Positions 1-56,335 of a stretch of 56,335 nt of DNA are shown here, in pieces. Origin of the DNA: Bacilli bacterium (GTDB taxonomy: Bacteria > Bacillota_I > Bacilli_A > ML615J-28 > CAG-698); contig JBFXGS010000001.1 of assembly GCA_050177775.1 (NCBI GenBank), forward strand, positions 1-56,335, given 5' to 3'. Both the position numbers and the translations under genes were made by a program. The notes under the pieces are model-generated. The model made no database searches. It saw only the letters and a program-made list of their open reading frames with translations, and was not told where the DNA came from. Positions within the stretch are counted from its first letter, which is position 1. Each line of letters opens with the position of its first letter.

Positions 1-213
1 TATCGAACCGCCCGGAGAATTGATATATAAGTAAATATCTTTTTCGGCATCTTCCGCCGCCAAAAACAACAATTGGGCAACAACGGAATTAGCCAAGTCA
101 TCATTTATTTCACCACTAAGCATAATAATGCGATCTTTTAAAAGACGGGAATAAATATCATAGGACCGTTCACCCAAAGATGTTCGTTCAATTACTATTG
201 GTGCGTAATACAT
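1..213 (-). CDS. clpP: ATP-dependent Clp protease proteolytic subunit, N-terminal 71 codons (gene continues past the window start)
   Basis: Reverse-complement translation from ATG (211-213) gives [71 protein letters not shown], a typical ClpP N-terminus. GGAG RBS upstream on the minus strand. Not in the ORF track because it is open-ended. Confidence 0.9.
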
Positions 214-325
214 TTGTTTTCTCCTTTATTATTTATATTTTACCACTTATATATGAAATAAGTCAAACAAAACACGGTTCATGAATTTACCAAGAAGGAT
301 TTTGGTGTTTGATTAAGAAATTTAC

Positions 326-354
326 TTGCAAGATTAGGTTCTTAATGATATAAT
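326..354 (+). promoter_or_regulatory. Sigma-A type promoter of the pheST leader
   Basis: TTGCAA (326-331), 17-nt spacer, TATAAT (349-354), with an extended -10 TG at 346-347. Confidence 0.7.
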
Positions 355-360
355 TCAATA

Positions 361-578
361 AAGCGATAATCAAGAACCAGTAATTGGAAAAAAGCTGTGG
401 CAGGGAGTTAGGATCGTGACTGAGAGTCTTAACCAGATTTACCAATGAATTCATCTTGGGAGTGGTTCCAATCAAACCCGCAAACCAACTTGCGTTATCA
501 AAGAAAGAAGTGCAACAATTGTTGAACTAAGGTGGTACCACGGAAAACTTCGTCCTTAACTTGTTTAAGGATTTTTTT
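361..578 (+). promoter_or_regulatory. T-box riboswitch leader (Phe specifier) with intrinsic terminator
   Basis: Conserved T-box sequence GGTGGTACCACGG at 531-543. Terminator hairpin CCTTAA/TTAAGG at 554-570 followed by a T-run. Candidate specifier UUC at 450-452 followed by A. Lies directly upstream of pheS. Confidence 0.85.
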
Positions 579-595
579 GCTTTTTAGGAGGAAAT

Positions 596-1618
596 ATGGA
601 TAATCAATTAAAATTATTGCAAGAACAATTATTAAATGAACTTGCGAAAGTAAAGACAACCAATGGGTTGAATGAGACAAAAGCGCTCTACTTAGGAAAG
701 AAAAGTCCGATTCAAGACTTGTTTGCGAAAATGAAAGATTTGAGCATTGAAGAAAAGAAGACGCTTGGTCAAAGTGTTAACATGTTTAAGAATTTTGTTG
801 AAGAACAAATTTCTTTAAAAGCCGAACAACTTGAACAAAACAAAATAAAGGCTAAATTAGAAAGCGAAGCCATTGATGTAACTTTACCGGGAGCCACCTT
901 TAATGAAGGAAATAATCACCCTCTTACCAAAATGCAAGAAGAAATCGAAGACATTTTTGTGGGAATGGGTTATTCAATTGCCGAAGGACCGGAAGTTGAA
1001 CTTGATTTATACAATTTTGAAATGCTTAATTTACCCAAAGGGCATCCGGCTCGAGAAATGCAAGATTCATTCTATTTTGATGCCAATACCCTTCTTCGAA
1101 CGCATACTTCTCCGGTACAGGTCCGAACCCTATTAGCGGCCAATAAGCAACCGGTGAAAATTATTTGCCCGGGAAAAGTATATCGGCGCGATGATGATGA
1201 TGCGACACACTCCCATCAATTCATGCAAATTGAAGGATTGGTTGTCGATCGGCATATTACCATGGCGGACTTAAAAGGGACCCTTACTTTGCTGATGCAA
1301 AAAATGTTTAAAACTAATTTAGATATTAGGTTTAGACCTTCTTTTTTTCCTTTTACGGAACCAAGTGTGGAAGTTGATGTTACTTGTTTTAAGTGCCAAG
1401 GCAAGGGTTGTTTGCTATGTAAGAATGGTGGATGGATTGAGGTTTTAGGGGCTGGGATGGTTCATCCCGATGTTTTAAAAATGTCCGGATACGATCCTCA
1501 TGAATTTCAAGGATTTGCCTTTGGAATCGGTATTGAAAGAATTACCATGCTCCGCTATGGAATCGATGACATCAGGAATTTTTATACTGATGATTTACGA
1601 TTCCTTAAGCAGTTTTAG
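596..1618 (+). CDS. pheS: Phenylalanine--tRNA ligase alpha subunit
   Basis: 340 aa. Class II aaRS motifs ([24 protein letters not shown]). AGGAGG RBS. Confidence 0.97.
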
Positions 1619-1627
1619 GAGGCTGTT

Positions 1628-4012
1628 ATGCGTGTAAAATTAGCTTGGTTAAATGAATTAGTTGACGTTTCAGATTTAAGTATTCAACAATTATCAAAAA
1701 TCATTTCACTTCATTCGACCGAAGTGGAAAGTATCGAAACAATGGCTCAAGGAACCGCTTTAGTAGTGGGGCATGTTTTAAAATGTGAACCCCATCCCGA
1801 TTCAAATCATTTACATGTTTGCTTAGTAGATGTCAAAGACGAACAATTGATTATTGTTTGTGGGGCACCCAATGTTGAAGCCGGCCAAAAAGTAGTGGTA
1901 GCCAAAACAGGTTGTGTTCTTCCCGGTGGTTTAACCATTAAAAAAGCGAAGATTCGCGGAATTGAATCTTCGGGCATGATTTGTTCACTTGCGGAAATAG
2001 GAATTGAAAATAAATATATTCCTGAAGAGTATCAAGCCGGAATCTTTTATTTTAAAAATGATGTGGAAATTGGCGGACCGGCTTTACAAGCTTTACACCT
2101 TGATGATGTTGTTTTTGATCTTTCAATTACCCCGAATCGCGGCGATTTAATGAGCATGCTAGGGGTGGCCATTGAAGTGGGAGCGGTGCTTAAGCGCCCC
2201 TTAAAACCGCTAGCTTACGAGTTAAAACATTACCAAAAATCATTTGATTTATCCGTTACTTTAGAATCAAAAGGTTGTGTCGGGTATTTTGCTCAGGCCT
2301 TTAAAAATGTGGAAATAAAACCTTCACCTTGGTGGTTAATTGCTCGTTTAATCGCTTTTGGAGTGCGACCGATAAATAATGTTGTGGACATTACCAATTA
2401 TATTTTGGCGCTTTTTGGCCAACCACTCCATGCTTTTGATTGTGAAAAATTAGGGAATAAAATCGTTGTTCGAGAAGCCTATCAGCAAGAACCGTTTGTT
2501 ACTTTAGACGGAATTAAAAGAGACTTAATTGCCAATGATTTAGTCATTACTAATGGTCAAACTCCGGTTGCTCTAGCTGGTGTAATGGGCGGAAAAAGCA
2601 CGGAAATTGATGACAAGACAACTTCTGTAGTTATTGAGGCGGCCGTCTTTGATCCCATGACAGTCCGAAAAACTTCTCAAAGATTAGGGTTAAGAAGTGA
2701 ATCTTCGGCTCGTTTTGAACGAGGTGTTGATATCAATCGAACCAAAGAAGCGCTTGCCTTTACTTCATACTTATTACAAACATTAGCCAATGCCCAACCA
2801 ATGAGCGATGTTGTGGAAGCGGGAATAACCAACATAAAAGACACAGCTATTGGTATTTCCGAACAAGATGTCTCTTCTTTATTGGGAATCAGTGTTTCTA
2901 AGAAAGATATGATCTCGATTTTTGAAAGTTTAAAATTTAAAGTTCAAGACGAAAAAGGTTTAAAAGTTTTTGTTCCAAATCGTCGAAGTGATCTTCGCAT
3001 AAAAAATGATTTAATTGAAGAAATCGGTCGTCTTTATGGGTATGAAAACTTGCCTAACACCCTTCCGTCATCATCAATTGCCGGCGCTTTAACATTAAAA
3101 CAAAGTAAACGTCGTTTAATTAGACACACTTTAGCGAATTTAGGGTTAAGTGAAGTTATAACCTATTCCCTTGTCAATGACCAATATAATGACACCTTTA
3201 CCATCAACCATTTGGAAAATTCTAAATCATTAACTTTAATAAACCCGCTTACCCAAGAACGAAGCATTTTAAGAAAAGGATTATTACAAGGCTTAATGGA
3301 GGTTGTCAAGTATAACTTCGCAAGAAAATGGAAAGATTTGGCTTTGTTTGAAATTGGGAAAGCATATAGCTTGCAAGAACAACCCCAAGAGGAAGAGATG
3401 CTTAGCTTGGCAATGGTCAATCATTATTATGGGAAGGCTTGGAAAGATTATTTAGAAGTAGATTTTTATGTAATAAAAGGGGTTCTTGAGGAGTTAGCCA
3501 AGCAATTGCGAATTTCTTTCACTTTCAAACCAATTAGTAATCCCGGTGTTGAGTTACATCCAAAGCGCAGTGCGGATGTTTTCCTTGATAATGAAAAGAT
3601 TGGATTCATTGGCAGCTTACATCCTCAATATGCGATTAAGTCCGGCCTTGATGAAGTCTATGTTTGCGAAATAAAACTTTCCAAAATATTGGAAAAAGAA
3701 AAGCAACTTAGCAAATATCAACCTTTAAGTAAATATCCGAACATGGAACGTGATCTTGCCATAGTTGTTTCTAAAGATATCTTATCGGAAGAAGTTGTAA
3801 ATGCGATTAAGAAAACGGATGAAAAATTAATTAGCGATGTTTTTGTTTTTGATGTTTACACGGGCGAGAATGTGGAAAAAGACCAAAAGTCACTGGCCAT
3901 CAGGATTGTTTTTACGGCCAACGAACCATTAAGTGATGAAATAATTTTACCAAAAATGAAACGAATTATGAAAGTTCTTGAAAGTAATTTTCATGCCAAA
4001 TTAAGAAGTTAA
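1628..4012 (+). CDS. pheT: Phenylalanine--tRNA ligase beta subunit
   Basis: 794 aa. N-terminal tRNA-binding domain, B3/4 and B5 regions, C-terminal FDX-ACB-like domain. Follows pheS. Confidence 0.97.
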   Translation: MRVKLAWLNELVDVSDLSIQQLSKIISLHSTEVESIETMAQGTALVVGHVLKCEPHPDSNHLHVCLVDVKDEQLIIVCGAPNVEAGQKVVVAKTGCVLPGGLTIKKAKIRGIESSGMICSLAEIGIENKYIPEEYQAGIFYFKNDVEIGGPALQALHLDDVVFDLSITPNRGDLMSMLGVAIEVGAVLKRPLKPLAYELKHYQKSFDLSVTLESKGCVGYFAQAFKNVEIKPSPWWLIARLIAFGVRPINNVVDITNYILALFGQPLHAFDCEKLGNKIVVREAYQQEPFVTLDGIKRDLIANDLVITNGQTPVALAGVMGGKSTEIDDKTTSVVIEAAVFDPMTVRKTSQRLGLRSESSARFERGVDINRTKEALAFTSYLLQTLANAQPMSDVVEAGITNIKDTAIGISEQDVSSLLGISVSKKDMISIFESLKFKVQDEKGLKVFVPNRRSDLRIKNDLIEEIGRLYGYENLPNTLPSSSIAGALTLKQSKRRLIRHTLANLGLSEVITYSLVNDQYNDTFTINHLENSKSLTLINPLTQERSILRKGLLQGLMEVVKYNFARKWKDLALFEIGKAYSLQEQPQEEEMLSLAMVNHYYGKAWKDYLEVDFYVIKGVLEELAKQLRISFTFKPISNPGVELHPKRSADVFLDNEKIGFIGSLHPQYAIKSGLDEVYVCEIKLSKILEKEKQLSKYQPLSKYPNMERDLAIVVSKDILSEEVVNAIKKTDEKLISDVFVFDVYTGENVEKDQKSLAIRIVFTANEPLSDEIILPKMKRIMKVLESNFHAKLRS

Positions 4013-4036
4013 AAAAGAGCGGGACCCGCTCTTTTA
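4012..4036. terminator. Bidirectional intrinsic terminator between convergent pheT and ispH
   Basis: AAAAAGAGCGGG-A-CCCGCTCTTTT hairpin flanked by an A-run and a T-run. Confidence 0.8.
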
Positions 4037-4942
4037 CTTTATGAAATCATCATCTTTTAATTTGGTTTGATACGTTGGCGTAGGATTTTTTAAGGCTTCG
4101 ATTATTTCTGCCACAATCGCATCGGGAGTCGATGCCCCGGCGGTAATTCCGATTCTTTCGAATTTTGTGAAATCATATTCGTTTAAATCATTAACATTTT
4201 CGAGGAAGAAAGTCGGAAGGTGGGCTTTTTTTTCGCTTACTTCTTTAAGTTTATTGGTGTTGTTACTACTTGGATCACCGACAACAAGCAACACATCAAT
4301 TTGATCACGGTATTCCATAATGGCTGTTTGTCTTGTTCGTGTGGCATTGCATACCTCTTCAACCAATTCAAGTTGAGGAAGCAGGGTTTTCATTTTTAAA
4401 TAAAGATGATAAGCATCTAAATAGGACATCGTCGTTTGCGTAGTTAAAACGGCTTTGGGATTTACAGTCCTGGGAATGGAATTTGGATCATCTTCATCGG
4501 TTATTAAAACGATTTTTGAAGATAATCCCAGGATGCCTTCGGTTTCCGGGTGATTCTTTACTCCATAAAAATAAACTTGATAATCGTCTTTTAATTTATT
4601 TAAGATTAATTGATGGGTTTTTTCAACATCACGGCAAGTGGCATCAACAATATGCAACCCTTTGTCTTGGGCATGTTTACGAAGTTCATCACTAACCCCA
4701 TGCGCGGTAAAGATAATTGTACCCGTTGTTGCTTGTTTCAACATTTCTGACCGCGAAGAGCCTTCTAAAACAATGACCCCTTTTTTTATAAAGGCATTGA
4801 CAATATTCTTATTATGGACAACGTTTCCCAGCATATAAATGGGGCGGGGAAGGTGGGGATTATTGATGGTTTTATTTATAATATTAATGGCTTTGGCGAC
4901 CCCTATGCATAAACCTTGAGGTCTAATTTTAATAATGTTCAT
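4034..4942 (-). CDS. ispH: 4-hydroxy-3-methylbut-2-enyl diphosphate reductase (MEP pathway)
   Basis: IspH/LytB-like sequence (MNIIKIRPQGLCIGV..., VHNKNIV, TAHGVS, ATCRDV). Start trimmed to the ATG at 4942, preceded by a GGTGAT RBS. The track ORF extends to 4990. Confidence 0.9.
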   Translation of the reverse strand: MNIIKIRPQGLCIGVAKAINIINKTINNPHLPRPIYMLGNVVHNKNIVNAFIKKGVIVLEGSSRSEMLKQATTGTIIFTAHGVSDELRKHAQDKGLHIVDATCRDVEKTHQLILNKLKDDYQVYFYGVKNHPETEGILGLSSKIVLITDEDDPNSIPRTVNPKAVLTTQTTMSYLDAYHLYLKMKTLLPQLELVEEVCNATRTRQTAIMEYRDQIDVLLVVGDPSSNNTNKLKEVSEKKAHLPTFFLENVNDLNEYDFTKFERIGITAGASTPDAIVAEIIEALKNPTPTYQTKLKDDDFIK

Positions 4943-5044
4943 ATCATCACCAAAGTTATTATAACACAACAAACGAAGTTTTCCCAACAAATAACTAATG
5001 AATTTATGAGTGAAATATGTTATAATAATTAAAACGGAGGGCTT

Positions 5045-5923
5045 ATGAACTATAGTTTACAAAATGAACACTTACAAATAACCGTGAGAAGTTATGGAGC
5101 TGAGCTTATTTCTTTAAAAAGCAAACAACAAACCGAGTTTATCTGGCAACGAAATCCGGAATTTTGGAATCGCTGCGCGCCGGTTTTATTCCCAGTCGTG
5201 GGACGGTTGTTAGATAAATATACAATGATTTATGGGAAAAAATATGAGATGGATATTCATGGTTTTTTAAAAGACCAAGAATTTTCGTTATTATCACAAA
5301 GTAAAAACCATTTATCTTTGGTCCATCGTTTTAATGAAGAAACGGTAAAAATGTATCCTTTTCACTATGAATTTGTTATTACTTATCGATTAAGGGAAAA
5401 ACAAGTACGAACCGAATACTTAATACGCAACTTAGGGAAAGACGATTTATTTTTTAATGTTGGAGGACACCCAGCCATTAATGTTCCGCTTTACCCAAAT
5501 GAATCCTTTTGTGACTACACCATTTCTTTTGAAAAAGAAGAAACGTTTGATGCCCCGACAATAGAGAAAAATGGGACGTTGAATTTTGATGTTCCAGCTA
5601 TTTCTTACTCTAAATTAAAACATTTACCACTTGATCGTTCTTTGTTTTTCTTAGACACCATTGTTATTCCGAAAGTGAAATCGAAGCAAGTAGAATTAAT
5701 GAACAAACAACATCAAGGGATAATCTTCCGTTTTGAAAACTTCAAAACATTGGCTATTTGGACAAGATATCATCAACAAGCCCCGTTTGTTTGTTTAGAA
5801 CCGTGGCTTGGTTATGGTGACCGTTATAATAGTGATCATGATTTTATGAAAAAAGATTATATGCAAAAACTGGCTTTTAACGAGCAATTTACCGCTTTTT
5901 ATGAAATTGAATTGATGGAATAA
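5045..5923 (+). CDS. Aldose 1-epimerase family protein (LacX/YphB-like)
   Basis: 292 aa, with the pattern FIWQRNPEFWNRCAPVLFPVVGRL and HGF typical of the small mutarotase-like family. GGAGGG RBS. Confidence 0.75.
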   Translation: MNYSLQNEHLQITVRSYGAELISLKSKQQTEFIWQRNPEFWNRCAPVLFPVVGRLLDKYTMIYGKKYEMDIHGFLKDQEFSLLSQSKNHLSLVHRFNEETVKMYPFHYEFVITYRLREKQVRTEYLIRNLGKDDLFFNVGGHPAINVPLYPNESFCDYTISFEKEETFDAPTIEKNGTLNFDVPAISYSKLKHLPLDRSLFFLDTIVIPKVKSKQVELMNKQHQGIIFRFENFKTLAIWTRYHQQAPFVCLEPWLGYGDRYNSDHDFMKKDYMQKLAFNEQFTAFYEIELME

Positions 5924-5980
5924 AACACTATACAAAAAGGAAATTTTGTAGTATAATAACATATATTATGAGGAGGATTT

Positions 5981-6538
5981 ATGATTACCACAAGTGATTT
6001 TAAAACAGGAATTACCATTGAATATGATGGAAATGTATATACCGTTATGGAGTTTCAACATGTGAAATCCGCAAACAGTATGGCATTTGTTCGCACAAAA
6101 CTTAAGAATATGCGAACAGGAGCAATTATCGAAATAGCGATTAACCCAAAAGACAAAATTAAAAAAGCCATGATTGAGAAGAAAAAGATGCAATATCTTT
6201 ATGACGGAGGGACATCCCTTGTCTTTATGGATATGGACACTTATGAGCAAATTGAGATTCCAAGTGACAATTTAACCTATGAAAAAAACTTCTTAGTTGA
6301 AGGCGCATCCGTCCTAGTTGTTGATTTCGAAGGTGAAATTCTTGGTGTTACTTTACCGGAAAAATTAGTATTAGAAGTTAAAGAATGTCCACCAGGAGTT
6401 AAAGGAAATACAGCGGCGAATGCTACCAAAGAAGCCGTTTTGGAAACCGGGTACCATCTTCAAGTCCCTTTATTCATTGACGCTGGTGAAAAAATTATTG
6501 TTAATACCGTTGAAGGGAAATACTATTCCCGAGCATAA
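5981..6538 (+). CDS. efp: Elongation factor P (non-canonical loop tip)
   Basis: 185 aa, colinear with bacterial EF-P over its full length. The beta3-beta4 loop reads HVKSANSMAFVR instead of HVKPGKGxAFVR. Confidence 0.95.
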   Translation: MITTSDFKTGITIEYDGNVYTVMEFQHVKSANSMAFVRTKLKNMRTGAIIEIAINPKDKIKKAMIEKKKMQYLYDGGTSLVFMDMDTYEQIEIPSDNLTYEKNFLVEGASVLVVDFEGEILGVTLPEKLVLEVKECPPGVKGNTAANATKEAVLETGYHLQVPLFIDAGEKIIVNTVEGKYYSRA

Positions 6539-6605
6539 AAAGAGGTTCCTTCTTTTTTTCTTGAAAACAGAAATTTTTAAGGTATCATATTAAAGAGGTG
6601 ATATA

Positions 6606-7373
6606 ATGTTACTTTGCGTTGATATTGGAAACACCAATATTGTATTAGGCGTTTTTCAAGATGAAAAACTATCGCATAGTTTCCGGATTCAATCGGATTT
6701 AATGCAAACAGCCGATGAATACGGAACCAAAATAATGAATATTTGCAGTTTTTATGAACTCGATTTTCATATGATTAACGGTGTCATCATTTCGAGTGTC
6801 GTCCCCGGGTTAGACAACACTTTTGAAAAAATGGTAGAAACCTATTTTAAAACCAAAGCCATGTTTGTTGGTCCTGGTACAAAAAGCGGAATCAAAATTA
6901 AAATTGATAATCCAAAGCAACTAGGTGCTGATATTTTGGTGGGAGCGGTGGCAACCTATCATAAATATGGTTCCCCGGCGATTATTGTGGACATGGGAAC
7001 GGCGATTACTTTCGCCTATTTAAATCAAGAAAAAGAACTATTAGGAGGAGTGATTGTTCCTGGGATAAAAACCGCCTTTAGTAGTTTAGTTTCGAAAACA
7101 TCAAAGCTGGAAGAAGTCAGAATGGATGCCCCTTTAAAAATCATTGGCAAGGATACGGTTTCTTCCATTCAAAGTGGCATGATTTATGGAACCTCTTCCA
7201 TGATAGATGGCATGATTAGAAAAATAAAAAAAGAAATGAACCTTGAAAAAGTAATTACGGTTTTAACAGGTGGTGAAGCGCGCTTAATAAAACCTTATTT
7301 AGAAGAAACGGTCATTTATGATGATAATTTATTATTGGATGGTTTAAAATTAATTTATCTGAAAAACCAATAA
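6606..7373 (+). CDS. coaX: Type III pantothenate kinase
   Basis: 255 aa. N-terminus LLCVDIGNTNIVLGVF and a later DMGTAITF, typical of CoaX. Confidence 0.92.
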   Translation: MLLCVDIGNTNIVLGVFQDEKLSHSFRIQSDLMQTADEYGTKIMNICSFYELDFHMINGVIISSVVPGLDNTFEKMVETYFKTKAMFVGPGTKSGIKIKIDNPKQLGADILVGAVATYHKYGSPAIIVDMGTAITFAYLNQEKELLGGVIVPGIKTAFSSLVSKTSKLEEVRMDAPLKIIGKDTVSSIQSGMIYGTSSMIDGMIRKIKKEMNLEKVITVLTGGEARLIKPYLEETVIYDDNLLLDGLKLIYLKNQ

Positions 7374-7378
7374 AAAAA

Positions 7379-7405
7379 CCCTAGATTTTTATCTAGGGTC
7401 GTTTT
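7379..7405. terminator. Bidirectional intrinsic terminator (coaX / GNAT convergent pair)
   Basis: CCCTAGAT-TTTT-ATCTAGGG 8-bp stem, with an A-run before and a T-run after. Confidence 0.8.
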
Positions 7406-7824
7406 ATTCTTCGCATACGATAATGGGGAATTCGAGCATCATAGAACAAATCCCCAAAAGCAGTATATCCACATTTTTCATAAAATGGTAGGGCATGTGT
7501 TTGTGCGTCAAGGATGATTTCTAAAACCCCGTGTTCATCGCAATATCGATGTAATTCCATCATTAAAGCATATCCGTAGCCTAACGAACGATATTCTTTT
7601 AAGATGCAAACACGTTGAATTTTGGCCGTTTTATCTTTTATTTTGATTCTTGCGGCCCCGATTGGTTTCTTCTCATCGTATACGACAAACATGATGCGAT
7701 CTTTTTCTTCAAGGTCGAATTCTTCTTCCATGGTTACTTTTTGCTCTTCAACAAAAACAATTTTACGGATGATAAAATGATCGATTATTTGGTCTTTAGT
7801 TGTACAAATTTCATATCTTACCAT
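7393..7824 (-). CDS. GNAT family N-acetyltransferase
   Basis: About 143 aa from MVRYEICTT. Acetyl-CoA motif region RSLGYGYALMMEL. Start set at the ATG with an AGGAG RBS, overlapping the uppP stop. Confidence 0.8.
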   Translation of the reverse strand: MVRYEICTTKDQIIDHFIIRKIVFVEEQKVTMEEEFDLEEKDRIMFVVYDEKKPIGAARIKIKDKTAKIQRVCILKEYRSLGYGYALMMELHRYCDEHGVLEIILDAQTHALPFYEKCGYTAFGDLFYDARIPHYRMRRIKRP

Positions 7825-8672
7825 GTAAATACTCCTAAAGCAATTAAGCTTAAAACGACTAAAGCTAGACCTAAACAATAGAATCCAAAATATTTGATGT
7901 TCTTATGTTTTACTATTTTAAAGAATAATGAAATTGACAGATATGTTCCTATCAGACTGGCGATGAAACCACCAAGATACCCTCCCCAAAAAACAGGTTC
8001 GGTTGAGGCACTTTCGGGGTTGATTAAATCATAAAGCCCTAACAAAGCTGCCGCAATACTAGCGGGGATATACATCATAAACGAAAATCTGAGGGCTTTA
8101 TCTAGTTTTAAATGATTAGCAACGCCGAAGGAAGAAGTAACACCAGAACGACTAATTCCCGGAAGCAGGCCGATGACTTGGGCTCCACCCATTAATAAAG
8201 CATCCTTCCAAGTAATATCTTCTCTTAAAGCTTGATTTTGTTTTTTTGAGATAAATAAAAGTAACAACCCGGTTATCATTAAGGAGAAGCCAACAACTAA
8301 AATGTTGGTGTAGTACTGATCCCAATCGTTTAGTTTGATAACTAATCCGATGATTCCGGCCGGAATAGTGGCTAAGATAATATAGATTACATAAAGAAAA
8401 GATGGTTTCTCATTTTCATTCTTTCTAACTAAATATTGCCAACAGCCAATAATCAATTGTTTAATTAATTGTCGATAATAGATGATAATGGCGATTAGTG
8501 AGGCAAAATTGACGGCAATTTGAAAATTGTTCATAGATTCTTGAGTAATTACTTTACCAAAAATTTGATCAAAAATGACCATGTGTCCACTTGAGGAAAC
8601 AGGAAGCGGTTCCGTTACTCCTTGAACCAAACCAAGTAATATATATTTAATGAATTCGACTAATTTTTCCAT
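7818..8672 (-). CDS. uppP: Undecaprenyl-diphosphate phosphatase
   Basis: 284 aa polytopic membrane protein with BacA/UppP motifs (GLVQGVTEPLPVSSSGH, PGISRSGVT). Confidence 0.93.
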   Translation of the reverse strand: MEKLVEFIKYILLGLVQGVTEPLPVSSSGHMVIFDQIFGKVITQESMNNFQIAVNFASLIAIIIYYRQLIKQLIIGCWQYLVRKNENEKPSFLYVIYIILATIPAGIIGLVIKLNDWDQYYTNILVVGFSLMITGLLLLFISKKQNQALREDITWKDALLMGGAQVIGLLPGISRSGVTSSFGVANHLKLDKALRFSFMMYIPASIAAALLGLYDLINPESASTEPVFWGGYLGGFIASLIGTYLSISLFFKIVKHKNIKYFGFYCLGLALVVLSLIALGVFTW

Positions 8673-8793
8673 AACATCACCTTAACATTAAATAATATTA
8701 TACCAAAAAAAACTTAAGATGAAAACCGTTTCCGAAATATTTATTAACAAAGACGGAAAAAAATGTTATAATTAACAAAAAAGGAGATTTAAA

Positions 8794-9195
8794 ATGTTTT
8801 TAGAAATTGATACACAATCTTTAGTTCTCATCCTTTTAGCAATTTGCTTAGTACCGATTATTGGTTTGATGGTATATGCCATAATTGTGGCTTTAAAACA
8901 TCGCAATAAATTATCGCAAAGCCAAAAGGCGGAGATTGAGAAAGAAACAGATACAACCCAAAGCGAATTGTTTTTTGGTTTATTTGGGGGGAAAAACAAT
9001 ATTACGGGCGTTTCTTCGGAAATGAGTCGTGTGAGTGTTCAAGTCAAAGATGTAAATACCGTTTTGTTAGAAGATTTAAAAGCCCAAGGGGCAACAGGAA
9101 TTTTAGTAGTTGGCAACACCATTAAATGTGCTTTCGGTGATCGAGCCACTTATATTTATAATTTATTAGAGGAATATGCAAACCAAAATGAATAA
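8794..9195 (+). CDS. Membrane-anchored PTS EIIB(Glc)-like domain protein lacking the phospho-Cys
   Basis: 133 aa. N-terminal TM helix, then FGGKNNITGVSSEMSRVSVQVKD...GATGILVVGNTIKCAFG, colinear with the EIIB motif LGGKENI..CATRLR..KD...G..GV. The CATRLR Cys position reads E-M-S-R-V-S. Confidence 0.6.
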   Translation: MFLEIDTQSLVLILLAICLVPIIGLMVYAIIVALKHRNKLSQSQKAEIEKETDTTQSELFFGLFGGKNNITGVSSEMSRVSVQVKDVNTVLLEDLKAQGATGILVVGNTIKCAFGDRATYIYNLLEEYANQNE

Positions 9196-11173
9196 AGATA
9201 AACTTGCCATTGAAACATTAAGAATATTGTCTGTTGAACAAATAACGAAGGCAAATTCCGGCCATCCCGGGATTGCATTAGGTGCTGCTCCAATTCTTCA
9301 TACTCTTTATGGCAAGCACTTAAATGTATCTCCAAAGCATCATCAATGGATAAATCGGGATCGGTTTGTATTGTCAGCCGGACATGGTTCAGCGCTATTG
9401 TACTCTCTTTTGTATTTAGCTGATTTTGGCTTAGACATTGACGATTTAATGCAATTTCGCCAATATGGCAGTAAAACTCCCGGCCATCCCGAGGTCCACA
9501 TTACCCCTGGAGTTGATGCTTCAACGGGGCCGTTAGGACAAGGAATAGCAATGGCCACCGGCATGGCGATTGCTGAAGAATATTTAAGAGCCCGGTTTAA
9601 TCGTCCCGATTTTCCTGTTTTTGACCATTATACTTACGCTCTTTGCGGTGATGGCGATTTACAAGAAGGAATCACTCAAGAAGCAATGAGCTTAGCCGGT
9701 CATTTAGGATTGAACAAATTGATAGTTTTATTTGATTCTAATGATATTCAATTAGACGGAAAAGTTGCCAACGCCAATTCTGAAATTGCCAAGGATAAGT
9801 ATCCGGCGATGGGATGGGATTATCTATATGTAAGTTCAGGTGAAGATACGGAAGCCTTATCTTCAGCTATCAATCAAGCCAAACAAAATAAAAAACCAAC
9901 AATAATTGAAATAAAAACAATTATTGGACAAAATTCCTCGGTTGCGAACACTTCAAAGGCGCACGGAAGCCCGCTTAGTTTAGGCGAAGTTCAAAAGATG
10001 CGAAGTGCTTTTGGAGGGGAACCGTTTAGTGTTCCGCAAGAAGTATTTGAATATTATCAAAAAATATTAGTTGAACCGGGAAAAGAAAAATTTGAACAAT
10101 GGCAACAAATGTATTCTCTTTACCAAAACACTTATCCAAACGAAGCCCAAGTCTTTGAAGATCTCAATGGGAAAGCCATCAGTGGTGATTGGGACCGCCC
10201 TTTTAACTATGATGAAGAGTACAACAAGGCAACAAGAACAACCAGCGGTGAAATCCTTAATTACTTACAATCTTTAAATTTAGGTTTAATCGGTGGCTCG
10301 GCTGATCTTTGTTCTTCCACGAAAGTTAAAGGAATCGAGGGGGATTTTTCAAAAACCAATCGGCTGGGGCGAAATATCAACTTTGGTGTTCGCGAACACG
10401 CGATGGGAGCAATTGCTAATGGGTTAGCGCTGCACGGATTTGTTCGTCCGTTTGTCAGTGGTTTCTTTGTTTTTTCTGACTATATGAAACCAGCCATTCG
10501 TCTGTCTGCCCTCATGAATTTACCGGTTATTTATATCTTTACCCATGACTCCATTGGTGTTGGCGAAGACGGGCCCACGCATCAGCCCATTGAACAATTG
10601 TCGGTGTTGAGAAGTACGCCGCACATCAACGTTATTCGGCCGGCCGACGCCAATGAAACGTTAGTGGCTTGGGACGTGATAATGAATACCAAAGACAATC
10701 CGATTGCCCTCATTCTTACAAGGCAAGATATTCCCAACATTACCAACAAAAAACTTGCCAATCACCTAAAACAAGGGGCTTACATCATATCTCCTGAACG
10801 TAAAAACCTTGATGGGATTATTCTTGCAAGCGGCTCAGAAGTGAAACTTGCCATTGATGCGCAAACCAAATTGCGTTTTGAGGGGATTGATGCGCGGGTT
10901 GTTAGCATCCCGTCTTTCTACTTGTTTGAAAAAGAGAGCAAACAATATCAAGAGCAAGTCATTCCGAAAAACGTGAAAACAAAAGTGGCCGTGGAAATGG
11001 GCGACGGCGTGCATTTTTATAAGTATTTAGGAACCGATGGGGTCTTGCTTAATGTTAATGGCTTTGGCCAAAGTGCCCCTATTTCCGTCCTAATACCAAA
11101 TTATGGTTTTACTGTCGATAACGTTGTGAAAACCTTTAAAGAATGTTTTCAAAACAACCAAAAAACCGAATAA
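9176..11173 (+). CDS. tkt: Transketolase
   Basis: 665 aa. Motifs SGHPG and GDGDLQEG, plus pyrimidine-binding and C-terminal domains. An alternative ATG at 9188 is possible. Confidence 0.96.
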   Translation: MQTKMNKDKLAIETLRILSVEQITKANSGHPGIALGAAPILHTLYGKHLNVSPKHHQWINRDRFVLSAGHGSALLYSLLYLADFGLDIDDLMQFRQYGSKTPGHPEVHITPGVDASTGPLGQGIAMATGMAIAEEYLRARFNRPDFPVFDHYTYALCGDGDLQEGITQEAMSLAGHLGLNKLIVLFDSNDIQLDGKVANANSEIAKDKYPAMGWDYLYVSSGEDTEALSSAINQAKQNKKPTIIEIKTIIGQNSSVANTSKAHGSPLSLGEVQKMRSAFGGEPFSVPQEVFEYYQKILVEPGKEKFEQWQQMYSLYQNTYPNEAQVFEDLNGKAISGDWDRPFNYDEEYNKATRTTSGEILNYLQSLNLGLIGGSADLCSSTKVKGIEGDFSKTNRLGRNINFGVREHAMGAIANGLALHGFVRPFVSGFFVFSDYMKPAIRLSALMNLPVIYIFTHDSIGVGEDGPTHQPIEQLSVLRSTPHINVIRPADANETLVAWDVIMNTKDNPIALILTRQDIPNITNKKLANHLKQGAYIISPERKNLDGIILASGSEVKLAIDAQTKLRFEGIDARVVSIPSFYLFEKESKQYQEQVIPKNVKTKVAVEMGDGVHFYKYLGTDGVLLNVNGFGQSAPISVLIPNYGFTVDNVVKTFKECFQNNQKTE

Positions 11174-11181
11174 ATTAAACT

Positions 11182-11227
11182 AAACCGACTAAGCTAATTA
11201 AAAACAATCAAAGCTTAGTCGGTTTTT
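11182..11227 (+). terminator. Intrinsic terminator after tkt
   Basis: 14-bp stem AAACCGACTAAGCT / AGCTTAGTCGGTTT followed by a T-run. Confidence 0.8.
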
Positions 11228-11305
11228 ATGCACTTATCAATTTTATTTATGGCGAAGGAAGATTATTATGTGATATAATAAAACCAATCAAGAAAAGGTG
11301 ATTAT

Positions 11306-12640
11306 ATGAATTTTTTGGAAATTGCAAAAAAATACGAACAAGCATTTATAAAAGACACACAAGGATTATTACAAATTGACAGTACATTAATCGAGCAACC
11401 GGACAACAAAGAAATGCCATTCGGAAAAGGGATTTACCAAAGTTTGGAATACGTTTTAAGTCTTGGAAAAGCATTTGGCTTTGAAACAAAGAACATTGAT
11501 AATATCGCCGGTCATATTGAATTTGGGGAAGGCAAAGACATTATCGGGGTTTTAGTTCATGTCGACGTTGTTCCCGCAGTAGGAGAATGGATGTATCCTC
11601 CTTTTTCGGGAACCGTTGCGGATGGAAAAATTTTTGCAAGAGGCGCCCTTGATGATAAAGGACCGGCGGTTTGTGCACTATACGCTTTTAAAATTTTAAA
11701 AGATTTGGGATTTCAACCTAAAAAACGCTTGCGTCTAATTATTGGCACGGACGAAGAAACGGCTTGGAGAGGAATCAGGCGTTATTTTGAAAAAGAAGAA
11801 ATGCCTGCTTTAGGTTTTTCTCCCGATGCTAATTTTCCCCTTATCTATGGCGAAAAAGGGATTATGTCTTTAGATTTGATTGGTCCCAAAGACCCTCATT
11901 TATTTTTCAAATCCGGAGTTCGTTACAATGTTGTTCCCGATTATGCGGAAGCAACTATCGATAAAGAAGTAAAAGAAGCTTTCCAAGCATTCTTAAACAG
12001 CAACCATTTAAAAGGTCAAGCTGACAAAAAATTAACTTTGTTTGGTCGCAGTGCTCATGCGATGGAACCTAATTCAGGAGTCAACGCCGCTATTAAATTA
12101 TGTCAGTTTTTAATTAATGTTACTTCCAATCAAACTGTATCTTTAATTGCCAATCAATTGAATGATTCTCGCTTTAAGGCAATGGGGCTATCCTTCTTTG
12201 ACCCCGAAATGAAGGATTTAACGGTCAACGTTGCCATTGTTGAAATTGATCAAAACCAATCACATATTGGTCTTAATTTGCGTTATCCGATTAATTGGAA
12301 CAAGGAAGCATTTTTGGAAAAGTTTAGGGAAAAAGTTGCCGATTATGGTTTTAAAGTAATTGTGAAACAAGACCAAATTCCTCATTATATAAATAAAAAC
12401 GATCCGTTGATTAAAACGTTGCTGGGAGCATATCAACGTAATTCTCAAGATTTTGATAACGATATTATGACCATCGGTGGTGGAACATATGCGAGAGCTT
12501 TAAAAAAAGGGGTCGCATTTGGTCCGGAATTCCCAAATCGTGAGAATGTCGTACATCAACCAAACGAATATTTTGTCATTGAAGATGCCATCAAAGCCAT
12601 GGCTATTTATGCTGATGCTTTGTGGGAATTAGGAAAATAA
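11306..12640 (+). CDS. pepV: M20 family dipeptidase (PepV/Sapep-like)
   Basis: 444 aa. Motifs HVDVVP, GALDDKGP and GTDEE, typical of PepV-type dipeptidases. Confidence 0.85.
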   Translation: MNFLEIAKKYEQAFIKDTQGLLQIDSTLIEQPDNKEMPFGKGIYQSLEYVLSLGKAFGFETKNIDNIAGHIEFGEGKDIIGVLVHVDVVPAVGEWMYPPFSGTVADGKIFARGALDDKGPAVCALYAFKILKDLGFQPKKRLRLIIGTDEETAWRGIRRYFEKEEMPALGFSPDANFPLIYGEKGIMSLDLIGPKDPHLFFKSGVRYNVVPDYAEATIDKEVKEAFQAFLNSNHLKGQADKKLTLFGRSAHAMEPNSGVNAAIKLCQFLINVTSNQTVSLIANQLNDSRFKAMGLSFFDPEMKDLTVNVAIVEIDQNQSHIGLNLRYPINWNKEAFLEKFREKVADYGFKVIVKQDQIPHYINKNDPLIKTLLGAYQRNSQDFDNDIMTIGGGTYARALKKGVAFGPEFPNRENVVHQPNEYFVIEDAIKAMAIYADALWELGK

Positions 12641-12642
12641 CC

Positions 12643-13278
12643 ATGCGGTTAAGGAAAATAAAACAAGCCGCAACCAAACTTGAATCCTTTCCCGATTTAG
12701 TTATTAAGGGTGGTGAAGAAAACATCGGAAAATGGTCCGAAGTTTTTCATAATACAAACCCCATTTATTTAGAAATTGGGATGGGAAAGGGACAATTTAT
12801 TAGTGAGCATGCTCGCCAAAACCCGAACATCAATTATTTGGGTTTAGAAAAATTTGATAGTGTCGTTTTAAAGGCAGCACGTCGTATCGAAAAAGAAACG
12901 ATTCCCAACTTACGTTTTATATGTGCAGATGCAAAAAATATCGAACAAATTTTTAAAAAAGAAGAAATTGTCAAAATTTTTTTAAATTTTAGTGATCCAT
13001 GGCCCAAAGAGCGGCACGCTAAACGCCGATTGACTTTCGATGGCTTTCTGCTTAGTTATGAATATATTTTAAAGCACCCCGGGATTATTGAATTAAAAAC
13101 CGACAATCGACAATTGTTTGAATACAGCATCATGAAATTTAACGAACGAAAATATCGTTTCTTAGAATTAAATTTGCATTTGCATGAGCAATACATTCCC
13201 AACATTATTACAACCGAATATGAAGACAAATTCGTTAAAGAAAACAAAATAATTTATTATTTAAAGGTGGAATTATGA
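12643..13278 (+). CDS. trmB: tRNA (guanine-N7)-methyltransferase
   Basis: TrmB pattern: LEIGMGKGQF SAM motif and FSDPWPKERHAKRR. Start set at ATG 12643. The track begins at an upstream GTG inside pepV. Confidence 0.9.
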   Translation: MRLRKIKQAATKLESFPDLVIKGGEENIGKWSEVFHNTNPIYLEIGMGKGQFISEHARQNPNINYLGLEKFDSVVLKAARRIEKETIPNLRFICADAKNIEQIFKKEEIVKIFLNFSDPWPKERHAKRRLTFDGFLLSYEYILKHPGIIELKTDNRQLFEYSIMKFNERKYRFLELNLHLHEQYIPNIITTEYEDKFVKENKIIYYLKVEL

Positions 13279-14351
13279 ACAGCAACATTAACTTTGACAT
13301 TTTTTATCAATTAGTCAATTTGCATGGTGTCTCCGGCCATGAAAAATCCATTCGCCAATTTATGAAGCAGGAATTAAGTAAATATAGCGATGAGATTATT
13401 CAAGACAAACTGGGGAGTATTTTCGGAGTAAAAAAAGGCCAGGATAAACCGGTGATAATGGTGGCGGGACATATGGATGAAGTGGGAGCCATGGTTACAG
13501 CCATCACCGATCGGGGATTTCTGAGAATGATTCCCATGGGTGGTGTCAACCCCGAAGTAATGGTCTCGCAAAACGTTTTAGTTTGCACCGGTAATAACCG
13601 TTTTGTTCCGGGAATTGTTGGGGCCGTTCCCCCACATATTACCAAAGTTGAAGAGCATAAACCGATCAGTTTTGATGATTTGTTGCTGGATATTGGTGCG
13701 GATTCAAAAGAGCATGCCATTGAAATGGGGATTGAGATTGGGCAACAAATAACCTTTGTTAATCATTATTATTTTACAGAAGATAAAAAGAAAATCGTTT
13801 CAAAGGCTTGGGACAATCGTTTTGGTTGTGGAATGGCGATTGAAGTTCTCCGTGAATTGAAAGATATGGATCATCCGAATGCGGTTATTGCAGGAGCGAC
13901 GGTGCAAGAAGAAGTTGGTTTAAGAGGAGCCCAAACATCCAGTCAAATGGTCGAACCGGATTTATTTATTGCCATTGATGTTTCACCGGTTGGTGATTTT
14001 TTAAGCAAGGATCATCCAAGAGCTTATGGAACTTTAGGAAAAGGATTCTTAGTGCGTTTCTATGATCCTCGTTGTATCATGAATCCAGCCATCAAAGAAT
14101 ATTTTGAAAAAATAGCCAAGAAAAATGACATTCCTTTCCAACAATTCTTATCATTAGGCGGAACCGATGCTGCTGCTGCCCAATATGCAGGGTCAGGAAC
14201 GCTTTCCACAACCATTGGTCTTCCGGGACGATATATTCACTCAACAGCCACCATGATTCATGTTGATGACATGCTGGCTGTCAAAAAAATGGTTTTAGCT
14301 ATTATTAAAGATTTTGATAATGACCGATTGGTCGCTTTACAAAATGCTTAA
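13275..14351 (+). CDS. M42 family aminopeptidase (YsdC/PepA/FrvX-like)
   Basis: 358 aa. Motifs GHMDEVG, WDNRFGC and QEEVGLRGA. ATGA overlap with trmB. Confidence 0.88.
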   Translation: MNSNINFDIFYQLVNLHGVSGHEKSIRQFMKQELSKYSDEIIQDKLGSIFGVKKGQDKPVIMVAGHMDEVGAMVTAITDRGFLRMIPMGGVNPEVMVSQNVLVCTGNNRFVPGIVGAVPPHITKVEEHKPISFDDLLLDIGADSKEHAIEMGIEIGQQITFVNHYYFTEDKKKIVSKAWDNRFGCGMAIEVLRELKDMDHPNAVIAGATVQEEVGLRGAQTSSQMVEPDLFIAIDVSPVGDFLSKDHPRAYGTLGKGFLVRFYDPRCIMNPAIKEYFEKIAKKNDIPFQQFLSLGGTDAAAAQYAGSGTLSTTIGLPGRYIHSTATMIHVDDMLAVKKMVLAIIKDFDNDRLVALQNA

Positions 14352-14847
14352 ATGTTATGTTGGTTCACAAAACCGCGTAAAACTTTTGGCCACTAAACAG
14401 GTATTAAAACACTTTGAAGTAATCGGTTTAAGTGCCAACAGTCAAGTATCAAATCAACCCAAGACGGATTTAGAAACGATTCAAGGAGCCTTGAATCGCA
14501 CAAAAGGATTGCCTAAAGATGGGCTTCGGATTGGGCTGGAAGCGGGAATTCAGTTACATGGAGATCGCTTGTTTTTGGTCAATTGGGGCGTTTTGCTTGA
14601 CGAACAAGATCATGAATATTTTGCCGGTGGAACTAGAATTCCTTTGCCCGACTTTATGAAAGAACCGCTTTTAGAAAAGGGGTTGGAACTGGCAGAGGTC
14701 ATCGACCAATATACCAATTCCGTTGATATTCGCCAAAAGCAAGGAGCAATCGGTGTTTTCACAAACAATCTTGTGAAACGAAAAGATATTTTTATTCATA
14801 TCGTTAAACTTTTATATGGGCAATATTTACGAGGAGAAAAAAGATGA
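14344..14847 (+). CDS. Inosine/xanthosine triphosphatase-like NTPase (YjjX/DUF84 family)
   Basis: About 167 aa. N-terminus VGSQNRVKLLA and size match the YjjX family. Start chosen at ATG 14344, overlapping the upstream stop. Confidence 0.6.
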   Translation: MLKCYVGSQNRVKLLATKQVLKHFEVIGLSANSQVSNQPKTDLETIQGALNRTKGLPKDGLRIGLEAGIQLHGDRLFLVNWGVLLDEQDHEYFAGGTRIPLPDFMKEPLLEKGLELAEVIDQYTNSVDIRQKQGAIGVFTNNLVKRKDIFIHIVKLLYGQYLRGEKR

Positions 14848-15395
14848 AAGGATTAATTGTTTTAGCCGATGGTTTTGAAGATGTTGAAGCGATGGCAACC
14901 ATTGATGTTTTGCGTCGTAGTCAATTGGAGATTCACTTAGCAACAATCAATAAAAACTTGTTTGTTGAAAGTGCCCAACATTTGATTGTAAAAGCGGAAA
15001 AAGAATGGGAAAAAATCGCCGAAAAAGATTATGATTTTCTTGTGATTCCCGGTGGTCGGGCCGTCTTTTCGGTATGGAACCAATTTGCCCCCCTTTCGAA
15101 ATTAATTGACCAATTTGTTTTATCAAAAAAGTTAGTTGCGGCCATCTGTGCCGGTCCCGCTTTAGTTGGAAAATTAGGGCATTATCAAAATCACTCCTAT
15201 ACTTGTTTTCCAGGTAGCGAGAAAGTAATTGTTGGTGGTCACTATTCCCCTAAGGAAACCGTCATCCGTGACGGCAACTTTATTACTGCCAAAGCAATGG
15301 CGTTTGCAATTGATTTTGGGTTGGCGATTGTTGAATACTTGCAAGGCAAAGAGCAAAGAGAGAAAATCTATCATAGTATTCGTGGTGAACTGTGA
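14844..15395 (+). CDS. DJ-1/PfpI family protein
   Basis: 183 aa. Nucleophile-elbow motif AAICAGP. ATGA overlap with the upstream gene. Confidence 0.88.
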   Translation: MKGLIVLADGFEDVEAMATIDVLRRSQLEIHLATINKNLFVESAQHLIVKAEKEWEKIAEKDYDFLVIPGGRAVFSVWNQFAPLSKLIDQFVLSKKLVAAICAGPALVGKLGHYQNHSYTCFPGSEKVIVGGHYSPKETVIRDGNFITAKAMAFAIDFGLAIVEYLQGKEQREKIYHSIRGEL

Positions 15396-15416
15396 GTTAG
15401 GCACTCACGGTTTTTT
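15390..15416 (+). terminator. Intrinsic terminator after the DJ-1 gene
   Basis: CTGTGAG / CTCACGG stem with one G-U pair, followed by TTTTTT. Confidence 0.7.
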
Positions 15417-15512
15417 CATTTTATAAAAATAAAATGTTCTTGTTAATTAGTGCTTATTATGATAAGATTAAACTACATTAATAATATGAACTTAAGAAAA
15501 GTGGTGATATCA

Positions 15513-18500
15513 ATGAATGAAAAACCAACCGAAGTTAAAAATAATCCTAAACCAAGAAAACCACGAACGACGGTAGCTAAGGTTGAACCGGTTGAGGAAA
15601 TAGATGTTCAAAAATTGACTGCCATTCCTGAAAAAGCACCTACTTTATCGCCAATTGAAGAATTAAAACAAAAGAAAATTGTTAACCTTCCCGAAGAAGA
15701 ACCAAAGCCGACGGAAGAAGAATTGTTCGAACAAGAAGTAAAAGCCAAAAAAGAAAAGAAAATAAAAAAAGAAGAAGAAAAGCCAATCACTAGATATTTA
15801 AATACTCCTATTTTGGAAGGCTTGAGTAACGAGATTGTTGAAGAACGAAAAGCCGAGGGCCTGGTTAATGTTGCGAAAAAAGCGCAAGGCAAGTCCATTC
15901 CTGGGATTATTTTTTCGAATTTATTTACATGGTTTAATATCTTATATACGATAATTACCATTCTCTTTTCGGTTTTAGAAAGTTGGGATAATTTAGGCTT
16001 TTTGTTTACGATTATTCCCAATTTGATCATTGGAATTATCCAAGAAATCAAAGCGAAAATGACGGTTGATAAATTATCACTACTAACAGCTCCAACAACA
16101 ACCGTTGTTCGCAACAGTGAGAAATTTGAAATTCCTGTTTCCGAAGTTGTGCTTGATGATATCGTGTTTTATACTCCAGGCAAACAGATTAGTGCCGATA
16201 GCATTGTTGTTGAGGGTACTTTAGAAGTTAATGAATCATTATTGACAGGGGAATCTGAAGCAGTCATAAAAAACGTTGGCAATCCGCTTTTGGCAGGAAG
16301 TTTTGTTGTAAGCGGTGTTGCGGTTGCTCGGGTTGATAAAGTTGGTAAAGATAATTATATTGAAAAATTATCCGCGGATGCGCGAATGTACCGAAAACCA
16401 AAATCAGAATTACTGACGACATTAAACTGGATTATTAGAATTATTTCCTTTATTATTTTGCCATTAGCAATTCTTACATATATTACGACTTCAAGTGATG
16501 CCATAAAGGATTTTTTGAATTTAGGAACTTGGGCCGAAAATATATTTGGTATTAATGCAGGCTATTTGCTTAATCGTGACGGAGTTATTAAAGCGGGAAG
16601 TTCTATTCTGGCGATGATTCCGGCAGGACTATTTTTACTAACTAGTATGGCACTGGCCGTGGGCGTAATTCGCCTCGGAAAGAGTAAAACGCTGGTTCAA
16701 GAATTGTATTGCATCGAAATGCTAGCAAGAATAAATGTATTGTGTTTAGATAAAACCGGAACCATTACGGATGGAACCATGCGTGTTTGTGATTGTGTGG
16801 AAATAAAGAACTATACAGATTACACTATCAGAGAAATCGTTGGTTCGATGATGAATGCTTTTAACGATACAAATCCTACTTCGGAAGCTTTGATTCGTTT
16901 TTTTGATAAAAACAAAGTCTTAGCACCAACCGAAATTATTCCTTTTTCTTCAAAACGCAAATATAGTGCGGTTACTTTTGGTCGCCAAGGCACATTTTTA
17001 TTAGGCGCACCCGAATTTATTTTGTTCGAAAATTATGATAAAGTTCAAAGCAAAGTTGAAAGATTTGCGCAACAAGGATGTCGAGTATTAGCCCTAGGAC
17101 ATACTACTTTAAAAATAAAAGAACATGATTTACCAAAAACAATTAAACCTTTAGCGCTAATTGTTATTCAAGACCATATCCGTGATGATGCGGCTGATAC
17201 TATCGCTTATTTCAAACACAACGGGGTTGAGGTAAAAGTAATTTCCGGTGACAATCCGATGACGGTATCCGAAATTGCTTTGCGAGCTGGTGTGGAAAAT
17301 GCCGAGCGTTTTATTAGTTTGGCGGGATTAACCGACGATCAAGTTCGTGAATCCGTTTTTGATTATACCGTATTTGGTCGAGTTAGCCCTGTTCAAAAAC
17401 GGATCATCATTCAAACCCTTAAGAAACATAAAAAAGTTGTTGCCATGACTGGAGATGGCGTCAATGACATTCTTGCGTTAAAAGAAGCGGATTGTAGTAT
17501 TGCCATGGCATCAGGAAGTGAAGCAACTCGTTATGTTTCCCATTTGGTTTTAATGGATTCCAATTTTTCCTCCATGCCTAAAGTCGTTGATGAAGGACGG
17601 CGTGTCATCAATAATATTCAAAAGACTTCGACGCTGTTTTTAACGAAAACCATTTTTTCGATATTACTTACGATTTTGTACATTGTATTCGCCATGCAAA
17701 GCGGCCCGTATCGAATTACTTATCCGTTTACCGCTAAAAACCTTTATATGATTGAATGGTTTGCCTTAGGTGTTCCGGCTTTTGTTTTGGCTTTACAACC
17801 AAATCACGAGATTGTGAAAGGAAAATTTTTAACAAACGTTTTAAAATCGACCTTACCGGGAGCGTTGACAGTTGTCTTTTTCCACTTACTTTTAATCCTA
17901 TTAAGACCTTTACCGGGATTTGAAAGTTTACAGAATAATCCGGAAGTTTACACAACGATTACAACCATTATTACAACGGCCGTTGTTATGATTGTTTTGT
18001 TTCAAATGTCGCGACCATTTAACTGGTTTAGAAAACTTTTGTATACCTTAATGTTGGCTGGCTGCTTGGTGATGGGAACGGGTTTAATCAAAGACTGGCC
18101 GATTATTCCGGATTTGGAATTGACTTTCTTAAAAAATCCTAAAGATTATGATACGCGATTAACCATTATTGATACTGATGATGGTGAAGAATGGCTTTTA
18201 AACGATGAACTAACGGGCGTAAAAGCTTTTGAATATCCGGTCATCACTTTAACTGATAGTGAAGCGGGCATAACTTATATGGCTCCGGTTATTACCATCA
18301 ACAAAGACCATGAATGGATATTTAATGGCAATAAAACCGGGATAAAAGCCGATTCCGTTCTCAAGTTTGATTTGTCGGTTCGAAATGGTTATTGGTATTT
18401 AGATAATGTAAAAACGATCAAAGCCACTAAGCAACCAATCCTTAATTTTGATGCTCTCAATAATCAATTTGAAGAACCAATTCTGACTGTCGATGATGGA

Positions 18501-19049
18501 TATTGGTGCCTAAATGATATTACAACACAAATCAAAGCGGGAAATGAAGACCAAATTGATTTTGCTGTAAACGAGTTTGGATTCTTAACGATGAACGGGA
18601 AAGAAACCAAAGTGATGGCGGAACCAAAAGATGAGATCATCAATGCCAATGAATATTTAATTCCGGAAATTCAAATTGTAACCGTCGACCAAATTCGCGT
18701 TTTCAAAATTAATAATGTCACAACGACCATCCCTTCCAATGATGCCAACAATATTACTTTAACGGTTAATAATGAAGGCTATTGGGAAATAAATGGAATT
18801 AACACCAATTATTTGGCTTTGAAAATATCGGATACTATTGTTGATGATACGGCTCATGTCAAAGCTGATTTAGAAATAAGCATTGATGGACATTGGATTA
18901 TTAATGGTGAAGAAACAACCATTAAAGTTGACAATCACATCTTAATTCTGGAAATCGTTATGACTTTGTTACTGGTGGCTTTAGCTTATTCAATAATGTG
19001 GGGATTCTCTTCTTTCTTAAGAAAAATAAAAATGGTTCCCGAACAATAA
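15513..19049 (+). CDS. Cation-translocating P-type ATPase of unknown specificity, with a K/E/P-rich N-terminus and a roughly 280-aa repeat domain before the last TM helix
   Basis: Motifs LTGESEAV (A domain), CLDKTGTITDG (phospho-Asp) and MTGDGVNDILALKEAD (hinge). TM4 motif is PAGL. Start set at ATG 15513 (MNEKPTEV). The track starts at an upstream GTG. Confidence 0.9.
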   Translation: MNEKPTEVKNNPKPRKPRTTVAKVEPVEEIDVQKLTAIPEKAPTLSPIEELKQKKIVNLPEEEPKPTEEELFEQEVKAKKEKKIKKEEEKPITRYLNTPILEGLSNEIVEERKAEGLVNVAKKAQGKSIPGIIFSNLFTWFNILYTIITILFSVLESWDNLGFLFTIIPNLIIGIIQEIKAKMTVDKLSLLTAPTTTVVRNSEKFEIPVSEVVLDDIVFYTPGKQISADSIVVEGTLEVNESLLTGESEAVIKNVGNPLLAGSFVVSGVAVARVDKVGKDNYIEKLSADARMYRKPKSELLTTLNWIIRIISFIILPLAILTYITTSSDAIKDFLNLGTWAENIFGINAGYLLNRDGVIKAGSSILAMIPAGLFLLTSMALAVGVIRLGKSKTLVQELYCIEMLARINVLCLDKTGTITDGTMRVCDCVEIKNYTDYTIREIVGSMMNAFNDTNPTSEALIRFFDKNKVLAPTEIIPFSSKRKYSAVTFGRQGTFLLGAPEFILFENYDKVQSKVERFAQQGCRVLALGHTTLKIKEHDLPKTIKPLALIVIQDHIRDDAADTIAYFKHNGVEVKVISGDNPMTVSEIALRAGVENAERFISLAGLTDDQVRESVFDYTVFGRVSPVQKRIIIQTLKKHKKVVAMTGDGVNDILALKEADCSIAMASGSEATRYVSHLVLMDSNFSSMPKVVDEGRRVINNIQKTSTLFLTKTIFSILLTILYIVFAMQSGPYRITYPFTAKNLYMIEWFALGVPAFVLALQPNHEIVKGKFLTNVLKSTLPGALTVVFFHLLLILLRPLPGFESLQNNPEVYTTITTIITTAVVMIVLFQMSRPFNWFRKLLYTLMLAGCLVMGTGLIKDWPIIPDLELTFLKNPKDYDTRLTIIDTDDGEEWLLNDELTGVKAFEYPVITLTDSEAGITYMAPVITINKDHEWIFNGNKTGIKADSVLKFDLSVRNGYWYLDNVKTIKATKQPILNFDALNNQFEEPILTVDDGYWCLNDITTQIKAGNEDQIDFAVNEFGFLTMNGKETKVMAEPKDEIINANEYLIPEIQIVTVDQIRVFKINNVTTTIPSNDANNITLTVNNEGYWEINGINTNYLALKISDTIVDDTAHVKADLEISIDGHWIINGEETTIKVDNHILILEIVMTLLLVALAYSIMWGFSSFLRKIKMVPEQ

Positions 19050-19051
19050 TC

Positions 19052-19080
19052 AAGGGTGATGTTTCAATCACCCTTTTCTT
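19052..19080 (+). terminator. Intrinsic terminator after the ATPase gene
   Basis: AAGGGTGAT / ATCACCCTT 9-bp stem followed by a T-rich tail. Confidence 0.8.
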
Positions 19081-19141
19081 GTATAAAAATCTTGAAATAT
19101 AAGTAATTTAGGTTTATTATTTTGATTATAAATGGAGATAA

Positions 19142-19504
19142 ATGATTATGGCCGTTTTAGGAAACATATTATGGTTGCTATTTGGTGGCATTTTAATGGG
19201 ATTGTTTTGCTATGTGGTGGGAGTGCTTTTTTGTTTTTCCATCATAGGGATCCCGTTTGGCTTACAACTATTTAAGATCGGTAACCTCTTTTTTTGGCCA
19301 TTTGGAAGCAATATCATTATCAATTTTGATGCTCATCCATTCGCCAACATCTTATGGATTATTTTCTTTGGGATTGAGTTTAGCATCAGTTGTTTACTTA
19401 TCGGAGTAATTTTTTGTCTTACCATTGTGGGAATTCCTTTGGGAAAGCAATGGTTTAAATTAGCTAAGTTGGCTTTGCTTCCGTTTGGGGCAACTTTAAA
19501 ATGA
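19142..19504 (+). CDS. yccF: YccF domain-containing inner membrane protein
   Basis: 120 aa with duplicated GIPFGLQLFK / GIPLGKQWFK motifs and LWLLFGG, typical of YccF (PF03733-like). Confidence 0.8.
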   Translation: MIMAVLGNILWLLFGGILMGLFCYVVGVLFCFSIIGIPFGLQLFKIGNLFFWPFGSNIIINFDAHPFANILWIIFFGIEFSISCLLIGVIFCLTIVGIPLGKQWFKLAKLALLPFGATLK

Positions 19505-19980
19505 AAGAAGAAAAAACCAATGTTGTTAGACTTCTGGAAGCCAAAAAAATCACTTTTCGCCTTTATCACTATCCTCATTCTGACCAAGCCCTCGATGGCG
19601 AGATGGTTGCGAAACTAATCAATAAGGATCCAAAACAAGTGTTTAAAACCCTTGTTGCAAGAGCAAAGCACCAAGTATATGTTTTCATGATTCCCGTTTT
19701 TGACAGTTTAGATTTGAAAAAAGCTTCTTTTGTTGTCAATGAAAAAAGTTTAGAGTTGGTGGGAGTTAATGAACTTTTGCCGTTAACAGGCTATGTTCGG
19801 GGTGGTTGTAGTCCCATTGGTATGCGTTATAAATATCCCACTTACATTGATGAAAAAGTGAAAGATAATGATTCCTTAATTTTTAGTGCAGGAAAAATTG
19901 GGGTTCAAGTTGAATTATCATTAGAAGATTTAGAAAAAGTGATACCGCTAAAACTTGGTAAGCTGGTAGTATCAAATTAG
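19501..19980 (+). CDS. ybaK: Cys-tRNA(Pro)/Cys-tRNA(Cys) deacylase
   Basis: 159 aa YbaK/EbsC-like protein (TNVVRLLEAKKI, KTLV, GGCSPIG). ATGA overlap with yccF. Confidence 0.85.
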   Translation: MKEEKTNVVRLLEAKKITFRLYHYPHSDQALDGEMVAKLINKDPKQVFKTLVARAKHQVYVFMIPVFDSLDLKKASFVVNEKSLELVGVNELLPLTGYVRGGCSPIGMRYKYPTYIDEKVKDNDSLIFSAGKIGVQVELSLEDLEKVIPLKLGKLVVSN

Positions 19981-19999
19981 AAAGAGACTAGAATTCATT

Positions 20000-20812
20000 A
20001 TGAATTGGTTTGAAAAATTAATAGATTTCTTAAGTTATCAATTGCCGAGCGCACCCCAACCTTATGAAGCTTTCCATTTATTTTTTTTATTTTTAACAAT
20101 CTTCATTTGCATCATCATTGCTTTAAAATTATCCCATAGCAGCGATAAGCAAGATAAAAAATTATTACTGTTTTTTAGTGTTTTATTATTAAGTTTCGAA
20201 GTATACAAACAATTTGTTTTTACAATTGAAGGTAATGTTTGGGATTATCAGTGGTATGCTTTTCCATTTCAGTTTTGCTCAGTCCCGATGTATGTGGCTT
20301 TTATCACCGTTTTTTTAAAACCCGGAAAAGTCAAAAATGCCTTTTATAATTTTTTAGGTACTTTTTGTTTGTTTGCTGGTTTGGCAGCGATGTTCTATCC
20401 AAACGATGTTTTCATTCCGACGTTAGGTATTAGCATTCAAACGATGGTTCATCATGGCTCCATGGTTATTATTGGCTTTTATTGTTTAATTTCAGGAAGA
20501 ACCAATCTTCATTCCAAAAGCATAATTGGAAGCGCCATTATTTTTACAGGGTTATTTTTTATGGCATTAGGAATGAACTTATTGTTTAAAAATATTGGAG
20601 AGACATTTAACATGTTTTTTATCAGCCCCTATTTTTCATGCCATTTACCGGTTTTATCACAAATTCAAAGTCAGTTTGGCTACTATGCCTTTTTGGTAAC
20701 CTATTTAGTCGGGTTCATCGGTATCGCTTATGTTATTCTTTTGGTTGCGATGGGAATCAGAAATTGGCACTACAAGACCAAGAATTTTAGGAAGTTTGTT
20801 AAGGCAAATTAA
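20000..20812 (+). CDS. Polytopic integral membrane protein (YwaF/TIGR02206-like, tentative)
   Basis: 270 aa with about 7 hydrophobic helices and no catalytic motif recognised. Confidence 0.5.
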   Translation: MNWFEKLIDFLSYQLPSAPQPYEAFHLFFLFLTIFICIIIALKLSHSSDKQDKKLLLFFSVLLLSFEVYKQFVFTIEGNVWDYQWYAFPFQFCSVPMYVAFITVFLKPGKVKNAFYNFLGTFCLFAGLAAMFYPNDVFIPTLGISIQTMVHHGSMVIIGFYCLISGRTNLHSKSIIGSAIIFTGLFFMALGMNLLFKNIGETFNMFFISPYFSCHLPVLSQIQSQFGYYAFLVTYLVGFIGIAYVILLVAMGIRNWHYKTKNFRKFVKAN

Positions 20813-20852
20813 AAAAAAAGAAAAGCACAAATGTGCTTTTCAGACTGATGAC

Positions 20853-20885
20853 AAACCCCATTTTCAAAAGTGGGGTTTTATTTTC
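20853..20885 (+). terminator. Intrinsic terminator at the end of the housekeeping block
   Basis: AAACCCCA / TGGGGTTT stem followed by a T-run. Preceded by a second hairpin GAAAAGCAC-AAAT-GTGCTTTTC at 20820-20841. Confidence 0.75.
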
Positions 20886-20980
20886 TGCCCACATCAGCAG
20901 CAAATAAATATAAAAACATGCTTATTCGATAGAAAAATATGACTATTTTGTGTTTTGTTCCACTTTATAACGAAATAAAA

Positions 20981-21005
20981 AGAGCGTTGACTTTGTCAAC
21001 GCTCT
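20981..21005 (-). terminator. Intrinsic terminator of the minus-strand DUF4127 gene
   Basis: AGAGCGTTGAC / GTCAACGCTCT 11-bp stem, followed on the minus strand by a T-run. Confidence 0.75.
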
Positions 21006-21025
21006 GAAAAGCACAAATGTTTTTT

Positions 21026-22492
21026 TTAATTTTCAATCGTTATTTTTATTTCGAAAGCACGATTCCAAGGGAAACAAGCGTTATAATTTAATGGGAACAA
21101 AGGGTCCGATAAAGCATGAAGATTTGTCTGCAACAATTGAATTAATTCTTTACTTGGTTTAAAGTCAAAGATATTGAGCAAGTTGGAATGCAAATACTGA
21201 TGAATTTTTGGTCTGACGATATCTTGGTAAAAGCAATCATCAATAATCCGTTCGAGTAAAAATTGATGACATAGTTCGTGGTTCGTAAAGTGTTTATCAC
21301 AAGTAATTAAAGCGGTTGCTAAAAGGCTACCAGTGGCATTTGATGCGGTATTCCACCCGCTGAACCCCTTCAATTTTAAGAAATCAATTTGTTTTAACAA
21401 TTGATAGCAAGCCCCGTTGGGAGCATTAATATCAAGTAAAAAAACAGGAATGTTATCTTTTAAGATGATATTTAATTTGTCAATAAACGCCAGAGTATCG
21501 GGATCAAAAGATATTTCGAGCGGTTTTTCTCGATCGCACACTTCCATTTTCTGCGAGTTGTTGCTTTGGAAAACAGCAAGAACAAAGGATGCGGAAGCAA
21601 AATCATCGGTTCTTTTCATGCTAAGAATGGACGTCATTTTTTGCAGGTTTTCGATATACGGGCGATCTTCAAACGGTAAGGGGTTTTTTAATAATTCTTC
21701 ATTGGGATGTAAAAGGAAATAAGTTAAATCTTGTTTTCTTATCTCGCGAATGATTTTGGCAAGTATAAAGCAGCTGGCTTCATCGGTTCCATTATAAAGC
21801 CAAGCTTTAGTCGCTAATTGACCTTCTTTTATTTTTGCTTCTAAAAGATCGTGTTCCAATGTTTGTAAACCATTGGGCATGGAGTCTTCTTGTAGGAGCA
21901 GCAAGAAATCAATTTTGTTTTGTTTTAATAAATCAAGGATGATTTTATTGACCTCATGTTTTTTAATCCGGGCAATTTCGTATGTTTTAAGAATATCAAT
22001 TGGTATTTTAGAACTAATTTCTTGAAACTTTTCATAATCAGAAGGGTTTTTATATCTGAGAAATTGTCCTTTATACCGACTAAATTCATTTATTAATTTC
22101 CAATATTGGGTTGTTTTCTCATCAAAAGTTGATATTGAAGTCCGAAGAACGGTATCAAAAGCGTAAATCTTTAATTTTGGATTAAGCGTTTTTAAACTTT
22201 TTAAAAACTTTATTTTATAATCAAGTTCTTCGACCGAATAATTGGCCTTTCGGCTTTGAATTAAACCACCGCTAATAAGACTGTCAATTGGACAAATCAA
22301 ATAATCTAAATGGTTTACTTCATTTTTAAGAAAGTTTTGAATAGCGGTGAAATCAAGTTTTGAGTGCAGAGTTCCAAGCAAGTTTTTTTCCATCGTTATT
22401 AGGTTGATGTTGGCCATTTTTGCAAGAGCAATGACCCAATCATAATTGCAAGGACGACTATCTAGCGGAATTAATCCAACATTTGTTTTCAT
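21026..22492 (-). CDS. DUF4127 family protein, paralogue 1 (divergent copy)
   Basis: 488 aa with no signal peptide. Shares IPLDSRPCNY, DSLISGGLIQSR, QEDS, SGWNTASNATGS, LLERIIDD and FPWNRAFEI with the two paralogues at 36063 and 39500. Confidence 0.65.
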   Translation of the reverse strand: MKTNVGLIPLDSRPCNYDWVIALAKMANINLITMEKNLLGTLHSKLDFTAIQNFLKNEVNHLDYLICPIDSLISGGLIQSRKANYSVEELDYKIKFLKSLKTLNPKLKIYAFDTVLRTSISTFDEKTTQYWKLINEFSRYKGQFLRYKNPSDYEKFQEISSKIPIDILKTYEIARIKKHEVNKIILDLLKQNKIDFLLLLQEDSMPNGLQTLEHDLLEAKIKEGQLATKAWLYNGTDEASCFILAKIIREIRKQDLTYFLLHPNEELLKNPLPFEDRPYIENLQKMTSILSMKRTDDFASASFVLAVFQSNNSQKMEVCDREKPLEISFDPDTLAFIDKLNIILKDNIPVFLLDINAPNGACYQLLKQIDFLKLKGFSGWNTASNATGSLLATALITCDKHFTNHELCHQFLLERIIDDCFYQDIVRPKIHQYLHSNLLNIFDFKPSKELIQLLQTNLHALSDPLFPLNYNACFPWNRAFEIKITIEN

Positions 22493-22564
22493 TATAAGCT
22501 CCTTTGTGCTCTAATTGTAACATACGAAAATCAAAAAGAGAATAAGAATATTTGCAAAAATCAA

Positions 22565-22593
22565 TTGACTAGACATTTAGTAAATGATATAAT
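22565..22593 (+). promoter_or_regulatory. Consensus sigma-A promoter of the first sugar-ABC operon, overlapping an operator-like motif
   Basis: TTGACT (22565-22570), 17 nt, TATAAT (22588-22593). The 11-mer TTGACTAGACA recurs at 41045. Confidence 0.75.
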
Positions 22594-22604
22594 CAAATGT
22601 GAGA

Positions 22605-22618
22605 TGTAAACGTTATCA
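22605..22618 (+). promoter_or_regulatory. Catabolite-responsive element (cre, CcpA site)
   Basis: TGTAAACGTTATCA matches the cre consensus TGWNANCGNTNWCA at every defined position. It lies just downstream of the -10 box. Confidence 0.7.
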
Positions 22619-22676
22619 GATCGCGTTTACTGTCCGTTAGGGAAACCTAATTATCTATAAAGAAAAGGAGAAAAAG

Positions 22677-24221
22677 ATGTTTAAGAAACTAATGATTGCT
22701 GTTTTAATGATCGTTTCTGTTTTCATGTTTGTCGGCTGTAATCAAGACGATGACATTGTTGAAAGTTTGGATTCCATTAAAATTTATGGCCCGTTTGACA
22801 CGTTCGACCCTGAAACCGATTATGTTCACCAATTAATAAAAGACATAACCGGTGTTGATGTTGATTATGACTTTTTACCACAGGATGGTGCTTCCGCAAA
22901 TACAAAATTGTATTTAGACATTGCCGGACAAGCACAATATCATCTTTTAAAACTTGCTCCTACTCAATTTGATCAATTACGTGCTGTTGGAGCACTGCTT
23001 GATATTACGGAATTACTAGAAGAATATGCCCCAAATATTACCAGTTCCGTAACTGAAGAAGTATGGAAAACAGCAACTTTTGATGGAAAAATCTATGGTG
23101 TTCCACAAAAGAATCCATCAAATAACATCAACAGTGCCTTATTCTTAAGAAAAGATATTTTTGTTGAGAATGATGTGGCATTGCCAACAACTTTAACTGA
23201 ATTTAAAGAAGCTTTAGTAGCTTTAAAAACAAAACTTGGTTCAGCATTTGTACCTTTCAGTGCAAGTTCTCATAATATTGAACCAATCAGAGGAGCGTTC
23301 GGGATTGTAACCGACTGGGTTCCACAAATTGATGGCAGTTTAAAATACTGGACGCAAACCGAAGCTTTCCAAGACTATGCCGATTATATGAAAGAATTAG
23401 TTGATTTGGGAGTTATGCAAGATGGTTACTTAACAATTCCTAATTATGGTGCAAATAGCCGTGCCGGATTGCAAAATGGGACTGTTGGTGTTACACTAGA
23501 TGCATGGTGGAGTGGTAATGGCATCATTAATGGCATCGCTGCTTCGGAAGGAAAAACTGAAGAATATGTCATCGAACACGCGTCAGAATATTTACATTTC
23601 ATTGATTCATTATTAGGCGATGTCAACTATGGTACTCCAGGAAAAGGCCAAGCCAAAATGGATTACTCCATTACATATTTCTATGCTATTCCAAAATACA
23701 TGGGAAATACCGCGATGGCGGTTATTAAATGGATGAATGAAAAAATGGATCCCGTTAATTTCAAACGTTTAACAATCGGTGAAGAAAACGTTCATCATAC
23801 CCTTGTTGACGGAAAATATTTCCCAATTTTAACGCCTGATGCCAATAATAAAGTTCCGTTTGATTCTTTCAATAAGGCCGATTATTTCTTAACAGGAATT
23901 CGTGAAGCTGATTACTCATTATATTGGCAATGCCGTGCCCGTAAGAATCCTCGTCAACAATTTGTTTGGGAAGGCATGAATACGGAAGCTCAAAAAACTG
24001 CGGTGGGAATTTATGACCGTGTTGGTTTAGCGCCTGGTTTCTTAATTTATGGAGCTAACAAAACAAAATTATCACAACTCACGACTGATTATTTGGTTAG
24101 TGTTATTACTGGTCAAGGAACACAAATGACACAAACGGAATTTAATGCGAAACTAGTTGCGGAAGCGCAATTAACAGAAAGCATTGCGGAAGTCAATGCT
24201 TGGTATGCGACACTTGAATAA
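22677..24221 (+). CDS. ABC transporter extracellular solute-binding lipoprotein (large LplA-type, CUT1)
   Basis: 514 aa. Signal peptide with lipobox FVGC. Size and context of large sugar SBPs, and followed by LplB/LplC-type permeases. Confidence 0.85.
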   Translation: MFKKLMIAVLMIVSVFMFVGCNQDDDIVESLDSIKIYGPFDTFDPETDYVHQLIKDITGVDVDYDFLPQDGASANTKLYLDIAGQAQYHLLKLAPTQFDQLRAVGALLDITELLEEYAPNITSSVTEEVWKTATFDGKIYGVPQKNPSNNINSALFLRKDIFVENDVALPTTLTEFKEALVALKTKLGSAFVPFSASSHNIEPIRGAFGIVTDWVPQIDGSLKYWTQTEAFQDYADYMKELVDLGVMQDGYLTIPNYGANSRAGLQNGTVGVTLDAWWSGNGIINGIAASEGKTEEYVIEHASEYLHFIDSLLGDVNYGTPGKGQAKMDYSITYFYAIPKYMGNTAMAVIKWMNEKMDPVNFKRLTIGEENVHHTLVDGKYFPILTPDANNKVPFDSFNKADYFLTGIREADYSLYWQCRARKNPRQQFVWEGMNTEAQKTAVGIYDRVGLAPGFLIYGANKTKLSQLTTDYLVSVITGQGTQMTQTEFNAKLVAEAQLTESIAEVNAWYATLE

Positions 24222-24246
24222 TTAATCCGAATTCGGAGGTAAGTCA

Positions 24247-24885
24247 ATGTTAAACAGAGCACTTTTTGTTTTGGGGCGTTTATTTTTATTAAATGTCATA
24301 TATATTCTAACGGTTGCTTTTAGCCTAGGAATATTAGTTGCCCCGGCAACAAGTGCTCTTTTCTATTGTACAAAAGATTTACTAAACAAAGATACCAAGG
24401 AATATGGGTTTCTTAAGCAATATATGAATATCATAAAAACCAAATTTCGTTTTAGTTTTTGGTTCGGTTTAATGGCAGCCTTAATTCTTTATCTTTGTAT
24501 TGTTAATCTCGATAACGTGTTATTAATGAATTATCCTTCTTGGTTGTTAAAGACAATTGTCGTTTTCCAGTATATCATCATTGTTGAAACTTCTTTAATG
24601 ACCGTCATGGTTCTTTTTTTAAATGGTTTGTTTTTATTTTCTAAGTTTTCTGATTTGTTGAAAATGGCTTTTTTTATTCTTCATCGTCATTTTTTTACAA
24701 CCTTAATCATGGTTATTACCATTACCGTTTTAGTATATGTTTTTGTTTTTTATCTTAATGCCTTTTTGTTGCTGTTATTTTTTAGTGTCGTTTATCTTTG
24801 GATAAATTTATTATATTGGCCCATCGTTAATAAATACATTGTTAAGAAGGAGGAAAAACCAGAATATGAGCAAAAAGCCGAATAA
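24247..24885 (+). CDS. DUF624 (YesL-like) membrane protein
   Basis: 212 aa. N-terminal LNVIYILTVAFSLGILVAPATSALF pattern typical of YesL-family proteins in sugar ABC operons. Confidence 0.7.
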   Translation: MLNRALFVLGRLFLLNVIYILTVAFSLGILVAPATSALFYCTKDLLNKDTKEYGFLKQYMNIIKTKFRFSFWFGLMAALILYLCIVNLDNVLLMNYPSWLLKTIVVFQYIIIVETSLMTVMVLFLNGLFLFSKFSDLLKMAFFILHRHFFTTLIMVITITVLVYVFVFYLNAFLLLLFFSVVYLWINLLYWPIVNKYIVKKEEKPEYEQKAE

Positions 24886-25804
24886 GTTGTTAAAACATTT
24901 AAATCAGTACGGCGCTTTGTATTTTTTCTTAATCCCGGGATTAGTTCTAGTTGCCATTTTTAACTATGTTCCGATGGCCGGAATTGTCATTGCCTTTAAA
25001 AACTATGATATTTTTGCCGGAAGGACCCCAATCGAATCCATCATCAAAAGTGATTGGGTCGGGTTAGCTCATTTTAAAGAGTTGTTCAGTAATACCGATT
25101 TTACCAACGCCTTTGAAAACACATTAATAATCAGTACTTACAAAATTGTCTTTCTATTTCCGATTCCCATCATCTTAGCGATTATGATAACCGACATCAA
25201 AGCCTTGTGGTACAAAAAAGTGATTCAAACCGTCTTATATTTGCCGCACTTTTTATCATGGATTGTTGTTACCGCGTTATTTATTCAAATCCTTGGACCT
25301 TATGGAGTTATCAATAATTGGCTAAAAAGTTTGAACATTATCGAGCATTCCCTGGCTTTCTTTGGAAACAACGATATTTTCCGCGGTTTAATTGTCATCT
25401 CCGCGGGTTGGAAAGAAGTCGGTTGGAATGCGATTATATATATTGCTGCCATTACGGGGATTAATCCCCAACTATTTGAAGCGGCAAAGATTGATGGTGC
25501 CAGTAAAATGCAACAAGTGTTTTATATTACCATCCCGTCCATTGCCAATACGATTGTGATGTTGTTTATTTTAAGAATCGGCGCCATTTTGGATGCCGGA
25601 TTCGACCAAATTTTTAACATGTATTCCTATGTTGTTTATGATAAAGGTGATATTTTATCAACACTAGTTTACCGTTCAGGTATCGGACAACAAAATTATA
25701 GTTTTGCGACGGCGGTTGGTTTATTCAATTCCGTTGTTGCTTTAATTATGGTCCTTGGTGGAAACTATTTATCACGCAAAATCTTTAAGAAAGGACTGTG
25801 GTAA
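24866..25804 (+). CDS. Sugar ABC transporter permease (LplB-like)
   Basis: EAA loop EAAKIDGASKMQQVFYITIP and 6 TM helices. Start at ATG 24866 with an AAGGAGGA RBS. Confidence 0.9.
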   Translation: MSKKPNKLLKHLNQYGALYFFLIPGLVLVAIFNYVPMAGIVIAFKNYDIFAGRTPIESIIKSDWVGLAHFKELFSNTDFTNAFENTLIISTYKIVFLFPIPIILAIMITDIKALWYKKVIQTVLYLPHFLSWIVVTALFIQILGPYGVINNWLKSLNIIEHSLAFFGNNDIFRGLIVISAGWKEVGWNAIIYIAAITGINPQLFEAAKIDGASKMQQVFYITIPSIANTIVMLFILRIGAILDAGFDQIFNMYSYVVYDKGDILSTLVYRSGIGQQNYSFATAVGLFNSVVALIMVLGGNYLSRKIFKKGLW

Positions 25805-25805
25805 T

Positions 25806-26672
25806 ATGCTTGAATCAAGGAATGATAAGATTTTTAGTATTATTGTTTACATCATATTATCGATATTTGGATTATCGATAACCCTTCCGTTCCTTAATTT
25901 ATTAGCAACATCGCTTTCGGATCAAGTCGCGGTATCGAACGGGAGTGTGTCTTTTTGGCCCAAAAATTTTACATTAAGTGCTTATCAATTTGTTATTCAA
26001 AATGAACAATTTTGGAACGGACTAAAGACGACCGTCTTTGTGACTTTTGTCGGAACCGGCTTAGCGATGGTCGTAACCACACTTGTTGCTTATCCGTTAA
26101 GTCTTCCTAAATTCCGTGTTCGCAAAATCTTTTTAATTATATTCATCATCGTGATGCTCTTCAATGGCGGGTTAATTCCCACCTATTTACTAATCAATCA
26201 AATTGGACTGAGAAATAATCGTTGGGCGCTCATATTGCCATCTTTGATTTCAACTTATAACATGTTGTTAATTAAAAATTATTTTGAAACTCTTCCCGAA
26301 GCTCTTTATGAATCGGCTAAAATTGATGGAGCTTCCGAATTTCAAATCTTTTTAAAAATCACTTTGCCGCTATCTTTACCGACGCTTGCTACGGTTGCTT
26401 TATTCTATGCGGTGGGTTTTTGGAATGCCTATGTTAATGGGATGCTCTATATTTCGACGCCAAGCAAAATGCCTTTGCAAACTTATTTACAAACGCTCTT
26501 AAATATGGCTTATATTCCGGCTCATGAATTATCTCCGGAAGTCGCAGAAAGCCTTTCAACGGAATCGATTCGTGCCGCCACCATTTTCTCAGCCACCATT
26601 CCTATTTTGATTTTATATCCTTTCTTACAAAAATATTTTGTGAAAGGATTAGTGTTGGGTTCGGATAAATAA
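25806..26672 (+). CDS. Sugar ABC transporter permease (LplC-like)
   Basis: EAA loop ESAKIDGASEFQIFLKITLP. Start at ATG 25806, immediately after the upstream stop. Confidence 0.9.
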   Translation: MLESRNDKIFSIIVYIILSIFGLSITLPFLNLLATSLSDQVAVSNGSVSFWPKNFTLSAYQFVIQNEQFWNGLKTTVFVTFVGTGLAMVVTTLVAYPLSLPKFRVRKIFLIIFIIVMLFNGGLIPTYLLINQIGLRNNRWALILPSLISTYNMLLIKNYFETLPEALYESAKIDGASEFQIFLKITLPLSLPTLATVALFYAVGFWNAYVNGMLYISTPSKMPLQTYLQTLLNMAYIPAHELSPEVAESLSTESIRAATIFSATIPILILYPFLQKYFVKGLVLGSDK

Positions 26673-27097
26673 TGAAAGATTCTTTGAAAATCTTTTTATT
26701 AAGGTCGTGGGTCATTGGAGTTGTGGTCGTGGTTGGGCATTTTATGATGAAATTACAGCACTTGTCGATTGGTCTTATTTTAGGAGTAATTAATACCTTT
26801 TTAGTAGACTTGGTTGTTTTAACGATTTTAAAAGGAAATCAAACCCACTTTCCGAAAGGTTGGAAATTGTTTTTACGAACAATTCTTAATATTGTGACCG
26901 CCATTGGTCTTAGTTTAATTATTCGCTTAATAGATTTAGCACTTTTAAATAAAGGTTTAATTACCATGCCCATTGAAACTTTTCGTTTTATTGCTTATTA
27001 CCAAGTAATGTATTATTTTGGTTTCTTTGTTTATAAAAAAATCTTGGTCATAATAGAGAGGAAAAAATATGAGTCGAATACTAACAAGCCTTCATAA
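26672..27097 (+). CDS. Small hypothetical membrane protein (about 4 TM)
   Basis: 141 aa, hydrophobic, with no recognisable motif. Its start overlaps the permease stop by 1 nt. Confidence 0.5.
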   Translation: MKDSLKIFLLRSWVIGVVVVVGHFMMKLQHLSIGLILGVINTFLVDLVVLTILKGNQTHFPKGWKLFLRTILNIVTAIGLSLIIRLIDLALLNKGLITMPIETFRFIAYYQVMYYFGFFVYKKILVIIERKKYESNTNKPS

Positions 27098-27761
27098 TAA
27101 GCCCATGACGTTAGTTGTCAGTTTACCCGAAAACACTTATGAGATGGCCAAAGCCGCATGGGAAGCGCAAGCAGATGCCATCAAAGTTCACATTAATCTT
27201 TTTCATAATGCCAGCCTTGTCAAGTTTGGTTCTTTAGAAGAACAACGACCGGTTTTAGAAAAAATAATTCACGATTCACCGGTTCCGGTCGGAATCGTTG
27301 CCGGCCAAGACACAAAAACAAGCGAAGCAGTCATTGAAGAACTTGTGAAAATGGGATTTGATTTTATATCTTTGTATGGTCATCATATGCCAGTCTCGTT
27401 AGTTAATCGTCGAGATGTTTCTAATTTATTTGCCATTGATTATAGTTATTCTTTAGAAGAAGTTAAAACCATTACCAATTCTTTTATTGCGGATATTTTA
27501 GAATTATCCATTCTACCTCATGAAGAATATGGACAAAGGTTAAATGCCCGCGATTTGAGTAGATACTTAGCGTTTTCACAAATATCAAGCATTCCAACGC
27601 TTCTTCCTTCACAGCGTTTACTTTTGCCTAGTGATGTAAACATGATTGCAAAATGCGGGGTGAAGGCGATTATGATTGGCGCAATCGTTTTTGGTCATGA
27701 TTTGGATCAAATGTCCAAACAAATAATGCAGTTTAAACAAGCCATCAATCAATTAAATTAA
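27069..27761 (+). CDS. Hypothetical cytoplasmic protein, possibly a (beta/alpha)8 phosphate-binding barrel
   Basis: 230 aa. Alternating beta-alpha pattern (LVVSLP, ADAIKVH, PVGIVAGQ, DFISLYG, ILELSIL, IPTLLPSQ, GVKAIMIGAIVFG), reminiscent of NanE/ribulose-phosphate-binding barrels. AGAGGAAAA RBS. Confidence 0.45.
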   Translation: MSRILTSLHNKPMTLVVSLPENTYEMAKAAWEAQADAIKVHINLFHNASLVKFGSLEEQRPVLEKIIHDSPVPVGIVAGQDTKTSEAVIEELVKMGFDFISLYGHHMPVSLVNRRDVSNLFAIDYSYSLEEVKTITNSFIADILELSILPHEEYGQRLNARDLSRYLAFSQISSIPTLLPSQRLLLPSDVNMIAKCGVKAIMIGAIVFGHDLDQMSKQIMQFKQAINQLN

Positions 27762-27774
27762 AGGGGGATTAAAA

Positions 27775-28737
27775 ATGTCACTTACTGTTTTAGCAATTCC
27801 AACTTATGATAGTCGGGCTTTCGATGTCCGCCGTTTTATTCATCCACCCATTTTTGATGGCATTATCGACCAAGAAAAAAAGCCGCCGCAACCACCCGCT
27901 TGCTTTTTAGGAGCATGGTATCGCAAGGTGTTTTCCTCGTTTGATTCTTGGTTGGGAATTGAGGGCGTGATTGAACTTGGTGAATTTACTCCCGATGAAG
28001 CGCGCTTTAATCTTGACGGTAAAGGGCGATACATGGATGTCCCAAGCATTTATATGGGGGGAAAAAGTGCATTCGAGAGTGATGCCGGACTGGGTTTAGG
28101 ACCAACATATTTAACAGGTGATTTTTCGGCGGAGTTGTCAGGCTCCAGTCCCAAAATGGCTTACCGCCCGTTTTGGCGTTTTATCTATCAAGATGCAATG
28201 GAAATATCTGGAAATGTAAAACGTCGCGAGATTAATTCATGGAATGTCTCGGATCCAAGAAGTGTTATCTATAACTACTTTCCCGGCGATGTTTTAAGAA
28301 TGAGCGTCTATAGTCCGATTAAGGATTATTTACAATTGCATATTGAAGTAATTAAAACAACAACCATTCCCAAATATGTGAACATTAGAAAACAATACCA
28401 TTTGGTAAATGATCGTCCCGATGATTTTTTTAGTCCCATCTTTTTATCAAAAGGACATGGGTACAAAGATGCAGAATTTAAAAGAGTCAATGCCATCGAT
28501 CAATTTGGCAATGAAGGATTTCACGCGAAACCGACGAAAGCCGAAGTATCAAAAGCGACTTGGCATGAAACCTATTTATATCGGATGCTAGATGGGGAAA
28601 TAAAAAGAGTTCCTTTTTCAAAAGCAAGACAAACAAGTATGATTTGTCCCAATGTGGAAGCGGTTAATGTTGAACTAATCAACCCAGATATGGGAAGCGA
28701 GGCCATAACCATTCAACCAGGTAAAATTAAGGGGTAA
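27775..28737 (+). CDS. Orphan 320-aa cytoplasmic protein, paralogue A (family unassigned)
   Basis: No signal peptide or TM helix. Roughly 60 percent identical by eye to the 35090-36052 product. GGGGGA RBS. Confidence 0.6.
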   Translation: MSLTVLAIPTYDSRAFDVRRFIHPPIFDGIIDQEKKPPQPPACFLGAWYRKVFSSFDSWLGIEGVIELGEFTPDEARFNLDGKGRYMDVPSIYMGGKSAFESDAGLGLGPTYLTGDFSAELSGSSPKMAYRPFWRFIYQDAMEISGNVKRREINSWNVSDPRSVIYNYFPGDVLRMSVYSPIKDYLQLHIEVIKTTTIPKYVNIRKQYHLVNDRPDDFFSPIFLSKGHGYKDAEFKRVNAIDQFGNEGFHAKPTKAEVSKATWHETYLYRMLDGEIKRVPFSKARQTSMICPNVEAVNVELINPDMGSEAITIQPGKIKG

Positions 28738-28751
28738 AGGGGAAAATATTT

Positions 28752-30455
28752 ATGAATTTTAATGAGAAAACTTATATCTGTAAAGATGTTTATACGATTG
28801 ACGGCATCTTAAACTTTATCGGAAAAATCCCCGTTGATATCAACGGGAGAACAGTCACTTATAAAATGTATGCCAATTATCATGAACTGTTAGACAAGAA
28901 TGTTTTTGAGATAAAAAGCCAAGGAATTCGTTTATATGTTCACTTTGATGAAAAAATAAAACCAGATGGTTATTCGATAAACATTACCACAGAAAATAAA
29001 ATAATCATTAAAGTCGCCAATAACCGCGGGATTCGTTATGCTTTTAAAATGCTCAATGACCTTGTGAAAAAAACAAAACAAGGTTTTACGCTTCCAATTA
29101 TCTTAATTGAAGATGAACCTTCTTTTTCGGTTAGAGGGATTGTGGAAGGATATTATGGGGAACCATGGACTTTAGATGAACATCTTGATATGGCTGATTT
29201 TATGGATCAATATCGGTTGAATGCGTTTATGTACGCTCCCAAAACAGATCCATATCATCGCGATAAATGGTTTGAATTATATCCGGATGATCTTTTTTCC
29301 ACGCTTTGTTCAGTGAAAGACAAATTAGAGAGTAAGGATATTGATTTCTATTATTGCATTTCACCAGGCCATGCCAAGAAACCTGAAGACGGATTTAAAT
29401 ATGTCGGTGATGAAGATTTCGAAAGACTGTTTAATAAATTAAGACAAGTTATCGACATTGGCGTCAATCACTTCGGTTTGTTCTTAGATGATATTGATTA
29501 TCAACTGAGCGGAGAAAACCAACGAATTTTTAAACGGCCGGGAATTGCTCATGCCCATATTTGCAATAAAGTATATGATTTCTTAAAGGAAAACGTCCTT
29601 GACCCAACTCTGGTTATGTGTCCAACCGAATATCATCAAATTGGTCAGACCGAATACCGCCATGATTTAAAAGAATATTTAGATGATGAAATTGTAGTGT
29701 TTTGGACAGGAGATCGGGTTTGTGCTGAAGCAATTACAGAAAATGAGGCTAAAGAAACATTAGAAGCCTATGAAAAACCTATTTTTATTTGGGACAATTT
29801 TCCTGTTAGTGATTTTACATATGGAGTTAGAGAGTTTATTGCTCCGATTAAGAATCGATCCGCTAACTTAGGAGCCTATGCCGAAGGGTTCTTTATTAAT
29901 CCAAGCCTTCATTATCATATTTCAAAAATGGGGATGATTACGATGGCTCATTATGCTTGGAATACTTCCCACTATGATCCGGAAAAATCTTTTGAAATAG
30001 CGCTTAATAGTGTAAGTCGAGAATTTGCAAATTTAGGTCAAGCTTATTTTAATTATAATTATCCAAATGTTCTCTCCCATGGAAACCTAGAAATGGAAAA
30101 ACAAATGGTTGAAAACCATGATTATCCCGCCATTATAAATTATATGCAAGATATGTCTAAGAGTGCAAAAGCTTTATTGACCCTTAAAGAACCTATAATT
30201 GATGAATTGAAACCATGGTTACAAAGAGCTGTGGAAGAAGAAATAATGGTGAAAAAAATAATAGAAGGAAAAATTGTTAAACAAGAGTTGTTGGCCTTTT
30301 TTGAAAACATCAAGTTTTCAGGCGGAAAAATCCTTGATTATTTAATCGCTGATTTAAAACTATTTAGTGATGAAGAATATAGCACGCTCATTGCCAAAAG
30401 AAGAGGTGGAGAATGGTACCGCGTTTTTGAATATAAACGTTGGTCCAACCATTAA
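28752..30455 (+). CDS. GH84 family beta-N-acetylglucosaminidase (O-GlcNAcase/NagJ-like), cytoplasmic
   Basis: 567 aa. Motifs RGIVEGYYGEPWT, YAPKTDPYHRDKW, FGLFLDDIDY (catalytic DD), CPTEYH, FWTGDRV and IWDNFPVSDF. No signal peptide. Confidence 0.85.
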   Translation: MNFNEKTYICKDVYTIDGILNFIGKIPVDINGRTVTYKMYANYHELLDKNVFEIKSQGIRLYVHFDEKIKPDGYSINITTENKIIIKVANNRGIRYAFKMLNDLVKKTKQGFTLPIILIEDEPSFSVRGIVEGYYGEPWTLDEHLDMADFMDQYRLNAFMYAPKTDPYHRDKWFELYPDDLFSTLCSVKDKLESKDIDFYYCISPGHAKKPEDGFKYVGDEDFERLFNKLRQVIDIGVNHFGLFLDDIDYQLSGENQRIFKRPGIAHAHICNKVYDFLKENVLDPTLVMCPTEYHQIGQTEYRHDLKEYLDDEIVVFWTGDRVCAEAITENEAKETLEAYEKPIFIWDNFPVSDFTYGVREFIAPIKNRSANLGAYAEGFFINPSLHYHISKMGMITMAHYAWNTSHYDPEKSFEIALNSVSREFANLGQAYFNYNYPNVLSHGNLEMEKQMVENHDYPAIINYMQDMSKSAKALLTLKEPIIDELKPWLQRAVEEEIMVKKIIEGKIVKQELLAFFENIKFSGGKILDYLIADLKLFSDEEYSTLIAKRRGGEWYRVFEYKRWSNH

Positions 30456-30464
30456 GGAAGCCTT

Positions 30465-31133
30465 ATGATGATGGAAAAAATAAAAAATCAGTTAATTGTT
30501 TCTTGTCAAGCTAAAGATAATGAACCATTAAAAGATCCAATGATTATGGCAAAGATGGCAGCATCGGCACTACTTGGGGGAGCAAAAGGCATTAGGGCAG
30601 CGGGCGTTGAAGATATTAAAGCCATTAAAGCATTTAACGATACGCTTGTTATCGGTTTAATAAAACGAAATTACCCTGATTCTGAAGTTTACATTACACC
30701 AACCAAAGTTGAAGTTTTAAAGTTGGTTGAAAGTGGTTGTGAAATAATTGCTCTCGATGGAACAAATCGTCACCGCCCCAATCAAGAAACTTTGGTAAGT
30801 TTAATCGTATTAATCCATGCCAACAATCGTTTAGCCATGGCAGATATTTCAACATTTGAAGAAGCTTTAATGGCGCAACAAGCAGGTGCTGATTGTATTT
30901 CCACAACTTTATCGGGATACACAAGTTATTCAAAGCAACAAGCGGGGCCTGATTTAAAATTACTTAGTAAATGTGTTGCAAAATTACAAATACCCGTGAT
31001 TGCGGAAGGACGGATTCGTAACCCTCAAGATTTGAAACGCGTTTTAAAGAAAAAACCTTTTGCAGTTGTCATCGGAACAGCGATTACGAGACCTTCAGAA
31101 ATCACCAAAACATTTGTGGAGTGCTTCAAATGA
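30465..31133 (+). CDS. nanE: N-acetylmannosamine-6-phosphate 2-epimerase
   Basis: 222 aa with the NanE pattern (LIVSCQA..EPL, IALDGT, ADIST, TTLSGYT, IAEGRI, VVIGTAITRP). Confidence 0.88.
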   Translation: MMMEKIKNQLIVSCQAKDNEPLKDPMIMAKMAASALLGGAKGIRAAGVEDIKAIKAFNDTLVIGLIKRNYPDSEVYITPTKVEVLKLVESGCEIIALDGTNRHRPNQETLVSLIVLIHANNRLAMADISTFEEALMAQQAGADCISTTLSGYTSYSKQQAGPDLKLLSKCVAKLQIPVIAEGRIRNPQDLKRVLKKKPFAVVIGTAITRPSEITKTFVECFK

Positions 31134-32773
31134 ACCGAAAAACTATTGTAGATTCAACCCATGATATATTGGCTTTTTGGAATCGTGAATTTGCGAACAA
31201 CTATCCTATTTCCGAACGCTTATTTAAAGAAAAGATTCTTAATTCAAAGGAAGTTGCTTTGGACGGATCGTATTCACTATATGACCAGGAAGAGTATATT
31301 GGCAGCGTTATTCTAAAATTTAACCAAATTAATGATAAAAAGCTTCAAGATAATGCTTATATTTCCTTTTTATTTGTGAATCCCAAATTTCGTAACCGCG
31401 GGTATGGTTCCCTTTTTATCAGTGATGTAATTCGTATTTGTATTGAAAATGAAAAATCAATGCTATACGTCGGCGGAGACAATGATTGTTTATTTTCGGG
31501 TGTTTTTTTAGATAACAATGATTTCGTTCATCAATTTTTTAAGGACCATCGGTTTAACATTGCTTATAAAAATTATAACTTAATATGTAAAACCTCACCC
31601 CAAGTACCAAATGATGAATATGAATATTCCACTTTAAAAACAGAAGAAGAACGAAACGAATTATTAAAACAAGTTCGCAAATTGTTTCCATCGCGTTGGC
31701 ATTATGATATTCAGAATTGTGAGCCGCAAGCGTTCTTCGTTGCGAAAGAAAACAAGGTAATTGTCGGGTTCGTTCGGTTAAACACTCCGCTTTTTTCACA
31801 AATTGCCAATAGTGTTAATACTTACCCTTTGTACAAAATGCTGGGAGGGATTGGACCGGTAGCCATTTTTCCCGAGAAAAAAGGCTCGGAACTAGCCAAC
31901 AACATCGTAAAACAAGCCGTAAAACATTTGTTTGATTTGGGTTGTTCAGAGGTAATAGTTGACTGGACAAACTTTATTGATTTCTTCAAGCAATCAGGAT
32001 TTTCCAATGTATCTAACTCCTATGTTCTTTACGAGATGCGCATTCGTGAAAAAATAAAAGGACCAAAAACGCATATCTATCAAGTTATCGAAAATGATTT
32101 GCGGCATGAAATCCTTGAAGGAAAATATAAACACGGGGACATTATTCCAAGTGAGGTGGAATTAGCGGCCACGTATAAAGTGACGAGAATGACTGTTCGT
32201 CAAGCCATTAGTAATTTGCTAATTGACGGCTTTCTTTATCGACATAAAGGCCGCGGGACTTTTGTAACTTACAACAAGCGGAACATTGATTTTGAGGATA
32301 AACCTTTCTTTTCTTTCACAAATGATAAAAATAATAACGGGGAATTAAGAACGACGGTTTTACTCTTTGAAATTAGAGCCGCTGATGAATTATTAGCCTT
32401 ACGTTTACAACTAAAATTAGGGGATCCTCTCTATTATGTGGAAAGACTGACTGCCCTAGAAAATAAGCCGTTGCTATTTGAAAGACTTTATCTTCCTGCT
32501 AATATGTATAATAATTTAAGCGTTGAAGTCTTTCAAAAATCATTTTATGAATATGCAAAAAACGAATTGCATTGGAATTTACTTTCCTACAATATCCATA
32601 TTGAGGCCAGAGGATTAAGTGGTCGAGCTGCGGAAGTGTTGCAATTATCAACGGGAGATCCAACTCTTTATTGCAGCAGTGTGACTCATTTAGCGAATGG
32701 ACGCGCCATTCTTTATTCTCGAACTTTCTTCAATGCCGAACAAGTAAACTTTTCTCATCAATTTTCTTGTTAA
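31130..32773 (+). CDS. Fusion protein: tandem GNAT-like domains + GntR/HutC-family wHTH + UTRA effector domain
   Basis: N-terminal roughly 310 aa has two GNAT-like cores (FVNPKFRNRGYGSLF; GPVAIFPEKKGSELANNIV). This is followed by IYQVIENDLRHEILEGKYKHGDIIPSEVELAATYKVTRMTVRQAISNLLIDGFLYRHKGRGTFV and a UTRA-like C-terminus. ATGA overlap with the nanE stop. Confidence 0.8.
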   Translation: MNRKTIVDSTHDILAFWNREFANNYPISERLFKEKILNSKEVALDGSYSLYDQEEYIGSVILKFNQINDKKLQDNAYISFLFVNPKFRNRGYGSLFISDVIRICIENEKSMLYVGGDNDCLFSGVFLDNNDFVHQFFKDHRFNIAYKNYNLICKTSPQVPNDEYEYSTLKTEEERNELLKQVRKLFPSRWHYDIQNCEPQAFFVAKENKVIVGFVRLNTPLFSQIANSVNTYPLYKMLGGIGPVAIFPEKKGSELANNIVKQAVKHLFDLGCSEVIVDWTNFIDFFKQSGFSNVSNSYVLYEMRIREKIKGPKTHIYQVIENDLRHEILEGKYKHGDIIPSEVELAATYKVTRMTVRQAISNLLIDGFLYRHKGRGTFVTYNKRNIDFEDKPFFSFTNDKNNNGELRTTVLLFEIRAADELLALRLQLKLGDPLYYVERLTALENKPLLFERLYLPANMYNNLSVEVFQKSFYEYAKNELHWNLLSYNIHIEARGLSGRAAEVLQLSTGDPTLYCSSVTHLANGRAILYSRTFFNAEQVNFSHQFSC

Positions 32774-32775
32774 CT

Positions 32776-32798
32776 AGTGCCATTAAATGGCACTTTTT
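32776..32798 (+). terminator. Intrinsic terminator ending the first operon
   Basis: AGTGCCAT-TAA-ATGGCACT hairpin followed by TTTT. Confidence 0.75.
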
Positions 32799-32802
32799 CA
32801 AT

Positions 32803-32836
32803 TTGTATATACAAGTTATTTTTTAAATGGTATAAT
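32803..32836 (+). promoter_or_regulatory. Promoter of the second operon with a perfect 12-bp palindrome operator candidate
   Basis: TTGTATATACAA (32803-32814) is a perfect palindrome overlapping the -35 region. TATAAT lies at 32831-32836. Confidence 0.6.
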
Positions 32837-32855
32837 TAAAAAAAGGAAGAGAAAT

Positions 32856-35090
32856 ATGAGGAAAATTTTTATGGCTTTTTTGTTAGCAACGCTTTTATCC
32901 GGGGTTAGTATTAATGCCGAAACCACTGCCATTGTTGATGATTTTTTAAACGGGAAGGATGTGGTCCGCTATGAAAACTATTTGGTTTATTATAGTTTCA
33001 ATTCGACTTTAAAATCACCTGCAAACCAATGGGGATATGAAATTGCGGTTAGCAGTAATCACTTTGTGATTGATTGTGACACAAACGCAACCATGGAAAC
33101 AGGAGGATATATCATATCCGGGCATGGGACGAAAAAAACGACGTTGCAAAATGTCAAAGTTGGTGATCAAGTTAGTATCAATTGGGAAACTAAACAAATC
33201 GTGATTACGCGCGATAGTTTGAAAAGCCCGCAATTTTTAGCTCATCGTTTTAAAACAACCTCGGAAAACTATTACAATCAAGCAATCGAGGGCGGATATG
33301 ACTTTAACAGAACGCTTGTTGAACATATGCTTAATTTAAATGATAATGATTTACTGCAGATTGATGCCATCGTTGAAAAAGAAAGTCCCACAAGCAATGA
33401 AATTGATTTGGTTAAGATACTGGCTGATGGCATTGATGCTAGGATGCTATCCATCAAGTTTTTAACTTCTTTCTCTTCAACTACGGAAATTAGAGCTTTA
33501 TGGCATCGACCCAATGCGGCAGGCATTAAAGAGAACAACTTAGAAAATTTAAAGGCGTTTGTGCAAGAAGTAAAGGACCTTGGGTTTAATACCATTTTTG
33601 TGGAGACGCTTTGGAATGGATATGTCAGTTATCGGTCGGATATCATTGCTACGCATCCGCAAGTTGCTAATTTTACCTATGGTGAAGAATATAAAAACGA
33701 TTATATTGCGGCTTTAATTGGTGAAAGTCAAAAATTAGGCATTGATGTTCATGCTTGGTGCCACACCTTTAATGCGGGGAATGCAACCTACAAAGCCACT
33801 TCCATTAAAGATGAATGGTTATTGGAAGATTATCAAGGACTTACTTTACATCCAAATAGTTATGGAGGCAGTTATTATTTAGATCCATCTAATCCGGAGG
33901 TACTGACTTACTTGACAAGCGTTTTTTCGGAAATGGTTGAAAAATACGATTTTGCGGGAATTCAATTAGATTACATACGTTATTATGATAATAATTATTT
34001 ACAAACGCCGATTCGTGATAGTGGTTACGGATTACTCCCGGAAACACAATTTAAAACAGAATATTCATTAACCGGTGATGTTCGAACCCTCATTAAACAA
34101 AACACCTATTTGGAATTATGGAATGAATGGCGCCAAAACAATGTAACCAATGCTGTTCGAACTTTTTCTTCGGCTTTAAGAAGGCTTAATCCGCAGATCA
34201 TCATATCCGCGGATGTTGTTTCGAGTATCAATTATGCGAAAAGTACATATATGCAAGACTGGAAAACATGGGTTGAAAAAGGATACATTGATTTATTATG
34301 CCCAATGATTTATACCGGAAGTGCCGAAACTATTGAAAAAGACTCGTTAGCGATAATGAATCAAATAAAAAACCTTTCGTTTTTAGCTTCAGGGATTGCT
34401 CCAATTTATTATGGGCATTCGTTAGAAATCAATCATGATGAATTCGTCGCAACAAAAAGCGGCGATGGTTTAGCCTTTTTTGCAAGCCAAAACATCGTTG
34501 GATTAAGTGATGTTACTCAATCAATTAAAACAGGGGTTTTTAGAAACACGGCAGTATCTCCGCTTCGAGAAACCAAATTGGTTATCACAGAAGCTTTGTT
34601 GAACTTGAAAAGCTATGTTGAAAAGGCGATGGCGAATGAACCGCAACAATTAATGTTTTTAAACCATGTCGAAGAAATGATGACAATGAAGTGTGATAAC
34701 CCGGCTGATTATCAAGCCCTTATGGAAAAAATGATTTTTGTAAGAACGATAACTCCGTACATCTCTTCTTCTTCAATGCGAGAAATATTCTCACAAGAAT
34801 TAACTCAATTAATTCATATTCTTGATGTGAAAATAAGTCGAGAAATGATTGCTTATGGTTTTTATAACCCTGATGATGAAGAAAGGCCCAATCCGGATCA
34901 ATTTGATTACCCAATCGATAATCCAGAACCCGAACCTGAACCGAAACCCGAGCCGGAACCAGAACCGGAACCCGAGCCTGAACCAGAGCCGGATGAAGAA
35001 AAAGGTTGTTTTAAAGTGTTTTCGTTTCCTTCTGTTTTGCTTCTTGGATTAATTTTTATCTTTATTCGAAAAAAAGAAAGAGGTTATTAA
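32856..35090 (+). CDS. Secreted, C-terminally anchored GHL10 (DUF187/YngK-like) glycoside-hydrolase-like protein
   Basis: Signal peptide MRKIFMAFLLATLLSGVSINA. GHL10-like core RALWHRPNAAGIKENNLENLKAFVQEVKDLGFNTIFVETLWNGYVSY ... GIQLDYIRY. C-terminal PE repeat, KGC, TM helix and RKKERGY tail. Start trimmed to ATG 32856. Confidence 0.75.
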   Translation: MRKIFMAFLLATLLSGVSINAETTAIVDDFLNGKDVVRYENYLVYYSFNSTLKSPANQWGYEIAVSSNHFVIDCDTNATMETGGYIISGHGTKKTTLQNVKVGDQVSINWETKQIVITRDSLKSPQFLAHRFKTTSENYYNQAIEGGYDFNRTLVEHMLNLNDNDLLQIDAIVEKESPTSNEIDLVKILADGIDARMLSIKFLTSFSSTTEIRALWHRPNAAGIKENNLENLKAFVQEVKDLGFNTIFVETLWNGYVSYRSDIIATHPQVANFTYGEEYKNDYIAALIGESQKLGIDVHAWCHTFNAGNATYKATSIKDEWLLEDYQGLTLHPNSYGGSYYLDPSNPEVLTYLTSVFSEMVEKYDFAGIQLDYIRYYDNNYLQTPIRDSGYGLLPETQFKTEYSLTGDVRTLIKQNTYLELWNEWRQNNVTNAVRTFSSALRRLNPQIIISADVVSSINYAKSTYMQDWKTWVEKGYIDLLCPMIYTGSAETIEKDSLAIMNQIKNLSFLASGIAPIYYGHSLEINHDEFVATKSGDGLAFFASQNIVGLSDVTQSIKTGVFRNTAVSPLRETKLVITEALLNLKSYVEKAMANEPQQLMFLNHVEEMMTMKCDNPADYQALMEKMIFVRTITPYISSSSMREIFSQELTQLIHILDVKISREMIAYGFYNPDDEERPNPDQFDYPIDNPEPEPEPKPEPEPEPEPEPEPEPDEEKGCFKVFSFPSVLLLGLIFIFIRKKERGY
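34924..34992 (+). repeat. Imperfect GAACCN hexanucleotide repeat encoding a (Pro-Glu)n linker
   Basis: Encodes PEPEPEPKPEPEPEPEPEPEPEP. A similar tract lies at 39367-39420. Confidence 0.85.
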
Positions 35091-36052
35091 TGAGCTTAAC
35101 AATAAAAGTAATACCGACTTTAGACAGTCAATATGTCGATAGTCGCAAGTTTCAAAACGCCAAAATTTATTATGGAAGTATCGACAATGAAATAAAAGCT
35201 CCCATTTCACCAAAGTGTTTTTTAGGAGCTTGGTACCGAAAAGTTTTTTCATCCTTTGACTATTGGCTTGGAATAGAAGGAGTTATAAAACTGGGAGAAT
35301 TTATTCCTGACAAAGCCCGTTTTAATCTTGATGGAAAAGGCCGATTTATGGATAATCCTTCAATATATATGGGTGGAAAGAGCCAAAAAGAAAGCGATGC
35401 TGGCCTAAACTTAAATCTTTCTTATCTTTCGTTTGATACCAAAGATGATTTGCAATTATCTTCGCCTAAAGTGGCTTACCGTCCTTTTTGGCGTTACATT
35501 TACAATATGGCAACGGATGAAAGCGGAAATGTGGATCGTCATGAAGTTAATTCATGGAACGTTCATAATCCCCGTCATTTGGGAAATTATTATTTTCCGG
35601 GTGATGTAATTAAAATGAGCGTATTTAGTCCGTTGAGGGACTATTTACAATTGCGAATTGATGTCATCGAACCGACCAACAATCCTAAATATGTGAAAAT
35701 ACGCAATAATTACAATTTGGAAAACAATTTACCAACATCATTTTTAAGTCCGCTGTTCTTTTCCAAAGGACATGGTTACGAAAAAGCAGAATTTAAAAGA
35801 GTGAACTCCATTGACCAATATGGCAACGAAGGATTTGTTGCCCAAAATACTAATGCTGAAGTTACGGAGGCTCTGTGGCAAGAAGTGTATTTATATCGGG
35901 AGATTAATGGGGAGATTTGTAAAATACCTTTTTTACAAAATCGCCAAACATCCATGATTTGTCCAAATACAGATGCGATAACCGTAAGGAATCATCCTTT
36001 TGACCCAACTGGGGAAACCATACAAATTCATCCCGGGAAAATTAATCTTTAG
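35090..36052 (+). CDS. Orphan 320-aa cytoplasmic protein, paralogue B
   Basis: Same length and colinear blocks as 27775-28737 (CFLGAWYRKVFSSFD, WLGIEGVI, ARFNLDGKGR, SIYMGGKS, AYRPFWR, FPGDV..MSV, SKGHGY..AEFKRVN, RQTSMICPN). TAATG overlap with the upstream stop. Confidence 0.6.
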   Translation: MSLTIKVIPTLDSQYVDSRKFQNAKIYYGSIDNEIKAPISPKCFLGAWYRKVFSSFDYWLGIEGVIKLGEFIPDKARFNLDGKGRFMDNPSIYMGGKSQKESDAGLNLNLSYLSFDTKDDLQLSSPKVAYRPFWRYIYNMATDESGNVDRHEVNSWNVHNPRHLGNYYFPGDVIKMSVFSPLRDYLQLRIDVIEPTNNPKYVKIRNNYNLENNLPTSFLSPLFFSKGHGYEKAEFKRVNSIDQYGNEGFVAQNTNAEVTEALWQEVYLYREINGEICKIPFLQNRQTSMICPNTDAITVRNHPFDPTGETIQIHPGKINL

Positions 36053-36062
36053 GAGAAAAGGC

Positions 36063-37565
36063 ATGAAAAAAATTTTATATATTCCACTTGATGAACGCCC
36101 TTGTAATTATGATTTTCCGAAAAGTATTTTTACAAGTTCCTCATACTCCGTCATTGTTCCACCCATTAGTATCATGGGTGATAAAAAAAATCCGGCTGAC
36201 CATGAAGCTTTAGAAACCTTTTTACTTGAAGAATCAAAGGAAGCGGATGGTTTAGTTATTTCTCTTGACACATTAATTTATGGTGGAATTGTGCCTTCGA
36301 GGCTCCATTATTTGGAAGCCTCTGTTTTGAAAGAAAGGTTATTGTTTTTAAAGAAAATCAAGCTAATTCACCCCCATTTACCCGTTTTTGCTTTTCAACT
36401 TATTATGCGTTGTCCTCAAAACAATTCGAGCGATGAAGAACCGGAATACTATAAACATGCAGGTCGGAATATTTATCTGCAAGGTTATTTTCAAAACAAA
36501 CAACAACTTGGCCTTCTCAGCGTTGATGAAGAAAAAATTTGGAAGACCATCACCATTGAGGATGCTTATTTAAATGATTTTCTAAGTCGAAGAGCTTTGA
36601 ATAAGCAAATTAACATTTTTGCGCTTGATTTGTTAGAACAAGGGACAATTGATTTTTTGGTTGTTCCTCAAGATGATGCCAGTGAATTTGGTTACACGGC
36701 AATGGATCAAGTTGATATTAGATCGGTAATTCGCCAAAAGCAACTAATGCTTAAAGCTTATATGTATCCTGGGGCCGATGAAGTTGGATGTATTTTAATG
36801 AGTCGGATGATTAACCATTTAGAAAATAAAAAGCCGGCCGTGTTTGTGAAATACCCATCCCCGACCACCCCGATGGTAATTCCTTGTTTAGAAGATCGCT
36901 ATGTCGATGTAACCATCAAATACCATATTGCTTGTGCCGGAGGAATTACGGTTCCTTCGCTGAGTGATGCCGATATTGTTTTGCTTCCCTTTTTAGGGGC
37001 AACCAAAATGATACCACACCCGAATAATGAAGCCAGTTTAGATGTTGATGTTATGTGCAATTTTGTGGAAATGATGGAGTTTGCGGAATATGCCATTAAA
37101 AAAGGCTATCCGGTTGCTATTGCTGATTTAGTTTATTTAAATGGTGGTTCTTTAGATATCTTAAATTTTCTTGAAAGCAAAGGATTAACCATGAGGGTTG
37201 CCGCTTATGCGGGATGGAATACCTCAAGTAATGCTTTAGGAACAGCCATTGCTCAAGCTATGCAGTTTTGGCATCAAGGATCTACCAAACTTCACCAAAC
37301 ATTTCTCATCAAGAGGTATGTCGAAGACGTGGGGTATTGTGGAGTAGTGCGAGAGAATGTTACCAAACAACTGGCAAAATATGGTATGGATTACTTTAAT
37401 GTGAAAGAAAAAAGCGGGCTTGCCGCCGATCTTGTCAAACAAGAACTAAACTTGTTCATTGAAGAATATCTTCCAAGCATTTCTAACCGATTCGCTTTGG
37501 AGGATGTTAATCTGCCATGGCGTCGAATGTTTGAAGTTGATTTCCAAGTCGTTCTAAAGGATTAA
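36063..37565 (+). CDS. DUF4127 family protein, paralogue 2
   Basis: 500 aa from MKKILYIPLDERPCNY. AGGAGAAAAGG RBS. The track ORF starts upstream inside the previous gene. Confidence 0.65.
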   Translation: MKKILYIPLDERPCNYDFPKSIFTSSSYSVIVPPISIMGDKKNPADHEALETFLLEESKEADGLVISLDTLIYGGIVPSRLHYLEASVLKERLLFLKKIKLIHPHLPVFAFQLIMRCPQNNSSDEEPEYYKHAGRNIYLQGYFQNKQQLGLLSVDEEKIWKTITIEDAYLNDFLSRRALNKQINIFALDLLEQGTIDFLVVPQDDASEFGYTAMDQVDIRSVIRQKQLMLKAYMYPGADEVGCILMSRMINHLENKKPAVFVKYPSPTTPMVIPCLEDRYVDVTIKYHIACAGGITVPSLSDADIVLLPFLGATKMIPHPNNEASLDVDVMCNFVEMMEFAEYAIKKGYPVAIADLVYLNGGSLDILNFLESKGLTMRVAAYAGWNTSSNALGTAIAQAMQFWHQGSTKLHQTFLIKRYVEDVGYCGVVRENVTKQLAKYGMDYFNVKEKSGLAADLVKQELNLFIEEYLPSISNRFALEDVNLPWRRMFEVDFQVVLKD

Positions 37566-37566
37566 C

Positions 37567-39507
37567 ATGAAAAAGTTAACGTTTATTCTTTGCTTTATTT
37601 TTGTTGTTTTGTTCTTTGTTTTTTTTAGAGTTAACACTTTTGCTCACTCGATGAGTGTTGAGAAAAATGACACGATTAAAAGTGGGACAGTTATACCAGG
37701 AATAACTTACGAAAGCTTTTCGGGAATGACAATAAATGATGCCCAAACCACCAGCAATCAAAGAATTAGTTGGGTGAAAAAATCCGCAAGTGCTCATGCG
37801 AAAATAGTTTCCTGGAGTAAACTAAAAGAAAACGGCATTGAAGGCGCGAACCTATTAAATCTGGCAAGTGATTTTGAGAGTAAAAATCCAGGATGGCGAG
37901 TGCTTGCCGGAATTAATGGGGACTATTACGACCCGACGACTAAAACGCCCGTGAATGCCCTTGTACAACAAGGTGATGTTGTAAAAGGAACAAACTTTAC
38001 ATTATCGAGATATTTTTCAATTGGCTTTAACGATGATAGCACTGGCTATGTAACATCGAAAACCAATGTTTTAGAAACAAAGTACGCTTTAACGATTTAT
38101 GATGAATCAAGGACTCGGGTTATTCTGGAAGTGGAACTTCAAGGATTAAACACGTATCCTAACAGCAAACAGACAAGTGTTTATTATAATAGTCAATATC
38201 CTTATCAAATTCCTAATGCCCGTTATTTTCGTGTAAATGATTTAGATTATGCCATCAATTACGGGTCTTATTTATTTAAAGGAAAAGTCAATGAAGAAGT
38301 AAATAATACCGAAACCCATTTAGGACAATTAGTGATCGCATCTTTAGATGAACGTGTTCAATATTTACTTGAAAAAAATCCATATATCCGGGTTCAAAAG
38401 CATTTAAAAGATGTCAATAACGGTTATGACAATATTATTGGAGTCGGAAGTCAACCTCTAAAAGATGGGACAATCTTAGAATTTTCCGAAATAAATGACC
38501 AAAATCTTGATTTCGCAAAACTTCGTGCACCGCGTTCTTCAATTGGCTTTACCCATGACGGCAGTTTTGTGATGGCTACCATGGATGGAAGGCAGTCGTT
38601 AATGGCCGGAGTTGACTTACGAGAAGAAGCCATGGTTATGGCATCTTTGGGGTGCCATCAAGCCTTTAATTTAGATGGTGGGGGATCAACCCAGTTAATT
38701 GTTCGAGAAAATGATCAATTGGTGATGTTAAACTCGCCTTCCGAAATCTATCGGAATAATGCCAATGGGGTTTTAATAGTGGAACCCGATGTTGATATTG
38801 AGGTTGACATTTCCCATTTATCTTTTTCATCGCTTGACTTACAATACTCTTTGGTGCCGCAAACCGGGGTGAATATTATAAGCCATTCTTTATATGCTAA
38901 TAATGTTCCGATAACAACGAGCCCAGAAACGATTACCATTGATTCTTTAATTTATTCGGGAATTAATTATTTGTCTTTGGTTGTGAAATACGAAAAACAA
39001 GGATTTATTTATGAACGATGTTTGTGGGTTGAACGAATAAATCTTGCTAATTATGGACTTGTTGAACCTATTGTTAAGGAAAAGCCCCATGATTTTACGG
39101 TTGTATTTGAAAAAGATGAAACTATCAAGGGCTTTACCGCGGTTATTAATTTTGATGATCCCGATAACACAATCACAAAACTTTATTTAGCATATGAAGG
39201 TAATGAAGAAATCGCCTTAAAAAGAATCAACGGGTATGAAGTCGATTTTTATAATGTTGAAAATAATTCATCTTTTTCTTTTTCGATTATTTATTATTAT
39301 CGAATTAACACGATAAATGCGGTATCGGAAACTTATGAAACTTTGTTTCCTTATGTTTATCAAGCGGAAACAGAGCCCGAGCCTGAACCTGAACCTGAAC
39401 CAAAACCAGAACCGGAAACTAAAGGTTGTTTATCTTGGGAAACACTATTACCTATTTCGCTTTTGATGTTAGGTTTTGGATGGTTTAAGAGGAGGAAACA
39501 TGAATAG
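37567..39507 (+). CDS. Secreted, C-terminally anchored phosphodiester glycosidase (NAGPA/DUF2233 domain) protein
   Basis: Signal peptide. Motifs GINGDYYD and RSSIGFTHDGSFVMATMDGRQ...GVDLREEAMVMASLGCHQAFNLDGGGSTQLIV, typical of the NAGPA domain. Also a C-terminal beta-rich region, PE repeat, KGC, TM helix and KRRKHE tail. Confidence 0.8.
   Translation: MKKLTFILCFIFVVLFFVFFRVNTFAHSMSVEKNDTIKSGTVIPGITYESFSGMTINDAQTTSNQRISWVKKSASAHAKIVSWSKLKENGIEGANLLNLASDFESKNPGWRVLAGINGDYYDPTTKTPVNALVQQGDVVKGTNFTLSRYFSIGFNDDSTGYVTSKTNVLETKYALTIYDESRTRVILEVELQGLNTYPNSKQTSVYYNSQYPYQIPNARYFRVNDLDYAINYGSYLFKGKVNEEVNNTETHLGQLVIASLDERVQYLLEKNPYIRVQKHLKDVNNGYDNIIGVGSQPLKDGTILEFSEINDQNLDFAKLRAPRSSIGFTHDGSFVMATMDGRQSLMAGVDLREEAMVMASLGCHQAFNLDGGGSTQLIVRENDQLVMLNSPSEIYRNNANGVLIVEPDVDIEVDISHLSFSSLDLQYSLVPQTGVNIISHSLYANNVPITTSPETITIDSLIYSGINYLSLVVKYEKQGFIYERCLWVERINLANYGLVEPIVKEKPHDFTVVFEKDETIKGFTAVINFDDPDNTITKLYLAYEGNEEIALKRINGYEVDFYNVENNSSFSFSIIYYYRINTINAVSETYETLFPYVYQAETEPEPEPEPEPKPEPETKGCLSWETLLPISLLMLGFGWFKRRKHE
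39367..39420 (+). repeat. Imperfect GAACCN hexanucleotide repeat encoding a (Pro-Glu)n linker
   Basis: Encodes ETEPEPEPEPEPKPEPET, immediately before AAAGGTTGT (KGC). Confidence 0.85.
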
Positions 39508-41011
39508 AATCATTTATGTTCCCCTTGATGAACGTCCCTGTAATTATCGATTTCCTTTTCAAATATTTAATCAAAAAAACACGGAAATAATTACTTGTCC
39601 AGAACATTTGATGGGTTATAAAAAGCGACCGGCCCAAATCAACCAACTTAATGAATGGTTAATGATCAATACTAAGCATGCTTATGGTTTGGTTGTTGCC
39701 CTAGATACACTTATTTATGGAGGAATTGTACCCTCACGACTCCATAATTTGCCTTTAGATGTGTTAATAAGTCGATTAACTATTTTAAGAAGTTTGAAAA
39801 AACAAAATCCTAATTTGATTATATATGGATTTTCCTTAATTATGCGATGCCCCGAGTATAATTCTGCCGATGAAGAACCGGAATACTTTCAAAACCACGG
39901 AAAAAACATTCACCTTTTGGGTTATTTGTCCCACATGAAAGAATTAAACATTCTTAGTAAATCCGATCAAGAAAAACTTGATAATATCCAAATCCCCAAG
40001 GAATACATCGATGATTTTTCACATCGTCGTTATGTTAACCAACAAATTAATATCGCTGCATTAGAGCTTGTGAAAGAAGAAATCATTACCTTTTTCACAA
40101 TTCCTCAAGATGATTCTTCAAAGTATGGTTGGACGGCCAAAGATCAAATCAAGATTAGAGAGGTTATAAAAAAACATAAACTGTTTAAGAAAGTTTTTAT
40201 GTATCCTGGTGCGGATGAAGCTGGTTGTGTTTTACTCAGTCGAATGGTTTGTCTTAACAATCATCTTCAACCGAAAGTATATATTAAATACCCCGGTCCC
40301 ACTTGTTCGAAAATAATCCCCTCCATCGAAGATCGCTATTTGGATACGATGGTAAAATACCACATTATTGCTTGTGGCGGGATAGTAGTTGATGCTTTAA
40401 AGGAATGTGATGCGGTTTTATTGATCAATGCTCCTGCAGATTACATGCGCTCCTCATTTAATAAAGAAGAACCCGGCCGGGGACTGGAAGTTCAGAGAAA
40501 CCTTGTTGAAGCCATCGAGTTTATTGAATACGTGGGCCAAAAACAAAAAGCCATTATTATTGGCGATATTACTTATGGAAATGGCAGTGATTTAGAAATT
40601 TATCATTATTTATCTTTAAAGAAAATGCTTTTTAAACTGGCGGGTTTTGGAGGATGGAACACAGCTTCCAACAGTATCGGGCAAGCCATCGCCATGGGTT
40701 TTTCGTGCTTGCTAAACGGGTTTACCAAACAACATTTAGCTTTTTTAATCAGCCGCTATGTTGAAGATATCGGTTATTGTGGTTATGTTCGTCAAACAAT
40801 TATGAAGGACTTTTTGCCTAGACATCCTCAGTTAAACTATTTCGATGTAAAAAGCAAAGCCGGAATCGTCGCAACAGAAGTTAAGGATCAATTAAAGTTG
40901 TTTGTACAAACCAAAATGCCTGATTTATGGCCCCACATTATTATTAAGAAAGTTGAATTACCTTGGAAACGCATGTACGAAATCGATTTAGAGGTTGAAT
41001 ATCGACCCTAA
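39500..41011 (+). CDS. DUF4127 family protein, paralogue 3
   Basis: 503 aa from MNRIIYVPLDERPCNY. AGGAGGA RBS. 8-nt overlap with the upstream gene. Roughly 45-50 percent identical by eye to paralogue 2. Confidence 0.65.
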   Translation: MNRIIYVPLDERPCNYRFPFQIFNQKNTEIITCPEHLMGYKKRPAQINQLNEWLMINTKHAYGLVVALDTLIYGGIVPSRLHNLPLDVLISRLTILRSLKKQNPNLIIYGFSLIMRCPEYNSADEEPEYFQNHGKNIHLLGYLSHMKELNILSKSDQEKLDNIQIPKEYIDDFSHRRYVNQQINIAALELVKEEIITFFTIPQDDSSKYGWTAKDQIKIREVIKKHKLFKKVFMYPGADEAGCVLLSRMVCLNNHLQPKVYIKYPGPTCSKIIPSIEDRYLDTMVKYHIIACGGIVVDALKECDAVLLINAPADYMRSSFNKEEPGRGLEVQRNLVEAIEFIEYVGQKQKAIIIGDITYGNGSDLEIYHYLSLKKMLFKLAGFGGWNTASNSIGQAIAMGFSCLLNGFTKQHLAFLISRYVEDIGYCGYVRQTIMKDFLPRHPQLNYFDVKSKAGIVATEVKDQLKLFVQTKMPDLWPHIIIKKVELPWKRMYEIDLEVEYRP

Positions 41012-41044
41012 TTATATCCTTGTGAAAACCTTTTCAATCTTTTC

Positions 41045-41073
41045 TTGACTAGACAAGTAAAGGAATGTATAAT
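41045..41073 (+). promoter_or_regulatory. Consensus sigma-A promoter of the giant lipoprotein gene, overlapping an operator-like near-palindrome
   Basis: TTGACT (41045-41050), 17 nt, TATAAT (41068-41073). CTTGACTAGACAAG (41044-41057) pairs at 6 of 7 palindrome positions. Confidence 0.75.
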
Positions 41074-41103
41074 AAAGTTATCATTAGATAAAGGAGGAAA
41101 CTA

Positions 41104-44100
41104 ATGTCAAACATTAAAAAATTTCTATTTTTCCTAAGTTTAATCATTGTGGTGTTTTCGCTCACAGCTTGTAAACCCAAGGATACGGAAAAACCAAGCT
41201 TAGTGATTCCATCGCCAACGATTACTCATGTTGTTAATGAAGATGTTGACTTGCTAGAAGATATCACAGCAACAGATAATGTATCAGTTGCAGCCGATAT
41301 TACGATTGAAATATCTGATTTAGGCGGATATGACAAAACAAAAGTCGGCAATTATACCGTTACGATTAAAGCGACGGATAAAGCAGGCAACTTCATTACG
41401 CGAACGATTACTGTTAATGTAACCGAAGCGCCAATTTTGGATACTGTTGCTCCAACGTTAACAATAGGCAAACCAAGCATCACCCATGAGGTCAATGCCA
41501 CTGTCAATCTATTAGCCGATGTTACGGCAACAGACAATATTGATGCTGCCAACGACATTACCATTAGCATTTCTAATTATAATGGCTATGACAAGAGCGT
41601 TGCAGGAACTTATGTCATCACGGTAAAAGCGACGGACAAGAGTAACAACTTCTCGACCGCGACGATTACCGTAATTGTGAAAGATGATGTTTTGCCACCG
41701 ATGGTGACAGGAGCAGTAACAACCATTACGCAACTAGCTGGCGAAACGGTTGACCTGACAAAAGGTTTAACCGGTGTTGACAATAAAGATGGCGTTAATG
41801 TTATTTTTACAGTCACCAATCTTAAAGATTATAACAAAGATGTTCCCGGAACATACACCGTCGAAATCACCGCGTCCGACTCATCCGACAACCATGGCGT
41901 TCCTTTTAACCGCACAGTTGTTGTGGAAGAGGGGTATGCTCGTGCCGAAATGACTTCATTTGCTGGTGATACAATTCGTTACCAAGCTCTTTATAACCCA
42001 CAAATCATGAATAGTAATACGGCAACCGGTTATAACTCGGCTTATGATGGTCATTATGTTAATGTTCTTTCTAAAGAATACTTGGAATGGATCATTGAAT
42101 ACGCCCCTGAGCGTTTAGGAGCCGGTGTCGGTTGGAGCGTTATTGCTGTGACTGATTCTACGGATAAAATTGTTTATGTTCGCCATTGGAATAGTGGTGA
42201 AGCTTACCACGATGCTCAAGGAAATTTAGTTTCGGCAAAATCAGTTAACTGGTCAACGGGAACTATTCGCACATGGACGGAAGAAGTCGGTGGCCAAACC
42301 GTCGGCATGTCTAATGCGAAATACAGTTCAGCCGAAATGGGCATGATGATGGCCAATATTAATGAATGGGTTCCTGAAGGCGGACATGTTTTCATCTTCC
42401 TTAACTGGACAACGATTGGTGAAGATGAATCAGGCAATTTAATCAGCATCGCTAACTCAGCAACCATGCCTCGTTCAATGGGTGCTAATTACATTATGTC
42501 AAGTGATGAAAATGGCGATGATGTCATGGATTATGCCATTGGAAGAACTTTAAAAATTCTTGATAAACAATTGACCGATAATACTATTCGTCAAAGTTTT
42601 GATCCCGCTAATCCTTTCCCAATTATTTCGATTCCTAGTGTTCGTTATGTCACATCAACCGGAATTTGGAAGAACCGTTATACAGAAACAGTTTATTTGG
42701 ATGAATTCAATCAAACAAATCCATACAACCCTTTAAATGGCGTTTTTGCAAATGACGGAAAAGGAACCGACATTACTTCTTCAATTACATATAAAATCTT
42801 CCGTTATCAAACAACGGAACAAGCTTATGGATTATTGACTTCGCTCGCGATCGATGACCCACGTTGGGCGTATTATGTCGATGCTGCGGAATTATGGAAG
42901 AAGGAAGAAAATGAAGTAACCCTTGAACAAGTGATGGTTGATGCCAATAATGATTATCATTTTGTCGTTCAATACCAAGTTACCGCTAATGGCCATACCG
43001 ATACCGCTTATAAACTTATTCAAATAAAAGCGCAAGTTCCAGACTATATTGATTTATATGGAGCAACGGACTCGGTTTTCTCAGAAGCCATGGGACTTCA
43101 ACAACGTTTGGATATGAATCCAAATCTTGAAAACTTTGGTTCGATGACAACCACCGAAAAAGGGATTATTTATACCGCTTCGGCTTTCAAAGCATTAACT
43201 GTTTTCCCAGCCTTGGAAAAAGGCGTTGTTGTCGTCGTTGATCCGTTCTATCGCATTCAATTGATAAGAATCGTAAATGGAATAGCTTTTGAATTGGATG
43301 GAACAGGGACAGCCAAAACAACGGATTTAACTTGGATTTCAAGTCAAATGTTAGCCGGGTTAGATACGTTAGTTCCTGCCGGTGGATATGTCATGATTTA
43401 TCCGGAAGGACTTAATGGCGCTGTTCTCACAAAAGCTTTAAAAGCTTATTATGATTATGGTTATCAATCAGGAGTTTTAACAGAAGCTTTGCCTACTAAT
43501 GGAAAAGTTTCGGTTGAAATGATTATCAAAGAAGTCAAAGAAGTATCGACGTTCATCGTTAATGATGTGGCTCCACAGATTAACATTAACAATGCTTTAA
43601 CAAACATCTTTGCTGTGGAAAACAATAAAGCATCATTAGTGTTCTCTTCTGCAGGTGGTGGAGCGGGTTTCCGTTTGGATACCGGCAAAGCATACTACTA
43701 TACGAAAGCAGACTATGCTGTTTTATCACAACACACTGATGTTGTTTCTTCGTTCACAACTTTAAGTCCTAACAAAGGTGTGCCTTGGTTCCGTGACGGT
43801 GTCATTATCGTAGTTGATGCGAGTGGAAAATTTGTTCAAGCTCGCGTAATGACCACATCCGCTGCCGCTGAAATCCATGTTGACGGAACGGTTGTTTACG
43901 GAAATGCTGCGGTTGTAGCTTTAAGTGAAACGGCCAAAGCGGCTGCTGGTCAAGCTAACCTGACATGGGATTTAGTGCTTCCAAATGCCGCTAACACGGT
44001 TGCCCATGGACCGCTTGCGGATATTCAATCGGTTATTCCTGAAGGTGGAGCATTCTATATTCTTCCGGGTACCGCCAATACGGCCGTTCGAAATTATGCC

Positions 44101-46485
44101 ATTCAATTAGTTTGGAACAATGCCTACCCTGGAAGTGGAATCATTGTTGATGGCACCTTAGCTGAACAACCGGCCGGCAATCCAAGCCCAGCGACCAATG
44201 GTTTTGATTTCACAAACTATACCGCTGCTTACTTTGCAGGATTAACCTTTAAAGTTCAATTTGTTTCGACAGTTACGGCAAAACCAGCTAAAATTGCTCG
44301 TCCGGTTGCAACGATTACCGATAACATTTTAGCTTGGGAGCAAGCAACAAATGCCGGAAGTTATGATGTTTATGTTGATGGCGTTTTGAAAGCCGCCAAT
44401 GTCGGCACATTAGTAACGGATACAACAACTTATAATTATGATTTACGTTTATTAAAATTAGATGATCAAGTACATACCATTCAAGTTCGTGCGATTACCG
44501 CAAACGTCCAAACGGCTGCCACTTCGGTTTTATCGGATCCCGTCAGCGTTCAATTCATTGCGCTTACCACTCCGGAAAACTTAGTGGTTAACGATACCGT
44601 TCTTTCTTGGGGCGTTGTTGATAAAGCCGCAACTTATGAAATTTGGGTCAATGATGTTTTAGTCGGCACATCGGAAACCAATAGTTTTGACTTAAAAGAC
44701 TTCTTTGGTTCTTCAACAAAAGATGTTCAAGTAAAAGCTTTACCGGGTGATGCTGATAAAATGTATGTGGCTTCGCCATTAACCGAAAAATTCCCATTTG
44801 GTGAACCAACGACGACTTATTTAACATTAACGCTTGAAACGCAACATGTCACACACACGACGGTTGATGAATGGATGATTAAGCGTAATGTTACCGTTCC
44901 TAATGGTGGTTTCTCGGGTTCAAATGAAATCTTCTTAATTGAAGACGCTTTTGCTTTCACAAGCTATGCGACCCCAACCGGAGTAATCACTGCCAACGGG
45001 ACCTTCTTATTGTTCGGTGCGGACGGTAAATTAAAAGCGGTTCGGACCATTATCAATAATCATCAATGGTTAGCAACCAACGATCCGCAAGTCAACAACG
45101 GTTGGACGACTTTAACCGGAGTAACCGCGGGGCAAGTAAAAGTTCAAGAAGTTACCCCGTTATTAGCTGAAGGCGACTTTATCCTTGTCACCACTGCGGG
45201 AACAAGCAAGCAAGAAGGAGCAACCTTAAATGCTCGTGATTTCTTAGCTTATCACTTTATGGGTTCTTGGGATACAACCATTGCCAGCGGTGAAATTTGG
45301 CGTAAGACGATTGATCAATTCATTAATCCATCAACAGTTACTTATAAATTATCGACTTACCCGGTTACTTATTACCTAAGTTTAGCTTTGGAAAGTCAAC
45401 ATATTACTTACACGACGGTTGATGAATGGATGATTAAGCGTAATGTTACCGTTCCTAATGGTGGTTTCTCTGGTTCAAATGAAATCTTCTTAATTGAAGA
45501 CGCTTTTGCTTTCACAAGCTATGCGACCCCAACCGGAGTAATCACTGCCAACGGGACCTTCTTATTGTTCGGTTCGGACGGTAAATTAAAAGCGGTTCGG
45601 ACCATTATCAATAATCATCAATGGTTAGCAACCAACGATCCGCAAGTCAACAACGGTTGGACGACTTTAACCGGAGTAACCGCGGGGCAAGTAAAAGTTC
45701 AAGAAGTTACCCCGTTATTAGCTGAAGGCGACTTTATCCTTGTCACCACTGCGGGAACAAGCAAGCAAGAAGGAGCAACCTTAAATGCTCGTGATTTCTT
45801 AGCTTATCACTTTATGGGTTCTTGGGATACGACCATTGCCAGCGGTGAAATTTGGCGTAAGACGATTGATCAATTCATTAATCCATCAACAGTTACTTAT
45901 GCTGTTGTCGGACGTCCGTATGTTAACAAACTGGCTTTAACTTTAGAGAGTCAACAAATAACTTATACGACGGTTGATGAATGGATGATTAAACGTAATG
46001 TTGTGGTAGCCGATGGCGGCTTTGCCGGATCAACCAGTATTTTCTTCATCGAAGATGCTTTTGCTTTCACAACCTTTGCAACGCAAACAGCCTTTGTCAC
46101 GGTTAACGGGACTTTACTATTATTTGGAGCGGATAACAAACTTAAAGCAATCCGAACCATTATCAATAATCATCAATGGTTAGCAACCAACGATCCGCAA
46201 GTCAACAACGGTTGGACGACTTTAACGGGAATAACTTCCGGTCAAGTAAAAGTTCAAGAAATAACCCCGTTATTAGCAGAAGGCGATTACATTATTCTTT
46301 CGAATAATGTTACTACCAAACAAGCCGGTGCTACTTTAAATCCAAGAGATTTCTTAGCTTACCACTTTATGGGTTCTTGGGATACAACCATTGCCAGCGG
46401 TGAAATTTGGCGTAAGACGATTGATCAATTCATTAATCCATCAACAGTTGCTTTTGCCATTAAGAAAGTCGTTGTTACTTTCTAA
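41104..46485 (+). CDS. Giant surface lipoprotein (1793 aa) with Ig-like, FN3-like and repeated unassigned domains
   Basis: Lipobox LTAC at the N-terminus. Three roughly 90-aa Ig-like (DUF5011-like) repeats, two FN3-like modules and three C-terminal 185-aa tandem repeats. AAGGAGGAAA RBS. Confidence 0.85.
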   Translation: MSNIKKFLFFLSLIIVVFSLTACKPKDTEKPSLVIPSPTITHVVNEDVDLLEDITATDNVSVAADITIEISDLGGYDKTKVGNYTVTIKATDKAGNFITRTITVNVTEAPILDTVAPTLTIGKPSITHEVNATVNLLADVTATDNIDAANDITISISNYNGYDKSVAGTYVITVKATDKSNNFSTATITVIVKDDVLPPMVTGAVTTITQLAGETVDLTKGLTGVDNKDGVNVIFTVTNLKDYNKDVPGTYTVEITASDSSDNHGVPFNRTVVVEEGYARAEMTSFAGDTIRYQALYNPQIMNSNTATGYNSAYDGHYVNVLSKEYLEWIIEYAPERLGAGVGWSVIAVTDSTDKIVYVRHWNSGEAYHDAQGNLVSAKSVNWSTGTIRTWTEEVGGQTVGMSNAKYSSAEMGMMMANINEWVPEGGHVFIFLNWTTIGEDESGNLISIANSATMPRSMGANYIMSSDENGDDVMDYAIGRTLKILDKQLTDNTIRQSFDPANPFPIISIPSVRYVTSTGIWKNRYTETVYLDEFNQTNPYNPLNGVFANDGKGTDITSSITYKIFRYQTTEQAYGLLTSLAIDDPRWAYYVDAAELWKKEENEVTLEQVMVDANNDYHFVVQYQVTANGHTDTAYKLIQIKAQVPDYIDLYGATDSVFSEAMGLQQRLDMNPNLENFGSMTTTEKGIIYTASAFKALTVFPALEKGVVVVVDPFYRIQLIRIVNGIAFELDGTGTAKTTDLTWISSQMLAGLDTLVPAGGYVMIYPEGLNGAVLTKALKAYYDYGYQSGVLTEALPTNGKVSVEMIIKEVKEVSTFIVNDVAPQININNALTNIFAVENNKASLVFSSAGGGAGFRLDTGKAYYYTKADYAVLSQHTDVVSSFTTLSPNKGVPWFRDGVIIVVDASGKFVQARVMTTSAAAEIHVDGTVVYGNAAVVALSETAKAAAGQANLTWDLVLPNAANTVAHGPLADIQSVIPEGGAFYILPGTANTAVRNYAIQLVWNNAYPGSGIIVDGTLAEQPAGNPSPATNGFDFTNYTAAYFAGLTFKVQFVSTVTAKPAKIARPVATITDNILAWEQATNAGSYDVYVDGVLKAANVGTLVTDTTTYNYDLRLLKLDDQVHTIQVRAITANVQTAATSVLSDPVSVQFIALTTPENLVVNDTVLSWGVVDKAATYEIWVNDVLVGTSETNSFDLKDFFGSSTKDVQVKALPGDADKMYVASPLTEKFPFGEPTTTYLTLTLETQHVTHTTVDEWMIKRNVTVPNGGFSGSNEIFLIEDAFAFTSYATPTGVITANGTFLLFGADGKLKAVRTIINNHQWLATNDPQVNNGWTTLTGVTAGQVKVQEVTPLLAEGDFILVTTAGTSKQEGATLNARDFLAYHFMGSWDTTIASGEIWRKTIDQFINPSTVTYKLSTYPVTYYLSLALESQHITYTTVDEWMIKRNVTVPNGGFSGSNEIFLIEDAFAFTSYATPTGVITANGTFLLFGSDGKLKAVRTIINNHQWLATNDPQVNNGWTTLTGVTAGQVKVQEVTPLLAEGDFILVTTAGTSKQEGATLNARDFLAYHFMGSWDTTIASGEIWRKTIDQFINPSTVTYAVVGRPYVNKLALTLESQQITYTTVDEWMIKRNVVVADGGFAGSTSIFFIEDAFAFTTFATQTAFVTVNGTLLLFGADNKLKAIRTIINNHQWLATNDPQVNNGWTTLTGITSGQVKVQEITPLLAEGDYIILSNNVTTKQAGATLNPRDFLAYHFMGSWDTTIASGEIWRKTIDQFINPSTVAFAIKKVVVTF
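44815..46482 (+). repeat. Three tandem 555-bp direct repeats inside the giant lipoprotein gene
   Basis: Anchor ACGACGGTTGATGAATGGATGATTAA at 44857, 45412 and 45967 (period 555). Copies 1 and 2 differ at 3 of 489 core positions. Copy 3 is diverged but contains blocks identical to copies 1 and 2. Confidence 0.95.
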
Positions 46486-46505
46486 GATGTTCAATGATTA
46501 AGTGA

Positions 46506-46533
46506 ATAAGTCGAGGAGCAATCCTCGACTTAT
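46506..46533 (+). terminator. Strong hairpin after the giant gene (weak or partial terminator, no clear T-run)
   Basis: ATAAGTCGAGGA-GCAA-TCCTCGACTTAT 12-bp stem, followed by CGTTAATC rather than a T-run. Confidence 0.5.
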
Positions 46534-46553
46534 CGTTAATCACGGAGGAAGAG

Positions 46554-47216
46554 ATGAAATTTGAAAAATTATTTAATAGCAAATTTTATATGTTTTTTGA
46601 ATGGATATATCGACTAATCCTAGTTAACTTATTATTTATCCTATGCTCTTTGCTTGGCTTAGTCATCTTTTCGATAATTCCCGCTTTCATTGCGATGACA
46701 ACCATAATCAAATCATATTCTTCCGACACCAATTTTCCGATTGTGAAAACATTTTGGCGCATCTTTATAAAACACTTTAAACAAAATCTTAATTTATCGT
46801 TGGTTTTTCTATTCTTGTTTTTGATATTTATTTTCAACACCTATTTTTTCTTCCTCGGTTGGCAAGAATATCAAGCCTTAATCAATGAGATAATCTTTAA
46901 TTTCACTCTTGTTTTAGATGGAGTAATGATTGTAGCATTTATTAATGCCATTTTTGTGAGAGTTTATTTTCCTAACTTAAATACCAAGAAAACCATTAAA
47001 TATGCCTTTGTTTTATTGAGAGCGCTACCCTTACCATTTGTTTTTATTTTCTTATTATTAATAATCGAATCAATTATCATTTATTATTTTCCCTACTATT
47101 TAATTATTTTAGGTTTTTCTTTATTGATGCTCATTATCAATACATTGATTAAAACGAAATATCAAAAATTGGTTGCTGAAGGAGTAGTTTCTCTTCAAGC
47201 CCAAGATTATGTTTAG
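46554..47216 (+). CDS. DUF624 (YesL-like) membrane protein, second copy
   Basis: 220 aa. LILVNLLFILCSLLGLVIFSIIPAFIAM pattern. GGAGGAAGAG RBS. Confidence 0.7.
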   Translation: MKFEKLFNSKFYMFFEWIYRLILVNLLFILCSLLGLVIFSIIPAFIAMTTIIKSYSSDTNFPIVKTFWRIFIKHFKQNLNLSLVFLFLFLIFIFNTYFFFLGWQEYQALINEIIFNFTLVLDGVMIVAFINAIFVRVYFPNLNTKKTIKYAFVLLRALPLPFVFIFLLLIIESIIIYYFPYYLIILGFSLLMLIINTLIKTKYQKLVAEGVVSLQAQDYV

Positions 47217-47235
47217 AGAACAAGGAGGTGGACTT

Positions 47236-50130
47236 ATGAAGAAAAAAATAGTCATCTTAATGCTTATTTTCTTAATAGCATTTTGTGGATACTTGATTAT
47301 CGATGCTTTACCAGTCGAAGCAAGTGAACCTCGCCCCTATCCTGGTTCGATTTATGAACAGGTTTTGCTTGAAAGCACTTCCTATGAAGAATATCTGAAG
47401 GATCTTTCGACCAACCAATCCGGAGCTTTCTTTTCCGTTAATGCCTCGCAAGGGTATACTTACTCGTTAAATGAAGCCAACGATGTTCCTTATGTGCTAA
47501 CGATTGATGGGCAAGAGGGTTTATTTATTCCCGAAGTTGGTGATGTTTCCTGGTCATTTAATGTTTTGGAAGCCGGGATTTATACCATCGCTTTAACTTA
47601 TTATCCAATTGAAGGGCGAAGTTCCGAAATAACAAGGGGTTTAAAAATTAATGGCGATTACCCTTTCTCGGAAGCAACCTCATTTGTTTTGCCAAGAATA
47701 TGGGAAGACGCCTATGATGTTGCTTCAAAAAGAGAAGACGGGAAGCACGATCAAAAACCGACTCAATTAGAAAAGTTAAAATGGAATGTTTTTCCAATCC
47801 GAGATACCGCGGGTTTTTACTATGGTCAGAGTTATCAGTTTGCTTTTGAACAAGGAGTAAACACCGTAACGTTAGTGGGAAATAAAGAACCAATGGTCCT
47901 TTCTTCTTTACAATTTAATCCTTATGTTGTGGAAAAAAACTACGAGGAAACTTTAACTTACTACCAAACACAAAATTATCAAGAAATAAATGTCGCTGAT
48001 TTTCATGATGGTGGTTATATTAAACAACAAGGCGAACATTCATTCGAAAAATCGACGCCTATTTTATCACCTGTTGCCAACTGGAGCAGTTATAAAGTTG
48101 ATCCATATGTTCAGTTTATGACCAGATATAATACCATTGGGGGCACAACTTGGCGCGTGGCCGGGGATTTTGTCAGTTGGGAAGTGGAAGTTTTCCAATC
48201 CGGACTCTATCAATTAAGTTTTAAAGTCTTACAAAACTATCGCCAAGGCATGTATTCAACGAGAATTTTATCCATCAATGGAAAAGTCCCCTTTAGTGAA
48301 TGCCGAAACATCCAATTTGCGTATGATAGCGATTGGCAAAATGTCACCCTCGGTAATGATGAAGGAGCTTACCTATTTTATTTTGAACAAGGAAAAAACA
48401 TTATTACTTTAGAAGCAACGATTGGCGTTTATGCCGATATTGTTCGGGTTGCTGAAGAAACCATCACCACTTTAAATTCTTTATATCGTAAAGTAGTCAT
48501 GATTGCCGGAGCAAATCCAAATGAATATCAAGATTATTTATTAGAAGAACGAATCGATGGCTTATTTACGATGATTGAGTCAAGCGCTGATAACTTACAG
48601 CATTGCATTGATCAAATAATCAATATATCCGGTGAAAGAAGTGCCCTAATTTCGAGTTTCGAAAGAACTTTATATCAAATGCGACAATTTGCGAAAAGCG
48701 AACGAAACATTCAAATTGGGTTAAAAGAATTGGATGACAACATTGCGGCTTTAGGAACATGGGTTATGACCATTTCCGAACAATCATTGGCTGTTGATTG
48801 TTTTTATATTCATGATAATCAAGTTAAATTACCAAAAGCCAAGACCAATTTTTTCCAAAAATTATGGCATGAAATTGTAATGCTGTTTGGAAGCTATGGA
48901 GCCAATACTTCACTAGAGAGCAGTGTTGAGACCGATGGGCCAACGATTACAGTATGGATATCTTCTGGCCGGGATCAATCCCAATTATTAAGGCAACTAA
49001 TTGATGAATCTTTTACATTGCAAAAAAATGTTAATGTTCGATTAAAACTAGTATCACAAACGGCTTTACTTCCTGCCACATTATCGGGAAACGGTCCCGA
49101 TGTGGCCATTGGTGTTGGTCAAAACATCCCCGTTAATTGGGGAATCAGAAATGCTTTATTAGATTTAACGCAATTTAGCGATTATGAAGAAGTCAAAACG
49201 TGGTTTCATCCTAGCGCGCTTACCCCATTTTCATTTCAAAATCGTGCTTACGGTCTTCCGGACACCCAAGATTTTTTAGTTTCGTTTGTCAGAACAGATA
49301 TTATGAGTGAATTAAATATGGAGGTTCCTGATTCGTGGAATGAAGTAATTGATGCTCTTCCACAACTTCAACGACAATATTTAGATTATTATTTACCAAA
49401 CTCCAAAGGGGCTTTGAGCTCTTTGCTTTATGCCATGGTTGCTCAAAAAGGTGGGCAATTGTATGATGAAGAAGGAACAAAAACCATGCTGACAGAAACA
49501 AATGCTACCGAAGCTTTCATTGACTTCACGACTTTTTTTAGTGATTATGGTTTTGAAATCAGCGCTAATTTTTCTAATCGTTTCCGTAGCGGTGAAATGC
49601 CAATTGGGGTTGCCAACTTTTCGTTATATAACACATTATCGGTTTTCGCTCCCGAAATCCGTGGCCATTGGGAATTTAAACCGCTACCCGGTTATGAAAT
49701 CAATGATGAAGTTAATAACCAAACGACTTCTACCGTTAGTGGAACCGTCATTTTAGGAAGCACCAAAGAGCCAAACGCAAGTTGGGAGTTTTTGAAATGG
49801 TGGTTAGGAAAAGAGACTCAATCCGGCTATGCCCGCGGAATGGAAGCTATTCTTGGGGCCGCCGCCCGCTATCCAACTGCCAATTTAGAAGCTTTTGAGC
49901 AATTGCCTTGGTCAACAAAAGACTATCAATTATTAACGGCTCAACGAGAAAAAGCTGTTGGTGTTCCGACTTTCCCGGGTGATTACATTGTGGGTCGTTA
50001 TATAGATAATGCCTTTAGAGCAAGCATTAATAACAACATTAACCCTAGGGATAGTTTGTTTGAATATTGCAAGAAAATCAATATTGAACTGGGAAGAAAA
50101 CGCCAAGAGTTTGGTTTGAATGGAGAGTAA
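47236..50130 (+). CDS. Large extracellular solute-binding protein with a duplicated CBM-like N-terminal module
   Basis: 964 aa from MKKKIVILML (signal or anchor). Two similar roughly 250-aa modules (VSWSFNVLEAGIYTIALTYYP...LKINGDYPFSEA and VSWEVEVFQSGLYQLSFKVLQ...LSINGKVPFSEC), then an SBP-like C-terminal half. AAGGAGGTGGA RBS. Confidence 0.75.
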   Translation: MKKKIVILMLIFLIAFCGYLIIDALPVEASEPRPYPGSIYEQVLLESTSYEEYLKDLSTNQSGAFFSVNASQGYTYSLNEANDVPYVLTIDGQEGLFIPEVGDVSWSFNVLEAGIYTIALTYYPIEGRSSEITRGLKINGDYPFSEATSFVLPRIWEDAYDVASKREDGKHDQKPTQLEKLKWNVFPIRDTAGFYYGQSYQFAFEQGVNTVTLVGNKEPMVLSSLQFNPYVVEKNYEETLTYYQTQNYQEINVADFHDGGYIKQQGEHSFEKSTPILSPVANWSSYKVDPYVQFMTRYNTIGGTTWRVAGDFVSWEVEVFQSGLYQLSFKVLQNYRQGMYSTRILSINGKVPFSECRNIQFAYDSDWQNVTLGNDEGAYLFYFEQGKNIITLEATIGVYADIVRVAEETITTLNSLYRKVVMIAGANPNEYQDYLLEERIDGLFTMIESSADNLQHCIDQIINISGERSALISSFERTLYQMRQFAKSERNIQIGLKELDDNIAALGTWVMTISEQSLAVDCFYIHDNQVKLPKAKTNFFQKLWHEIVMLFGSYGANTSLESSVETDGPTITVWISSGRDQSQLLRQLIDESFTLQKNVNVRLKLVSQTALLPATLSGNGPDVAIGVGQNIPVNWGIRNALLDLTQFSDYEEVKTWFHPSALTPFSFQNRAYGLPDTQDFLVSFVRTDIMSELNMEVPDSWNEVIDALPQLQRQYLDYYLPNSKGALSSLLYAMVAQKGGQLYDEEGTKTMLTETNATEAFIDFTTFFSDYGFEISANFSNRFRSGEMPIGVANFSLYNTLSVFAPEIRGHWEFKPLPGYEINDEVNNQTTSTVSGTVILGSTKEPNASWEFLKWWLGKETQSGYARGMEAILGAAARYPTANLEAFEQLPWSTKDYQLLTAQREKAVGVPTFPGDYIVGRYIDNAFRASINNNINPRDSLFEYCKKINIELGRKRQEFGLNGE

Positions 50131-50133
50131 GAA

Positions 50134-51090
50134 ATGAATAGAACACTTATTTCTCAAGAACAAAAACAATTAGAGCGTAAAAACCGTCGTCAAGAGTTTT
50201 GGAAACAGGTCAAAAAGAATCGCGTTTCCTATTTTATGGTTGCTCCGTTTTTAATCATTTTTTTCACATTCACGGTTTTGCCGGTCTTAATGAGTTTCTT
50301 TTTAAGTTTTACTTCTTTTGATATGCTTCAAGCACCGAAGTTTATTGGCCTTGATAACTATATTAATTTATTTTTAAATGATGAAGTTTTTTTAATCGCC
50401 ATAAAAAACACCTTTATTTTAGCGATTATTACGGGACCTGTTTCCTACGTGTTAGCTTTTTTGTTTGCATGGTTAATTAATGAATTGCCAAGAAAAATTC
50501 GCTGGTTTATGACGCTGGTTTTTTATGCTCCTTCCATTAGCGGAAGTGCTTATTTGCTTTGGCAATTAATTTTTTCATCCGATATGTATGGGGTCCTCAA
50601 TGCCTTTTTAATCAATTTAGGGATTATTAATGCTCCCATTTTATGGCTTGAGTCTCCTCAATATGCTTTGCCGATTTTAATCATTGTGCAATTATGGTTA
50701 AGTTTGGGAGTTACTTTTCTTGCTTTTATTGCCGGACTTCAAACGGTGGATCGAACTTTATATGAAGCAGCGGCCATCGATGGTTTACGAAATCGTTGGC
50801 AAGAATTATGGTTTATTACCCTTCCCCAAATGAAGTCTCAATTAATGTTTGGCGCGGTAATGCAAATAACCAATGCCTTAGGGATTGCTTCGGTTTCCAT
50901 AAATCTTTTGGGATTTCCGTCCGTTGAATATTCCGGACATACGATTGTAACGCATTTAATGGATTTTGGTTCAACAAACTCAACGCGTTTGGAAATGGGA
51001 TATGCTTCAGCTATTGCCACCATCCTCTTTTTCATCATGCTTGGTTCAAACCTAATTGTCCAAAAAATCATTAGGAGGGTGGGATCATGA
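50134..51090 (+). CDS. Sugar ABC transporter permease (CUT1)
   Basis: EAA loop EAAAIDGLRNRWQELWFITLP and 6 TM helices. Confidence 0.9.
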   Translation: MNRTLISQEQKQLERKNRRQEFWKQVKKNRVSYFMVAPFLIIFFTFTVLPVLMSFFLSFTSFDMLQAPKFIGLDNYINLFLNDEVFLIAIKNTFILAIITGPVSYVLAFLFAWLINELPRKIRWFMTLVFYAPSISGSAYLLWQLIFSSDMYGVLNAFLINLGIINAPILWLESPQYALPILIIVQLWLSLGVTFLAFIAGLQTVDRTLYEAAAIDGLRNRWQELWFITLPQMKSQLMFGAVMQITNALGIASVSINLLGFPSVEYSGHTIVTHLMDFGSTNSTRLEMGYASAIATILFFIMLGSNLIVQKIIRRVGS

Positions 51091-52046
51091 GAAAAAAACC
51101 ATCCTCAATCGTGATGACGGACCAAGAACGAAGTCAAATAATTCAAGATTTAAAAGTTCAAGAATTAGAATGGTACAAACAAAAACAAAAGTTCAAAAAA
51201 TATCGTCGTGTTCGCTTAAGTAGATCATTATGGGGCGATATTTTTGTGATTCTTGTTTTAGTCTTATTTGGTTCATTTAGTGCTTATCCTTTAGTTTATA
51301 CAGTTTCCAATTCCCTAAAGGGACTTGATGAAATCTTTGTCTTTCCGCCTCGTTTGTTTCCAAGAAATATTACTTTTCGAAACTTTATTGATTTATTCAA
51401 TTTAATCGGCAATACACAAATTCCCATTTCTCGTTATTTTATAAATACGTTGACCATTACTTTGTTTGGAACGGTTGGTCATGTGTTGCTATCATCTCTT
51501 TGCGCTTACCCATTATCAAAGCATCGTTTTCCCGGACGTCATTTAATCAATCAATTAGTGGTTTATTCGCTAATGTTTTCCGCAGCGGTTACGGCGATTC
51601 CATCCTATATGATTATCAGTTGGTTGGGCTTGATTGACTCGCAACTGGCGATAATTATTCCGGCTTTTGGGTTTACTTTAGGACTTTTCTTAATGCGTCA
51701 ATTCATGAATGTCATTCCCAATGAATTATTAGAAGCGGCTAAAATTGATGGTGCCAACGAATATCAAATCTTTTTTAAAGTCGTGATGCCGCTTGTGAAA
51801 CCGGCTTGGTTAACCTTAATTATTTTATTGTTCCAACAACTATGGGGAACCGATGGCGGGACATATATTTTTACTGAAAATTTAAAGCCCCTTAGTTATG
51901 CGCTTGGTCAAATTGTTGCAGGTGGAGTGGCAAGAACGGGAACGGCTGCCGCAGTGACCGTCATTATGTTGGTGGTTCCTATTTCGGTTTTTATTTTTAA
52001 TCAAACCAAGATGCTTGAAACAATGGCTCATTCTGGGTTGAAATAG
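51087..52046 (+). CDS. Sugar ABC transporter permease (CUT1)
   Basis: EAA loop EAAKIDGANEYQIFFKVVMP. ATGA overlap with the upstream gene. Confidence 0.9.
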   Translation: MRKKPSSIVMTDQERSQIIQDLKVQELEWYKQKQKFKKYRRVRLSRSLWGDIFVILVLVLFGSFSAYPLVYTVSNSLKGLDEIFVFPPRLFPRNITFRNFIDLFNLIGNTQIPISRYFINTLTITLFGTVGHVLLSSLCAYPLSKHRFPGRHLINQLVVYSLMFSAAVTAIPSYMIISWLGLIDSQLAIIIPAFGFTLGLFLMRQFMNVIPNELLEAAKIDGANEYQIFFKVVMPLVKPAWLTLIILLFQQLWGTDGGTYIFTENLKPLSYALGQIVAGGVARTGTAAAVTVIMLVVPISVFIFNQTKMLETMAHSGLK

Positions 52047-52055
52047 GAGGGACTT

Positions 52056-53534
52056 ATGAAAAAAATAGTTTTTCTCTTGCTTATATCAATCACAACGGTA
52101 ACTATGAGTTTTGTATCGGTTCATGGAGCTTATAATTATAGTCCCTTAGGCGAGGTCATTGCTTCCGCAGAAGCCTTGATTGCTACCAAAGTCATTGACT
52201 CATCTAATTTACGAACCGAAAATGATGAAAAAGCCAATGTGATTTTTGGAGCCTTGAGTGATATTTATTCGTATGATGGAAAAATTTATTTAGTTGATAA
52301 CTCCAACAATATCGTTCACATCTTAAATAGTGATTTTAAATACATAAAGAGTCTCGGTCAAGGCGTGTTGAAAAAACCGCAAGGAATATTTATTACTACA
52401 GATTACATATATATTGCCGATACGGATAATTTCCGAATCGCCATCTTTAATCATCAAGGGGAATATGTGAAAGAAATAACGGCACCCGATGATTCCACCT
52501 TCAAACAAAATCCTGATGATCAAACCGGATACGATTTTAAGCCGATTAAAGTTGCGGTTGATCGCACTGGCCGAGTTTATTCAATTGCTGATCAAATTTT
52601 TGAAGGAATTATTGATTTTAATCCCGATGGCAGCTTTTCTAGATATGTGGGAGCAAATTCGATTACTCTGTCTGTTTGGGATGCTTTTTGGCTCCAATTT
52701 ACTTCGGAAGAACAACGCCAAAACCAAGGGTATCGTTTAGCAACAACCTTTTTAAATTTAAACATTGATGACAAAGGATATTTATATACCTTATCGAGCG
52801 TTTCCGAAGGGTCCAAAGTTATCAAAAAATTAAATTATAAAGGCATTGATGTTTTAACAAGAAACGGGTATGTTCCCCAAGTTGGCGATGCCACTTTCTT
52901 AACAAATCAAAAGGGAATTCCCGAAGGACCGAGTCAATTAATTGACATTGATATCAGTGACAAAGGTTTTTATACAGTATTAGACAGTGTTCGCGGGCGC
53001 ATGTTTACCTATGATTTTGAAGGAAATCTTCTCTACATTGGTGGACAAATAGGGAACATTGGTGGTTCCACCAATAATCAAAGCACGCTCTTTATCAGTC
53101 CTAAAGCCCTTTGTTATCACCAAGACCAAATTATTGTCATTGATTCTTTAAACAAAAATTTGGTGGTCTTTGAGTATACTGAATTTGGAAGACTTGTTAA
53201 TGAAGCCACCAATCTATATCAATTGGGAAAGTATGATCAAGCCAAAACCGTTTGGGAACAAGTTTTAGTCTTAAACACCAATTATTATCTGGCTTATGCG
53301 GGAATCGGAAAAGCCCAACTGCGAGCCGGTGATTATCGACAAGCCATGAACAACTTAAAATTAGGTTATGACACCTATAATTATTCTCAAGCTTATCAAC
53401 AATATCGATATGATCAATTAACAAAAGTTTTCCCATTTATCATGGGATTTGCGATTATTGGCCTTTTTTATGGTTTTATGAAATCGATTAAGAAAGCGGT
53501 TGATAATGAAGTAAAGGAGGAAAAAGATGAATAG
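52056..53534 (+). CDS. Secreted NHL-repeat beta-propeller / TPR protein with a C-terminal TM anchor
   Basis: 492 aa. Signal peptide. NHL-like repeats (IYLVDNSNNIVHILN, IYIADTDNFRIAIFN, VYSIADQ, IIVIDSLNKNLVVFE). TPR-like YQLGKYDQAKTVWEQVL...GDYRQAMNNLK. TM helix near the C-terminus. Confidence 0.65.
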   Translation: MKKIVFLLLISITTVTMSFVSVHGAYNYSPLGEVIASAEALIATKVIDSSNLRTENDEKANVIFGALSDIYSYDGKIYLVDNSNNIVHILNSDFKYIKSLGQGVLKKPQGIFITTDYIYIADTDNFRIAIFNHQGEYVKEITAPDDSTFKQNPDDQTGYDFKPIKVAVDRTGRVYSIADQIFEGIIDFNPDGSFSRYVGANSITLSVWDAFWLQFTSEEQRQNQGYRLATTFLNLNIDDKGYLYTLSSVSEGSKVIKKLNYKGIDVLTRNGYVPQVGDATFLTNQKGIPEGPSQLIDIDISDKGFYTVLDSVRGRMFTYDFEGNLLYIGGQIGNIGGSTNNQSTLFISPKALCYHQDQIIVIDSLNKNLVVFEYTEFGRLVNEATNLYQLGKYDQAKTVWEQVLVLNTNYYLAYAGIGKAQLRAGDYRQAMNNLKLGYDTYNYSQAYQQYRYDQLTKVFPFIMGFAIIGLFYGFMKSIKKAVDNEVKEEKDE

Positions 53535-54216
53535 TGATATCAAAAAAAGTCGTTTTTTTCCTGGCATTAACTTTAAACAAGTTGTCAAGAACTTTATTCA
53601 TAATGCTTTTGGACATCCCCTTTATTTAATCACGCATCCCATCAAAGGGTTTGATGAGTTTAAACGTGAAAAAACTTCCAAAGGAGAAGTTGCCATTTTC
53701 TATCTTTTAATGATGATTATCACGCAAATTATAGCTTATAATAAAAATGGCTTTTTGATTAATCGCCAAAATCCCGATGATTTTAATTTGTTTTTAACGA
53801 TTGCCTTGGTGGTTTTTCCCGTTTTGATTGGTACCGTCGGTAACTGGTCCATAACGGTATTAATGGATGGAAAAGGAACAATGAAAGAAATCTTTCACGT
53901 CATTTGTTATGCTTTCTTTCCCTATGTTTGGTTAGGTTTATTATCAACATTAATAAGTAATTTTATTACGATAGATGAAGTGATCTTTTTTAATTTTTTC
54001 AGTGGATTGGGTGCTTTATTACTGGTGTACACTTTGTTTTTTGGGTTGATGGGAATTCATGAATATGGATTATTAAAAACCATTTTCATGATTTTGGCAA
54101 CCATTGTTGCCATTGCGGTTATTTTATTCATCATGCTACTCTTCTTATCCTTAATTCAACAAGTTTACTCGTACTTATCCTCGGTTTATCGTGAATTTGT
54201 GATGAGGTTCCTATGA
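53527..54216 (+). CDS. Yip1-domain multi-pass membrane protein
   Basis: 229 aa with 5 hydrophobic helices after a roughly 50-aa N-terminal segment (HPIKGFDEFKREK), typical of bacterial YIP1 family proteins in this type of cassette. Confidence 0.6.
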   Translation: MNSDIKKSRFFPGINFKQVVKNFIHNAFGHPLYLITHPIKGFDEFKREKTSKGEVAIFYLLMMIITQIIAYNKNGFLINRQNPDDFNLFLTIALVVFPVLIGTVGNWSITVLMDGKGTMKEIFHVICYAFFPYVWLGLLSTLISNFITIDEVIFFNFFSGLGALLLVYTLFFGLMGIHEYGLLKTIFMILATIVAIAVILFIMLLFLSLIQQVYSYLSSVYREFVMRFL

Positions 54217-56335
54217 TGGAAAAAGATACCATCGTCGCATACCGACCACAACCGTGGTATAAAAGATTATGGATTAATTTAAAAACGAGCATAAAAGATT
54301 ATATCCATAACTATCGCTTTCCTTGGAAAAAATTAATCATTGTTTTAGTATTAGCTTTAATCATTTTAACGGTTTATTTAGCGGTTATTTTTAACCAAAT
54401 TGTTGTCCCCATCAGAGCTGCTTATGATAAAACAACGTTTATAAAGGCGGATGATTACATCAGCGACCATGGCCAAGAAACTATCATCGAGAATAATCAC
54501 TTCCGTTTTACTTTAAACAACCAAACGACGCTTTTTAGTATCACCGATAAAGCGACGCAAGAAGTGTGGTCAAGTAATCCAAGCACGACCTCCAAACGCT
54601 TTTTAGAACCTCTAATTGTTTATTATGCCGGCTCATTGGGTGCGGCGGCATCGTTGGGGGCTTATGAAAAGGCAATAGAATTTGATGACTTCTATTTTCG
54701 AAAACAAGGAAATACTCTTGAAATTCTCTATGAAATTGGCGGCAAAAAAGATGTGGACCGCACGGACTTTCCGGAAATAATGACTGATGCACGGATGCAA
54801 GAAAAAATATTATCCCACCTTGAAGCGGGAAGCACGGCCTATCGCCGCGTTACGGAACAAATGTATACCCTTGGTGAACTGAAAGGTGAACAAGTTTGGA
54901 AATTAAAAGACGGGATAACGACTGTCCCTTTACGAAATCTATATAAAATCTTTTATGAAGATTGCGGGTACACAGCCGAAGATTTACAATTTGATTTGGA
55001 ATTAAGTGGCATTGTGTATGAAGACATTTATCCTTATATTGAAATTGCGATTCGTTACACATTGACCGATGAAGGCTTTACCGCCGAAATTATAAATGAA
55101 TCCATTTTCGAAAAAGAAAAATATCCTCTCGTTTATTTAGATTTATTGCCCTTTTTTGGTTGTGCAACAATCAATGATGTTGGTTATTCACTAATACCCG
55201 ATGGCAGTGGCGTCATCATTGATTTCAATAATAATCGTTCCTTTGCCATGCCGTACCAACAACGCGTTTATGGAAAAGAACTGGCCATCAACACAAGAAT
55301 AAAAGAAAATCCTTCCGAAAAAATCAACTTTCCCATTTTTGGGATGAAGCGAAATAAGCAAGGATTTATCGCAATTGGTGAAGATGGCGTTGAGATGGCT
55401 TCCATTTTGGGAAGAACCAGCACGGAAGATAATCCATATAACCAAACATATTATCGTTATCAATTTCGAGAAAGCGAAGTATTCACTTTTGCGGCCATCA
55501 ACAGTTCCACAAACATTGTGCAATGGACGGATTGGTATTCATTGGCAAACTTTAAAGTCAATTACCAATTTTTACATGAAGATGAGGCCAGCTATTCAGC
55601 CATGGCCAAGCAATATCGTCAATACTTACTTGCGAACGATATGATAAAAGAGGCGGATACAACTTCTTCAGTCATGATTGATTTAACTTTGCTGGGCGGG
55701 TATGTTGATTATGACAATTTTATTGGTATCCCTTATTCTGAGGTTCGAAGCCTGACGAGTGCCGACCAAGTTAAAATCATTATTGAAGAATTGATTAAAT
55801 TTGGAATTACCGATGTCCGAATCATCTATTCGGGGTGGGGAAATGATGGCATCAAACCGACCTTCATGGGTAAGATTAATTACAACCGTTTAGTTGGAAA
55901 GAAGAGCCAACTTGAAGCTTTAGCAAACCAATATGGTTCGATTGTCTATTTTGAAGCAAATGTTGCGAAAGTATTTACCGGAAAAGACTTTAATGAAAAA
56001 GATTTGGCGGTGCGCGATGTCTTTGGAAAAACGGTGGAGAATTATGCTTTCAACGAAGCAACGTTATATGTTGATCGGCAATCAATGGTGGAATACTTAT
56101 TAAAACCCACGACCTATTTAGAAACCCTTAATAATTTAGCTTCTTTTTACCAAAAACGTGGTTTTAAAAACCTCAGCTTAACGGATTTTGGATCTTATAT
56201 GTATGGTACTTATCAAAAGAAAGATACCATTTTACGGACAGAAACGTTAAATTTAATAAGTGAAGCCAGTGAAAAACTTTTAGAATTTGACAAAGTAATG
56301 TTACGAAACCCGAATGTTTTGGCGTTATCAAATGC
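54213..56335 (+). CDS. N-terminally membrane-anchored large protein, DUF5696-like (putative extracytoplasmic glycan-active enzyme), 3' end outside the window
   Basis: Frame 3 is open from ATG 54213 to the window end (at least 707 codons), confirmed by translating it manually (MMEKDTIVAYRPQPWYKRLW..., TM helix LIIVLVLALIILTVYLAVIF). Absent from the ORF track because it has no stop. ATGA-type overlap with the Yip1 gene stop. Confidence 0.7.
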   Translation, partial: MMEKDTIVAYRPQPWYKRLWINLKTSIKDYIHNYRFPWKKLIIVLVLALIILTVYLAVIFNQIVVPIRAAYDKTTFIKADDYISDHGQETIIENNHFRFTLNNQTTLFSITDKATQEVWSSNPSTTSKRFLEPLIVYYAGSLGAAASLGAYEKAIEFDDFYFRKQGNTLEILYEIGGKKDVDRTDFPEIMTDARMQEKILSHLEAGSTAYRRVTEQMYTLGELKGEQVWKLKDGITTVPLRNLYKIFYEDCGYTAEDLQFDLELSGIVYEDIYPYIEIAIRYTLTDEGFTAEIINESIFEKEKYPLVYLDLLPFFGCATINDVGYSLIPDGSGVIIDFNNNRSFAMPYQQRVYGKELAINTRIKENPSEKINFPIFGMKRNKQGFIAIGEDGVEMASILGRTSTEDNPYNQTYYRYQFRESEVFTFAAINSSTNIVQWTDWYSLANFKVNYQFLHEDEASYSAMAKQYRQYLLANDMIKEADTTSSVMIDLTLLGGYVDYDNFIGIPYSEVRSLTSADQVKIIIEELIKFGITDVRIIYSGWGNDGIKPTFMGKINYNRLVGKKSQLEALANQYGSIVYFEANVAKVFTGKDFNEKDLAVRDVFGKTVENYAFNEATLYVDRQSMVEYLLKPTTYLETLNNLASFYQKRGFKNLSLTDFGSYMYGTYQKKDTILRTETLNLISEASEKLLEFDKVMLRNPNVLALSN

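Follow-up and report, generated by a model that had tools for sequence, protein, structure and literature searches.

A conserved two-operon gene cluster from a Bacilli bacterium with a possible role in scavenging amino-sugar glycopolymers

Gene content and control regions of the locus

The window, meaning the whole stretch of DNA analyzed here, comprises 56,335 nt of the forward strand of contig JBFXGS010000001.1 (GCA_050177775.1), which belongs to a metagenome-assembled genome of a Bacilli bacterium. A sequence-only reading had described a cluster at 21026–41011, and our ORF map and Pfam searches recovered every gene and family assignment that it listed, with the ORFs at the same coordinates. 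The cluster does not end at 41011, however, but runs to about 54216. The additional genes encode a 1793-aa lipoprotein and a second ABC importer, and we count them as part of the system because this downstream set is syntenic with the NAGPA and 320-aa genes in many genomes. These genes were absent from that reading, as were the NanE-like character of a 230-aa protein and an operator-like motif common to both promoters.

The first DUF4127 gene (DUF4127-1, 21026–22492; PF13552, E 1.3e-100) is transcribed divergently on the reverse strand, and all other features lie on the forward strand. The regulatory region of operon 1 (22564–22618) contains the promoter TTGACT-17-TATAAT with an upstream TG (22565–22593) and TGTAAACGTTATCA (22605–22618), the sole exact cre match in the window; the promoter is near-consensus, and both elements bear out the earlier description of a consensus-promoter, cre-controlled operon. 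An operator-like aTTGACTAGACAtt overlaps the −35 element, and this 11-mer occupies the same place in loci L004, L005, and L008. The regulatory region of operon 2 (41023–41073) carries a cre-like TGAAAACCTTTTCA followed by cTTGACTAGACAag, which again overlaps the −35 of a TTGACT-17-TATAAT promoter. The 11-mer is also found upstream of the orthologous operon 2 gene in nine other loci.

Operon 1 begins with the lipoprotein SBP of a CUT1-type importer (22677–24221; SBP_bac_1/SBP_bac_8, FVGC lipobox), followed by a DUF624 protein, two BPD_transp_1 permeases, and a 141-aa membrane protein (together 24247–27097), the last of which is syntenic in five loci. Next come the 230-aa protein p230 (27069–27761), 320-aa protein A (27775–28737), and a GH84 β-N-acetylglucosaminidase (28752–30455; PF07555, E 8.5e-85) that has its catalytic DD inside FLDDID and no signal peptide. 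The ManNAc-6-P 2-epimerase NanE (30465–31133; PF04131, E 3.4e-59) retains the lysine of GLIKRNY. It is followed by a GNAT-GntR/UTRA fusion of the HutC/NagR regulator type (31121–32773; Acetyltransf_1, GntR, UTRA), whose matches in four loci are two adjacent genes beside p230/DUF4127-1. Further downstream are a surface GHL10 glycosidase-like enzyme (32787–35090; PF02638, E 5e-34), 320-aa protein B (35090–36052), DUF4127-2 (36000–37565; PF13552, E 1.2e-142), a surface NAGPA-type phosphodiester glycosidase (37567–39507; PF09992, E 6.8e-28), and DUF4127-3 (39476–41011; PF13552, E 1.8e-144). The true starts of DUF4127-2 and DUF4127-3 are probably internal ATGs near 36060 and 39500 rather than TTG. 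Beyond the second promoter lie the 1793-aa surface lipoprotein (41104–46485) and a Pfam-assigned group of importer 2, an NHL/TPR protein, and a Yip1 membrane protein (46554–54216).

Homologue searches of the window returned no ROK kinase, NagB, PIG-L, GH20, or PF12831 protein, and no amidohydrolase match, a family that would cover NagA, appeared in Pfam among the scanned window ORFs of at least 120 aa. This agrees with the earlier statement that the window holds no kinase, NagA, or NagB, with NagA judged from the zero amidohydrolase matches. The route to central metabolism is therefore incomplete in the window.

Surface enzymes and families without assigned function

The GHL10 protein, which probably starts at the methionine of MRKIF, has a signal peptide, a PEPE linker, and a C-terminal KGC-TM-RKK anchor that is kept in close relatives. 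Its closest solved relative is Cwp19 of Clostridioides difficile (E 8e-10), reportedly a peptidoglycan lytic transglycosylase (PMC6016235). Both proteins share a GHL10 TIM-barrel domain and display at the cell surface (PMC6016235, PMC5765458). The relationship is distant, the flanking domains differ, with CWB2 repeats in Cwp19 and a C-terminal TM segment here, and Cwp19 is an autolysin whereas the window enzyme sits in a catabolic operon. Another GHL10 member is reported to be active on starch, so specificity in the family is not uniform (PMC9967864).

The NAGPA-type protein has a signal or anchor at its N-terminus, an anchor at its C-terminus, a PEPE linker, and the invariant DGGGS motif. Alignment with a bacterial DUF2233 protein (3ohg) and vertebrate NAGPA showed that NLDGGGST is conserved; DGGGS is the catalytic and phosphate-binding motif of NAGPA, whose sole characterized substrate is GlcNAc-1-P-6-Man (PMC13474241). 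The vertebrate enzyme and DUF2233 proteins (3ohg, 6pku) share with it the NAGPA domain, DGGGS, a PR(S/T)xIG segment, and an extracytoplasmic location. The likeness to these proteins is weak and limited to the C-terminal portion of the catalytic domain (best stretch about 80 residues, E 2e-4 for vertebrate NAGPA), and the window protein differs in its N-terminal region of about 270 aa, an unassigned C-terminal region of about 190 aa, the PEPE linker, and the TM anchor. No bacterial NAGPA member with a defined physiological substrate appeared in the literature found.

The 1793-aa lipoprotein has an LTAC lipobox, three N-terminal Ig-like domains, and a large central region without family assignment; its C-terminal part contains three repeats of about 185 aa. 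We regard it as a candidate for binding or depolymerizing the polymer. Its homologues directly follow NAGPA in 14 loci and the 320-aa gene in one more, L036. Importer 2 consists of a DUF624 protein, a 973-aa SBP that is much extended at its N-terminus, and two permeases (46554–52046), and is syntenic downstream of the big lipoprotein in six loci.

The 320-aa proteins A and B are paralogues (62% identity) with no sequence match in Pfam, NCBIfam, or the PDB. The predicted structure (pLDDT 95) is a two-sheet β-sandwich, for which Foldseek returned 8xai, 4hfs, 1s2b, 2ifr, and 7zva (E 1e-7 to 1e-4), followed by GH16 and PL jelly rolls. Judging from this model, the fold appears closest to glutamic peptidases (eqolisin/G1, neprosin) and GH16-type jelly rolls, with modest TM-scores; the core alone superposes (TMq 0.44), with no likeness in sequence. 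Protein A is cytoplasmic and has many invariant Arg/Lys residues and an invariant E101-x-D103 on one strand, reminiscent of the ExDxE strand of GH16. The family also has lipoprotein forms, in which an Ig-like domain accompanies the 320-aa domain, and these are the only obvious exported enzyme in Acholeplasma clusters. A Bacteroidota-type protein fuses the domain to NAGPA, carries a T9SS tail, and adjoins a GH92 α-mannosidase, which makes phosphodiesters of mannan or N-glycans a likelier target than teichoic acids in that lineage.

DUF4127-1 is a divergent paralogue, 25% identical to DUF4127-3, that retains all 30 invariant positions of DUF4127. DUF4127-3, with its annotated start at 39500, is 100% identical to an NCBI protein of 503 aa, and its AF2 model (pLDDT 95.4) has no structural neighbour in the PDB. 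The literature searched contained no mention of DUF4127/PF13552. Both this family and the 320-aa family have many invariant Arg/Lys and acidic residues, a pattern that would fit enzymes acting on phosphorylated or carboxylated sugars. As for p230, which has no Pfam match, the protein had been called barrel-like, and we can add a likeness to NanE: it is collinear with the NanE alignment over its full length (hhalign E 3e-4, probability 39%), and one homologue carries PF04131. All 147 family members are annotated as hypothetical, and the protein has its own invariant K39/H41/H46. We infer that p230 is a divergent, cytoplasmic, NanE-like phosphate-binding TIM barrel.

Conservation of the cluster across genomes

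Co-occurrence was counted around the 320-aa family, in 51 loci at species level. DUF4127 lies nearby in 33 of these, a PF12831 flavoprotein in 23, NAGPA and GNAT/GntR in 20 each, NanE in 16, GHL10 and the big lipoprotein in 15 each, p230 in 12, and GH84 in 11. L004, L005, and L008 are fully syntenic. The DUF4127-1 subfamily adjoins p230 in seven loci, members of the DUF4127-2 subfamily separate the 320-aa/GH84 genes from NAGPA in ten, and two to three DUF4127 paralogues are present per locus in the window and in four others. A lack of co-occurrence had been named beforehand as speaking against the cluster; the families do co-occur, and HMM and structure searches placed neither DUF4127 nor the 320-aa family in any characterized pathway. 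Since the gene order is kept in dozens of species, it is beyond chance, and the cluster is confirmed as real, conserved, and apparently undescribed. Its carriers are mainly Acholeplasma-like bacteria, including Acholeplasma, Haploplasma, Izemoplasmatales, and Anaeroplasma bactoclasticum, and the closest homologues of the window genes occur in "Tenericutes", Acholeplasmataceae, and Izemoplasmatales MAGs.

Outside the source lineage, DUF4127 takes the position of NanA in nan-like operons from which NanA is absent. A Paenibacillus operon combines an SBP, two permeases, DUF4127, NanE, ROK, and a flavoprotein with RpiR and an SLH-anchored GHL10; a Priestia plasmid has a nan-like DUF4127 operon with NanE but without NanA, and with ManA in the cluster; and Carnobacterium and E. 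faecalis plasmids encode NanE, a HAD phosphatase, DUF4127, PTS EIIC, and RpiR. In these four genera, NanE is accompanied by a ROK kinase or PTS and RpiR. NanE is missing from a Mycoplasmatota locus with DUF4127, ROK, RpiR, and a NAGPA-like protein, and from a Deinococcus set of NagZ, a GH20b-domain protein, permeases, a flavoprotein, and DUF4127. By analogy with the nan-like setting without NanA, the product of DUF4127 is probably ManNAc or ManNAc-6-P. As NanE occurs in only 16 of the 51 loci, the pathway may have ManNAc as one of its branches and not at its core. Related loci carry ROK kinases, NagB, and PIG-L, which suggests that the steps missing from the window are probably encoded elsewhere in the genome and are not supplied by the DUF4127 or 320-aa families.

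A putative scavenging pathway and its alternatives

The cre, the two SBP-dependent importers, the GntR/UTRA regulator, and NanE support the import-and-degrade part of the sequence-only reading. For the five copies of the two families it had offered phosphatase, kinase, deacetylase, or lyase roles; a kinase or phosphatase role is disfavoured for the 320-aa proteins, whose β-sandwich is of a hydrolase, lyase, or peptidase type. We propose, with a probability of about one half, that this two-operon, catabolite-repressed locus harvests an anionic HexNAc glycopolymer that is probably linked through sugar-1-phosphodiesters. Such a HexNAc/ManNAc polymer fits the intact DGGGS of NAGPA, the association of DUF4127 with NanE, and the many invariant Arg/Lys residues of both families. 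Its most plausible source would be the wall teichoic acid or secondary cell-wall polymer of other bacteria, and the target may include the ManNAc-β1,4-GlcNAc-α1-P-6-MurNAc unit that ties those polymers to peptidoglycan.

In the proposed pathway, the 1793-aa lipoprotein would bind the polymer at the cell surface, the membrane-anchored GHL10 would cut the glycan backbone, and NAGPA would hydrolyze HexNAc-α-1-phosphodiesters at the glycosidic C–O bond. The fragments would be taken up through the two importers, and cytoplasmic GH84 would strip β-GlcNAc. The 320-aa proteins and the three DUF4127 paralogues might complete the depolymerization, with DUF4127 acting directly upstream of NanE to release ManNAc, ManN, or ManNAc-6-P. 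Free amino sugar may be re-acetylated by the GNAT domain, and NanE and p230 would convert manno-configured HexNAc-6-P to GlcNAc-6-P. The GntR/UTRA domain might sense an amino-sugar phosphate and bind the TTGACTAGACA operator common to both promoters, with CcpA presumably acting at cre.

Several points weigh against this proposal. As a target, the wall linkage unit is of low abundance, the 320-aa proteins have peptidases and not glycosidases as their closest structural neighbours, GHL10 specificity varies, NanE is present in a minority of loci, GH92 lies beside the 320-aa/NAGPA fusion, and the window lacks a complete route to central metabolism. Gram-positive polysaccharide utilization loci combine a CUT1 ABC importer that depends on an SBP with surface CAZymes, exo-glycosidases in the cytoplasm, and a local regulator. 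The locus resembles them in having lipoprotein SBPs, permease pairs accompanied by DUF624, and surface enzymes held by membrane anchors, as well as a cytoplasmic GH84, a GntR/UTRA regulator, and control through cre. Unlike in those loci, most of the predicted catalysis resides in families of no known activity, namely the three DUF4127 proteins, the two 320-aa proteins, p230, and the middle part of the 1793-aa protein, and the substrate cannot be read from known CAZymes.

The nan-like operons raise the alternative of a variant sialic or nonulosonic acid pathway, which we consider unlikely. Here DUF4127 would stand in for the non-homologous lyase NanA and cleave a 2-keto-3-deoxy nonulosonic acid, or its PTS-derived 9-phosphate, into pyruvate and ManNAc or ManNAc-6-P; O-acetyl groups would be taken off by the esterases, the PF12831 flavoprotein would act like NanOx on anhydro or unsaturated forms, and the surface 320-aa domain would release the sugar. 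Canonical Firmicutes nan operons comprise NanA, NanK, NanE, an RpiR-type NanR, and SatABC or a PTS. The related operons hold NanE, a NanK-like ROK kinase, a NanR-like RpiR, and SBP/permeases or a PTS around DUF4127, which, often with the flavoprotein, stands where NanA would be. GDSL, GxDLY, and CE7-type esterases are neighbours, and the many invariant Arg residues of DUF4127 could bind a carboxylate. The window itself shares NanE with the canonical operons but has no NanA, NanK, or RpiR. No GH33 sialidase is present in it or in loci whose neighbours have Pfam or record annotation, two to three paralogues per locus are unusual for a lyase, and the tight association with NAGPA, GHL10, GH84, GH20, and NagZ points to HexNAc glycosides and phosphodiesters. 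The habitats suggested by MAG and isolate names (digester, sediment, rumen) do not, in our judgement, stand out as rich in sialic acid.

Foraging on eukaryotic or fungal glycoconjugates with sugar-1-phosphodiesters and O- or N-linked GlcNAc is quite improbable as well. NAGPA would then serve as an uncovering enzyme and the 320-aa protein as a glutamic-type glycopeptidase, on targets such as GlcNAc-1-P-6-Man on high-mannose N-glycans, fungal phosphomannan, or O-GlcNAc glycopeptides. The GH84 family includes O-GlcNAcases, the role that its member would have here. The GlcNAc-1-P-6-Man specificity of the one characterized NAGPA activity agrees with this (PMC13474241), as do the glutamic peptidases among the best structural matches of the 320-aa model, including glycopeptide-bound 8pn5, the fusion beside GH92, and ManA in the Priestia cluster. 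However, the window and the annotated-neighbour loci of Acholeplasma-like lineages contain no mannosidase or N-glycan enzyme, GH84 and the 320-aa proteins are cytoplasmic in the window, and for GHL10 the nearest characterized relative is a peptidoglycan enzyme. Nor does this reading account for the coupling to NanE, since ManNAc is not part of such glycans. Very unlikely is a role in remodeling or recycling the cell's own capsule, lipoglycan, or wall polymer, which is plausible for Paenibacillus, where GHL10 is anchored by SLH domains to its own wall, and fits the DUF4127-NanE modules of walled Paenibacillus, Priestia, and Enterococcus, but not the cre control, the two high-capacity importers, and the large adhesin-like lipoprotein, which suggest nutrient acquisition, the lack of Pfam-detectable glycosyltransferase, flippase, and polymerase genes in the window, or classical Acholeplasma and Anaeroplasma, which have no wall to recycle.

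The harvesting of foreign wall polymers may suit the carriers of the cluster. In the groups of Acholeplasma, Haploplasma, Izemoplasmatales, and Anaeroplasma, the classical members lack a wall, and A. bactoclasticum lyses bacteria. Enzymes that degrade walls at the surface would do no harm to wall-less carriers.

Gene content and regulation of the locus

The ORF map of the window, a complete MAG contig of 56335 bp (GC ~36%), agrees gene for gene with the sequence-only reading, which had proposed a locus scavenging a HexNAc-phosphodiester polymer between positions 21026 and 41011. Pfam also bears out the families named there: three DUF4127 proteins, an SBP, DUF624, two permeases, GH84, NanE, a GNAT-GntR protein, GHL10 and NAGPA, with the profile matches of DUF4127, NAGPA, GHL10 and GH84 all above the gathering score or at a strong E value. 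Unit A carries the lipoprotein SBP, DUF624 and two CUT1-type permeases, and its regulator fuses GNAT, GntR and UTRA domains in one protein. The 141-aa product, the 230-aa product (p230, 27069..27761, + strand) and both 320-aa products (A, 27775..28737; B, 35090..36052; both + strand) have no match in Pfam or NCBIfam.

The end point at 41011 has to be moved. The block after DUF4127-3 directly follows a NAGPA or 320-aa gene in other genomes, and by this synteny we assign it to the same system. Its promoter (41045-41073) is followed, in order, by genes for a big lipoprotein (41104..46485, + strand), DUF624, a 973-aa SBP, two permeases, an NHL/TPR protein and a Yip1 protein. In the big lipoprotein (1793 aa), three N-terminal Ig-like domains precede a long centre without an assigned family and three ~185-aa repeats, which look like repeated binding modules. 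The repeats stand in tandem in the C-terminal third (~44900-46480); the first two are almost identical in DNA and contain identical hairpins at 45218 and 45773, 555 bp apart. In the second SBP (47209-50130) the SBP domain is confined to residues ~590-880, and the ~590-aa N-terminal extension has no Pfam match.

A panel search with query proteins detected no ROK, NagB, PIG-L, GH20 or PF12831 protein in the window; the lack of a kinase and of NagB noted earlier thus holds as far as ROK and NagB matches are concerned. The canonical nan sialic-acid operon is not matched, as NanE occurs alone and no DHDPS-family protein (NanA) or ROK is found in the scanned ORFs. Nor is peptidoglycan recycling (NagZ, AmiE/AmpD, MurQ, AnmK/MurK), as the scanned window ORFs of at least 120 aa hold no SIS, GH3 or kinase domain.

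The promoter 5' of the SBP gene reads TTGACT-17-TATAAT with an upstream TG (11/12 matches), and the sole exact cre match of the window follows 12 bp further downstream, so that the near-consensus promoter and the cre site claimed from the sequence are both in place. The promoter at 41045-41073, in the 93-bp gap after DUF4127-3, is of equal quality (TTGACT-17-TATAAT). The 11-mer TTGACTAGACA lies over the -35 element of both promoters (22565-22575 and 41045-41055). Of 85 loci from other genomes, 16 have an exact copy on the coding strand, most of them at the equivalent intergenic position 5' of the SBP or big-lipoprotein gene (L004, L005, L008, L010, L011, L013, L014, L016, L017, L033, L077, L078, L025 and L027). 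The 11-mer forms an imperfect palindrome whose core, CTAGAC, is typical of HutC/GntR operators. It appears as a candidate operator of the cluster's GntR/UTRA regulator and would define a regulon.

Conservation of the gene set

The 320-aa family is small. Among 5.8 billion proteins it has 470 relatives, called hypothetical wherever they are named except for one labelled an immunoglobulin-like domain protein, and a set of 1.84 billion representatives contains 240 clusters of it at 50% identity. Its carriers among GTDB species genomes are mainly Acholeplasmatales, Izemoplasmatales, Haloplasmatales and Anaeroplasma, with some Clostridia and with distant members in Acidobacteriota and Bacteroidota. 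For a census centred on this family, all ORFs of each locus were extracted and searched with the window proteins and with neighbors seen elsewhere; a handful of DUF4127-centred neighborhoods was inspected beside it. Co-occurrence was counted in 51 loci that measure 12 kb or more, each centred on a 320-aa gene. DUF4127 is present in 33 of these, the PF12831 flavoprotein in 23, NAGPA and GNAT/GntR in 20 each, NanE in 16, GHL10 and the big lipoprotein in 15 each, p230 in 12 and GH84 in 11. The association of DUF4127 and NAGPA with the 320-aa family, on which the sequence-only reading depended, is clearly conserved.

Three loci (L004, L005 and L008) show complete synteny with units A and B. Unit B, as GHL10, 320-aa protein, GH84, DUF4127, NAGPA and big lipoprotein, recurs in Izemoplasmatales, and a minimal block of 320-aa protein, NAGPA, big lipoprotein, DUF624 and long SBP is found in Anaeroplasma bactoclasticum and gut MAGs. 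In the loci from other genomes p230 always adjoins a DUF4127-1-type gene. One homologous protein (P0271) has the 320-aa domain fused to NAGPA and ends in a T9SS tail.

Several neighbors extend this inventory. On a Bacteroidota-type metagenome contig (L088, 919-12095), the 320-aa/NAGPA fusion has as neighbors another NAGPA protein that carries a T9SS tail, a GH92 alpha-mannosidase and a DUF5107/TPR protein, a setting suggestive of a mannose-phosphate glycan as the target there. The PF12831 FAD-dependent oxidoreductase is among the commonest neighbors of the 320-aa gene and is often translationally coupled to it or to DUF4127 (L001 8442-10004, L003 8439-10001, L079 14083-15663, L084 7607-8995 and many others). 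Acholeplasma and Izemoplasmatales clusters also carry a conserved gene pair absent from the window, encoding an unannotated protein of 452-466 aa and a PIG-L family deacetylase (L001 12520-14739, L077 5324-7586, and L013, L016 and L021).

Predicted activities of the encoded proteins

NAGPA scores 98.4 bits against PF09992 (gathering score 25; E 7e-28), and its NLDGGGST stretch lines up with the corresponding motif of 3ohg, 6ozd, 6pku and 6pky. DGGGS is the invariant catalytic and phosphate-binding loop of phosphodiester glycosidases and holds the catalytic Asp, according to a 2026 structural study (PMC13474241). The window NAGPA is a predicted phosphodiester glycosidase, which would hydrolyze HexNAc-alpha-1-phosphodiesters at the glycosidic bond. 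GHL10 matches PF02638 with 118 bits (gathering score 27.9; E 5e-34), and its nearest solved relative is Cwp19 (5oq2, E 8e-10), reported as a peptidoglycan lytic transglycosylase (PMC6016235). Specificity varies among GHL10 enzymes, another of which has been reported to be active on starch (PMC9967864), and that of the window protein may differ from that of Cwp19.

Both NAGPA and GHL10 are exported and have a C-terminal TM anchor after a PEPE linker. The two C-termini (GHL10, 34970-35090; NAGPA, 39400-39507) run through a (PE)n linker, K-G-C, a hydrophobic helix and an RKK-type tail, and the GC motif is kept in close relatives (L004, L005, L008, L012, L014, L025, L027, L033 and L039). This tail is perhaps a sorting or lipidation signal particular to the lineage. 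We rejected it as a universal one, since it occurs in close relatives only and distant orthologues have a plain TM anchor.

GH84 scores 285 bits against PF07555 (E 8.5e-85), lacks a signal peptide and retains, in FLDDID, the adjacent Asp-Asp pair that is catalytic in this family. Its score of 214 against the NCBIfam equivalog NF041654 is below the cut-off of 1000, so it is not an orthologue of that enzyme. NanE matches PF04131 with 199.7 bits (gathering score 27; E 3e-59), and the lysine of its GLIKRNY loop, a catalytic residue of NanE, is conserved in a five-sequence alignment. The profile of p230 is collinear with that of NanE and the match is weak (hhalign E 3e-4, probability 39%); the column of the GLIKR lysine reads GIVAG, and a search against PDB sequences returned nothing usable. 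Given the weak profile match, the missing lysine and the lack of a Pfam match, p230 appears to be a NanE-like barrel in fold only, with a different chemistry.

The two 320-aa proteins are 62% identical. A scan of all 53 members of the family alignment against Pfam, at E values up to 5, gave scattered noise only, and nothing usable was found among PDB sequences. The structural model (pLDDT 95.4, pTM 0.92) is all-beta, and its top Foldseek matches in the PDB are the glutamic peptidases 8xai, YncM 4hfs, scytalidoglutamic peptidase and neprosin, with the glycopeptide-bound 8pn5 also among the matches; GH16 and PL-type jelly rolls rank after them. Scores for the glutamic peptidases range from E 1e-7 to 1e-4, with TMt up to 0.70 and TMq ~0.44. 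With family G1 (eqolisin) the fold match is real but partial, and candidates for the catalytic Gln/Glu dyad of these peptidases were compared by residue conservation. Among them, Q243 is invariant in 29 diverse members, Q187 only among closer relatives, and the glutamates at 101 and 247 are fully or almost fully invariant. Residues invariant in all 29 include R77, D88, E101, D103, K236, D242 and Q243, with E101-x-D103 on one strand, and those conserved in at least 27 include K51, R131, R135, R237, E247 and R270.

On the model, this residue pattern is that of a predicted cleft enzyme binding an anionic ligand, and not of a kinase or phosphatase. Those two roles had been offered earlier for the 320-aa proteins, and both the beta-sandwich and the conserved residues speak against them. 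Lipoproteins of ~450 aa combining an Ig-like and a 320-aa domain are common in the family and are the only obvious exported enzyme in Acholeplasma clusters. We also considered the 320-aa protein as a stand-in for the missing kinase, because Acholeplasma clusters have a 320-aa gene where Paenibacillus has ROK; we rejected this in view of the all-beta sandwich, the exported lipoprotein forms and the NAGPA fusion.

All three DUF4127 paralogues match PF13552 over their full length, with 337.7, 476.3 and 482.4 bits (cut-off 27; E 1e-100 to 2e-144). They retain the 30 positions that are invariant in a 51-sequence alignment, including the cysteine of DERPCN, seven arginines and seven acidic residues. 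Searches of PDB sequences with a single sequence or the 51-sequence profile gave nothing usable, and the model (pLDDT 95.4, pTM 0.94) has no real neighbor in the PDB by Foldseek (best E 1.6e-3, TM ~0.3 or less). HMM and structure searches placed neither DUF4127 nor the 320-aa protein in a characterized pathway. Among viral models Foldseek found one clear structural homologue, a protein of 693 aa (BFVD A0A346TNQ6; TMq 0.79, 22% identity, E 6e-30), which has no bearing on the function of DUF4127. Our literature search returned no paper mentioning DUF4127 or PF13552/IPR025394, did not find the enzyme name N-acetylmannosaminidase, and gave nothing for HC7 with glycopeptide and nothing relevant for PF12831.

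The neighborhoods of DUF4127 are more informative about its role. In Paenibacillus it is found with RpiR, GHL10 with SLH domains, Metallophos, SBP, two permeases, NanE, ROK and the PF12831 flavoprotein; on a Priestia plasmid with an esterase, ROK, ManA, PTS, NanE and RpiR; and on Carnobacterium and E. faecalis plasmids with RpiR, NanE, a HAD phosphatase and PTS EIIC. Compared with nan-type operons, these loci lack NanA and have DUF4127 in its place. A Mycoplasmatota genome combines DUF4127 with the same ROK and RpiR partners and with a NAGPA-like protein, but without NanE. A Deinococcus plasmid has NagZ, SBP, a GH20b-domain protein, permeases, the flavoprotein and DUF4127, and a Subdoligranulum plasmid has SBP, permeases, DUF4127, an N-acetyltransferase and a PfkB kinase.

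Because DUF4127 stands in the position of NanA, the simplest inference is that it yields ManNAc, ManN or ManNAc-6-P, which would then be handled by a kinase or PTS and NanE. The recurring acetyltransferases suggest a free amino sugar in the pathway. The main alternative is that DUF4127 is a lyase acting on a nonulosonic acid; the several paralogues per locus and the HexNAc-ase neighbors favor a glycosidase-like reaction instead. Two further assignments, a ribokinase-like kinase and a xylose-isomerase-like lyase, were dropped, as they rested solely on noise-level Foldseek matches to TIM barrels and pyridoxal kinase.

Proposed pathway and substrate

The evidence supports a catabolite-repressed, two-operon glycan-utilization locus working in three stages. 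The big lipoprotein, GHL10 and NAGPA would capture and cleave the glycan at the surface, the two ABC systems would import the products, and GH84, the 320-aa proteins, the DUF4127 paralogues, GNAT, NanE and p230 would complete the breakdown in the cytoplasm. As a Gram-positive-style polysaccharide utilization locus, its general type and system logic are known and conventional. Its content is new: a family absent from Pfam, a DUF without a structural relative, a NanE-like orphan, a bacterial NAGPA in a catabolic context and a putative conserved operator. The locus is conserved, apparently undescribed and testable in cultivable carriers.

As the substrate, an anionic polymer that contains GlcNAc/ManNAc and is joined by sugar-1-phosphodiester links would fit best. 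Among such polymers we favor wall teichoic acids and secondary wall polymers together with their ManNAc-GlcNAc-1-P-MurNAc anchor, since this anchor contains ManNAc and has the GlcNAc-alpha-1-phosphodiester chemistry of the sole characterized NAGPA substrate. Two further reasons point the same way. The classical representatives of the carrier lineages have no wall and could safely display wall-lytic enzymes, and one carrier, Anaeroplasma bactoclasticum, is bacteriolytic. Walled Firmicutes, for their part, have the minimal DUF4127-NanE module that one would expect if they recycle their own wall. Against a wall polymer stand the presence of NanE in only a third of the loci, the GH92 mannosidase adjoining the Bacteroidota-type 320-aa/NAGPA fusion, and the peptidases that are the structural neighbors of the 320-aa fold.

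The most specific form of this proposal is tentative, and we give it about one chance in five. It holds that DUF4127 and the 320-aa proteins are two new glycan-active families which, with NAGPA, form the first catabolic route for ManNAc-beta1,4-GlcNAc-alpha1-P-6-MurNAc, the near-universal linkage unit of Gram-positive wall polymers, and for related ManNAc/GlcNAc-phosphate polymers. NAGPA would then be the physiological "uncoupling" enzyme that has long been sought for GlcNAc-1-P-MurNAc, and DUF4127 the first beta-N-acetylmannosaminidase or 6-phospho-beta-N-acetylmannosaminidase. Wall-less Acholeplasma-like bacteria would feed on Gram-positive necromass, and walled Firmicutes would recycle their own linkage units through the minimal DUF4127-NanE module.

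If true, the proposal would give a testable biochemical context to three uncharacterized protein families, among them DUF4127 with its thousands of members, confident predicted fold and no solved relative. Bacterial NAGPA/DUF2233 enzymes, at present understood solely through their analogy to the lysosomal uncovering enzyme, would gain a first physiological role. The proposal would also bear on how teichoic-acid-type and secondary wall polymers are degraded together with their phosphodiester anchor, and on the source of ManNAc in the many genomes that have NanE without a sialic-acid lyase. Cultivable carriers, namely Acholeplasma laidlawii, Paenibacillus and E. faecalis with its plasmids, make the hypothesis directly testable; A. 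laidlawii has DUF4127, the flavoprotein, a 320-aa gene and NanE. Wall-less Acholeplasma- and Izemoplasma-like bacteria of digesters, sediments and guts would, if it is true, live off bacterial necromass.

Follow-up and report, generated by a model that had tools for sequence, protein, structure and literature searches.

Three related dyads at the promoters of an amino-sugar glycan island as candidate operators of island-encoded GntR/HutC-type repressors

The window, meaning the whole stretch of 56,335 nucleotides that was analysed, originates from an uncultured, wall-less, Izemoplasma/Acholeplasma-like bacterium and carries a gene island for the scavenging of amino-sugar glycans. According to Pfam assignments, a divergent DUF4127 gene (DUF4127-1, 21026-22492, minus strand) lies next to a first operon on the plus strand (operon 1, 22677-32773) which encodes a solute-binding protein, a DUF624 protein, two permeases, three unassigned proteins, a GH84 NAGidase, NanE and a regulator that is referred to here as F. 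The gene of F is the last of operon 1 (31121-32773, plus strand), and its 550-residue product consists of tandem GNAT domains followed by a GntR winged helix-turn-helix (wHTH) and a UTRA domain, which makes it a HutC-type protein. Operon 1 is ended by an intrinsic-terminator-like hairpin with a T-run (32776-32794, plus strand), only 8 nt before the next candidate operator. The GHL10 operon, also assigned with Pfam, starts from its true ATG at 32857 and encodes GHL10, orph320, DUF4127, NAGPA and again DUF4127, and the last operon starts at 41104 with the gene for a giant lipoprotein of 1793 residues and extends beyond the window. Synteny with the congener G003 indicates that contig C2 comes next, separated from the window by some 66 nt. 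Along C2:1-12507 (locus L030) the giant-lipoprotein operon goes on with a third ABC system (permeases), Ig-domain binding proteins, a free-standing tandem-GNAT protein, a second regulator (U), an SGNH esterase, a fourth DUF4127 protein and an FAD oxidoreductase. U is an unfused GntR/UTRA regulator of 243 residues whose gene (G000:C2:7239-7970, G000 being the genome of the window) lies inside this operon, 22.5 kb downstream of the second of the sites described below. The fused F mirrors the adjoining unfused pair of free tandem-GNAT gene and U in the same island.

An initial annotation of the window had described a motif shared by all three promoters of the island and overlapping the -35 box in each, and both statements are borne out. 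TTGACTAGACA is present at 22565-22575 and again at 41045-41055, where it is embedded in CTTGACTAGACAAG, a 14-bp dyad with one mismatched pair, while TTGTATATACAA is located at 32803-32814. Candidate operator 1 (TTGACTAGACATTT, 22565-22578, plus strand) provides with its first six bases the -35 box TTGACT of the first ABC/GH84/NanE/regulator operon, and the -10 box TATAAT follows after 17 nt (22588-22593, plus strand) with a TG at the extended -10 position; this -10 box is invariant in the alignment of site-1 promoters. Likewise, the first six bases of candidate operator 2 (TTGACTAGACAAGT, 41045-41058, plus strand) form the -35 box of the giant-lipoprotein operon promoter, the -10 box of which is TATAAT at 41068-41073 (plus strand). 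The candidate operator at the GHL10 operon promoter (site 3, TTGTATATACAAGT, 32803-32816, plus strand) comprises the perfect 12-bp palindrome TTGTATATACAA, and here the -35 box is TATACA at 32808-32813, within the palindrome and at the canonical 17-nt spacing from the -10 box TATAAT (TGgTATAAT; -10 box at 32831-32836, plus strand). In a consensus scan for sigma-70-like promoters, the promoters at sites 1 and 2 match in 11/12 positions (TTGACT-17-TATAAT) and the one at site 3 in 10/12 (TATACA-17-TATAAT at 32808, with TG), and together they are the best-ranked intergenic promoters of this type in the island. All three are located in the only sizeable intergenic regions that the island has.

The three sites of 12-14 bp share the dyad consensus TTG-W-M-TA-K-ACA-W. 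In sites 1 and 2 the left half-site has GA where the consensus has GT, which allows it to double as an ideal -35 box, and the conservation of this half-site is thus partly owed to the promoter. Outside the 11-mer and the -10 box the spacers of sites 1 and 2 agree at 3/12 positions; since their flanks are unrelated, the shared motif does not stem from a duplicated promoter. The right flank of site 1 reads ACATTT as opposed to ACAAGT at sites 2 and 3, a difference that is constant in six genomes.

The divergent gene DUF4127-1 is probably transcribed from a promoter with TGtTACAAT (22514-22522, minus strand). The centre of operator 1 is found about 60 nt upstream of the likely transcription start of this gene, clear of its promoter elements. 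The initial annotation had tied the whole locus into one regulon: the link between the first ABC, the GHL10 and the giant-lipoprotein operons stands, but its extension to DUF4127-1 is uncertain with the operator in this position.

Two further boxes accompany these promoters. Located 12 nt after the -10 box of promoter 1, TGTAAACGTTATCA (22605-22618, plus strand) is a perfect cre box; it is kept in 5/6 congeners (one altered) and absent in G001, and would add catabolite repression to promoter 1. The cre-like box TGAAAACCTTTTCA (41023-41036, plus strand), 8 nt upstream of operator 2, has a central CC, not CG, and is kept in all five congeners, where it reads TGTAAACCTTTACA or TGTAAACCTTTTCA; three other genera still have it recognisably. 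It would add catabolite control at this promoter too, its binder perhaps being CcpA or another LacI-type regulator; the genome contains two genes with a LacI-family HTH.

The sites stand out in alignments of six genomes, namely G000 and five congeners carrying the same island. Invariant columns amount to 34/36 in the operators, compared to 11/38 in the spacers up to the -10 box and 24/120 in the 40 nt upstream, and regulator F is only 59-83% identical across these genomes. Variation within the operators is limited to G/T at position 8 of sites 1 and 2, which corresponds to the degenerate K of the HutC consensus (see below), and site 3 is invariant in all of its 12 columns. The -10 box follows at a fixed distance, 11 nt at sites 1 and 2 and 16 nt at site 3. 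In every one of the six congeneric genomes the number of such sites is exactly three, and the promoters at which they lie are the same.

Bases that are shared by promoters might represent nothing but promoter context, that is a -35 box with a favoured spacer or a duplicated promoter on which no repressor acts. TTGACT, a near-consensus -35 box, is indeed half of the motif in sites 1 and 2, and a degenerate pattern for the sites has five matches in the 1.39 Mb of the genome, which is no higher than the count in shuffled sequence. This pattern was written post hoc from the sites themselves, so that the enrichment seen for it in the window (4 matches where 0.22 are expected) is circular and was discounted. 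Variants of the form TTGAATATACA fit the pattern but are scattered at about the control frequency, showing that the pattern is too permissive where W at position 4 goes together with M = A. A more specific picture arises from the -35 boxes themselves: an A[G/T]ACA extension follows TTGAC[AT] in 4/1997 hexamers genome-wide, and among the 104 TTGAC[AT] boxes with a good -10 box at 16-18 nt it occurs only in the two island promoters, the AGACA/ATACA extension being present in 0/102 of the other promoter-like boxes of the genome. The motif therefore exceeds what the -35 box alone would bring with it, and the similar frequency at unrelated promoters that the initial annotation had named as counter-evidence is not seen. 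Furthermore, six to nine genomes show no change in the six bases past the -35 box but variation in the remaining spacer, the 5' half of the perfect palindrome at site 3 lies outside the -35 box, the flanks of sites 1 and 2 have no common origin, and in G044, a member of another genus, the homologous dyad is conserved without overlapping a -35 box. Judged by these comparisons, promoter context appears largely refuted as an explanation and is highly improbable.

The annotation had also called for a genome scan with a weight matrix. With a matrix of 18 sites, the top of the ranking is formed by the three island sites together with a single site ahead of rny, which score at least 2 bits above the rest of the genome; the palindrome ranks lower when the matrix is made from only the three G000 sites. 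The rny-upstream match (TTGACTATACAT, G000:C5:31283-31294, locus L038, minus strand) is probably due to chance, as no congener keeps it; some 20 nt downstream of it there is a TTGACC-17-TATAAT promoter ahead of rny, the gene for RNase Y. Two intragenic near-matches, at 31959 within the F gene and at 40814 within DUF4127-3, were considered as auxiliary operators and rejected, neither of them being conserved in orthologues.

The core of the motif had been likened to NagR/DasR-type operators of the HutC subfamily, and it does fit the published consensus of the subfamily, NyGTMTAKACNy (PMC4494728). Site 3 (GTATATAC) matches this consensus exactly, with GT and AC 4 nt apart and a central TA. Sites 1 and 2 (GACTAGAC) agree at 7/8 core positions and have one perfect half-site; the deviating base makes an ideal -35 box of the left half-site. 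The native sites of NagR are imperfect dyads too (PMC4333415). The locus thus combines a consensus dyad, a HutC regulator that co-occurs nearby and conservation beyond neutral, as is expected of a HutC operator.

The closest functional parallels are NagR (YvoA) of Bacillus subtilis and DasR of Streptomyces, which share with the island system the GntR/HutC architecture of wHTH and UTRA domain, an operator dyad with GT-4 nt-AC spacing and central TA, the residues Arg48 and Gly69, and a regulon for amino-sugar catabolism in which one of the regulated operons contains the repressor gene. The differences are considerable. The island operators begin with TTGT instead of the TGGT of dre, Arg38 is replaced by V/S/T in F and U, the regulators are two paralogues, one of them carrying a fused tandem-GNAT (GlmA-like) module, and the targets are DUF4127, NAGPA, GHL10, GH84 and the 1793-residue lipoprotein genes as opposed to nagAB/nagP. 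The strict dre consensus (A-G-T-G-G-T-C-T-A-G-A-C-C-A-C-T, with GG at -5/-4) does not describe the island operators, and by this comparison the island system, NagR-like in its apparent working, is strictly speaking no dre/NagR orthologue. One TreR box in the PtreA promoter of B. licheniformis is TTGTATATACAA, the second being ATGTATATACAA, and a cre box is present in the same promoter (PMC11356801). The first box is thus letter for letter the site at 32803-32814, but the likeness rests on the operator letters, whereas the regulon and the effector (trehalose-6-phosphate) of TreR differ and no tre genes are found here. BguR of Streptococcus pneumoniae has an operator (AAAAATGTCTAGACAAATTT) which overlaps the -35 box of the bgu promoter and, as promoter truncation revealed, mediates a repression that the sugar relieves (PMC3585215). 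AAAAATGTCTAGACAAATTT includes ATGTCTAGACAA, which is one base off the reverse complement of site 1 (ATGTCTAGTCAA); in contrast to the island, BguR serves a single cellobiose PTS operon as the only regulator and is not a fusion. The proposed type of switch, GntR/HutC repression, is textbook, and what is added here is the presence of U off the window, the conservation across genera, the correspondence between residue 38 and base -5 and the genome-wide -35 control.

F and U are the only two GntR-family or UTRA proteins encoded in the assembly, which is 84% complete, so that a third HutC-type regulator could exist unseen. The domains of F are recognised by Pfam with E-values of 2.4e-19 (GntR) and 1.4e-25 (UTRA). 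NagR/YvoA (2wv0/4wwc) is the closest solved structure to both proteins (E = 1.5e-24), and the only solved structures matched are those of NagR, YydK and DasR. The wHTH reading heads of F and U are near-identical, but the effector domains have diverged and the overall identity is 58%. In structures of NagR bound to DNA, Arg48 reads G-4, Arg38 reads G-5 and Gly69 in the wing contacts G-7 (PMC4333415). Arg48 and Gly69 are kept in F and U, and the island operators have G at -4 in both half-sites; position 38 is Val/Ser in F and Thr in U, and the operators have T instead of G at -5 (TTG, not TGG), so that the change in the operator corresponds to the loss of Arg38 in the proteins. The match between residues and bases also agrees with a published statistical rule by which Arg at HTH position 28, where U-type regulators have Thr, pairs with G/C at the respective nucleotide (PMC4494728). 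As F has the same DNA-contact residues as U, it most likely binds to the same sites, and by sequence F, U or both may occupy them in the cell.

The effector pockets are less uniform. In NagR, the pocket for GlcNAc-6-P/GlcN-6-P comprises Thr90, Arg133, Arg135 and Ser165-Ile166-Tyr167. Arg133 and Ser165 are kept in all F and U proteins and Tyr167 in all but one, while Thr90 is variable. Arg135, one of the two phosphate-binding arginines of NagR, is kept in 4/6 U and in 1/5 F proteins, 4/5 F having V/T at this position (window 32036-32770 compared to L030:7239-7967). With this arginine lost in 4/5 F and 2/6 U, the analogy to the NagR effector is loose: a phosphosugar is plausible as effector of U, where Arg133 and Ser165/Tyr167 are kept and Arg135 is present in 4/6, and less so for F. 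In a maximum-likelihood tree F and U fall into one clade with 100/100 support, in which the F branches are long (0.08-0.37) and the terminal branches of U within the genus are very short (0.01-0.07). The fused form is found only in this genus among the 41 relatives searched.

The islands of G041, G043 and G044, which represent three other genera, encode U (67-78% identical) and no F. In all three, TTGACTAGACAAGT is identical ahead of the giant-lipoprotein gene, about 22 kb upstream of U, and a palindromic TTGTATATACAA or TTGTCTAGACAA/T precedes an orph320-GH84-DUF4127-NAGPA operon; the palindromic site lies about 8.4 kb upstream of site 2 and is kept together with it in these genera. The motif and U thus co-occur in at least four genera. 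The geometry is more variable, because the equivalent of the GHL10-operon site is placed about 14 nt upstream of the likely -35 box in G044 and downstream of the likely -10 box in G043, which means that occlusion of the -35 box is not universal. Since these genera have only U and yet keep the operators, U is favoured as the partner with which the motif has been conserved, whereas the ancestral regulator is probably not F. The long branches, the restriction to one genus and the absence of F elsewhere therefore mark F as a fast-evolving, genus-specific duplicate that brought along an additional operon (operon 1 with site 1).

Taken together, the position at the -35 box, the footprint, the specificity in the genome, the match to the operator family, the candidate proteins in the island, the fit of their residues, the other genera and the phylogeny argue that the three dyads are, with good confidence, operators of island-encoded GntR/HutC-type repressors which link three operons. 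The initial annotation had named the GNAT-GntR fusion as the presumed regulator, and F with its intact reading head stays a candidate for this role, but hardly the sole one given that U is conserved in genera without F. That F alone governs all three sites, with U having another target or none, would be in keeping with the location of its gene, which lies past site 1 and immediately ahead of site 3, with the intact DNA-contact residues Arg48 and Gly69, and with the fact that the site-1 operon exists only where F exists. It is nevertheless unlikely, as the three genera without F keep U along with counterparts of sites 2 and 3 that are identical or nearly so, the wHTH of U is nearly identical to that of F, and no other conserved HutC-like dyad is found within one mismatch near U in the five U-containing loci (L030-L034). 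A separate operator for U was accordingly discarded, U being encoded mid-operon without a promoter of its own and with no such site near its gene.

Alternatively, F and U could divide the labour on the same operators and integrate signals, either as homodimers or as heterodimers, with two sugar signals required for full induction and site 1 tuned to F. The near-identical reading heads on diverged effector domains are suggestive of such an arrangement, as are residue 135, V/T in the majority of F orthologues but R in the majority of U orthologues, and the systematic and conserved difference between the flank of site 1 and those of sites 2 and 3. This reasoning is purely inferential and the flank difference may equally reflect promoter history; we know of no example of HutC heterodimers, and such a division of labour is possible but rather doubtful. 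More tentative still is its extension to a two-input gate, in which two paralogous HutC repressors share one operator set and the degenerate GlmA-like tandem-GNAT module may sense sugar. If such a gate existed, the regulon of about 45 kb would be fully open only in the presence of two different amino-sugar signals, and the flank variant of site 1 would give the fused regulator a preferred site of its own.

For the three dyads as operators of HutC-type repressors, what we observe is the sites, where they lie in the promoters, how well they are conserved and with which regulators they co-occur; binding, repression and the nature of an inducer are what we infer from this. As the most likely mechanism it is proposed that a repressor dimer occupies the -35 region at each of the three promoters and blocks RNA polymerase, until the UTRA domain binds an amino-sugar-derived effector and the repressor is released. 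With NagR as a guide, the effector would probably be a phosphorylated N-acetylhexosamine generated by the island's own enzymes. All three operons, about 45 kb in total, would be induced together, and the regulon would encompass two to three ABC importers, GH84, NAGPA, GHL10, NanE, four DUF4127 proteins and the giant lipoprotein. U would act as the conserved cognate repressor, encoded 22.5 kb downstream of operator 2. With the genes of F and U inside regulated operons both repressors are predicted to be autoregulated, F probably through operator 1 since it is encoded by the last gene of operon 1.

Grouping the three operons into one regulon would combine about 40 genes into a single co-regulated unit that is conserved in several genera of uncultured Izemoplasma/Acholeplasma-like bacteria. 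Many of its members are uncharacterised, including the four DUF4127 proteins, two orphan proteins of 320 residues, DUF5696, DUF624, the 1793-residue lipoprotein and NHL/TPR and Yip1 proteins, and their conserved co-regulation would support a role in one pathway for the scavenging of N-acetylhexosamine glycans. The inducer of U or F should then be an intermediate of this pathway, so that the effector of the repressor could reveal the substrate.

HutC regulators with 36-40% identity to F and U are also encoded in Acholeplasmataceae and Haloplasmataceae (loci L069, L072-L077 and L079), in genomes that include Paracholeplasma vituli and Haploplasma modicum, and these proteins have Asn at HTH position 28. 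Several boxes of the type TTGACTATACAA or TTGTATAGACAA are found on promoters within 10 kb of their genes. While the Asn-28 homologues are surrounded by such TTG-type boxes, a homologue with Arg (Caryophanon, n = 1) has none within 10 kb. The Asn-28 HutC genes and their boxes probably constitute a related amino-sugar regulon which, being present in cultured relatives, is open to bench work.

Follow-up and report, generated by a model that had tools for sequence, protein, structure and literature searches.

What does a cytoplasmic protein that matches no known domain do in the middle of a gene cluster built around N-acetylhexosamines (HexNAc)? The question is raised by an open reading frame on the plus strand of the window (the whole 56,335-nucleotide stretch of DNA analyzed here), whose 320-aa product, hereafter A, is known to NCBI as a "hypothetical protein" (MGD9886353.1). 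The same, and nothing more, is said of its paralog B (MGD9886358.1), which is 62% identical to A without gaps. The first-pass annotation of this DNA had placed the frame exactly where it is found, regarded A as a cytoplasmic orphan, and saw in four short sequence blocks the motif order of the eqolisins (peptidase family G1). A cytoplasmic location is consistent with the sequence: a signal peptide, a hydrophobic N-terminus, and a TM segment were looked for in A, and none was found. A gap of 13 nt separates the A frame from the gene before it, and a strong Shine-Dalgarno sequence, GGGGGA, lies 7-8 nt 5' of the ATG of A. The locus is laid out as follows:

21026–22492, minus strand: DUF4127 copy a (Pfam), divergent, at the edge of the locus
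22677–26672, plus strand: sugar ABC importer (lipoprotein SBP, DUF624 membrane protein, two permeases), heading the operon that contains A
27069–27761, plus strand: orf230, a conserved cytoplasmic protein directly 5' of A
27775–28737, plus strand: A, ATG start, 320 aa, cytoplasmic, predicted G1/YrpD-like β-sandwich
28752–30455, plus strand: GH84 β-N-acetylglucosaminidase, cytoplasmic (Pfam NAGidase, 8.5e-85), 14 nt 3' of A
30465–31133, plus strand: NanE, ManNAc-6-phosphate 2-epimerase
31121–32773, plus strand: GntR/UTRA regulator with a fused GNAT domain
32787–35090, plus strand: GHL10 glycosidase-like protein, extracellular (signal sequence and C-terminal anchor), directly 5' of B
35090–36052, plus strand: B, the paralog of A
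36000–37565, plus strand: DUF4127 copy b, cytoplasmic (Pfam, 1.2e-142), directly 3' of B
37567–39507, plus strand: NAGPA-type phosphodiester glycosidase with a signal/anchor sequence
39476–41011, plus strand: DUF4127 copy c (Pfam)
41104–46485, plus strand: 1793-aa surface lipoprotein with Ig-like domains, found after NAGPA/DUF4127 in many related loci

A promoter-like site (22565–22593) lies upstream of the importer genes, and the transporters of the locus are of the sugar type (SBP_bac_1/8 with BPD_transp_1). The start of B overlaps the GHL10 stop codon (TAATG), and DUF4127 copy b probably begins at the Met at 36063. By predicted localization, the products fall into an exported set, made up of NAGPA, GHL10, and the 1793-aa protein, and a cytoplasmic set of A, B, GH84, the DUF4127 copies, and NanE. 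The NAGPA-type protein carries the invariant DGGGS at residue 370, a motif described for NAGPA (PMC13474241). The orf230 product, whose gene lies upstream of DUF4127 in other genomes, has no match in Pfam, NCBIfam, or PDB. DUF4127 is a family of >2,300 clusters for which no literature, NCBIfam name, or PDB sequence match was found; its AF2 model (pLDDT 95.5) has no close fold in PDB, the best being xylose isomerase TIM barrels (E ~1e-4), and at a TM of only 0.19–0.26 no function can be transferred from them.

Is A an orphan? It is not: the family comprises 470 homologous clusters at 90% identity (241 matches among 1.84 billion 50%-identity representatives) from Mycoplasmatota, Clostridia, and some Bacteroidota, and genomes carry two or three diverged paralogs. 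Acholeplasma laidlawii, for one, carries an ortholog. Pfam, NCBIfam, and PDB provide no sequence match for any of the ~470 clusters, and nothing significant for A and B in single-protein or family-profile searches. Many relatives are surface lipoproteins: an N-terminal extension, mostly with a lipoprotein-type signal, is present in 46 members from distinct loci, often next to a solute-binding protein gene. The coexistence of surface and cytoplasmic forms in one family is typical of glycan-degrading enzymes. The Clostridial lipoprotein members sit in no obvious sugar operon, and their neighbors include uracil permease, UPRTase, and MatE. In other organisms, gene fusions join the family to DUF4127 in a single 857-aa ORF (L035), to NAGPA and a T9SS tail in a TARGET-like protein (P0151; TARGET is the working name of the A/B family), and to PG_binding_1, His_Phos_1, and Ig-like domains.

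Within four genes on either side of 42 distinct cytoplasmic members, DUF4127 is found 25 times, a PF12831 flavoprotein 18, NAGPA 17, NanE and GHL10 13 each, and GH84 12; in 11 of the 42, the GH84 gene directly adjoins that of the A homolog. DUF4127 is not nearby in the other 17, nor in most Clostridial members. These genes belong to a conserved cluster for the breakdown of HexNAc polymers, and the earlier suggestion of a carbohydrate context with DUF4127 as a partner is borne out.

Where sequence searches return nothing, the predicted structure offers a lead. The AlphaFold2 model of A is nearly all-β (pLDDT 95.5, pTM 0.92), and its top Foldseek matches (8xai, 4hfs, 2ifr, 1s2b, 2ifw, and 8pn5) score at E 8e-8 to 3e-4 with a probability of 1.00. 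They fall into three groups: (i) YncM/CPAVM1 (4hfs, 8xai; E 8e-8 to 3e-7, TM 0.62–0.67 on target); (ii) scytalidoglutamic peptidase, SGP (2ifr, 1s2b, 2ifw; E 9e-7 to 6e-6, TM 0.63–0.65 on target); and (iii) the HC7 mucinase (8pn5; E ~1e-4, TM 0.40–0.42 in both directions). M2AP and galectins are among the weak matches, and viral structures (BFVD) give none at E ≤1e-3. Since the best solved relatives are G1-like, the β-sandwich anticipated by the first-pass annotation holds: as modeled, the family has the fold of glutamic (G1/YrpD-like) peptidases. A and B represent an undescribed family, a distant, enlarged relative of the "peptidase G1-like" β-sandwich proteins that is closest to Bacillus YrpD/YncM/CPAVM1 and then to fungal eqolisins.

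The YrpD/YncM family (PF15493; 4hfs, YncM; 8xai, the "protease" CPAVM1) not only supplies the best structural matches but is also the one known family to which sequence profiles give a signal. In hhalign, A and its relatives match YncM plus CPAVM1 with a probability of 74% (E 2.8e-5, score 39.6) and six YrpD-family sequences with 29% (E 5.7e-4, score 32.3), as compared to 12.5 ± 2 (maximum 17.3) for column-shuffled controls. The kinship is remote: YncM and CPAVM1 match PF15493 at 1e-86 to 1e-88, A and B not at all at E≤10. The alignment pairs ESDAGL with TEADIG, YRPF with WKPL, and FPGDVLRMSVY with FRPGSTVQMTIY, and also covers PSIYMGG; the motifs held in common are IY-x-G, E-x-D-x-G-L, [KR]-P, P-G...M, and [WF]-K. 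Like YrpD and YncM, the lipoprotein-type members of the A/B family are exported, whereas the copies in the window are cytoplasmic. A is also larger (320 aa vs. ~205 aa), with insertions at ~68–87, 111–126, 140–165, and 195–230, and is found in amino-sugar loci, unlike the Bacillus YrpD family, which consists of AbrB-regulated secreted proteins. Three segments of A recur in these comparisons:

28075–28092, plus strand: codons of E101-S-D103-A-G-L, with E-x-D on a predicted β strand; the YrpD counterpart is E-[AS]-D-I-G
28285–28308, plus strand: codons of the GDVLRMSV block (G171–V178), the sole block aligning with both G1 (GDSIQMSV) and YrpD (PGSTVQMT) in profile comparisons
28471–28518, plus strand: codons of A233-E-F-K-R-V-N-A-I-D-Q-F-G-N-E-G248, a predicted strand and loop

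How far does the likeness to G1 extend? G1 enzymes are acid proteases from fungi and a few bacteria. A shares with the eqolisins (PF01828; SGP, 1s2b/2ifw; aspergilloglutamic peptidase) the β-sandwich, a colinear strand order, and the GDxxxMSV hairpin, but lacks the Gln, and probably also the Glu, of their Gln53/Glu136 dyad, as well as their secretion, propeptide, and disulfide pattern. The SGP motifs cited in the first-pass annotation are correct: the SGP sequence, identical to PDB 1s2b_A at 206/206 residues, has WVGIDG at 39–44, AWYEWYP at 66–72, GDSIQMSV at 86–93, and AEFIIED at 131–137. The four blocks of A occur in the order described, SWLGIEG at 58–64, AYRPFWRFIY at 129–138, FPGDVLRMSV at 169–178, and AEFKRVNAID at 233–242, and are kept in B with conservative changes (YWLGIEG, AYRPFWRYIY, FPGDVIKMSV, and AEFKRVNSID). 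A post hoc test, in which blocks 1 and 3 carry the score, places the four SGP blocks colinearly on A with a best score of 76 vs. 45 ± 6.6 for shuffled sequences (0/300 reach 76). By contrast, the pairwise Smith-Waterman score is at the shuffle background (z ~0), and the profile-profile comparison with Peptidase_A4/G1 proposed at the outset gives hhalign probabilities of 2% and 3.9%, which is background. PF01828 has no match in A or B at E≤10; a G1 HMM run against all 268 family proteins finds nothing below E 0.05, and one of 75 distant members has a sub-threshold G1 match (E 0.004). In the profile-profile comparison, made against a 43-sequence G1 alignment, the GDxxxMSV hairpin is the exception to this background result; the score is 24.2 vs. 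a shuffle maximum of 21.6. Despite the background-level G1 probability, no confident match turns up elsewhere, so the proposed relationship is not displaced by another.

Of the proposed motif equivalences, GDxxxMSV is a true match; those of WLGIEG and the AEF Glu probably do not stand. By the YrpD profile alignment and hairpin topology, the strand of WLGIEG corresponds to G1 β2, not to that of WVGIDG, so that block 1 is probably a mere look-alike, SIYMGG (within SIYMGGKS, residues 91–98) would be the true counterpart of WVGIDG, and ESDAGLGL would form the Gln53 strand. D103 thus probably occupies the Gln53 position, a placement that, like the other residue equivalences given here, comes from low-confidence profile alignments and strand counting. 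The catalytic Gln53 (ILQTG) had been thought not to be conserved, and indeed there is no Gln at either candidate position: M94 in the register first considered (varying M/L/V/F/I) or D103 in the YrpD-anchored one. When AEF is aligned with AEF, E234 pairs with the non-catalytic E132 of SGP, and V238 (Val in 97%) with the catalytic E136; a shift in register may bring D242 to the Glu136 position.

Which residues, then, does the family protect? Over 87 representatives below 60% identity, the most conserved are Y93 (98%), V238 (97%), D103 and Q243 (95%), K51 and D88 (93%), E101, R135, K236, R237, and E247 (92% each), and D242 (91%); K236, R237, V238, D242, Q243, and E247 (91–97%) all lie in the A233–G248 strand and loop. 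The best-conserved polar residues are E101-x-D103, D88, D242, Q243, and E247, accompanied by a basic cluster of K51, R77, R131, R135, K236, and R237. The two residues singled out earlier for mutagenesis, the Glu of GIEG (E63, 63%) and of AEF (E234, 47%), fall far below these values. The candidate site would be a cleft with the acidic pair E101-x-D103 on the Gln53-equivalent strand, ringed by D88, D242, Q243, E247, and the basic cluster.

Do known glycan-active enzymes provide a precedent? The HC7-type di-glutamate mucinases (8pn5; Narimatsu et al., Nat Catal 2024, cited in PMC13003899) have a G1-like domain of ~340 aa, similar in size to A, with an acidic residue in place of Gln; they act on HexNAc-decorated substrates and have been described as bridging glycan hydrolases and peptidases. 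HC7 differs in being secreted and equipped with CBMs; its catalytic residue is Glu200, and sequence similarity between HC7 and the A/B family was not detected. With the ConA-like glucanases (GH16, e.g., 6hy3, 4bow), A has only a general jelly-roll sandwich in common (E 3e-3 to 1e-2, TM ~0.25). Its E-x-D pair on one strand recalls ExDxxE, but the GH16/GH7-type motif is rejected because A reads E101-S-D103-A-G-L and lacks the third Glu. PL7 alginate-lyase-like motifs (FKxxxxxxQ; QxH at 187–189) were likewise considered and rejected: Q187 and H189 are not conserved, and no PL7 structure is among the top 50 fold matches. Among the solved structures that Foldseek matches to A, none from a glycoside hydrolase or lyase comes close.

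Our tentative proposal, which we rate as not quite an even bet, is that the family would be a new group of glycan- or glycoconjugate-cleaving enzymes on the G1 fold, acting in an amino-sugar pathway. Outside the cell, NAGPA, GHL10, the giant lipoprotein, and lipoprotein-type paralogs of A would fragment a polymer; the adjacent ABC transporter would then import an anionic, probably phosphorylated, HexNAc-containing fragment. The cytoplasmic copies would bind this fragment and cleave a glycosidic, glycosyl-phosphate, or glycoconjugate bond by carboxylate acid/base catalysis, together with DUF4127, GH84, and NanE. That the substrate consists of HexNAc-phosphate polymer fragments is a guess made from the neighboring genes alone. 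A bolder version, in our opinion doubtful, would make A the founder of a new carbohydrate-active class, a hydrolase or lyase using the E-x-D pair on HexNAc-phosphodiester or HexNAc-glycoconjugate bonds, and one step of an undescribed DUF4127/orf230/PF12831/NAGPA/GHL10 pathway by which Mycoplasmatota, themselves wall-less, and Clostridia of the gut would exploit the cell walls of neighboring microbes as food, consuming teichoic-acid-like or other polymers linked through HexNAc-1-phosphate.

If the fold is that of a peptidase, why not a peptidase? Wherever a top structural match has a stated activity, it is a peptidase (SGP, "Protease CPAVM1," and HC7, solved with a triglycopeptide), and CPAVM1 is reported as a secreted protease. 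With an acidic dyad of E101 or D103 and another carboxylate, A could trim imported glycopeptides (HexNAc-Ser/Thr peptides, muropeptide stems) and pass the sugars on to GH84, NanE, and NagA/B. GH84 enzymes remove O-GlcNAc from peptides, and GH84 is the immediate neighbor in those 11 of 42 cases; one fusion partner is a PG_binding_1 domain. Replacement of Gln53 by an acidic residue also has precedents, in the Glu of neprosin and in HC7, described as a "di-glutamate" enzyme. Yet the Glu136 equivalent is a near-invariant Val in the AEF register, Pfam Peptidase_A4 is not matched and hhalign stays at 2–4%, the transporters are of the sugar rather than the peptide type, the core cassette holds no other peptidase genes, and the strongly basic character of the cleft hints at an anionic ligand; we therefore consider a real peptidase or glycopeptidase unlikely. 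The narrower case, a canonical eqolisin (MEROPS G1) with its Gln/Glu dyad, would have the SGP fold match (E ~1e-6) and the four colinear blocks to recommend it, but with M94 a variable hydrophobic position, D103 and V238 at the catalytic positions, no PF01828 match, and a cytoplasmic protein bearing neither propeptide nor signal, it is already contradicted by the sequence as aligned and keeps next to no chance.

Alternatively, A may cleave nothing and instead serve as a lectin-like sugar-binding or specificity subunit that presents substrate to, or regulates, DUF4127 or, for the secreted forms, NAGPA. The Rosetta-stone fusions to both partners and the tight adjacency of the A-type and DUF4127 genes are what such a subunit would show; the ConA-like sandwich is a frequent carbohydrate-binding scaffold, the canonical dyad is lost, and M2AP and galectins do appear among the weak fold matches. 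Against this, more than ten charged residues, including the one-strand carboxylate pair, are 91–98% conserved below 60% identity, a pattern that fits an active site better than a lectin site; many members (the 17 of 42 cytoplasmic and most Clostridial ones) have no DUF4127 nearby; and two or three diverged paralogs per genome are as in enzyme families with differing specificities. A purely binding role thus seems improbable.

To our knowledge, the G1-like fold has so far been found in acid proteases, neprosin, and one mucinase family. Should the proposed glycan- or glycoconjugate-cleaving activity be real, it would extend this fold to a cytoplasmic enzyme without the Gln/Glu dyad that acts on amino-sugar substrates, and would provide a functional handle on the co-traveling families: DUF4127, orf230, bacterial NAGPA, GHL10, and DUF5696. 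The shared E-x-D motif may in turn inform the function of B. subtilis YrpD/YncM. The conserved cassette as a whole points to a HexNAc-polymer scavenging route that we found described in no paper, although Acholeplasma, Izemoplasma, Haloplasma, and gut Clostridia commonly have it.

TARGET_A and its paralogue TARGET_B, which share 62% identity over 319 gap-free residues, are deposited as MGD9886353.1 and MGD9886358.1 under the name 'hypothetical protein':

27775-28737, plus strand, TARGET_A, ATG start, 320 aa
35090-36052, plus strand, TARGET_B

Together they represent a real, conserved, unnamed family, TARGET. The first-pass annotation had called TARGET_A an orphan; a search of 5.8 billion clusters instead finds 470 homologues, none of which has a Pfam domain or a name other than 'hypothetical'; their sources are Acholeplasma, Haploplasma, Haloplasma, Izemoplasmatales and 'Bacilli' MAGs. 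A family profile run against 1.84 billion 50%-identity representatives retrieves only 241 proteins (54 at <=1e-30), 318 TARGET-encoding stretches occur among 185,579 species genomes scanned, gut Clostridia included, and searches of Pfam, NCBIfam and PDB sequences with single sequences or the family profile give no match. The window is a full 56,335-bp MAG contig labelled 'Bacilli bacterium'. The TARGET_A reading frame is confirmed; a strong ribosome-binding site (AAAGGGGGATTAAAAATG) precedes it, and its gaps of 13 nt to the upstream and 14 nt to the downstream gene make it an operon member, while the ATG of TARGET_B overlaps the stop of the gene before it. Neither protein has a predicted signal peptide or transmembrane (TM) segment, in keeping with the cytoplasmic location proposed earlier. 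The four sequence blocks (SWLGIEG, AYRPFWRFIY, FPGDVLRMSV and AEFKRVNAID) and SIYMGGKS are present in TARGET_A as described, and the blocks persist in TARGET_B with conservative substitutions only. The motifs of scytalidoglutamic peptidase (SGP) to which they were likened are likewise correct: 1s2b_A has WVGIDG at 39-44, AWYEWYP at 66-72, GDSIQMSV at 86-93 and AEFIIED at 131-137 (the SGP sequence used matched 1s2b_A at 206/206 residues).

At the fold level, the suggested G1/ConA-like beta-sandwich is borne out by structure prediction. The AlphaFold2 model of TARGET_A (56-sequence alignment; pLDDT 95.5, pTM 0.92) is nearly all beta, and Foldseek matches it to G1-like and HC7 structures in the PDB.

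Table. G1-like and HC7 matches of the TARGET_A model (Foldseek against PDB; all at probability 1.00)
8xai; 'Protease CPAVM1', B. subtilis; E 8e-8 to 3e-7; TM on target 0.62-0.67
4hfs; YncM; E 1.8e-7; TM on target 0.65
2ifr, 1s2b, 2ifw; SGP; E 9e-7 to 6e-6; TM on target about 0.65
8pn5; HC7 mucinase with triglycopeptide; E 1e-4 to 3e-4; TM on target about 0.40 (0.42 on query)

The query-normalised TM is about 0.44 because TARGET_A is some 115 residues longer than G1/YrpD proteins. GH16 glucanases match weakly (E 3e-3 to 1e-2, TM about 0.25), and a search of the viral structures in BFVD gives no match at E <=1e-3. C43 and C291 of TARGET_A (27901-27903 and 28645-28647) co-vary (both present in 159, neither in 35, discordant in 4; n=198); this suggests that the two are in spatial contact, whether as a disulfide (exported members) or as part of a metal/structural site.

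Which branch of this fold does the family belong to? HMM-HMM comparison with G1 (eqolisins, PF01828), the family first named, aligns the GDxxxMSV hairpin and no other segment, at an hhalign probability of just 2% against a 43-sequence G1 alignment and 3.9% with a broader 198-sequence TARGET profile; the score (24.2) is barely above column-shuffled controls (13.0 +/- 2.5, max 21.6), and pairwise Smith-Waterman comparison of TARGET_A with SGP stays at background level. YncM and CPAVM1, whose sequences were recovered from PDB alignments, both fall in Pfam PF15493 'YrpD'; against these two the TARGET profile reaches a probability of 74% (E 2.8e-5, score 39.6), and against six YrpD-family sequences E 5.7e-4 (score 32.3), with column shuffles at 12.5 +/- 2 (max 17.3) and reversed sequences at 11.6 and 13.4. 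Since its scores clear the controls for YrpD but barely do so for G1, YrpD-like proteins are, by sequence, nearer to the TARGET family than fungal eqolisins are; TARGET belongs to neither Pfam family and would be a new branch of the G1/YrpD-like fold, divergent in function.

Residue equivalences among TARGET, YncM and SGP are inferred from profile alignment and strand order.

Table. Segments paired in the YrpD alignment (TARGET; YncM)
IEGVIELGEF; FTAKIVLPET
PSIYMGG; TPYIYSGF
ESDAGLGL; TEADIGLQY
AYRPFW; NVWKPLM
YFPGDVLRMSVY; GFRPGSTVQMTIY

A 22-residue YncM stretch can be aligned without gaps to SGP TAWVGIDGDTCQTAILQTGFDW, which puts YncM Asp60, and hence TARGET D103, on SGP Gln53, so that D103 would occupy the position of the G1 dyad glutamine. 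DSSP of the TARGET_A model supports this placement: two tight hairpins, one made of strands 47-53 and 57-67 and the other of strands 88-97 and 101-110, are separated by a 20-residue loop and resemble G1 beta1/beta2 and beta3/beta4, respectively. Read this way, WLGIEG of the first block would lie on the beta2-equivalent strand and be a false friend of WVGIDG, whose counterpart would be SIYMGG, with ESDAGL as the Gln53 strand. The third block appears rightly placed, as does the second, give or take a residue or two. AEFKRVNAID is plausibly the G1 AEFIIED strand, judging by strand order, but the catalytic G1 residue is E136, the second Glu of AEFIIED (the dyad being that of the cited literature); thus the 'AEF' glutamate E234 would match non-catalytic E132, and V238 would sit at the E136 position. 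The fold hypothesis is correct, and the residue-level reading partly wrong.

Among 87 representatives (<60% identity), conservation is highest at Y93 (98%), V238 (97%), D103 and Q243 (95%), followed by K51 and D88 (93%), E101, R135, K236, R237 and E247 (92%), D242 (91%) and R77 (87%); E63 reaches 63% and E234 47% (otherwise S or Q), and M94 can be any hydrophobic residue. E101/D103, R131/F133/R135 and E234/K236/V238/D242 form same-face sets on their strands. This suggests a site in which an acidic pair and other carboxylates lie beside a strongly basic patch, which would suit a negatively charged ligand, for example a sugar phosphate.

The surrounding locus encodes three DUF4127 paralogues and, directly upstream of TARGET_A, orf230:

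20000-20812, plus strand, TMEM164-family membrane protein at the locus edge
21026-22492, minus strand, DUF4127 copy at the locus edge
22565-22593, best sigma-70-like site (TTGACT-17-TATAAT with extended TG), upstream of the SBP gene
26672-27097, plus strand, 141-aa protein with three predicted TM segments, between permease and orf230
27069-27761, plus strand, orf230, a conserved cytoplasmic 230-aa protein
31121-32773, plus strand, GNAT-GntR
32776-32794, terminator-like hairpin between GNAT-GntR and GHL10
36000-37565, plus strand, DUF4127 copy b
39476-41011, plus strand, DUF4127 copy
47209-50130, plus strand, solute-binding protein of 973 aa
about 54200-56335, plus strand, ORF of at least 711 aa running off the window end

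The plus-strand order is SBP, DUF624, two permeases, the 141-aa protein, orf230, TARGET_A, GH84, NanE, GNAT-GntR, then GHL10, TARGET_B, DUF4127, NAGPA, DUF4127, a 1793-aa lipoprotein and a second ABC system. Export signals are predicted for NAGPA, GHL10, the 1793-aa protein and the SBPs, and are absent by prediction from TARGET, GH84, the DUF4127 copies, orf230 and NanE. At residue 370 NAGPA retains DGGGS, a motif described as invariant, for GlcNAc-1-phosphate recognition (PMC13474241). The promoter-like site and the terminator-like hairpin suggest separate transcription units for TARGET_A and TARGET_B, in a window where overall counts of such sites are not above chance.

Across 75 loci, Izemoplasmatales share a recurrent core cassette, GHL10-TARGET-GH84-DUF4127-NAGPA-large lipoprotein, and Acholeplasma the arrangement DUF4127-esterases-PF12831 flavoprotein-TARGET-NanE-NagB. 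The counts below describe loci picked by similarity and phylogenetically clustered, in which neighbours among crudely called ORFs were labelled by their BLAST matches (E <=1e-8) to proteins of the window.

Table. Neighbours of 42 distinct cytoplasmic TARGET members (within +/-4 genes; immediately adjacent)
DUF4127; 25/42; 5/42
PF12831 flavoprotein; 18/42; 15/42
NAGPA; 17/42; 7/42
NanE; 13/42; 8/42
GHL10; 13/42; 8/42
GH84; 12/42; 11/42

ROK kinase, NagA/NagB, SIS, SGNH and GDSL esterases and PIG-L deacetylase also recur. About half of the TARGET members in these loci, and 51/228 database proteins with a near-complete TARGET domain, carry an N-terminal extension, in the loci of 130-300 residues and often Ig-like; most extended members have a lipoprotein-type signal and often lie beside a solute-binding protein.

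Fusions tie TARGET functionally to DUF4127 and phosphodiester glycosidases and suggest that its substrates are cell-wall-type polymers. An 857-aa ORF (L035:8378-10951) of a gut 'Bacilli' MAG joins a full DUF4127 (1-534) to a full TARGET (539-853; 52% identity to TARGET_B); the joining may be genuine or may reflect a stop codon lost through misassembly. P0151, a secreted 997-aa protein, apparently from Bacteroidota, found among the 50%-identity representatives, combines a TARGET-like region (about 167-318) with NAGPA (460-577) and a T9SS C-terminal sorting domain. Fusions to PG_binding_1 or His_Phos_1 occur in single members.

What, then, does TARGET do? A canonical eqolisin is excluded by sequence, no Gln lying at either candidate position for Gln53 (M94 or D103). 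That the family comprises true (glyco)peptidases whose dyad is acidic, as CPAVM1, HC7 and neprosin would suggest by analogy, is unlikely; that it is a non-catalytic binding subunit of DUF4127 is quite improbable. Most likely, TARGET proteins would be enzymes acting on HexNAc-containing, probably phosphorylated, fragments; many glycan-degrading families likewise have both surface and cytoplasmic isoforms. Outside the cell, a HexNAc-1-phosphate-linked polymer, or one related to it, would be broken up by exported NAGPA and GHL10 together with the giant lipoprotein and TARGET paralogues of lipoprotein type; ABC systems would take up the pieces; cytoplasmic TARGET, GH84 and DUF4127 would complete cleavage; and NanE, with NagA/NagB elsewhere in the genome, would route HexNAc-6-P to glycolysis.

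Our literature search found no paper mentioning DUF4127 or PF13552. The model of copy b is confidently alpha/beta (pLDDT 95.5) and has no close solved relative in the PDB, the best matches being xylose-isomerase-type TIM barrels (E about 1e-4, TM only 0.19-0.26). For the copies listed with TTG starts at 36000 and 39476, the true starts probably lie further downstream: the conserved N-terminus MKKI.YIPLDERPCNY agrees with Met at 36063 and about 39500. Searches of Pfam, NCBIfam and PDB give no match for orf230; its invariant residues are K39, H41, N43, H46, D98, E131, E145, R157 and R161, and in L046-L055 and L067 (loci of other genomes) it lies directly upstream of DUF4127. The 141-aa gene, which overlaps orf230 by 29 nt, has no family match and is kept only in the closest relatives (L004, L005, L007, L009).

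GNAT-GntR is an unusual fusion in which a GNAT acetyltransferase domain stands N-terminal to a NagR-like regulator of GntR/UTRA type, conserved beside TARGET genes in many loci and sometimes duplicated. The TMEM164-family gene recurs by TARGET/DUF4127 loci in unrelated genomes (L003-L007; L056-L074 as 'u11'). In the 973-aa solute-binding protein the SBP domain is confined to about 590-880, leaving a roughly 590-residue N-terminal part without assignment. The ORF at the window end is probably a DUF5696 protein, given synteny with L043-L054, and just past the contig end a third TARGET paralogue is expected, of lipoprotein type and accompanied by an ABC system of its own.

Follow-up and report, generated by a model that had tools for sequence, protein, structure and literature searches.

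A tandem GNAT module joined to a HutC/NagR-like regulator in uncultured Bacilli, with a possible role as a second sugar sensor

GntR/HutC regulators rank among the most frequent one-component systems of bacteria, and as a rule only their UTRA domain receives the signal. In the window analysed here, a stretch of 56,335 nucleotides from an uncultured member of the Bacilli, one gene departs from this plan, the domain order being inverted and an extra enzyme-derived module being present. A sequence-only reading of the locus had proposed that two GNAT domains precede a GntR/HutC regulator in a single protein, and that they could either acetylate or sense an amino sugar. The locus thus raises the question of whether such a protein is real and, if so, what its enzyme half contributes to regulation.

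Architecture and origin of the fused gene

The fusion gene (31130..32773, + strand) encodes a protein of 547 aa with the layout GNAT-GNAT-linker-wHTH-UTRA, as delineated by the ORF, Pfam, NCBIfam and orthologue comparison. The ORF runs without interruption from an ATG at 31130 to a stop codon ending at 32773; a GTG at 31121 is an alternative start, although the ATG is favoured because every orthologue of the fusion begins with MNRK or MKRK. Upstream lies nanE (30465..31133, + strand; PF04131, E 3e-59), encoding ManNAc-6-P 2-epimerase, whose TGA shares letters with the ATG of the fusion gene (ATGA). The same 4-bp overlap occurs in loci L001 and L004, which upholds the translational coupling to nanE suggested earlier. 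Pfam places Acetyltransf_1 in two stretches (best 43-117), PF00392 (GntR) at residues 317-379 (E 2e-19, 69 bits, cut-off 27) and PF07702 (UTRA) at residues 404-539 (E 1e-25, 90 bits, cut-off 23.8), so that a tandem GNAT ahead of a GntR wHTH-UTRA regulator is indeed found in one protein. The wHTH domain is therefore internal to the polypeptide, as opposed to N-terminal in typical GntR/HutC members, and the tandem-GNAT part comprises residues 1-305. The junction VLYEMRIREKIKGPKTHIYQVIEN pointed out in the sequence-only reading is present in the fusion sequence. As stand-alone GNAT relatives stop 5-10 aa past 'YVLYE', the two proteins are joined cleanly, end to start, through ~12 aa of linker. 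The variable linker (residues 304-314; 32039..32071, + strand), 27% identical between the window and L001, is derived from the GNAT tail and the GntR N-terminus.

Odd fusions seen in assembled metagenomes sometimes turn out to be frameshift errors, and this prior is the one point in favour of an assembly or sequencing artefact, or of two separate genes recently read through in the manner of a pseudogene. However, five further 90%-identity clusters, drawn from independent assemblies, contain the same continuous ORF, and the fusion is also carried, in one frame with no stop, by five GTDB species genomes; these fused copies are syntenic and 59-99% identical. The fused copies form a monophyletic clade in the GNAT-half tree and in the GntR-half tree alike, and non-synonymous change lies far below saturated synonymous change in every domain. 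Both GNAT domains have pN of 0.10-0.27 against pS of ~0.8 (pN and pS are given in place of dN/dS because synonymous sites are saturated) and are under purifying selection. A frameshift or artefact at the junction is accordingly ruled out.

The distribution of the fusion is rather limited, its bearers being a few uncultured species of Izemoplasmatales-related Mollicutes/Bacilli. Only one fused 50%-identity cluster was present among the best 150 matches in a search of 1.84 billion representatives, in agreement with the earlier view that the architecture is unusual. P0066 (510 aa, two matched stretches), considered as a second independent fusion family, is a tandem GntR-UTRA duplication without GNAT, and in the two further candidates, P0079 and P0151, the N-terminal extension is short and matches no Pfam domain.

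In split relatives (L010-L013, L014, L021-L031) a GNAT gene is followed by a GntR gene, the two being adjacent and either overlapping or abutting. Ancestrally the two genes were separate but translationally coupled, with the GNAT gene first and the GntR gene second, and this gene order accounts for the inverted domain order of the fusion. The joined protein would have arisen by loss of the stop codon within the short overlap of the two genes, and monophyly in both half-trees indicates that one event gave rise to all fused copies. A split GNAT/GntR pair is present as well, at a paralogous locus, in all five fusion genomes. A stand-alone GlmA-like paralogue was sought by tblastn within the window, where the fusion gene alone was matched; judging by synteny, the split pair probably sits just past the window end. 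No literature on the pairing of a glucosamine N-acetyltransferase with a GntR regulator was found.

Fold and residue changes of the GNAT half

On the evidence of alignments and structural models, the GNAT half has the fold of a GlmA-type glucosamine/glucosaminide N-acetyltransferase. Residues 12-291 align end to end with residues 11-302 of GlmA (5KF1) in phmmer (E 4e-10), the best Foldseek matches are 5KF1 and 5KF2 (TM 0.82-0.86 on target) followed by 4ZM6, and the AF2 model has pLDDT of 80-95 over residues 1-300. The first GNAT domain (~residues 1-160; 31130..31609, + strand), assigned by Pfam and a motif table, retains an intact R88-x-x-G91-x-G93 acetyl-CoA motif, while the second (~residues 161-303; 31610..32038, + strand) is, by alignments and Foldseek, the counterpart of the catalytic domain of GlmA and RmNag. 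In RmNag the first GNAT is non-catalytic and binds AcCoA, the second is the catalytic domain, the sugar pocket is formed by D834/W835, and transacetylation is lost in Y842A (PMC4680927).

The residues of the sugar pocket (W190, D278, W279 and T280) do not vary across fused and split proteins, and the CoA motif of the first GNAT is kept in the fused ones. Only five columns are changed in every fusion and at least 80% conserved in stand-alone relatives, namely R141, V244, K251, E/D254 and F286, and four of these fall within 244-286, the stretch with the acetyl-CoA and catalytic motifs. E254 (codon GAA, 31889..31891, + strand) aligns with the central Gly of the Q/R-x-x-G-x-G/A loop (GlmA G263, RmNag G810). 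This position is Glu or Asp in 6/6 fused proteins and Gly in 32/38 stand-alone and 11/11 split-pair GNATs; the other six stand-alone relatives have K, N or Q, and none has an acidic residue. The loop in the window reads K251-G-S-E254-L-A256, which differs from the acetyl-CoA loop of catalytic GNATs. F286 (codon TTC, 31985..31987, + strand) aligns with GlmA Tyr297 and RmNag Tyr842, and is Phe in all fused proteins and Tyr in 38/38 stand-alone and 11/11 split-pair ones, so that the partition between 6 fused and 11 split proteins is clean.

The loss of the family-invariant Tyr and of the central P-loop Gly from the catalytic domain suggests catalytic attenuation, and the acidic residue in the pyrophosphate-binding loop of the second GNAT argues against efficient use of acetyl-CoA. 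Two GlmA variants appear among the PDB titles, D287N (5KGA) and Y297F (5KGH). The latter reportedly stayed active in the work of Dopkins et al. 2016, where Tyr297 is said chiefly to affect substrate binding, so that Phe286 alone is no proof of inactivity. The enzyme half is probably attenuated, and would then have been taken over as a sensor or scaffold. Of the two roles offered by the sequence-only reading, the comparison leans away from acetylation and toward sensing, or a structural role that was added here, the sugar pocket being kept and the Tyr and the P-loop Gly replaced. The purifying selection on the GNAT half fits a working enzyme equally well.

Such a working enzyme is the basis of a rival scenario, in which an active N-acetyltransferase and an ordinary repressor are uncoupled, and the fusion merely fixes their co-expression at 1:1 with no allostery between the halves. 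The split genes already overlap or abut, so that a small indel suffices and the fusion could be nearly neutral; selection on the GNAT domains, the intact sugar pocket and first-GNAT CoA motif, and the reported activity of GlmA Y297F are all compatible with it. However, it would leave the strict replacement of Tyr by Phe, the acidic P-loop residue confined to the fusions and the clustering of the fusion-specific changes near the active site without a ready reason, and an intact paralogue is kept in each fusion genome. The relative evolutionary rates of the two halves also shifted after fusion, mean GNAT/GntR identity being 68%/68% among fusions and 42%/76% among split pairs. Uncoupled bifunctionality is considered somewhat unlikely. 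Retargeting of the GNAT to protein acetylation (of lysines in its own wHTH domain or of another factor) or to a different small molecule is highly unlikely. GNATs switch acceptors readily, and fungal Ngs1, with the same GH3 and GNAT scaffold as RmNag, acetylates histones on GlcNAc (PMC5063960), but here the acceptor pocket is conserved and it is the acetyl-CoA and catalytic motifs that are changed, with an acidic loop residue that disfavours efficient acetyl-CoA use by the second GNAT.

The regulator half and candidate operators

The regulator half consists of a GntR winged helix-turn-helix (32072..32269, + strand; PF00392, alignment to 2WV0/4U0V) and a UTRA effector and dimerisation domain (32270..32770, + strand; PF07702, alignment, residue table). 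Its best PDB matches are the NagR structures 2WV0 and 4U0V (E 2e-24), and it aligns over its full length with the structures of NagR, YydK and DasR; together with the two Pfam domains, this sustains the assignment to the HutC/NagR type. Every fused and split protein retains the equivalents of NagR R48 and G69 (R353 and G374 in the window protein), while that of R38 is V343, a position occupied by Val, Ser or Thr among fused and split proteins and variable among HutC members. In the UTRA domain, the equivalents of NagR S88, F89, T90, R133, E145, S165 and Y167 are kept, and R135 is changed to Thr, R211 to Ser, E222 to Leu and Y228 to Phe (residue roles according to PMC4333415). Five of the seven residues contacting GlcNAc-6-P or GlcN-6-P (T90, R133, R135, E145, S165, Y167, Y228) are therefore present in the window protein, R135 and Y228 being changed. 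All NCBIfam equivalogs score below cut-off (best GntR_LSA1692, 123 bits vs 275). Matches to MocR-type NCBIfam models are confined to the wHTH domain (residues 312-389), and domain models found no aminotransferase domain in the fusion protein. For the regulator half the AF2 model is poor, having been built on a shallow alignment (pLDDT <50 for residues 333-405), and because of this low confidence it is uninformative on contacts between the halves.

Three operator candidates had been proposed for the locus, and three conserved dre-like boxes of the form TTG-N2-TA-N2-CA[A/T] are indeed found over promoter -35 elements. The first, O1 (TTGACTAGACAT, 22565..22576), overlaps the -35 of the TTGACT-17-TATAAT promoter (score 11/12) of the operon extending from ABC-transporter genes to nanE and the fusion gene, and is invariant in L004, L001 and L018. 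Its location on the promoter of the fusion's own operon implies autoregulation. The second, O2, is a perfect palindrome (TTGTATATACAA, 32803..32814) that overlaps the -35 TATACA (32808-32813) of a promoter with an extended -10 (TGGTATAAT, -10 at 32831-32836) serving the GHL10-DUF4127-NAGPA genes. It occurs as a single exact copy in the window and is invariant in L001, L016, L017, L018 and L019 though its flanks diverge. The third, O3 (TTGACTAGACAA, 41045..41056), overlaps the -35 of the promoter (score 11/12) of a gene for a 1793-aa surface protein; its 10-mer is identical to that of O1, and it is conserved in L004, the version in L001 being TTGACTATACAA.

These boxes overlap the best promoter matches and are conserved even where the fusion proteins share no more than 59% identity. 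Position -5 of the box is T where NagR Arg38, which reads G-5, is replaced by Val, and the pairing of Arg48 with G-4 is retained. Counts of the strict pattern across the window show no enrichment (4 found vs 2.3 expected), so the case for operators is one of position and phylogenetic footprinting, not of counts. As the strict pattern is absent from the intergenic regions of split-type loci, the split-type regulators (~55% identical) probably read another box. The boxes partly coincide with -35 hexamers, and their conservation could in part be promoter conservation.

The candidate operators lie ~10 kb and ~8 kb apart, an arrangement that would also suit a GNAT module serving mainly for oligomerisation, with putative tetramers or higher forms bridging the three sites and sensing left to the UTRA domain. 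Each chain has two potentially self-associating modules, the linker to the wHTH domain is short (~12 aa), and GlmA is said in Dopkins 2016 to be a dimer. A pure scaffold, however, would not need the retained W190 and D278-W279-T280, and 8-10 kb is a long distance for a DNA loop to span, which makes this arrangement improbable.

Other signals are associated with the fusion operon. A cre-like box (TGTAAACGTTATCA, 22605..22618, + strand), located 3' of the -10 of the O1 promoter, is the sole match to TGWAANCGNTNWCA in the window, where 0.14 are expected by chance, and is conserved in L004 and L001. The operon is closed by an intrinsic-terminator-like hairpin (AGTGCCAT-TAA-ATGGCACT followed by a T-run; 32776..32799, + strand), the position of which is conserved in the same two loci. 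The glycan locus consists for the most part of families of unknown function, with four copies of DUF4127, two copies of a 320-aa family, GHL10 and NAGPA; no literature on DUF4127 was found, and NCBIfam models of C-terminal sorting signals gave no match to the (PE)n-KGC-TM tails.

A proposed mechanism and comparison with known systems

The odds are about even that this lineage-restricted fusion is an autoregulated HutC repressor whose attenuated enzyme half serves as a sensor or scaffold. The HutC/NagR-like protein would repress an amino-sugar/glycan utilisation locus with three promoters, being dimerised by its UTRA domain and binding through its wHTH domain to the dre-like boxes over the -35 hexamers. 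A sugar phosphate (GlcNAc-6-P, GlcN-6-P or ManNAc-6-P) in the UTRA pocket would release it from DNA in a NagR-like manner. The attenuated GNAT may have been kept as a second ligand input, responding to an unphosphorylated amino sugar and/or acetyl-CoA, or alternatively as a scaffold for dimerisation attached to the DNA-binding domain, while enzyme activity would be supplied by the intact split-pair paralogue of the same genome. The stronger form, in which a GlmA-type enzyme became a non-catalytic sensor and gave rise to a two-input HutC repressor (amino sugar or acetyl-CoA plus sugar phosphate), the first with a second, N-terminal sensor, is put forward tentatively.

The novelty is the fused architecture, the GlmA-like and NagR-like parts belonging to families already known. 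Because single genomes contain both the fused form and the split ancestral pair, and because a few specific active-site changes follow the fusion without exception, the transition from enzyme to sensor is testable with a few recombinant proteins and two point reversions. If the enzyme half, having lost conserved residues of its catalytic site, does act as a second sugar sensor, the locus would be a natural before-and-after example of an enzyme turned regulatory domain, with the intact pair surviving as a paralogue. An inference of the Rosetta-stone type, that the split GlmA-like and NagR-like partners interact, is likewise made testable. The fused protein is, moreover, the probable master regulator of a large and conserved locus for glycan utilisation, and it points to three candidate operators there. 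Practical consequences are modest, given the few uncultured species and the well-known component families.

Among known systems, the closest to the enzyme half are GlmA of Clostridium acetobutylicum (5KF1, 5KF2, 5KGA, 5KGH) and the C-terminal region of RmNag of Rhizomucor miehei (4ZM6). They share with it the tandem-GNAT fold, the first-GNAT acetyl-CoA motif and an Asp-Trp sugar pocket (GlmA D287, RmNag D834/W835, window D278/W279), and differ in the tyrosine (GlmA Y297, RmNag Y842) that is Phe286 in the fusion and in the catalytic P-loop, which is R-x-x-G-x-G in GlmA and RmNag and K-x-x-E-x-A in the fusion; unlike either, the fusion continues into a DNA-binding regulator. The regulator half has its wHTH and UTRA domains in common with NagR/YvoA of Bacillus subtilis and DasR of Streptomyces coelicolor, the GntR/HutC repressors of GlcNAc utilisation. 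NagR Arg48, Gly69 and the pocket core (S88/F89/R133/E145/S165/Y167) are kept, and the candidate boxes share with the dre site GTGGTCTAGACCAC a CTAG/TATA-centred inverted-repeat layout and G-4. In contrast, Arg135, Arg211, Glu222 and Tyr228 of NagR are altered, Arg38 is replaced by Val in keeping with an operator that has T, not G, at position -5, and NagR and DasR lack the 310-aa enzyme-derived module that precedes the wHTH domain of the fusion.

Enzyme-repressor hybrids are also known in BirA and PutA. In MocR/GabR regulators an enzyme fold is likewise attached to a DNA-binding domain in a one-component regulator, and GabR (4N0B) is among the wHTH matches; however, the MocR enzyme-like domain, resembling fold-type-I PLP aminotransferases, replaces the effector domain and is C-terminal to the wHTH, whereas the module of the fusion is N-terminal and additional to a complete UTRA domain, and the two enzyme parts are not homologous. 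Ngs1 of Candida albicans and the pseudo-GNAT of mammalian O-GlcNAcase are, like the fusion, built on amino-sugar enzyme scaffolds, among them a GNAT region of the RmNag type. These scaffolds were turned to controlling transcription in response to GlcNAc, and one domain lost catalytic residues (PMC5063960). The Ngs1 sensor is a degenerate GH3 domain, its GNAT being active on histones, whereas in the fusion it is the GNAT residues that are changed. Ngs1, moreover, is eukaryotic and reaches DNA through its partner Rep1, while the bacterial protein carries its own fused wHTH domain.

The fusion gene, its rarity and its origin

The fusion gene extends on the plus strand from the ATG at 31130 to a stop ending at 32773 and encodes 547 aa without interruption. 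An in-frame GTG precedes this ATG at 31121; the ATG is supported as the start because all orthologues open with a common N-terminus, MNRK/MKRK. The TGA of nanE (30465-31133, plus strand; PF04131, E 3e-59) shares 4 bp (ATGA) with the fusion ATG, and the same overlap is found in the syntenic loci L001 and L004 of other genomes. Pfam placed GntR at residues 317-379 and UTRA at 404-539, behind two GNAT stretches, and the HutC-type models of NCBIfam matched residues 313-545 only, every one below its equivalog cut-off. Given this ORF, overlap and domain layout, the sequence-only reading of a continuous GNAT-GNAT-GntR-UTRA frame coupled to nanE was accurate. The fusion is real and not an artefact.

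That the architecture is unusual was borne out when 1.84 billion 50%-identity representatives were searched exhaustively with phmmer. The best 150 matches contained one fused representative, P0003, standing for the window protein's own cluster; besides it, matches to the GNAT half were all stand-alone GNATs, and the remainder were GntR/HutC proteins without a GNAT. P0066, the sole other match in two stretches, was considered as a second fusion but is a tandem GntR-UTRA duplication. A word-indexed search added five clusters in which the fusion is full-length (59-99% identical), each drawn from uncultured 'Bacilli bacterium' assemblies, as well as stand-alone tandem GNATs of ~310 aa that are 33-45% identical. 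Of the stand-alone GNATs, P0011 is the nearest (44% identical); it occurs in the order NanE, GNAT, GntR/UTRA (L010-L013), with the latter two genes overlapping.

A scan of GTDB species genomes yielded 16 loci, every one in a MAG assigned to Izemoplasmatales, 'Tenericutes' or Bacilli. In five of them the fusion runs in a single frame without a stop, and 11 are split into adjacent genes in different frames, joined by an 8-bp overlap (ATGAATAA type) or separated by a 1-2-nt gap. All five fusion-bearing genomes also carry a split pair, within a second, related sugar locus. In neighbour-joining trees, one per half, the fused sequences form a single clade each time, which indicates one fusion event. 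Since the ancestral gene order is GNAT then GntR, the wHTH lies in the middle of the protein, and the variable 12-aa linker is left over from the end of the GNAT and the start of GntR.

Two fusion-bearing MAGs are titled 'uncultured Bacteroidales' (labels examined in L018, L020, L024 and L025); their loci share synteny and 63-72% identity with those of Izemoplasmatales/Bacilli MAGs, and the titles are probably wrong. The split-type locus comprises DUF5696, ABC transporter, aBig_2, (NanE), GNAT and GntR genes, followed by a GxDLY/GDSL esterase, a 230-aa protein, DUF4127, an FAD oxidoreductase and a ROK kinase. NHL/TPR and Yip1 genes from 52056-54216 to the window end match its start (L006, L010, L014), and the intact split pair of this genome probably sits just past that end.

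Identity of the GNAT module and residue changes that track the fusion

For the N-terminal 310 aa, an end-to-end alignment was obtained to the 328-aa protein of PDB 5KF1/5KGA/5KGH (12-291 versus 11-302), and a weaker one to the C-terminal part of 4ZM6, the Rhizomucor miehei enzyme RmNag. AlphaFold2 was confident for residues 1-300 (pLDDT 80-95), and Foldseek with this model ranked 5KF1 and 5KF2 best (TM 0.82-0.86 on target), then 4ZM6. The module is a tandem GNAT of the GlmA type, named after the glucosamine N-acetyltransferase of C. acetobutylicum. In RmNag acetyl-CoA binding by the first GNAT is structural and catalysis falls to the second; the GlcN pocket is lined by D834/W835, and the Y842A variant has lost transacetylation (PMC4680927).

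When five fused modules were compared with 38 stand-alone ones, only five columns were at least 80% conserved in the latter and changed in every fusion: G to R141, L to V244, R/Q to K251, G to E/D254 and Y to F286. Sequences taken directly from genomes (6 fused versus 11 split) gave exactly the same partition. V244 is probably harmless, as RmNag carries Val there. F286 aligns with GlmA Y297 and RmNag Y842, a position occupied by Tyr in 38/38 stand-alone GNATs, and K251-x-x-E254-x-A256 takes the place of the catalytic GNAT's R-x-x-G-x-G acetyl-CoA loop; the central loop Gly is absent from 6/38 stand-alone GNATs, and an acidic residue occurs there in 0/38. Replacement of Gly by Glu in this loop classically inactivates acetyltransferases, e.g. 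Drosophila mof1. From the residues, lost or attenuated catalysis is the more likely reading.

The main rival, an active enzyme simply tethered to its repressor, is less likely but plausible. It would accord with the GlmA Y297F variant of Dopkins et al. (2016), which reportedly is still active, and with features invariant in both fused and split forms, namely the acceptor pocket (D278-W279-T280 and W190) and the R88-x-x-G91-x-G93 loop of the first GNAT; the K251/E254 loop and F286 would speak for impaired catalysis. In comparisons of orthologues, pN for the two GNAT domains is 0.10-0.27 with pS saturated at ~0.8, and identity to L001 is 60-62% for the GNAT halves and 51% for UTRA; the module is not decaying and is conserved at least as well as UTRA. 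Mean identity among split pairs is 42% for the GNAT half and 76% for the GntR half, versus 68% for both among fusions, so that the relative rates of the two halves have shifted.

The regulator half, its candidate operators and the surrounding locus

The C-terminal 237 aa best match B. subtilis NagR/YvoA (2WV0/4U0V, E 2e-24), then YydK and DasR. NagR reads G-4 through Arg48 and G-5 through Arg38, with Gly69 in the wing (PMC4333415). Arg48 and Gly69 are retained as R353 and G374, and Arg38 is replaced by Val343. In the UTRA pocket, counterparts of S88, F89, R133, E145, S165 and Y167 are conserved and the T90 position is variable; a phosphosugar effector is still likely. R135, the second phosphate-clamping Arg, is retained in 9/11 split regulators and lost in 4/5 fused ones, whose effector specificity or affinity may have shifted.

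The three operator candidates proposed earlier do exist as conserved dre-like boxes, at 22565-22576 (TTGACTAGACAT), 32803-32814 (TTGTATATACAA) and 41045-41056 (TTGACTAGACAA). All three are intergenic, fit the retained and replaced DNA-contact residues and resemble the NagR dre palindrome GTGGTCTAGACCAC in layout; their position -4 is G and their position -5 is T. Each overlaps the -35 of one of the locus's three best plus-strand promoter matches. They vary little or not at all between loci whose fusion proteins are only 59-83% identical and whose intergenic surroundings diverge. The evidence for them is position and conservation; box-pattern counts across the whole window were not above chance. 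Promoter 1 drives the operon from the ABC transporter through GH84 and nanE to the fusion gene, which implies autoregulation; a terminator-like hairpin (32776-32794, plus strand) ends it. Promoter 2 serves the GHL10, DUF4127 and NAGPA genes, and promoter 3 the gene for a 1793-aa surface protein.

A cre-like box at 22605-22618 (TGTAAACGTTATCA) is the sole exact match to TGWAANCGNTNWCA in the window, and a related one lies at ~41022-41036, upstream of the third promoter. Their conservation in L004 and L001 suggests catabolite repression layered over the specific repressor. The mechanically called GHL10 start at 32787 is probably too early, since the conserved operator and promoter (32803-32836) would fall within coding sequence; ATG 32856 is preceded by the ribosome-binding site AAAGGAAG and would give the protein a signal-peptide-like N-terminus.

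The large glycan/amino-sugar locus (21026-46485), syntenic in L001-L004 and L016-L019, is built mostly from uncharacterised families. It contains three DUF4127 paralogues (21026-22492, minus strand; 36000-37565; 39476-41011), a fourth being in the split-type locus; neither a PDB relative by sequence nor a paper on DUF4127 was found. Other members are GH84 (28752-30455), GHL10 (32856-35090), a NAGPA-type phosphodiester glycosidase (37567-39507) and the surface protein (41104-46485). Transcription units 1 and 2 hold one each of two 320-aa paralogues (27775-28737 and 35090-36052; 62% identical), which lack a match in Pfam or NCBIfam and are kept in all syntenic loci. The 230-aa product of 27069-27761, which has no family match, is weakly similar to NanE (24% over 127 aa, E 0.004) and may be a divergent TIM-barrel paralogue; a ~230-aa counterpart adjoins DUF4127 in split-type loci. 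The secreted enzymes GHL10 and NAGPA have the same C-terminal arrangement (34950-35090 and 39380-39507, respectively), in which a (PE)n/(EP)n repeat leads into 'KGC', a hydrophobic helix and basic residues at the end; it resembles an anchoring or sorting signal common to both, and NCBIfam CTERM models gave no match to it.

Proposed mechanism and relation to known systems

The fusion protein is most likely an autoregulated HutC-type repressor of its own locus. Dimerised through UTRA, it would bind the three candidate boxes until an amino-sugar phosphate from the pathway released it, with ManNAc-6-P and GlcNAc-6-P as candidates because NanE is in the locus. The N-terminal module is a former GlmA-type enzyme with its sugar pocket and one CoA site kept and its catalytic centre altered. 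It would now serve as a second input or scaffold whose effect reaches the neighbouring wHTH via the short linker; acetylation would be supplied by the intact GNAT paralogue of the split pair. The interest of the fusion rises if such an enzyme-to-sensor conversion is true.

A literature search for a pairing of GlmA-type GNAT with GntR found no paper. Both halves come from well-known families, the GlmA type of the GNAT superfamily and the NagR type of the GntR/HutC subfamily, and enzyme-regulator hybrids are a known concept (MocR/GabR, BirA, PutA). New are the GNAT-GNAT-wHTH-UTRA architecture, with an enzyme-derived module N-terminal to a complete HutC regulator; its extreme rarity by sequence search, though unrelated GNAT and GntR combinations may occur elsewhere; the fused and split states side by side in the same genomes; and, as judged from alignments, the active-site changes that track the fusion. 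The fungal Ngs1 is a functional analogue on a related scaffold (PMC5063960).
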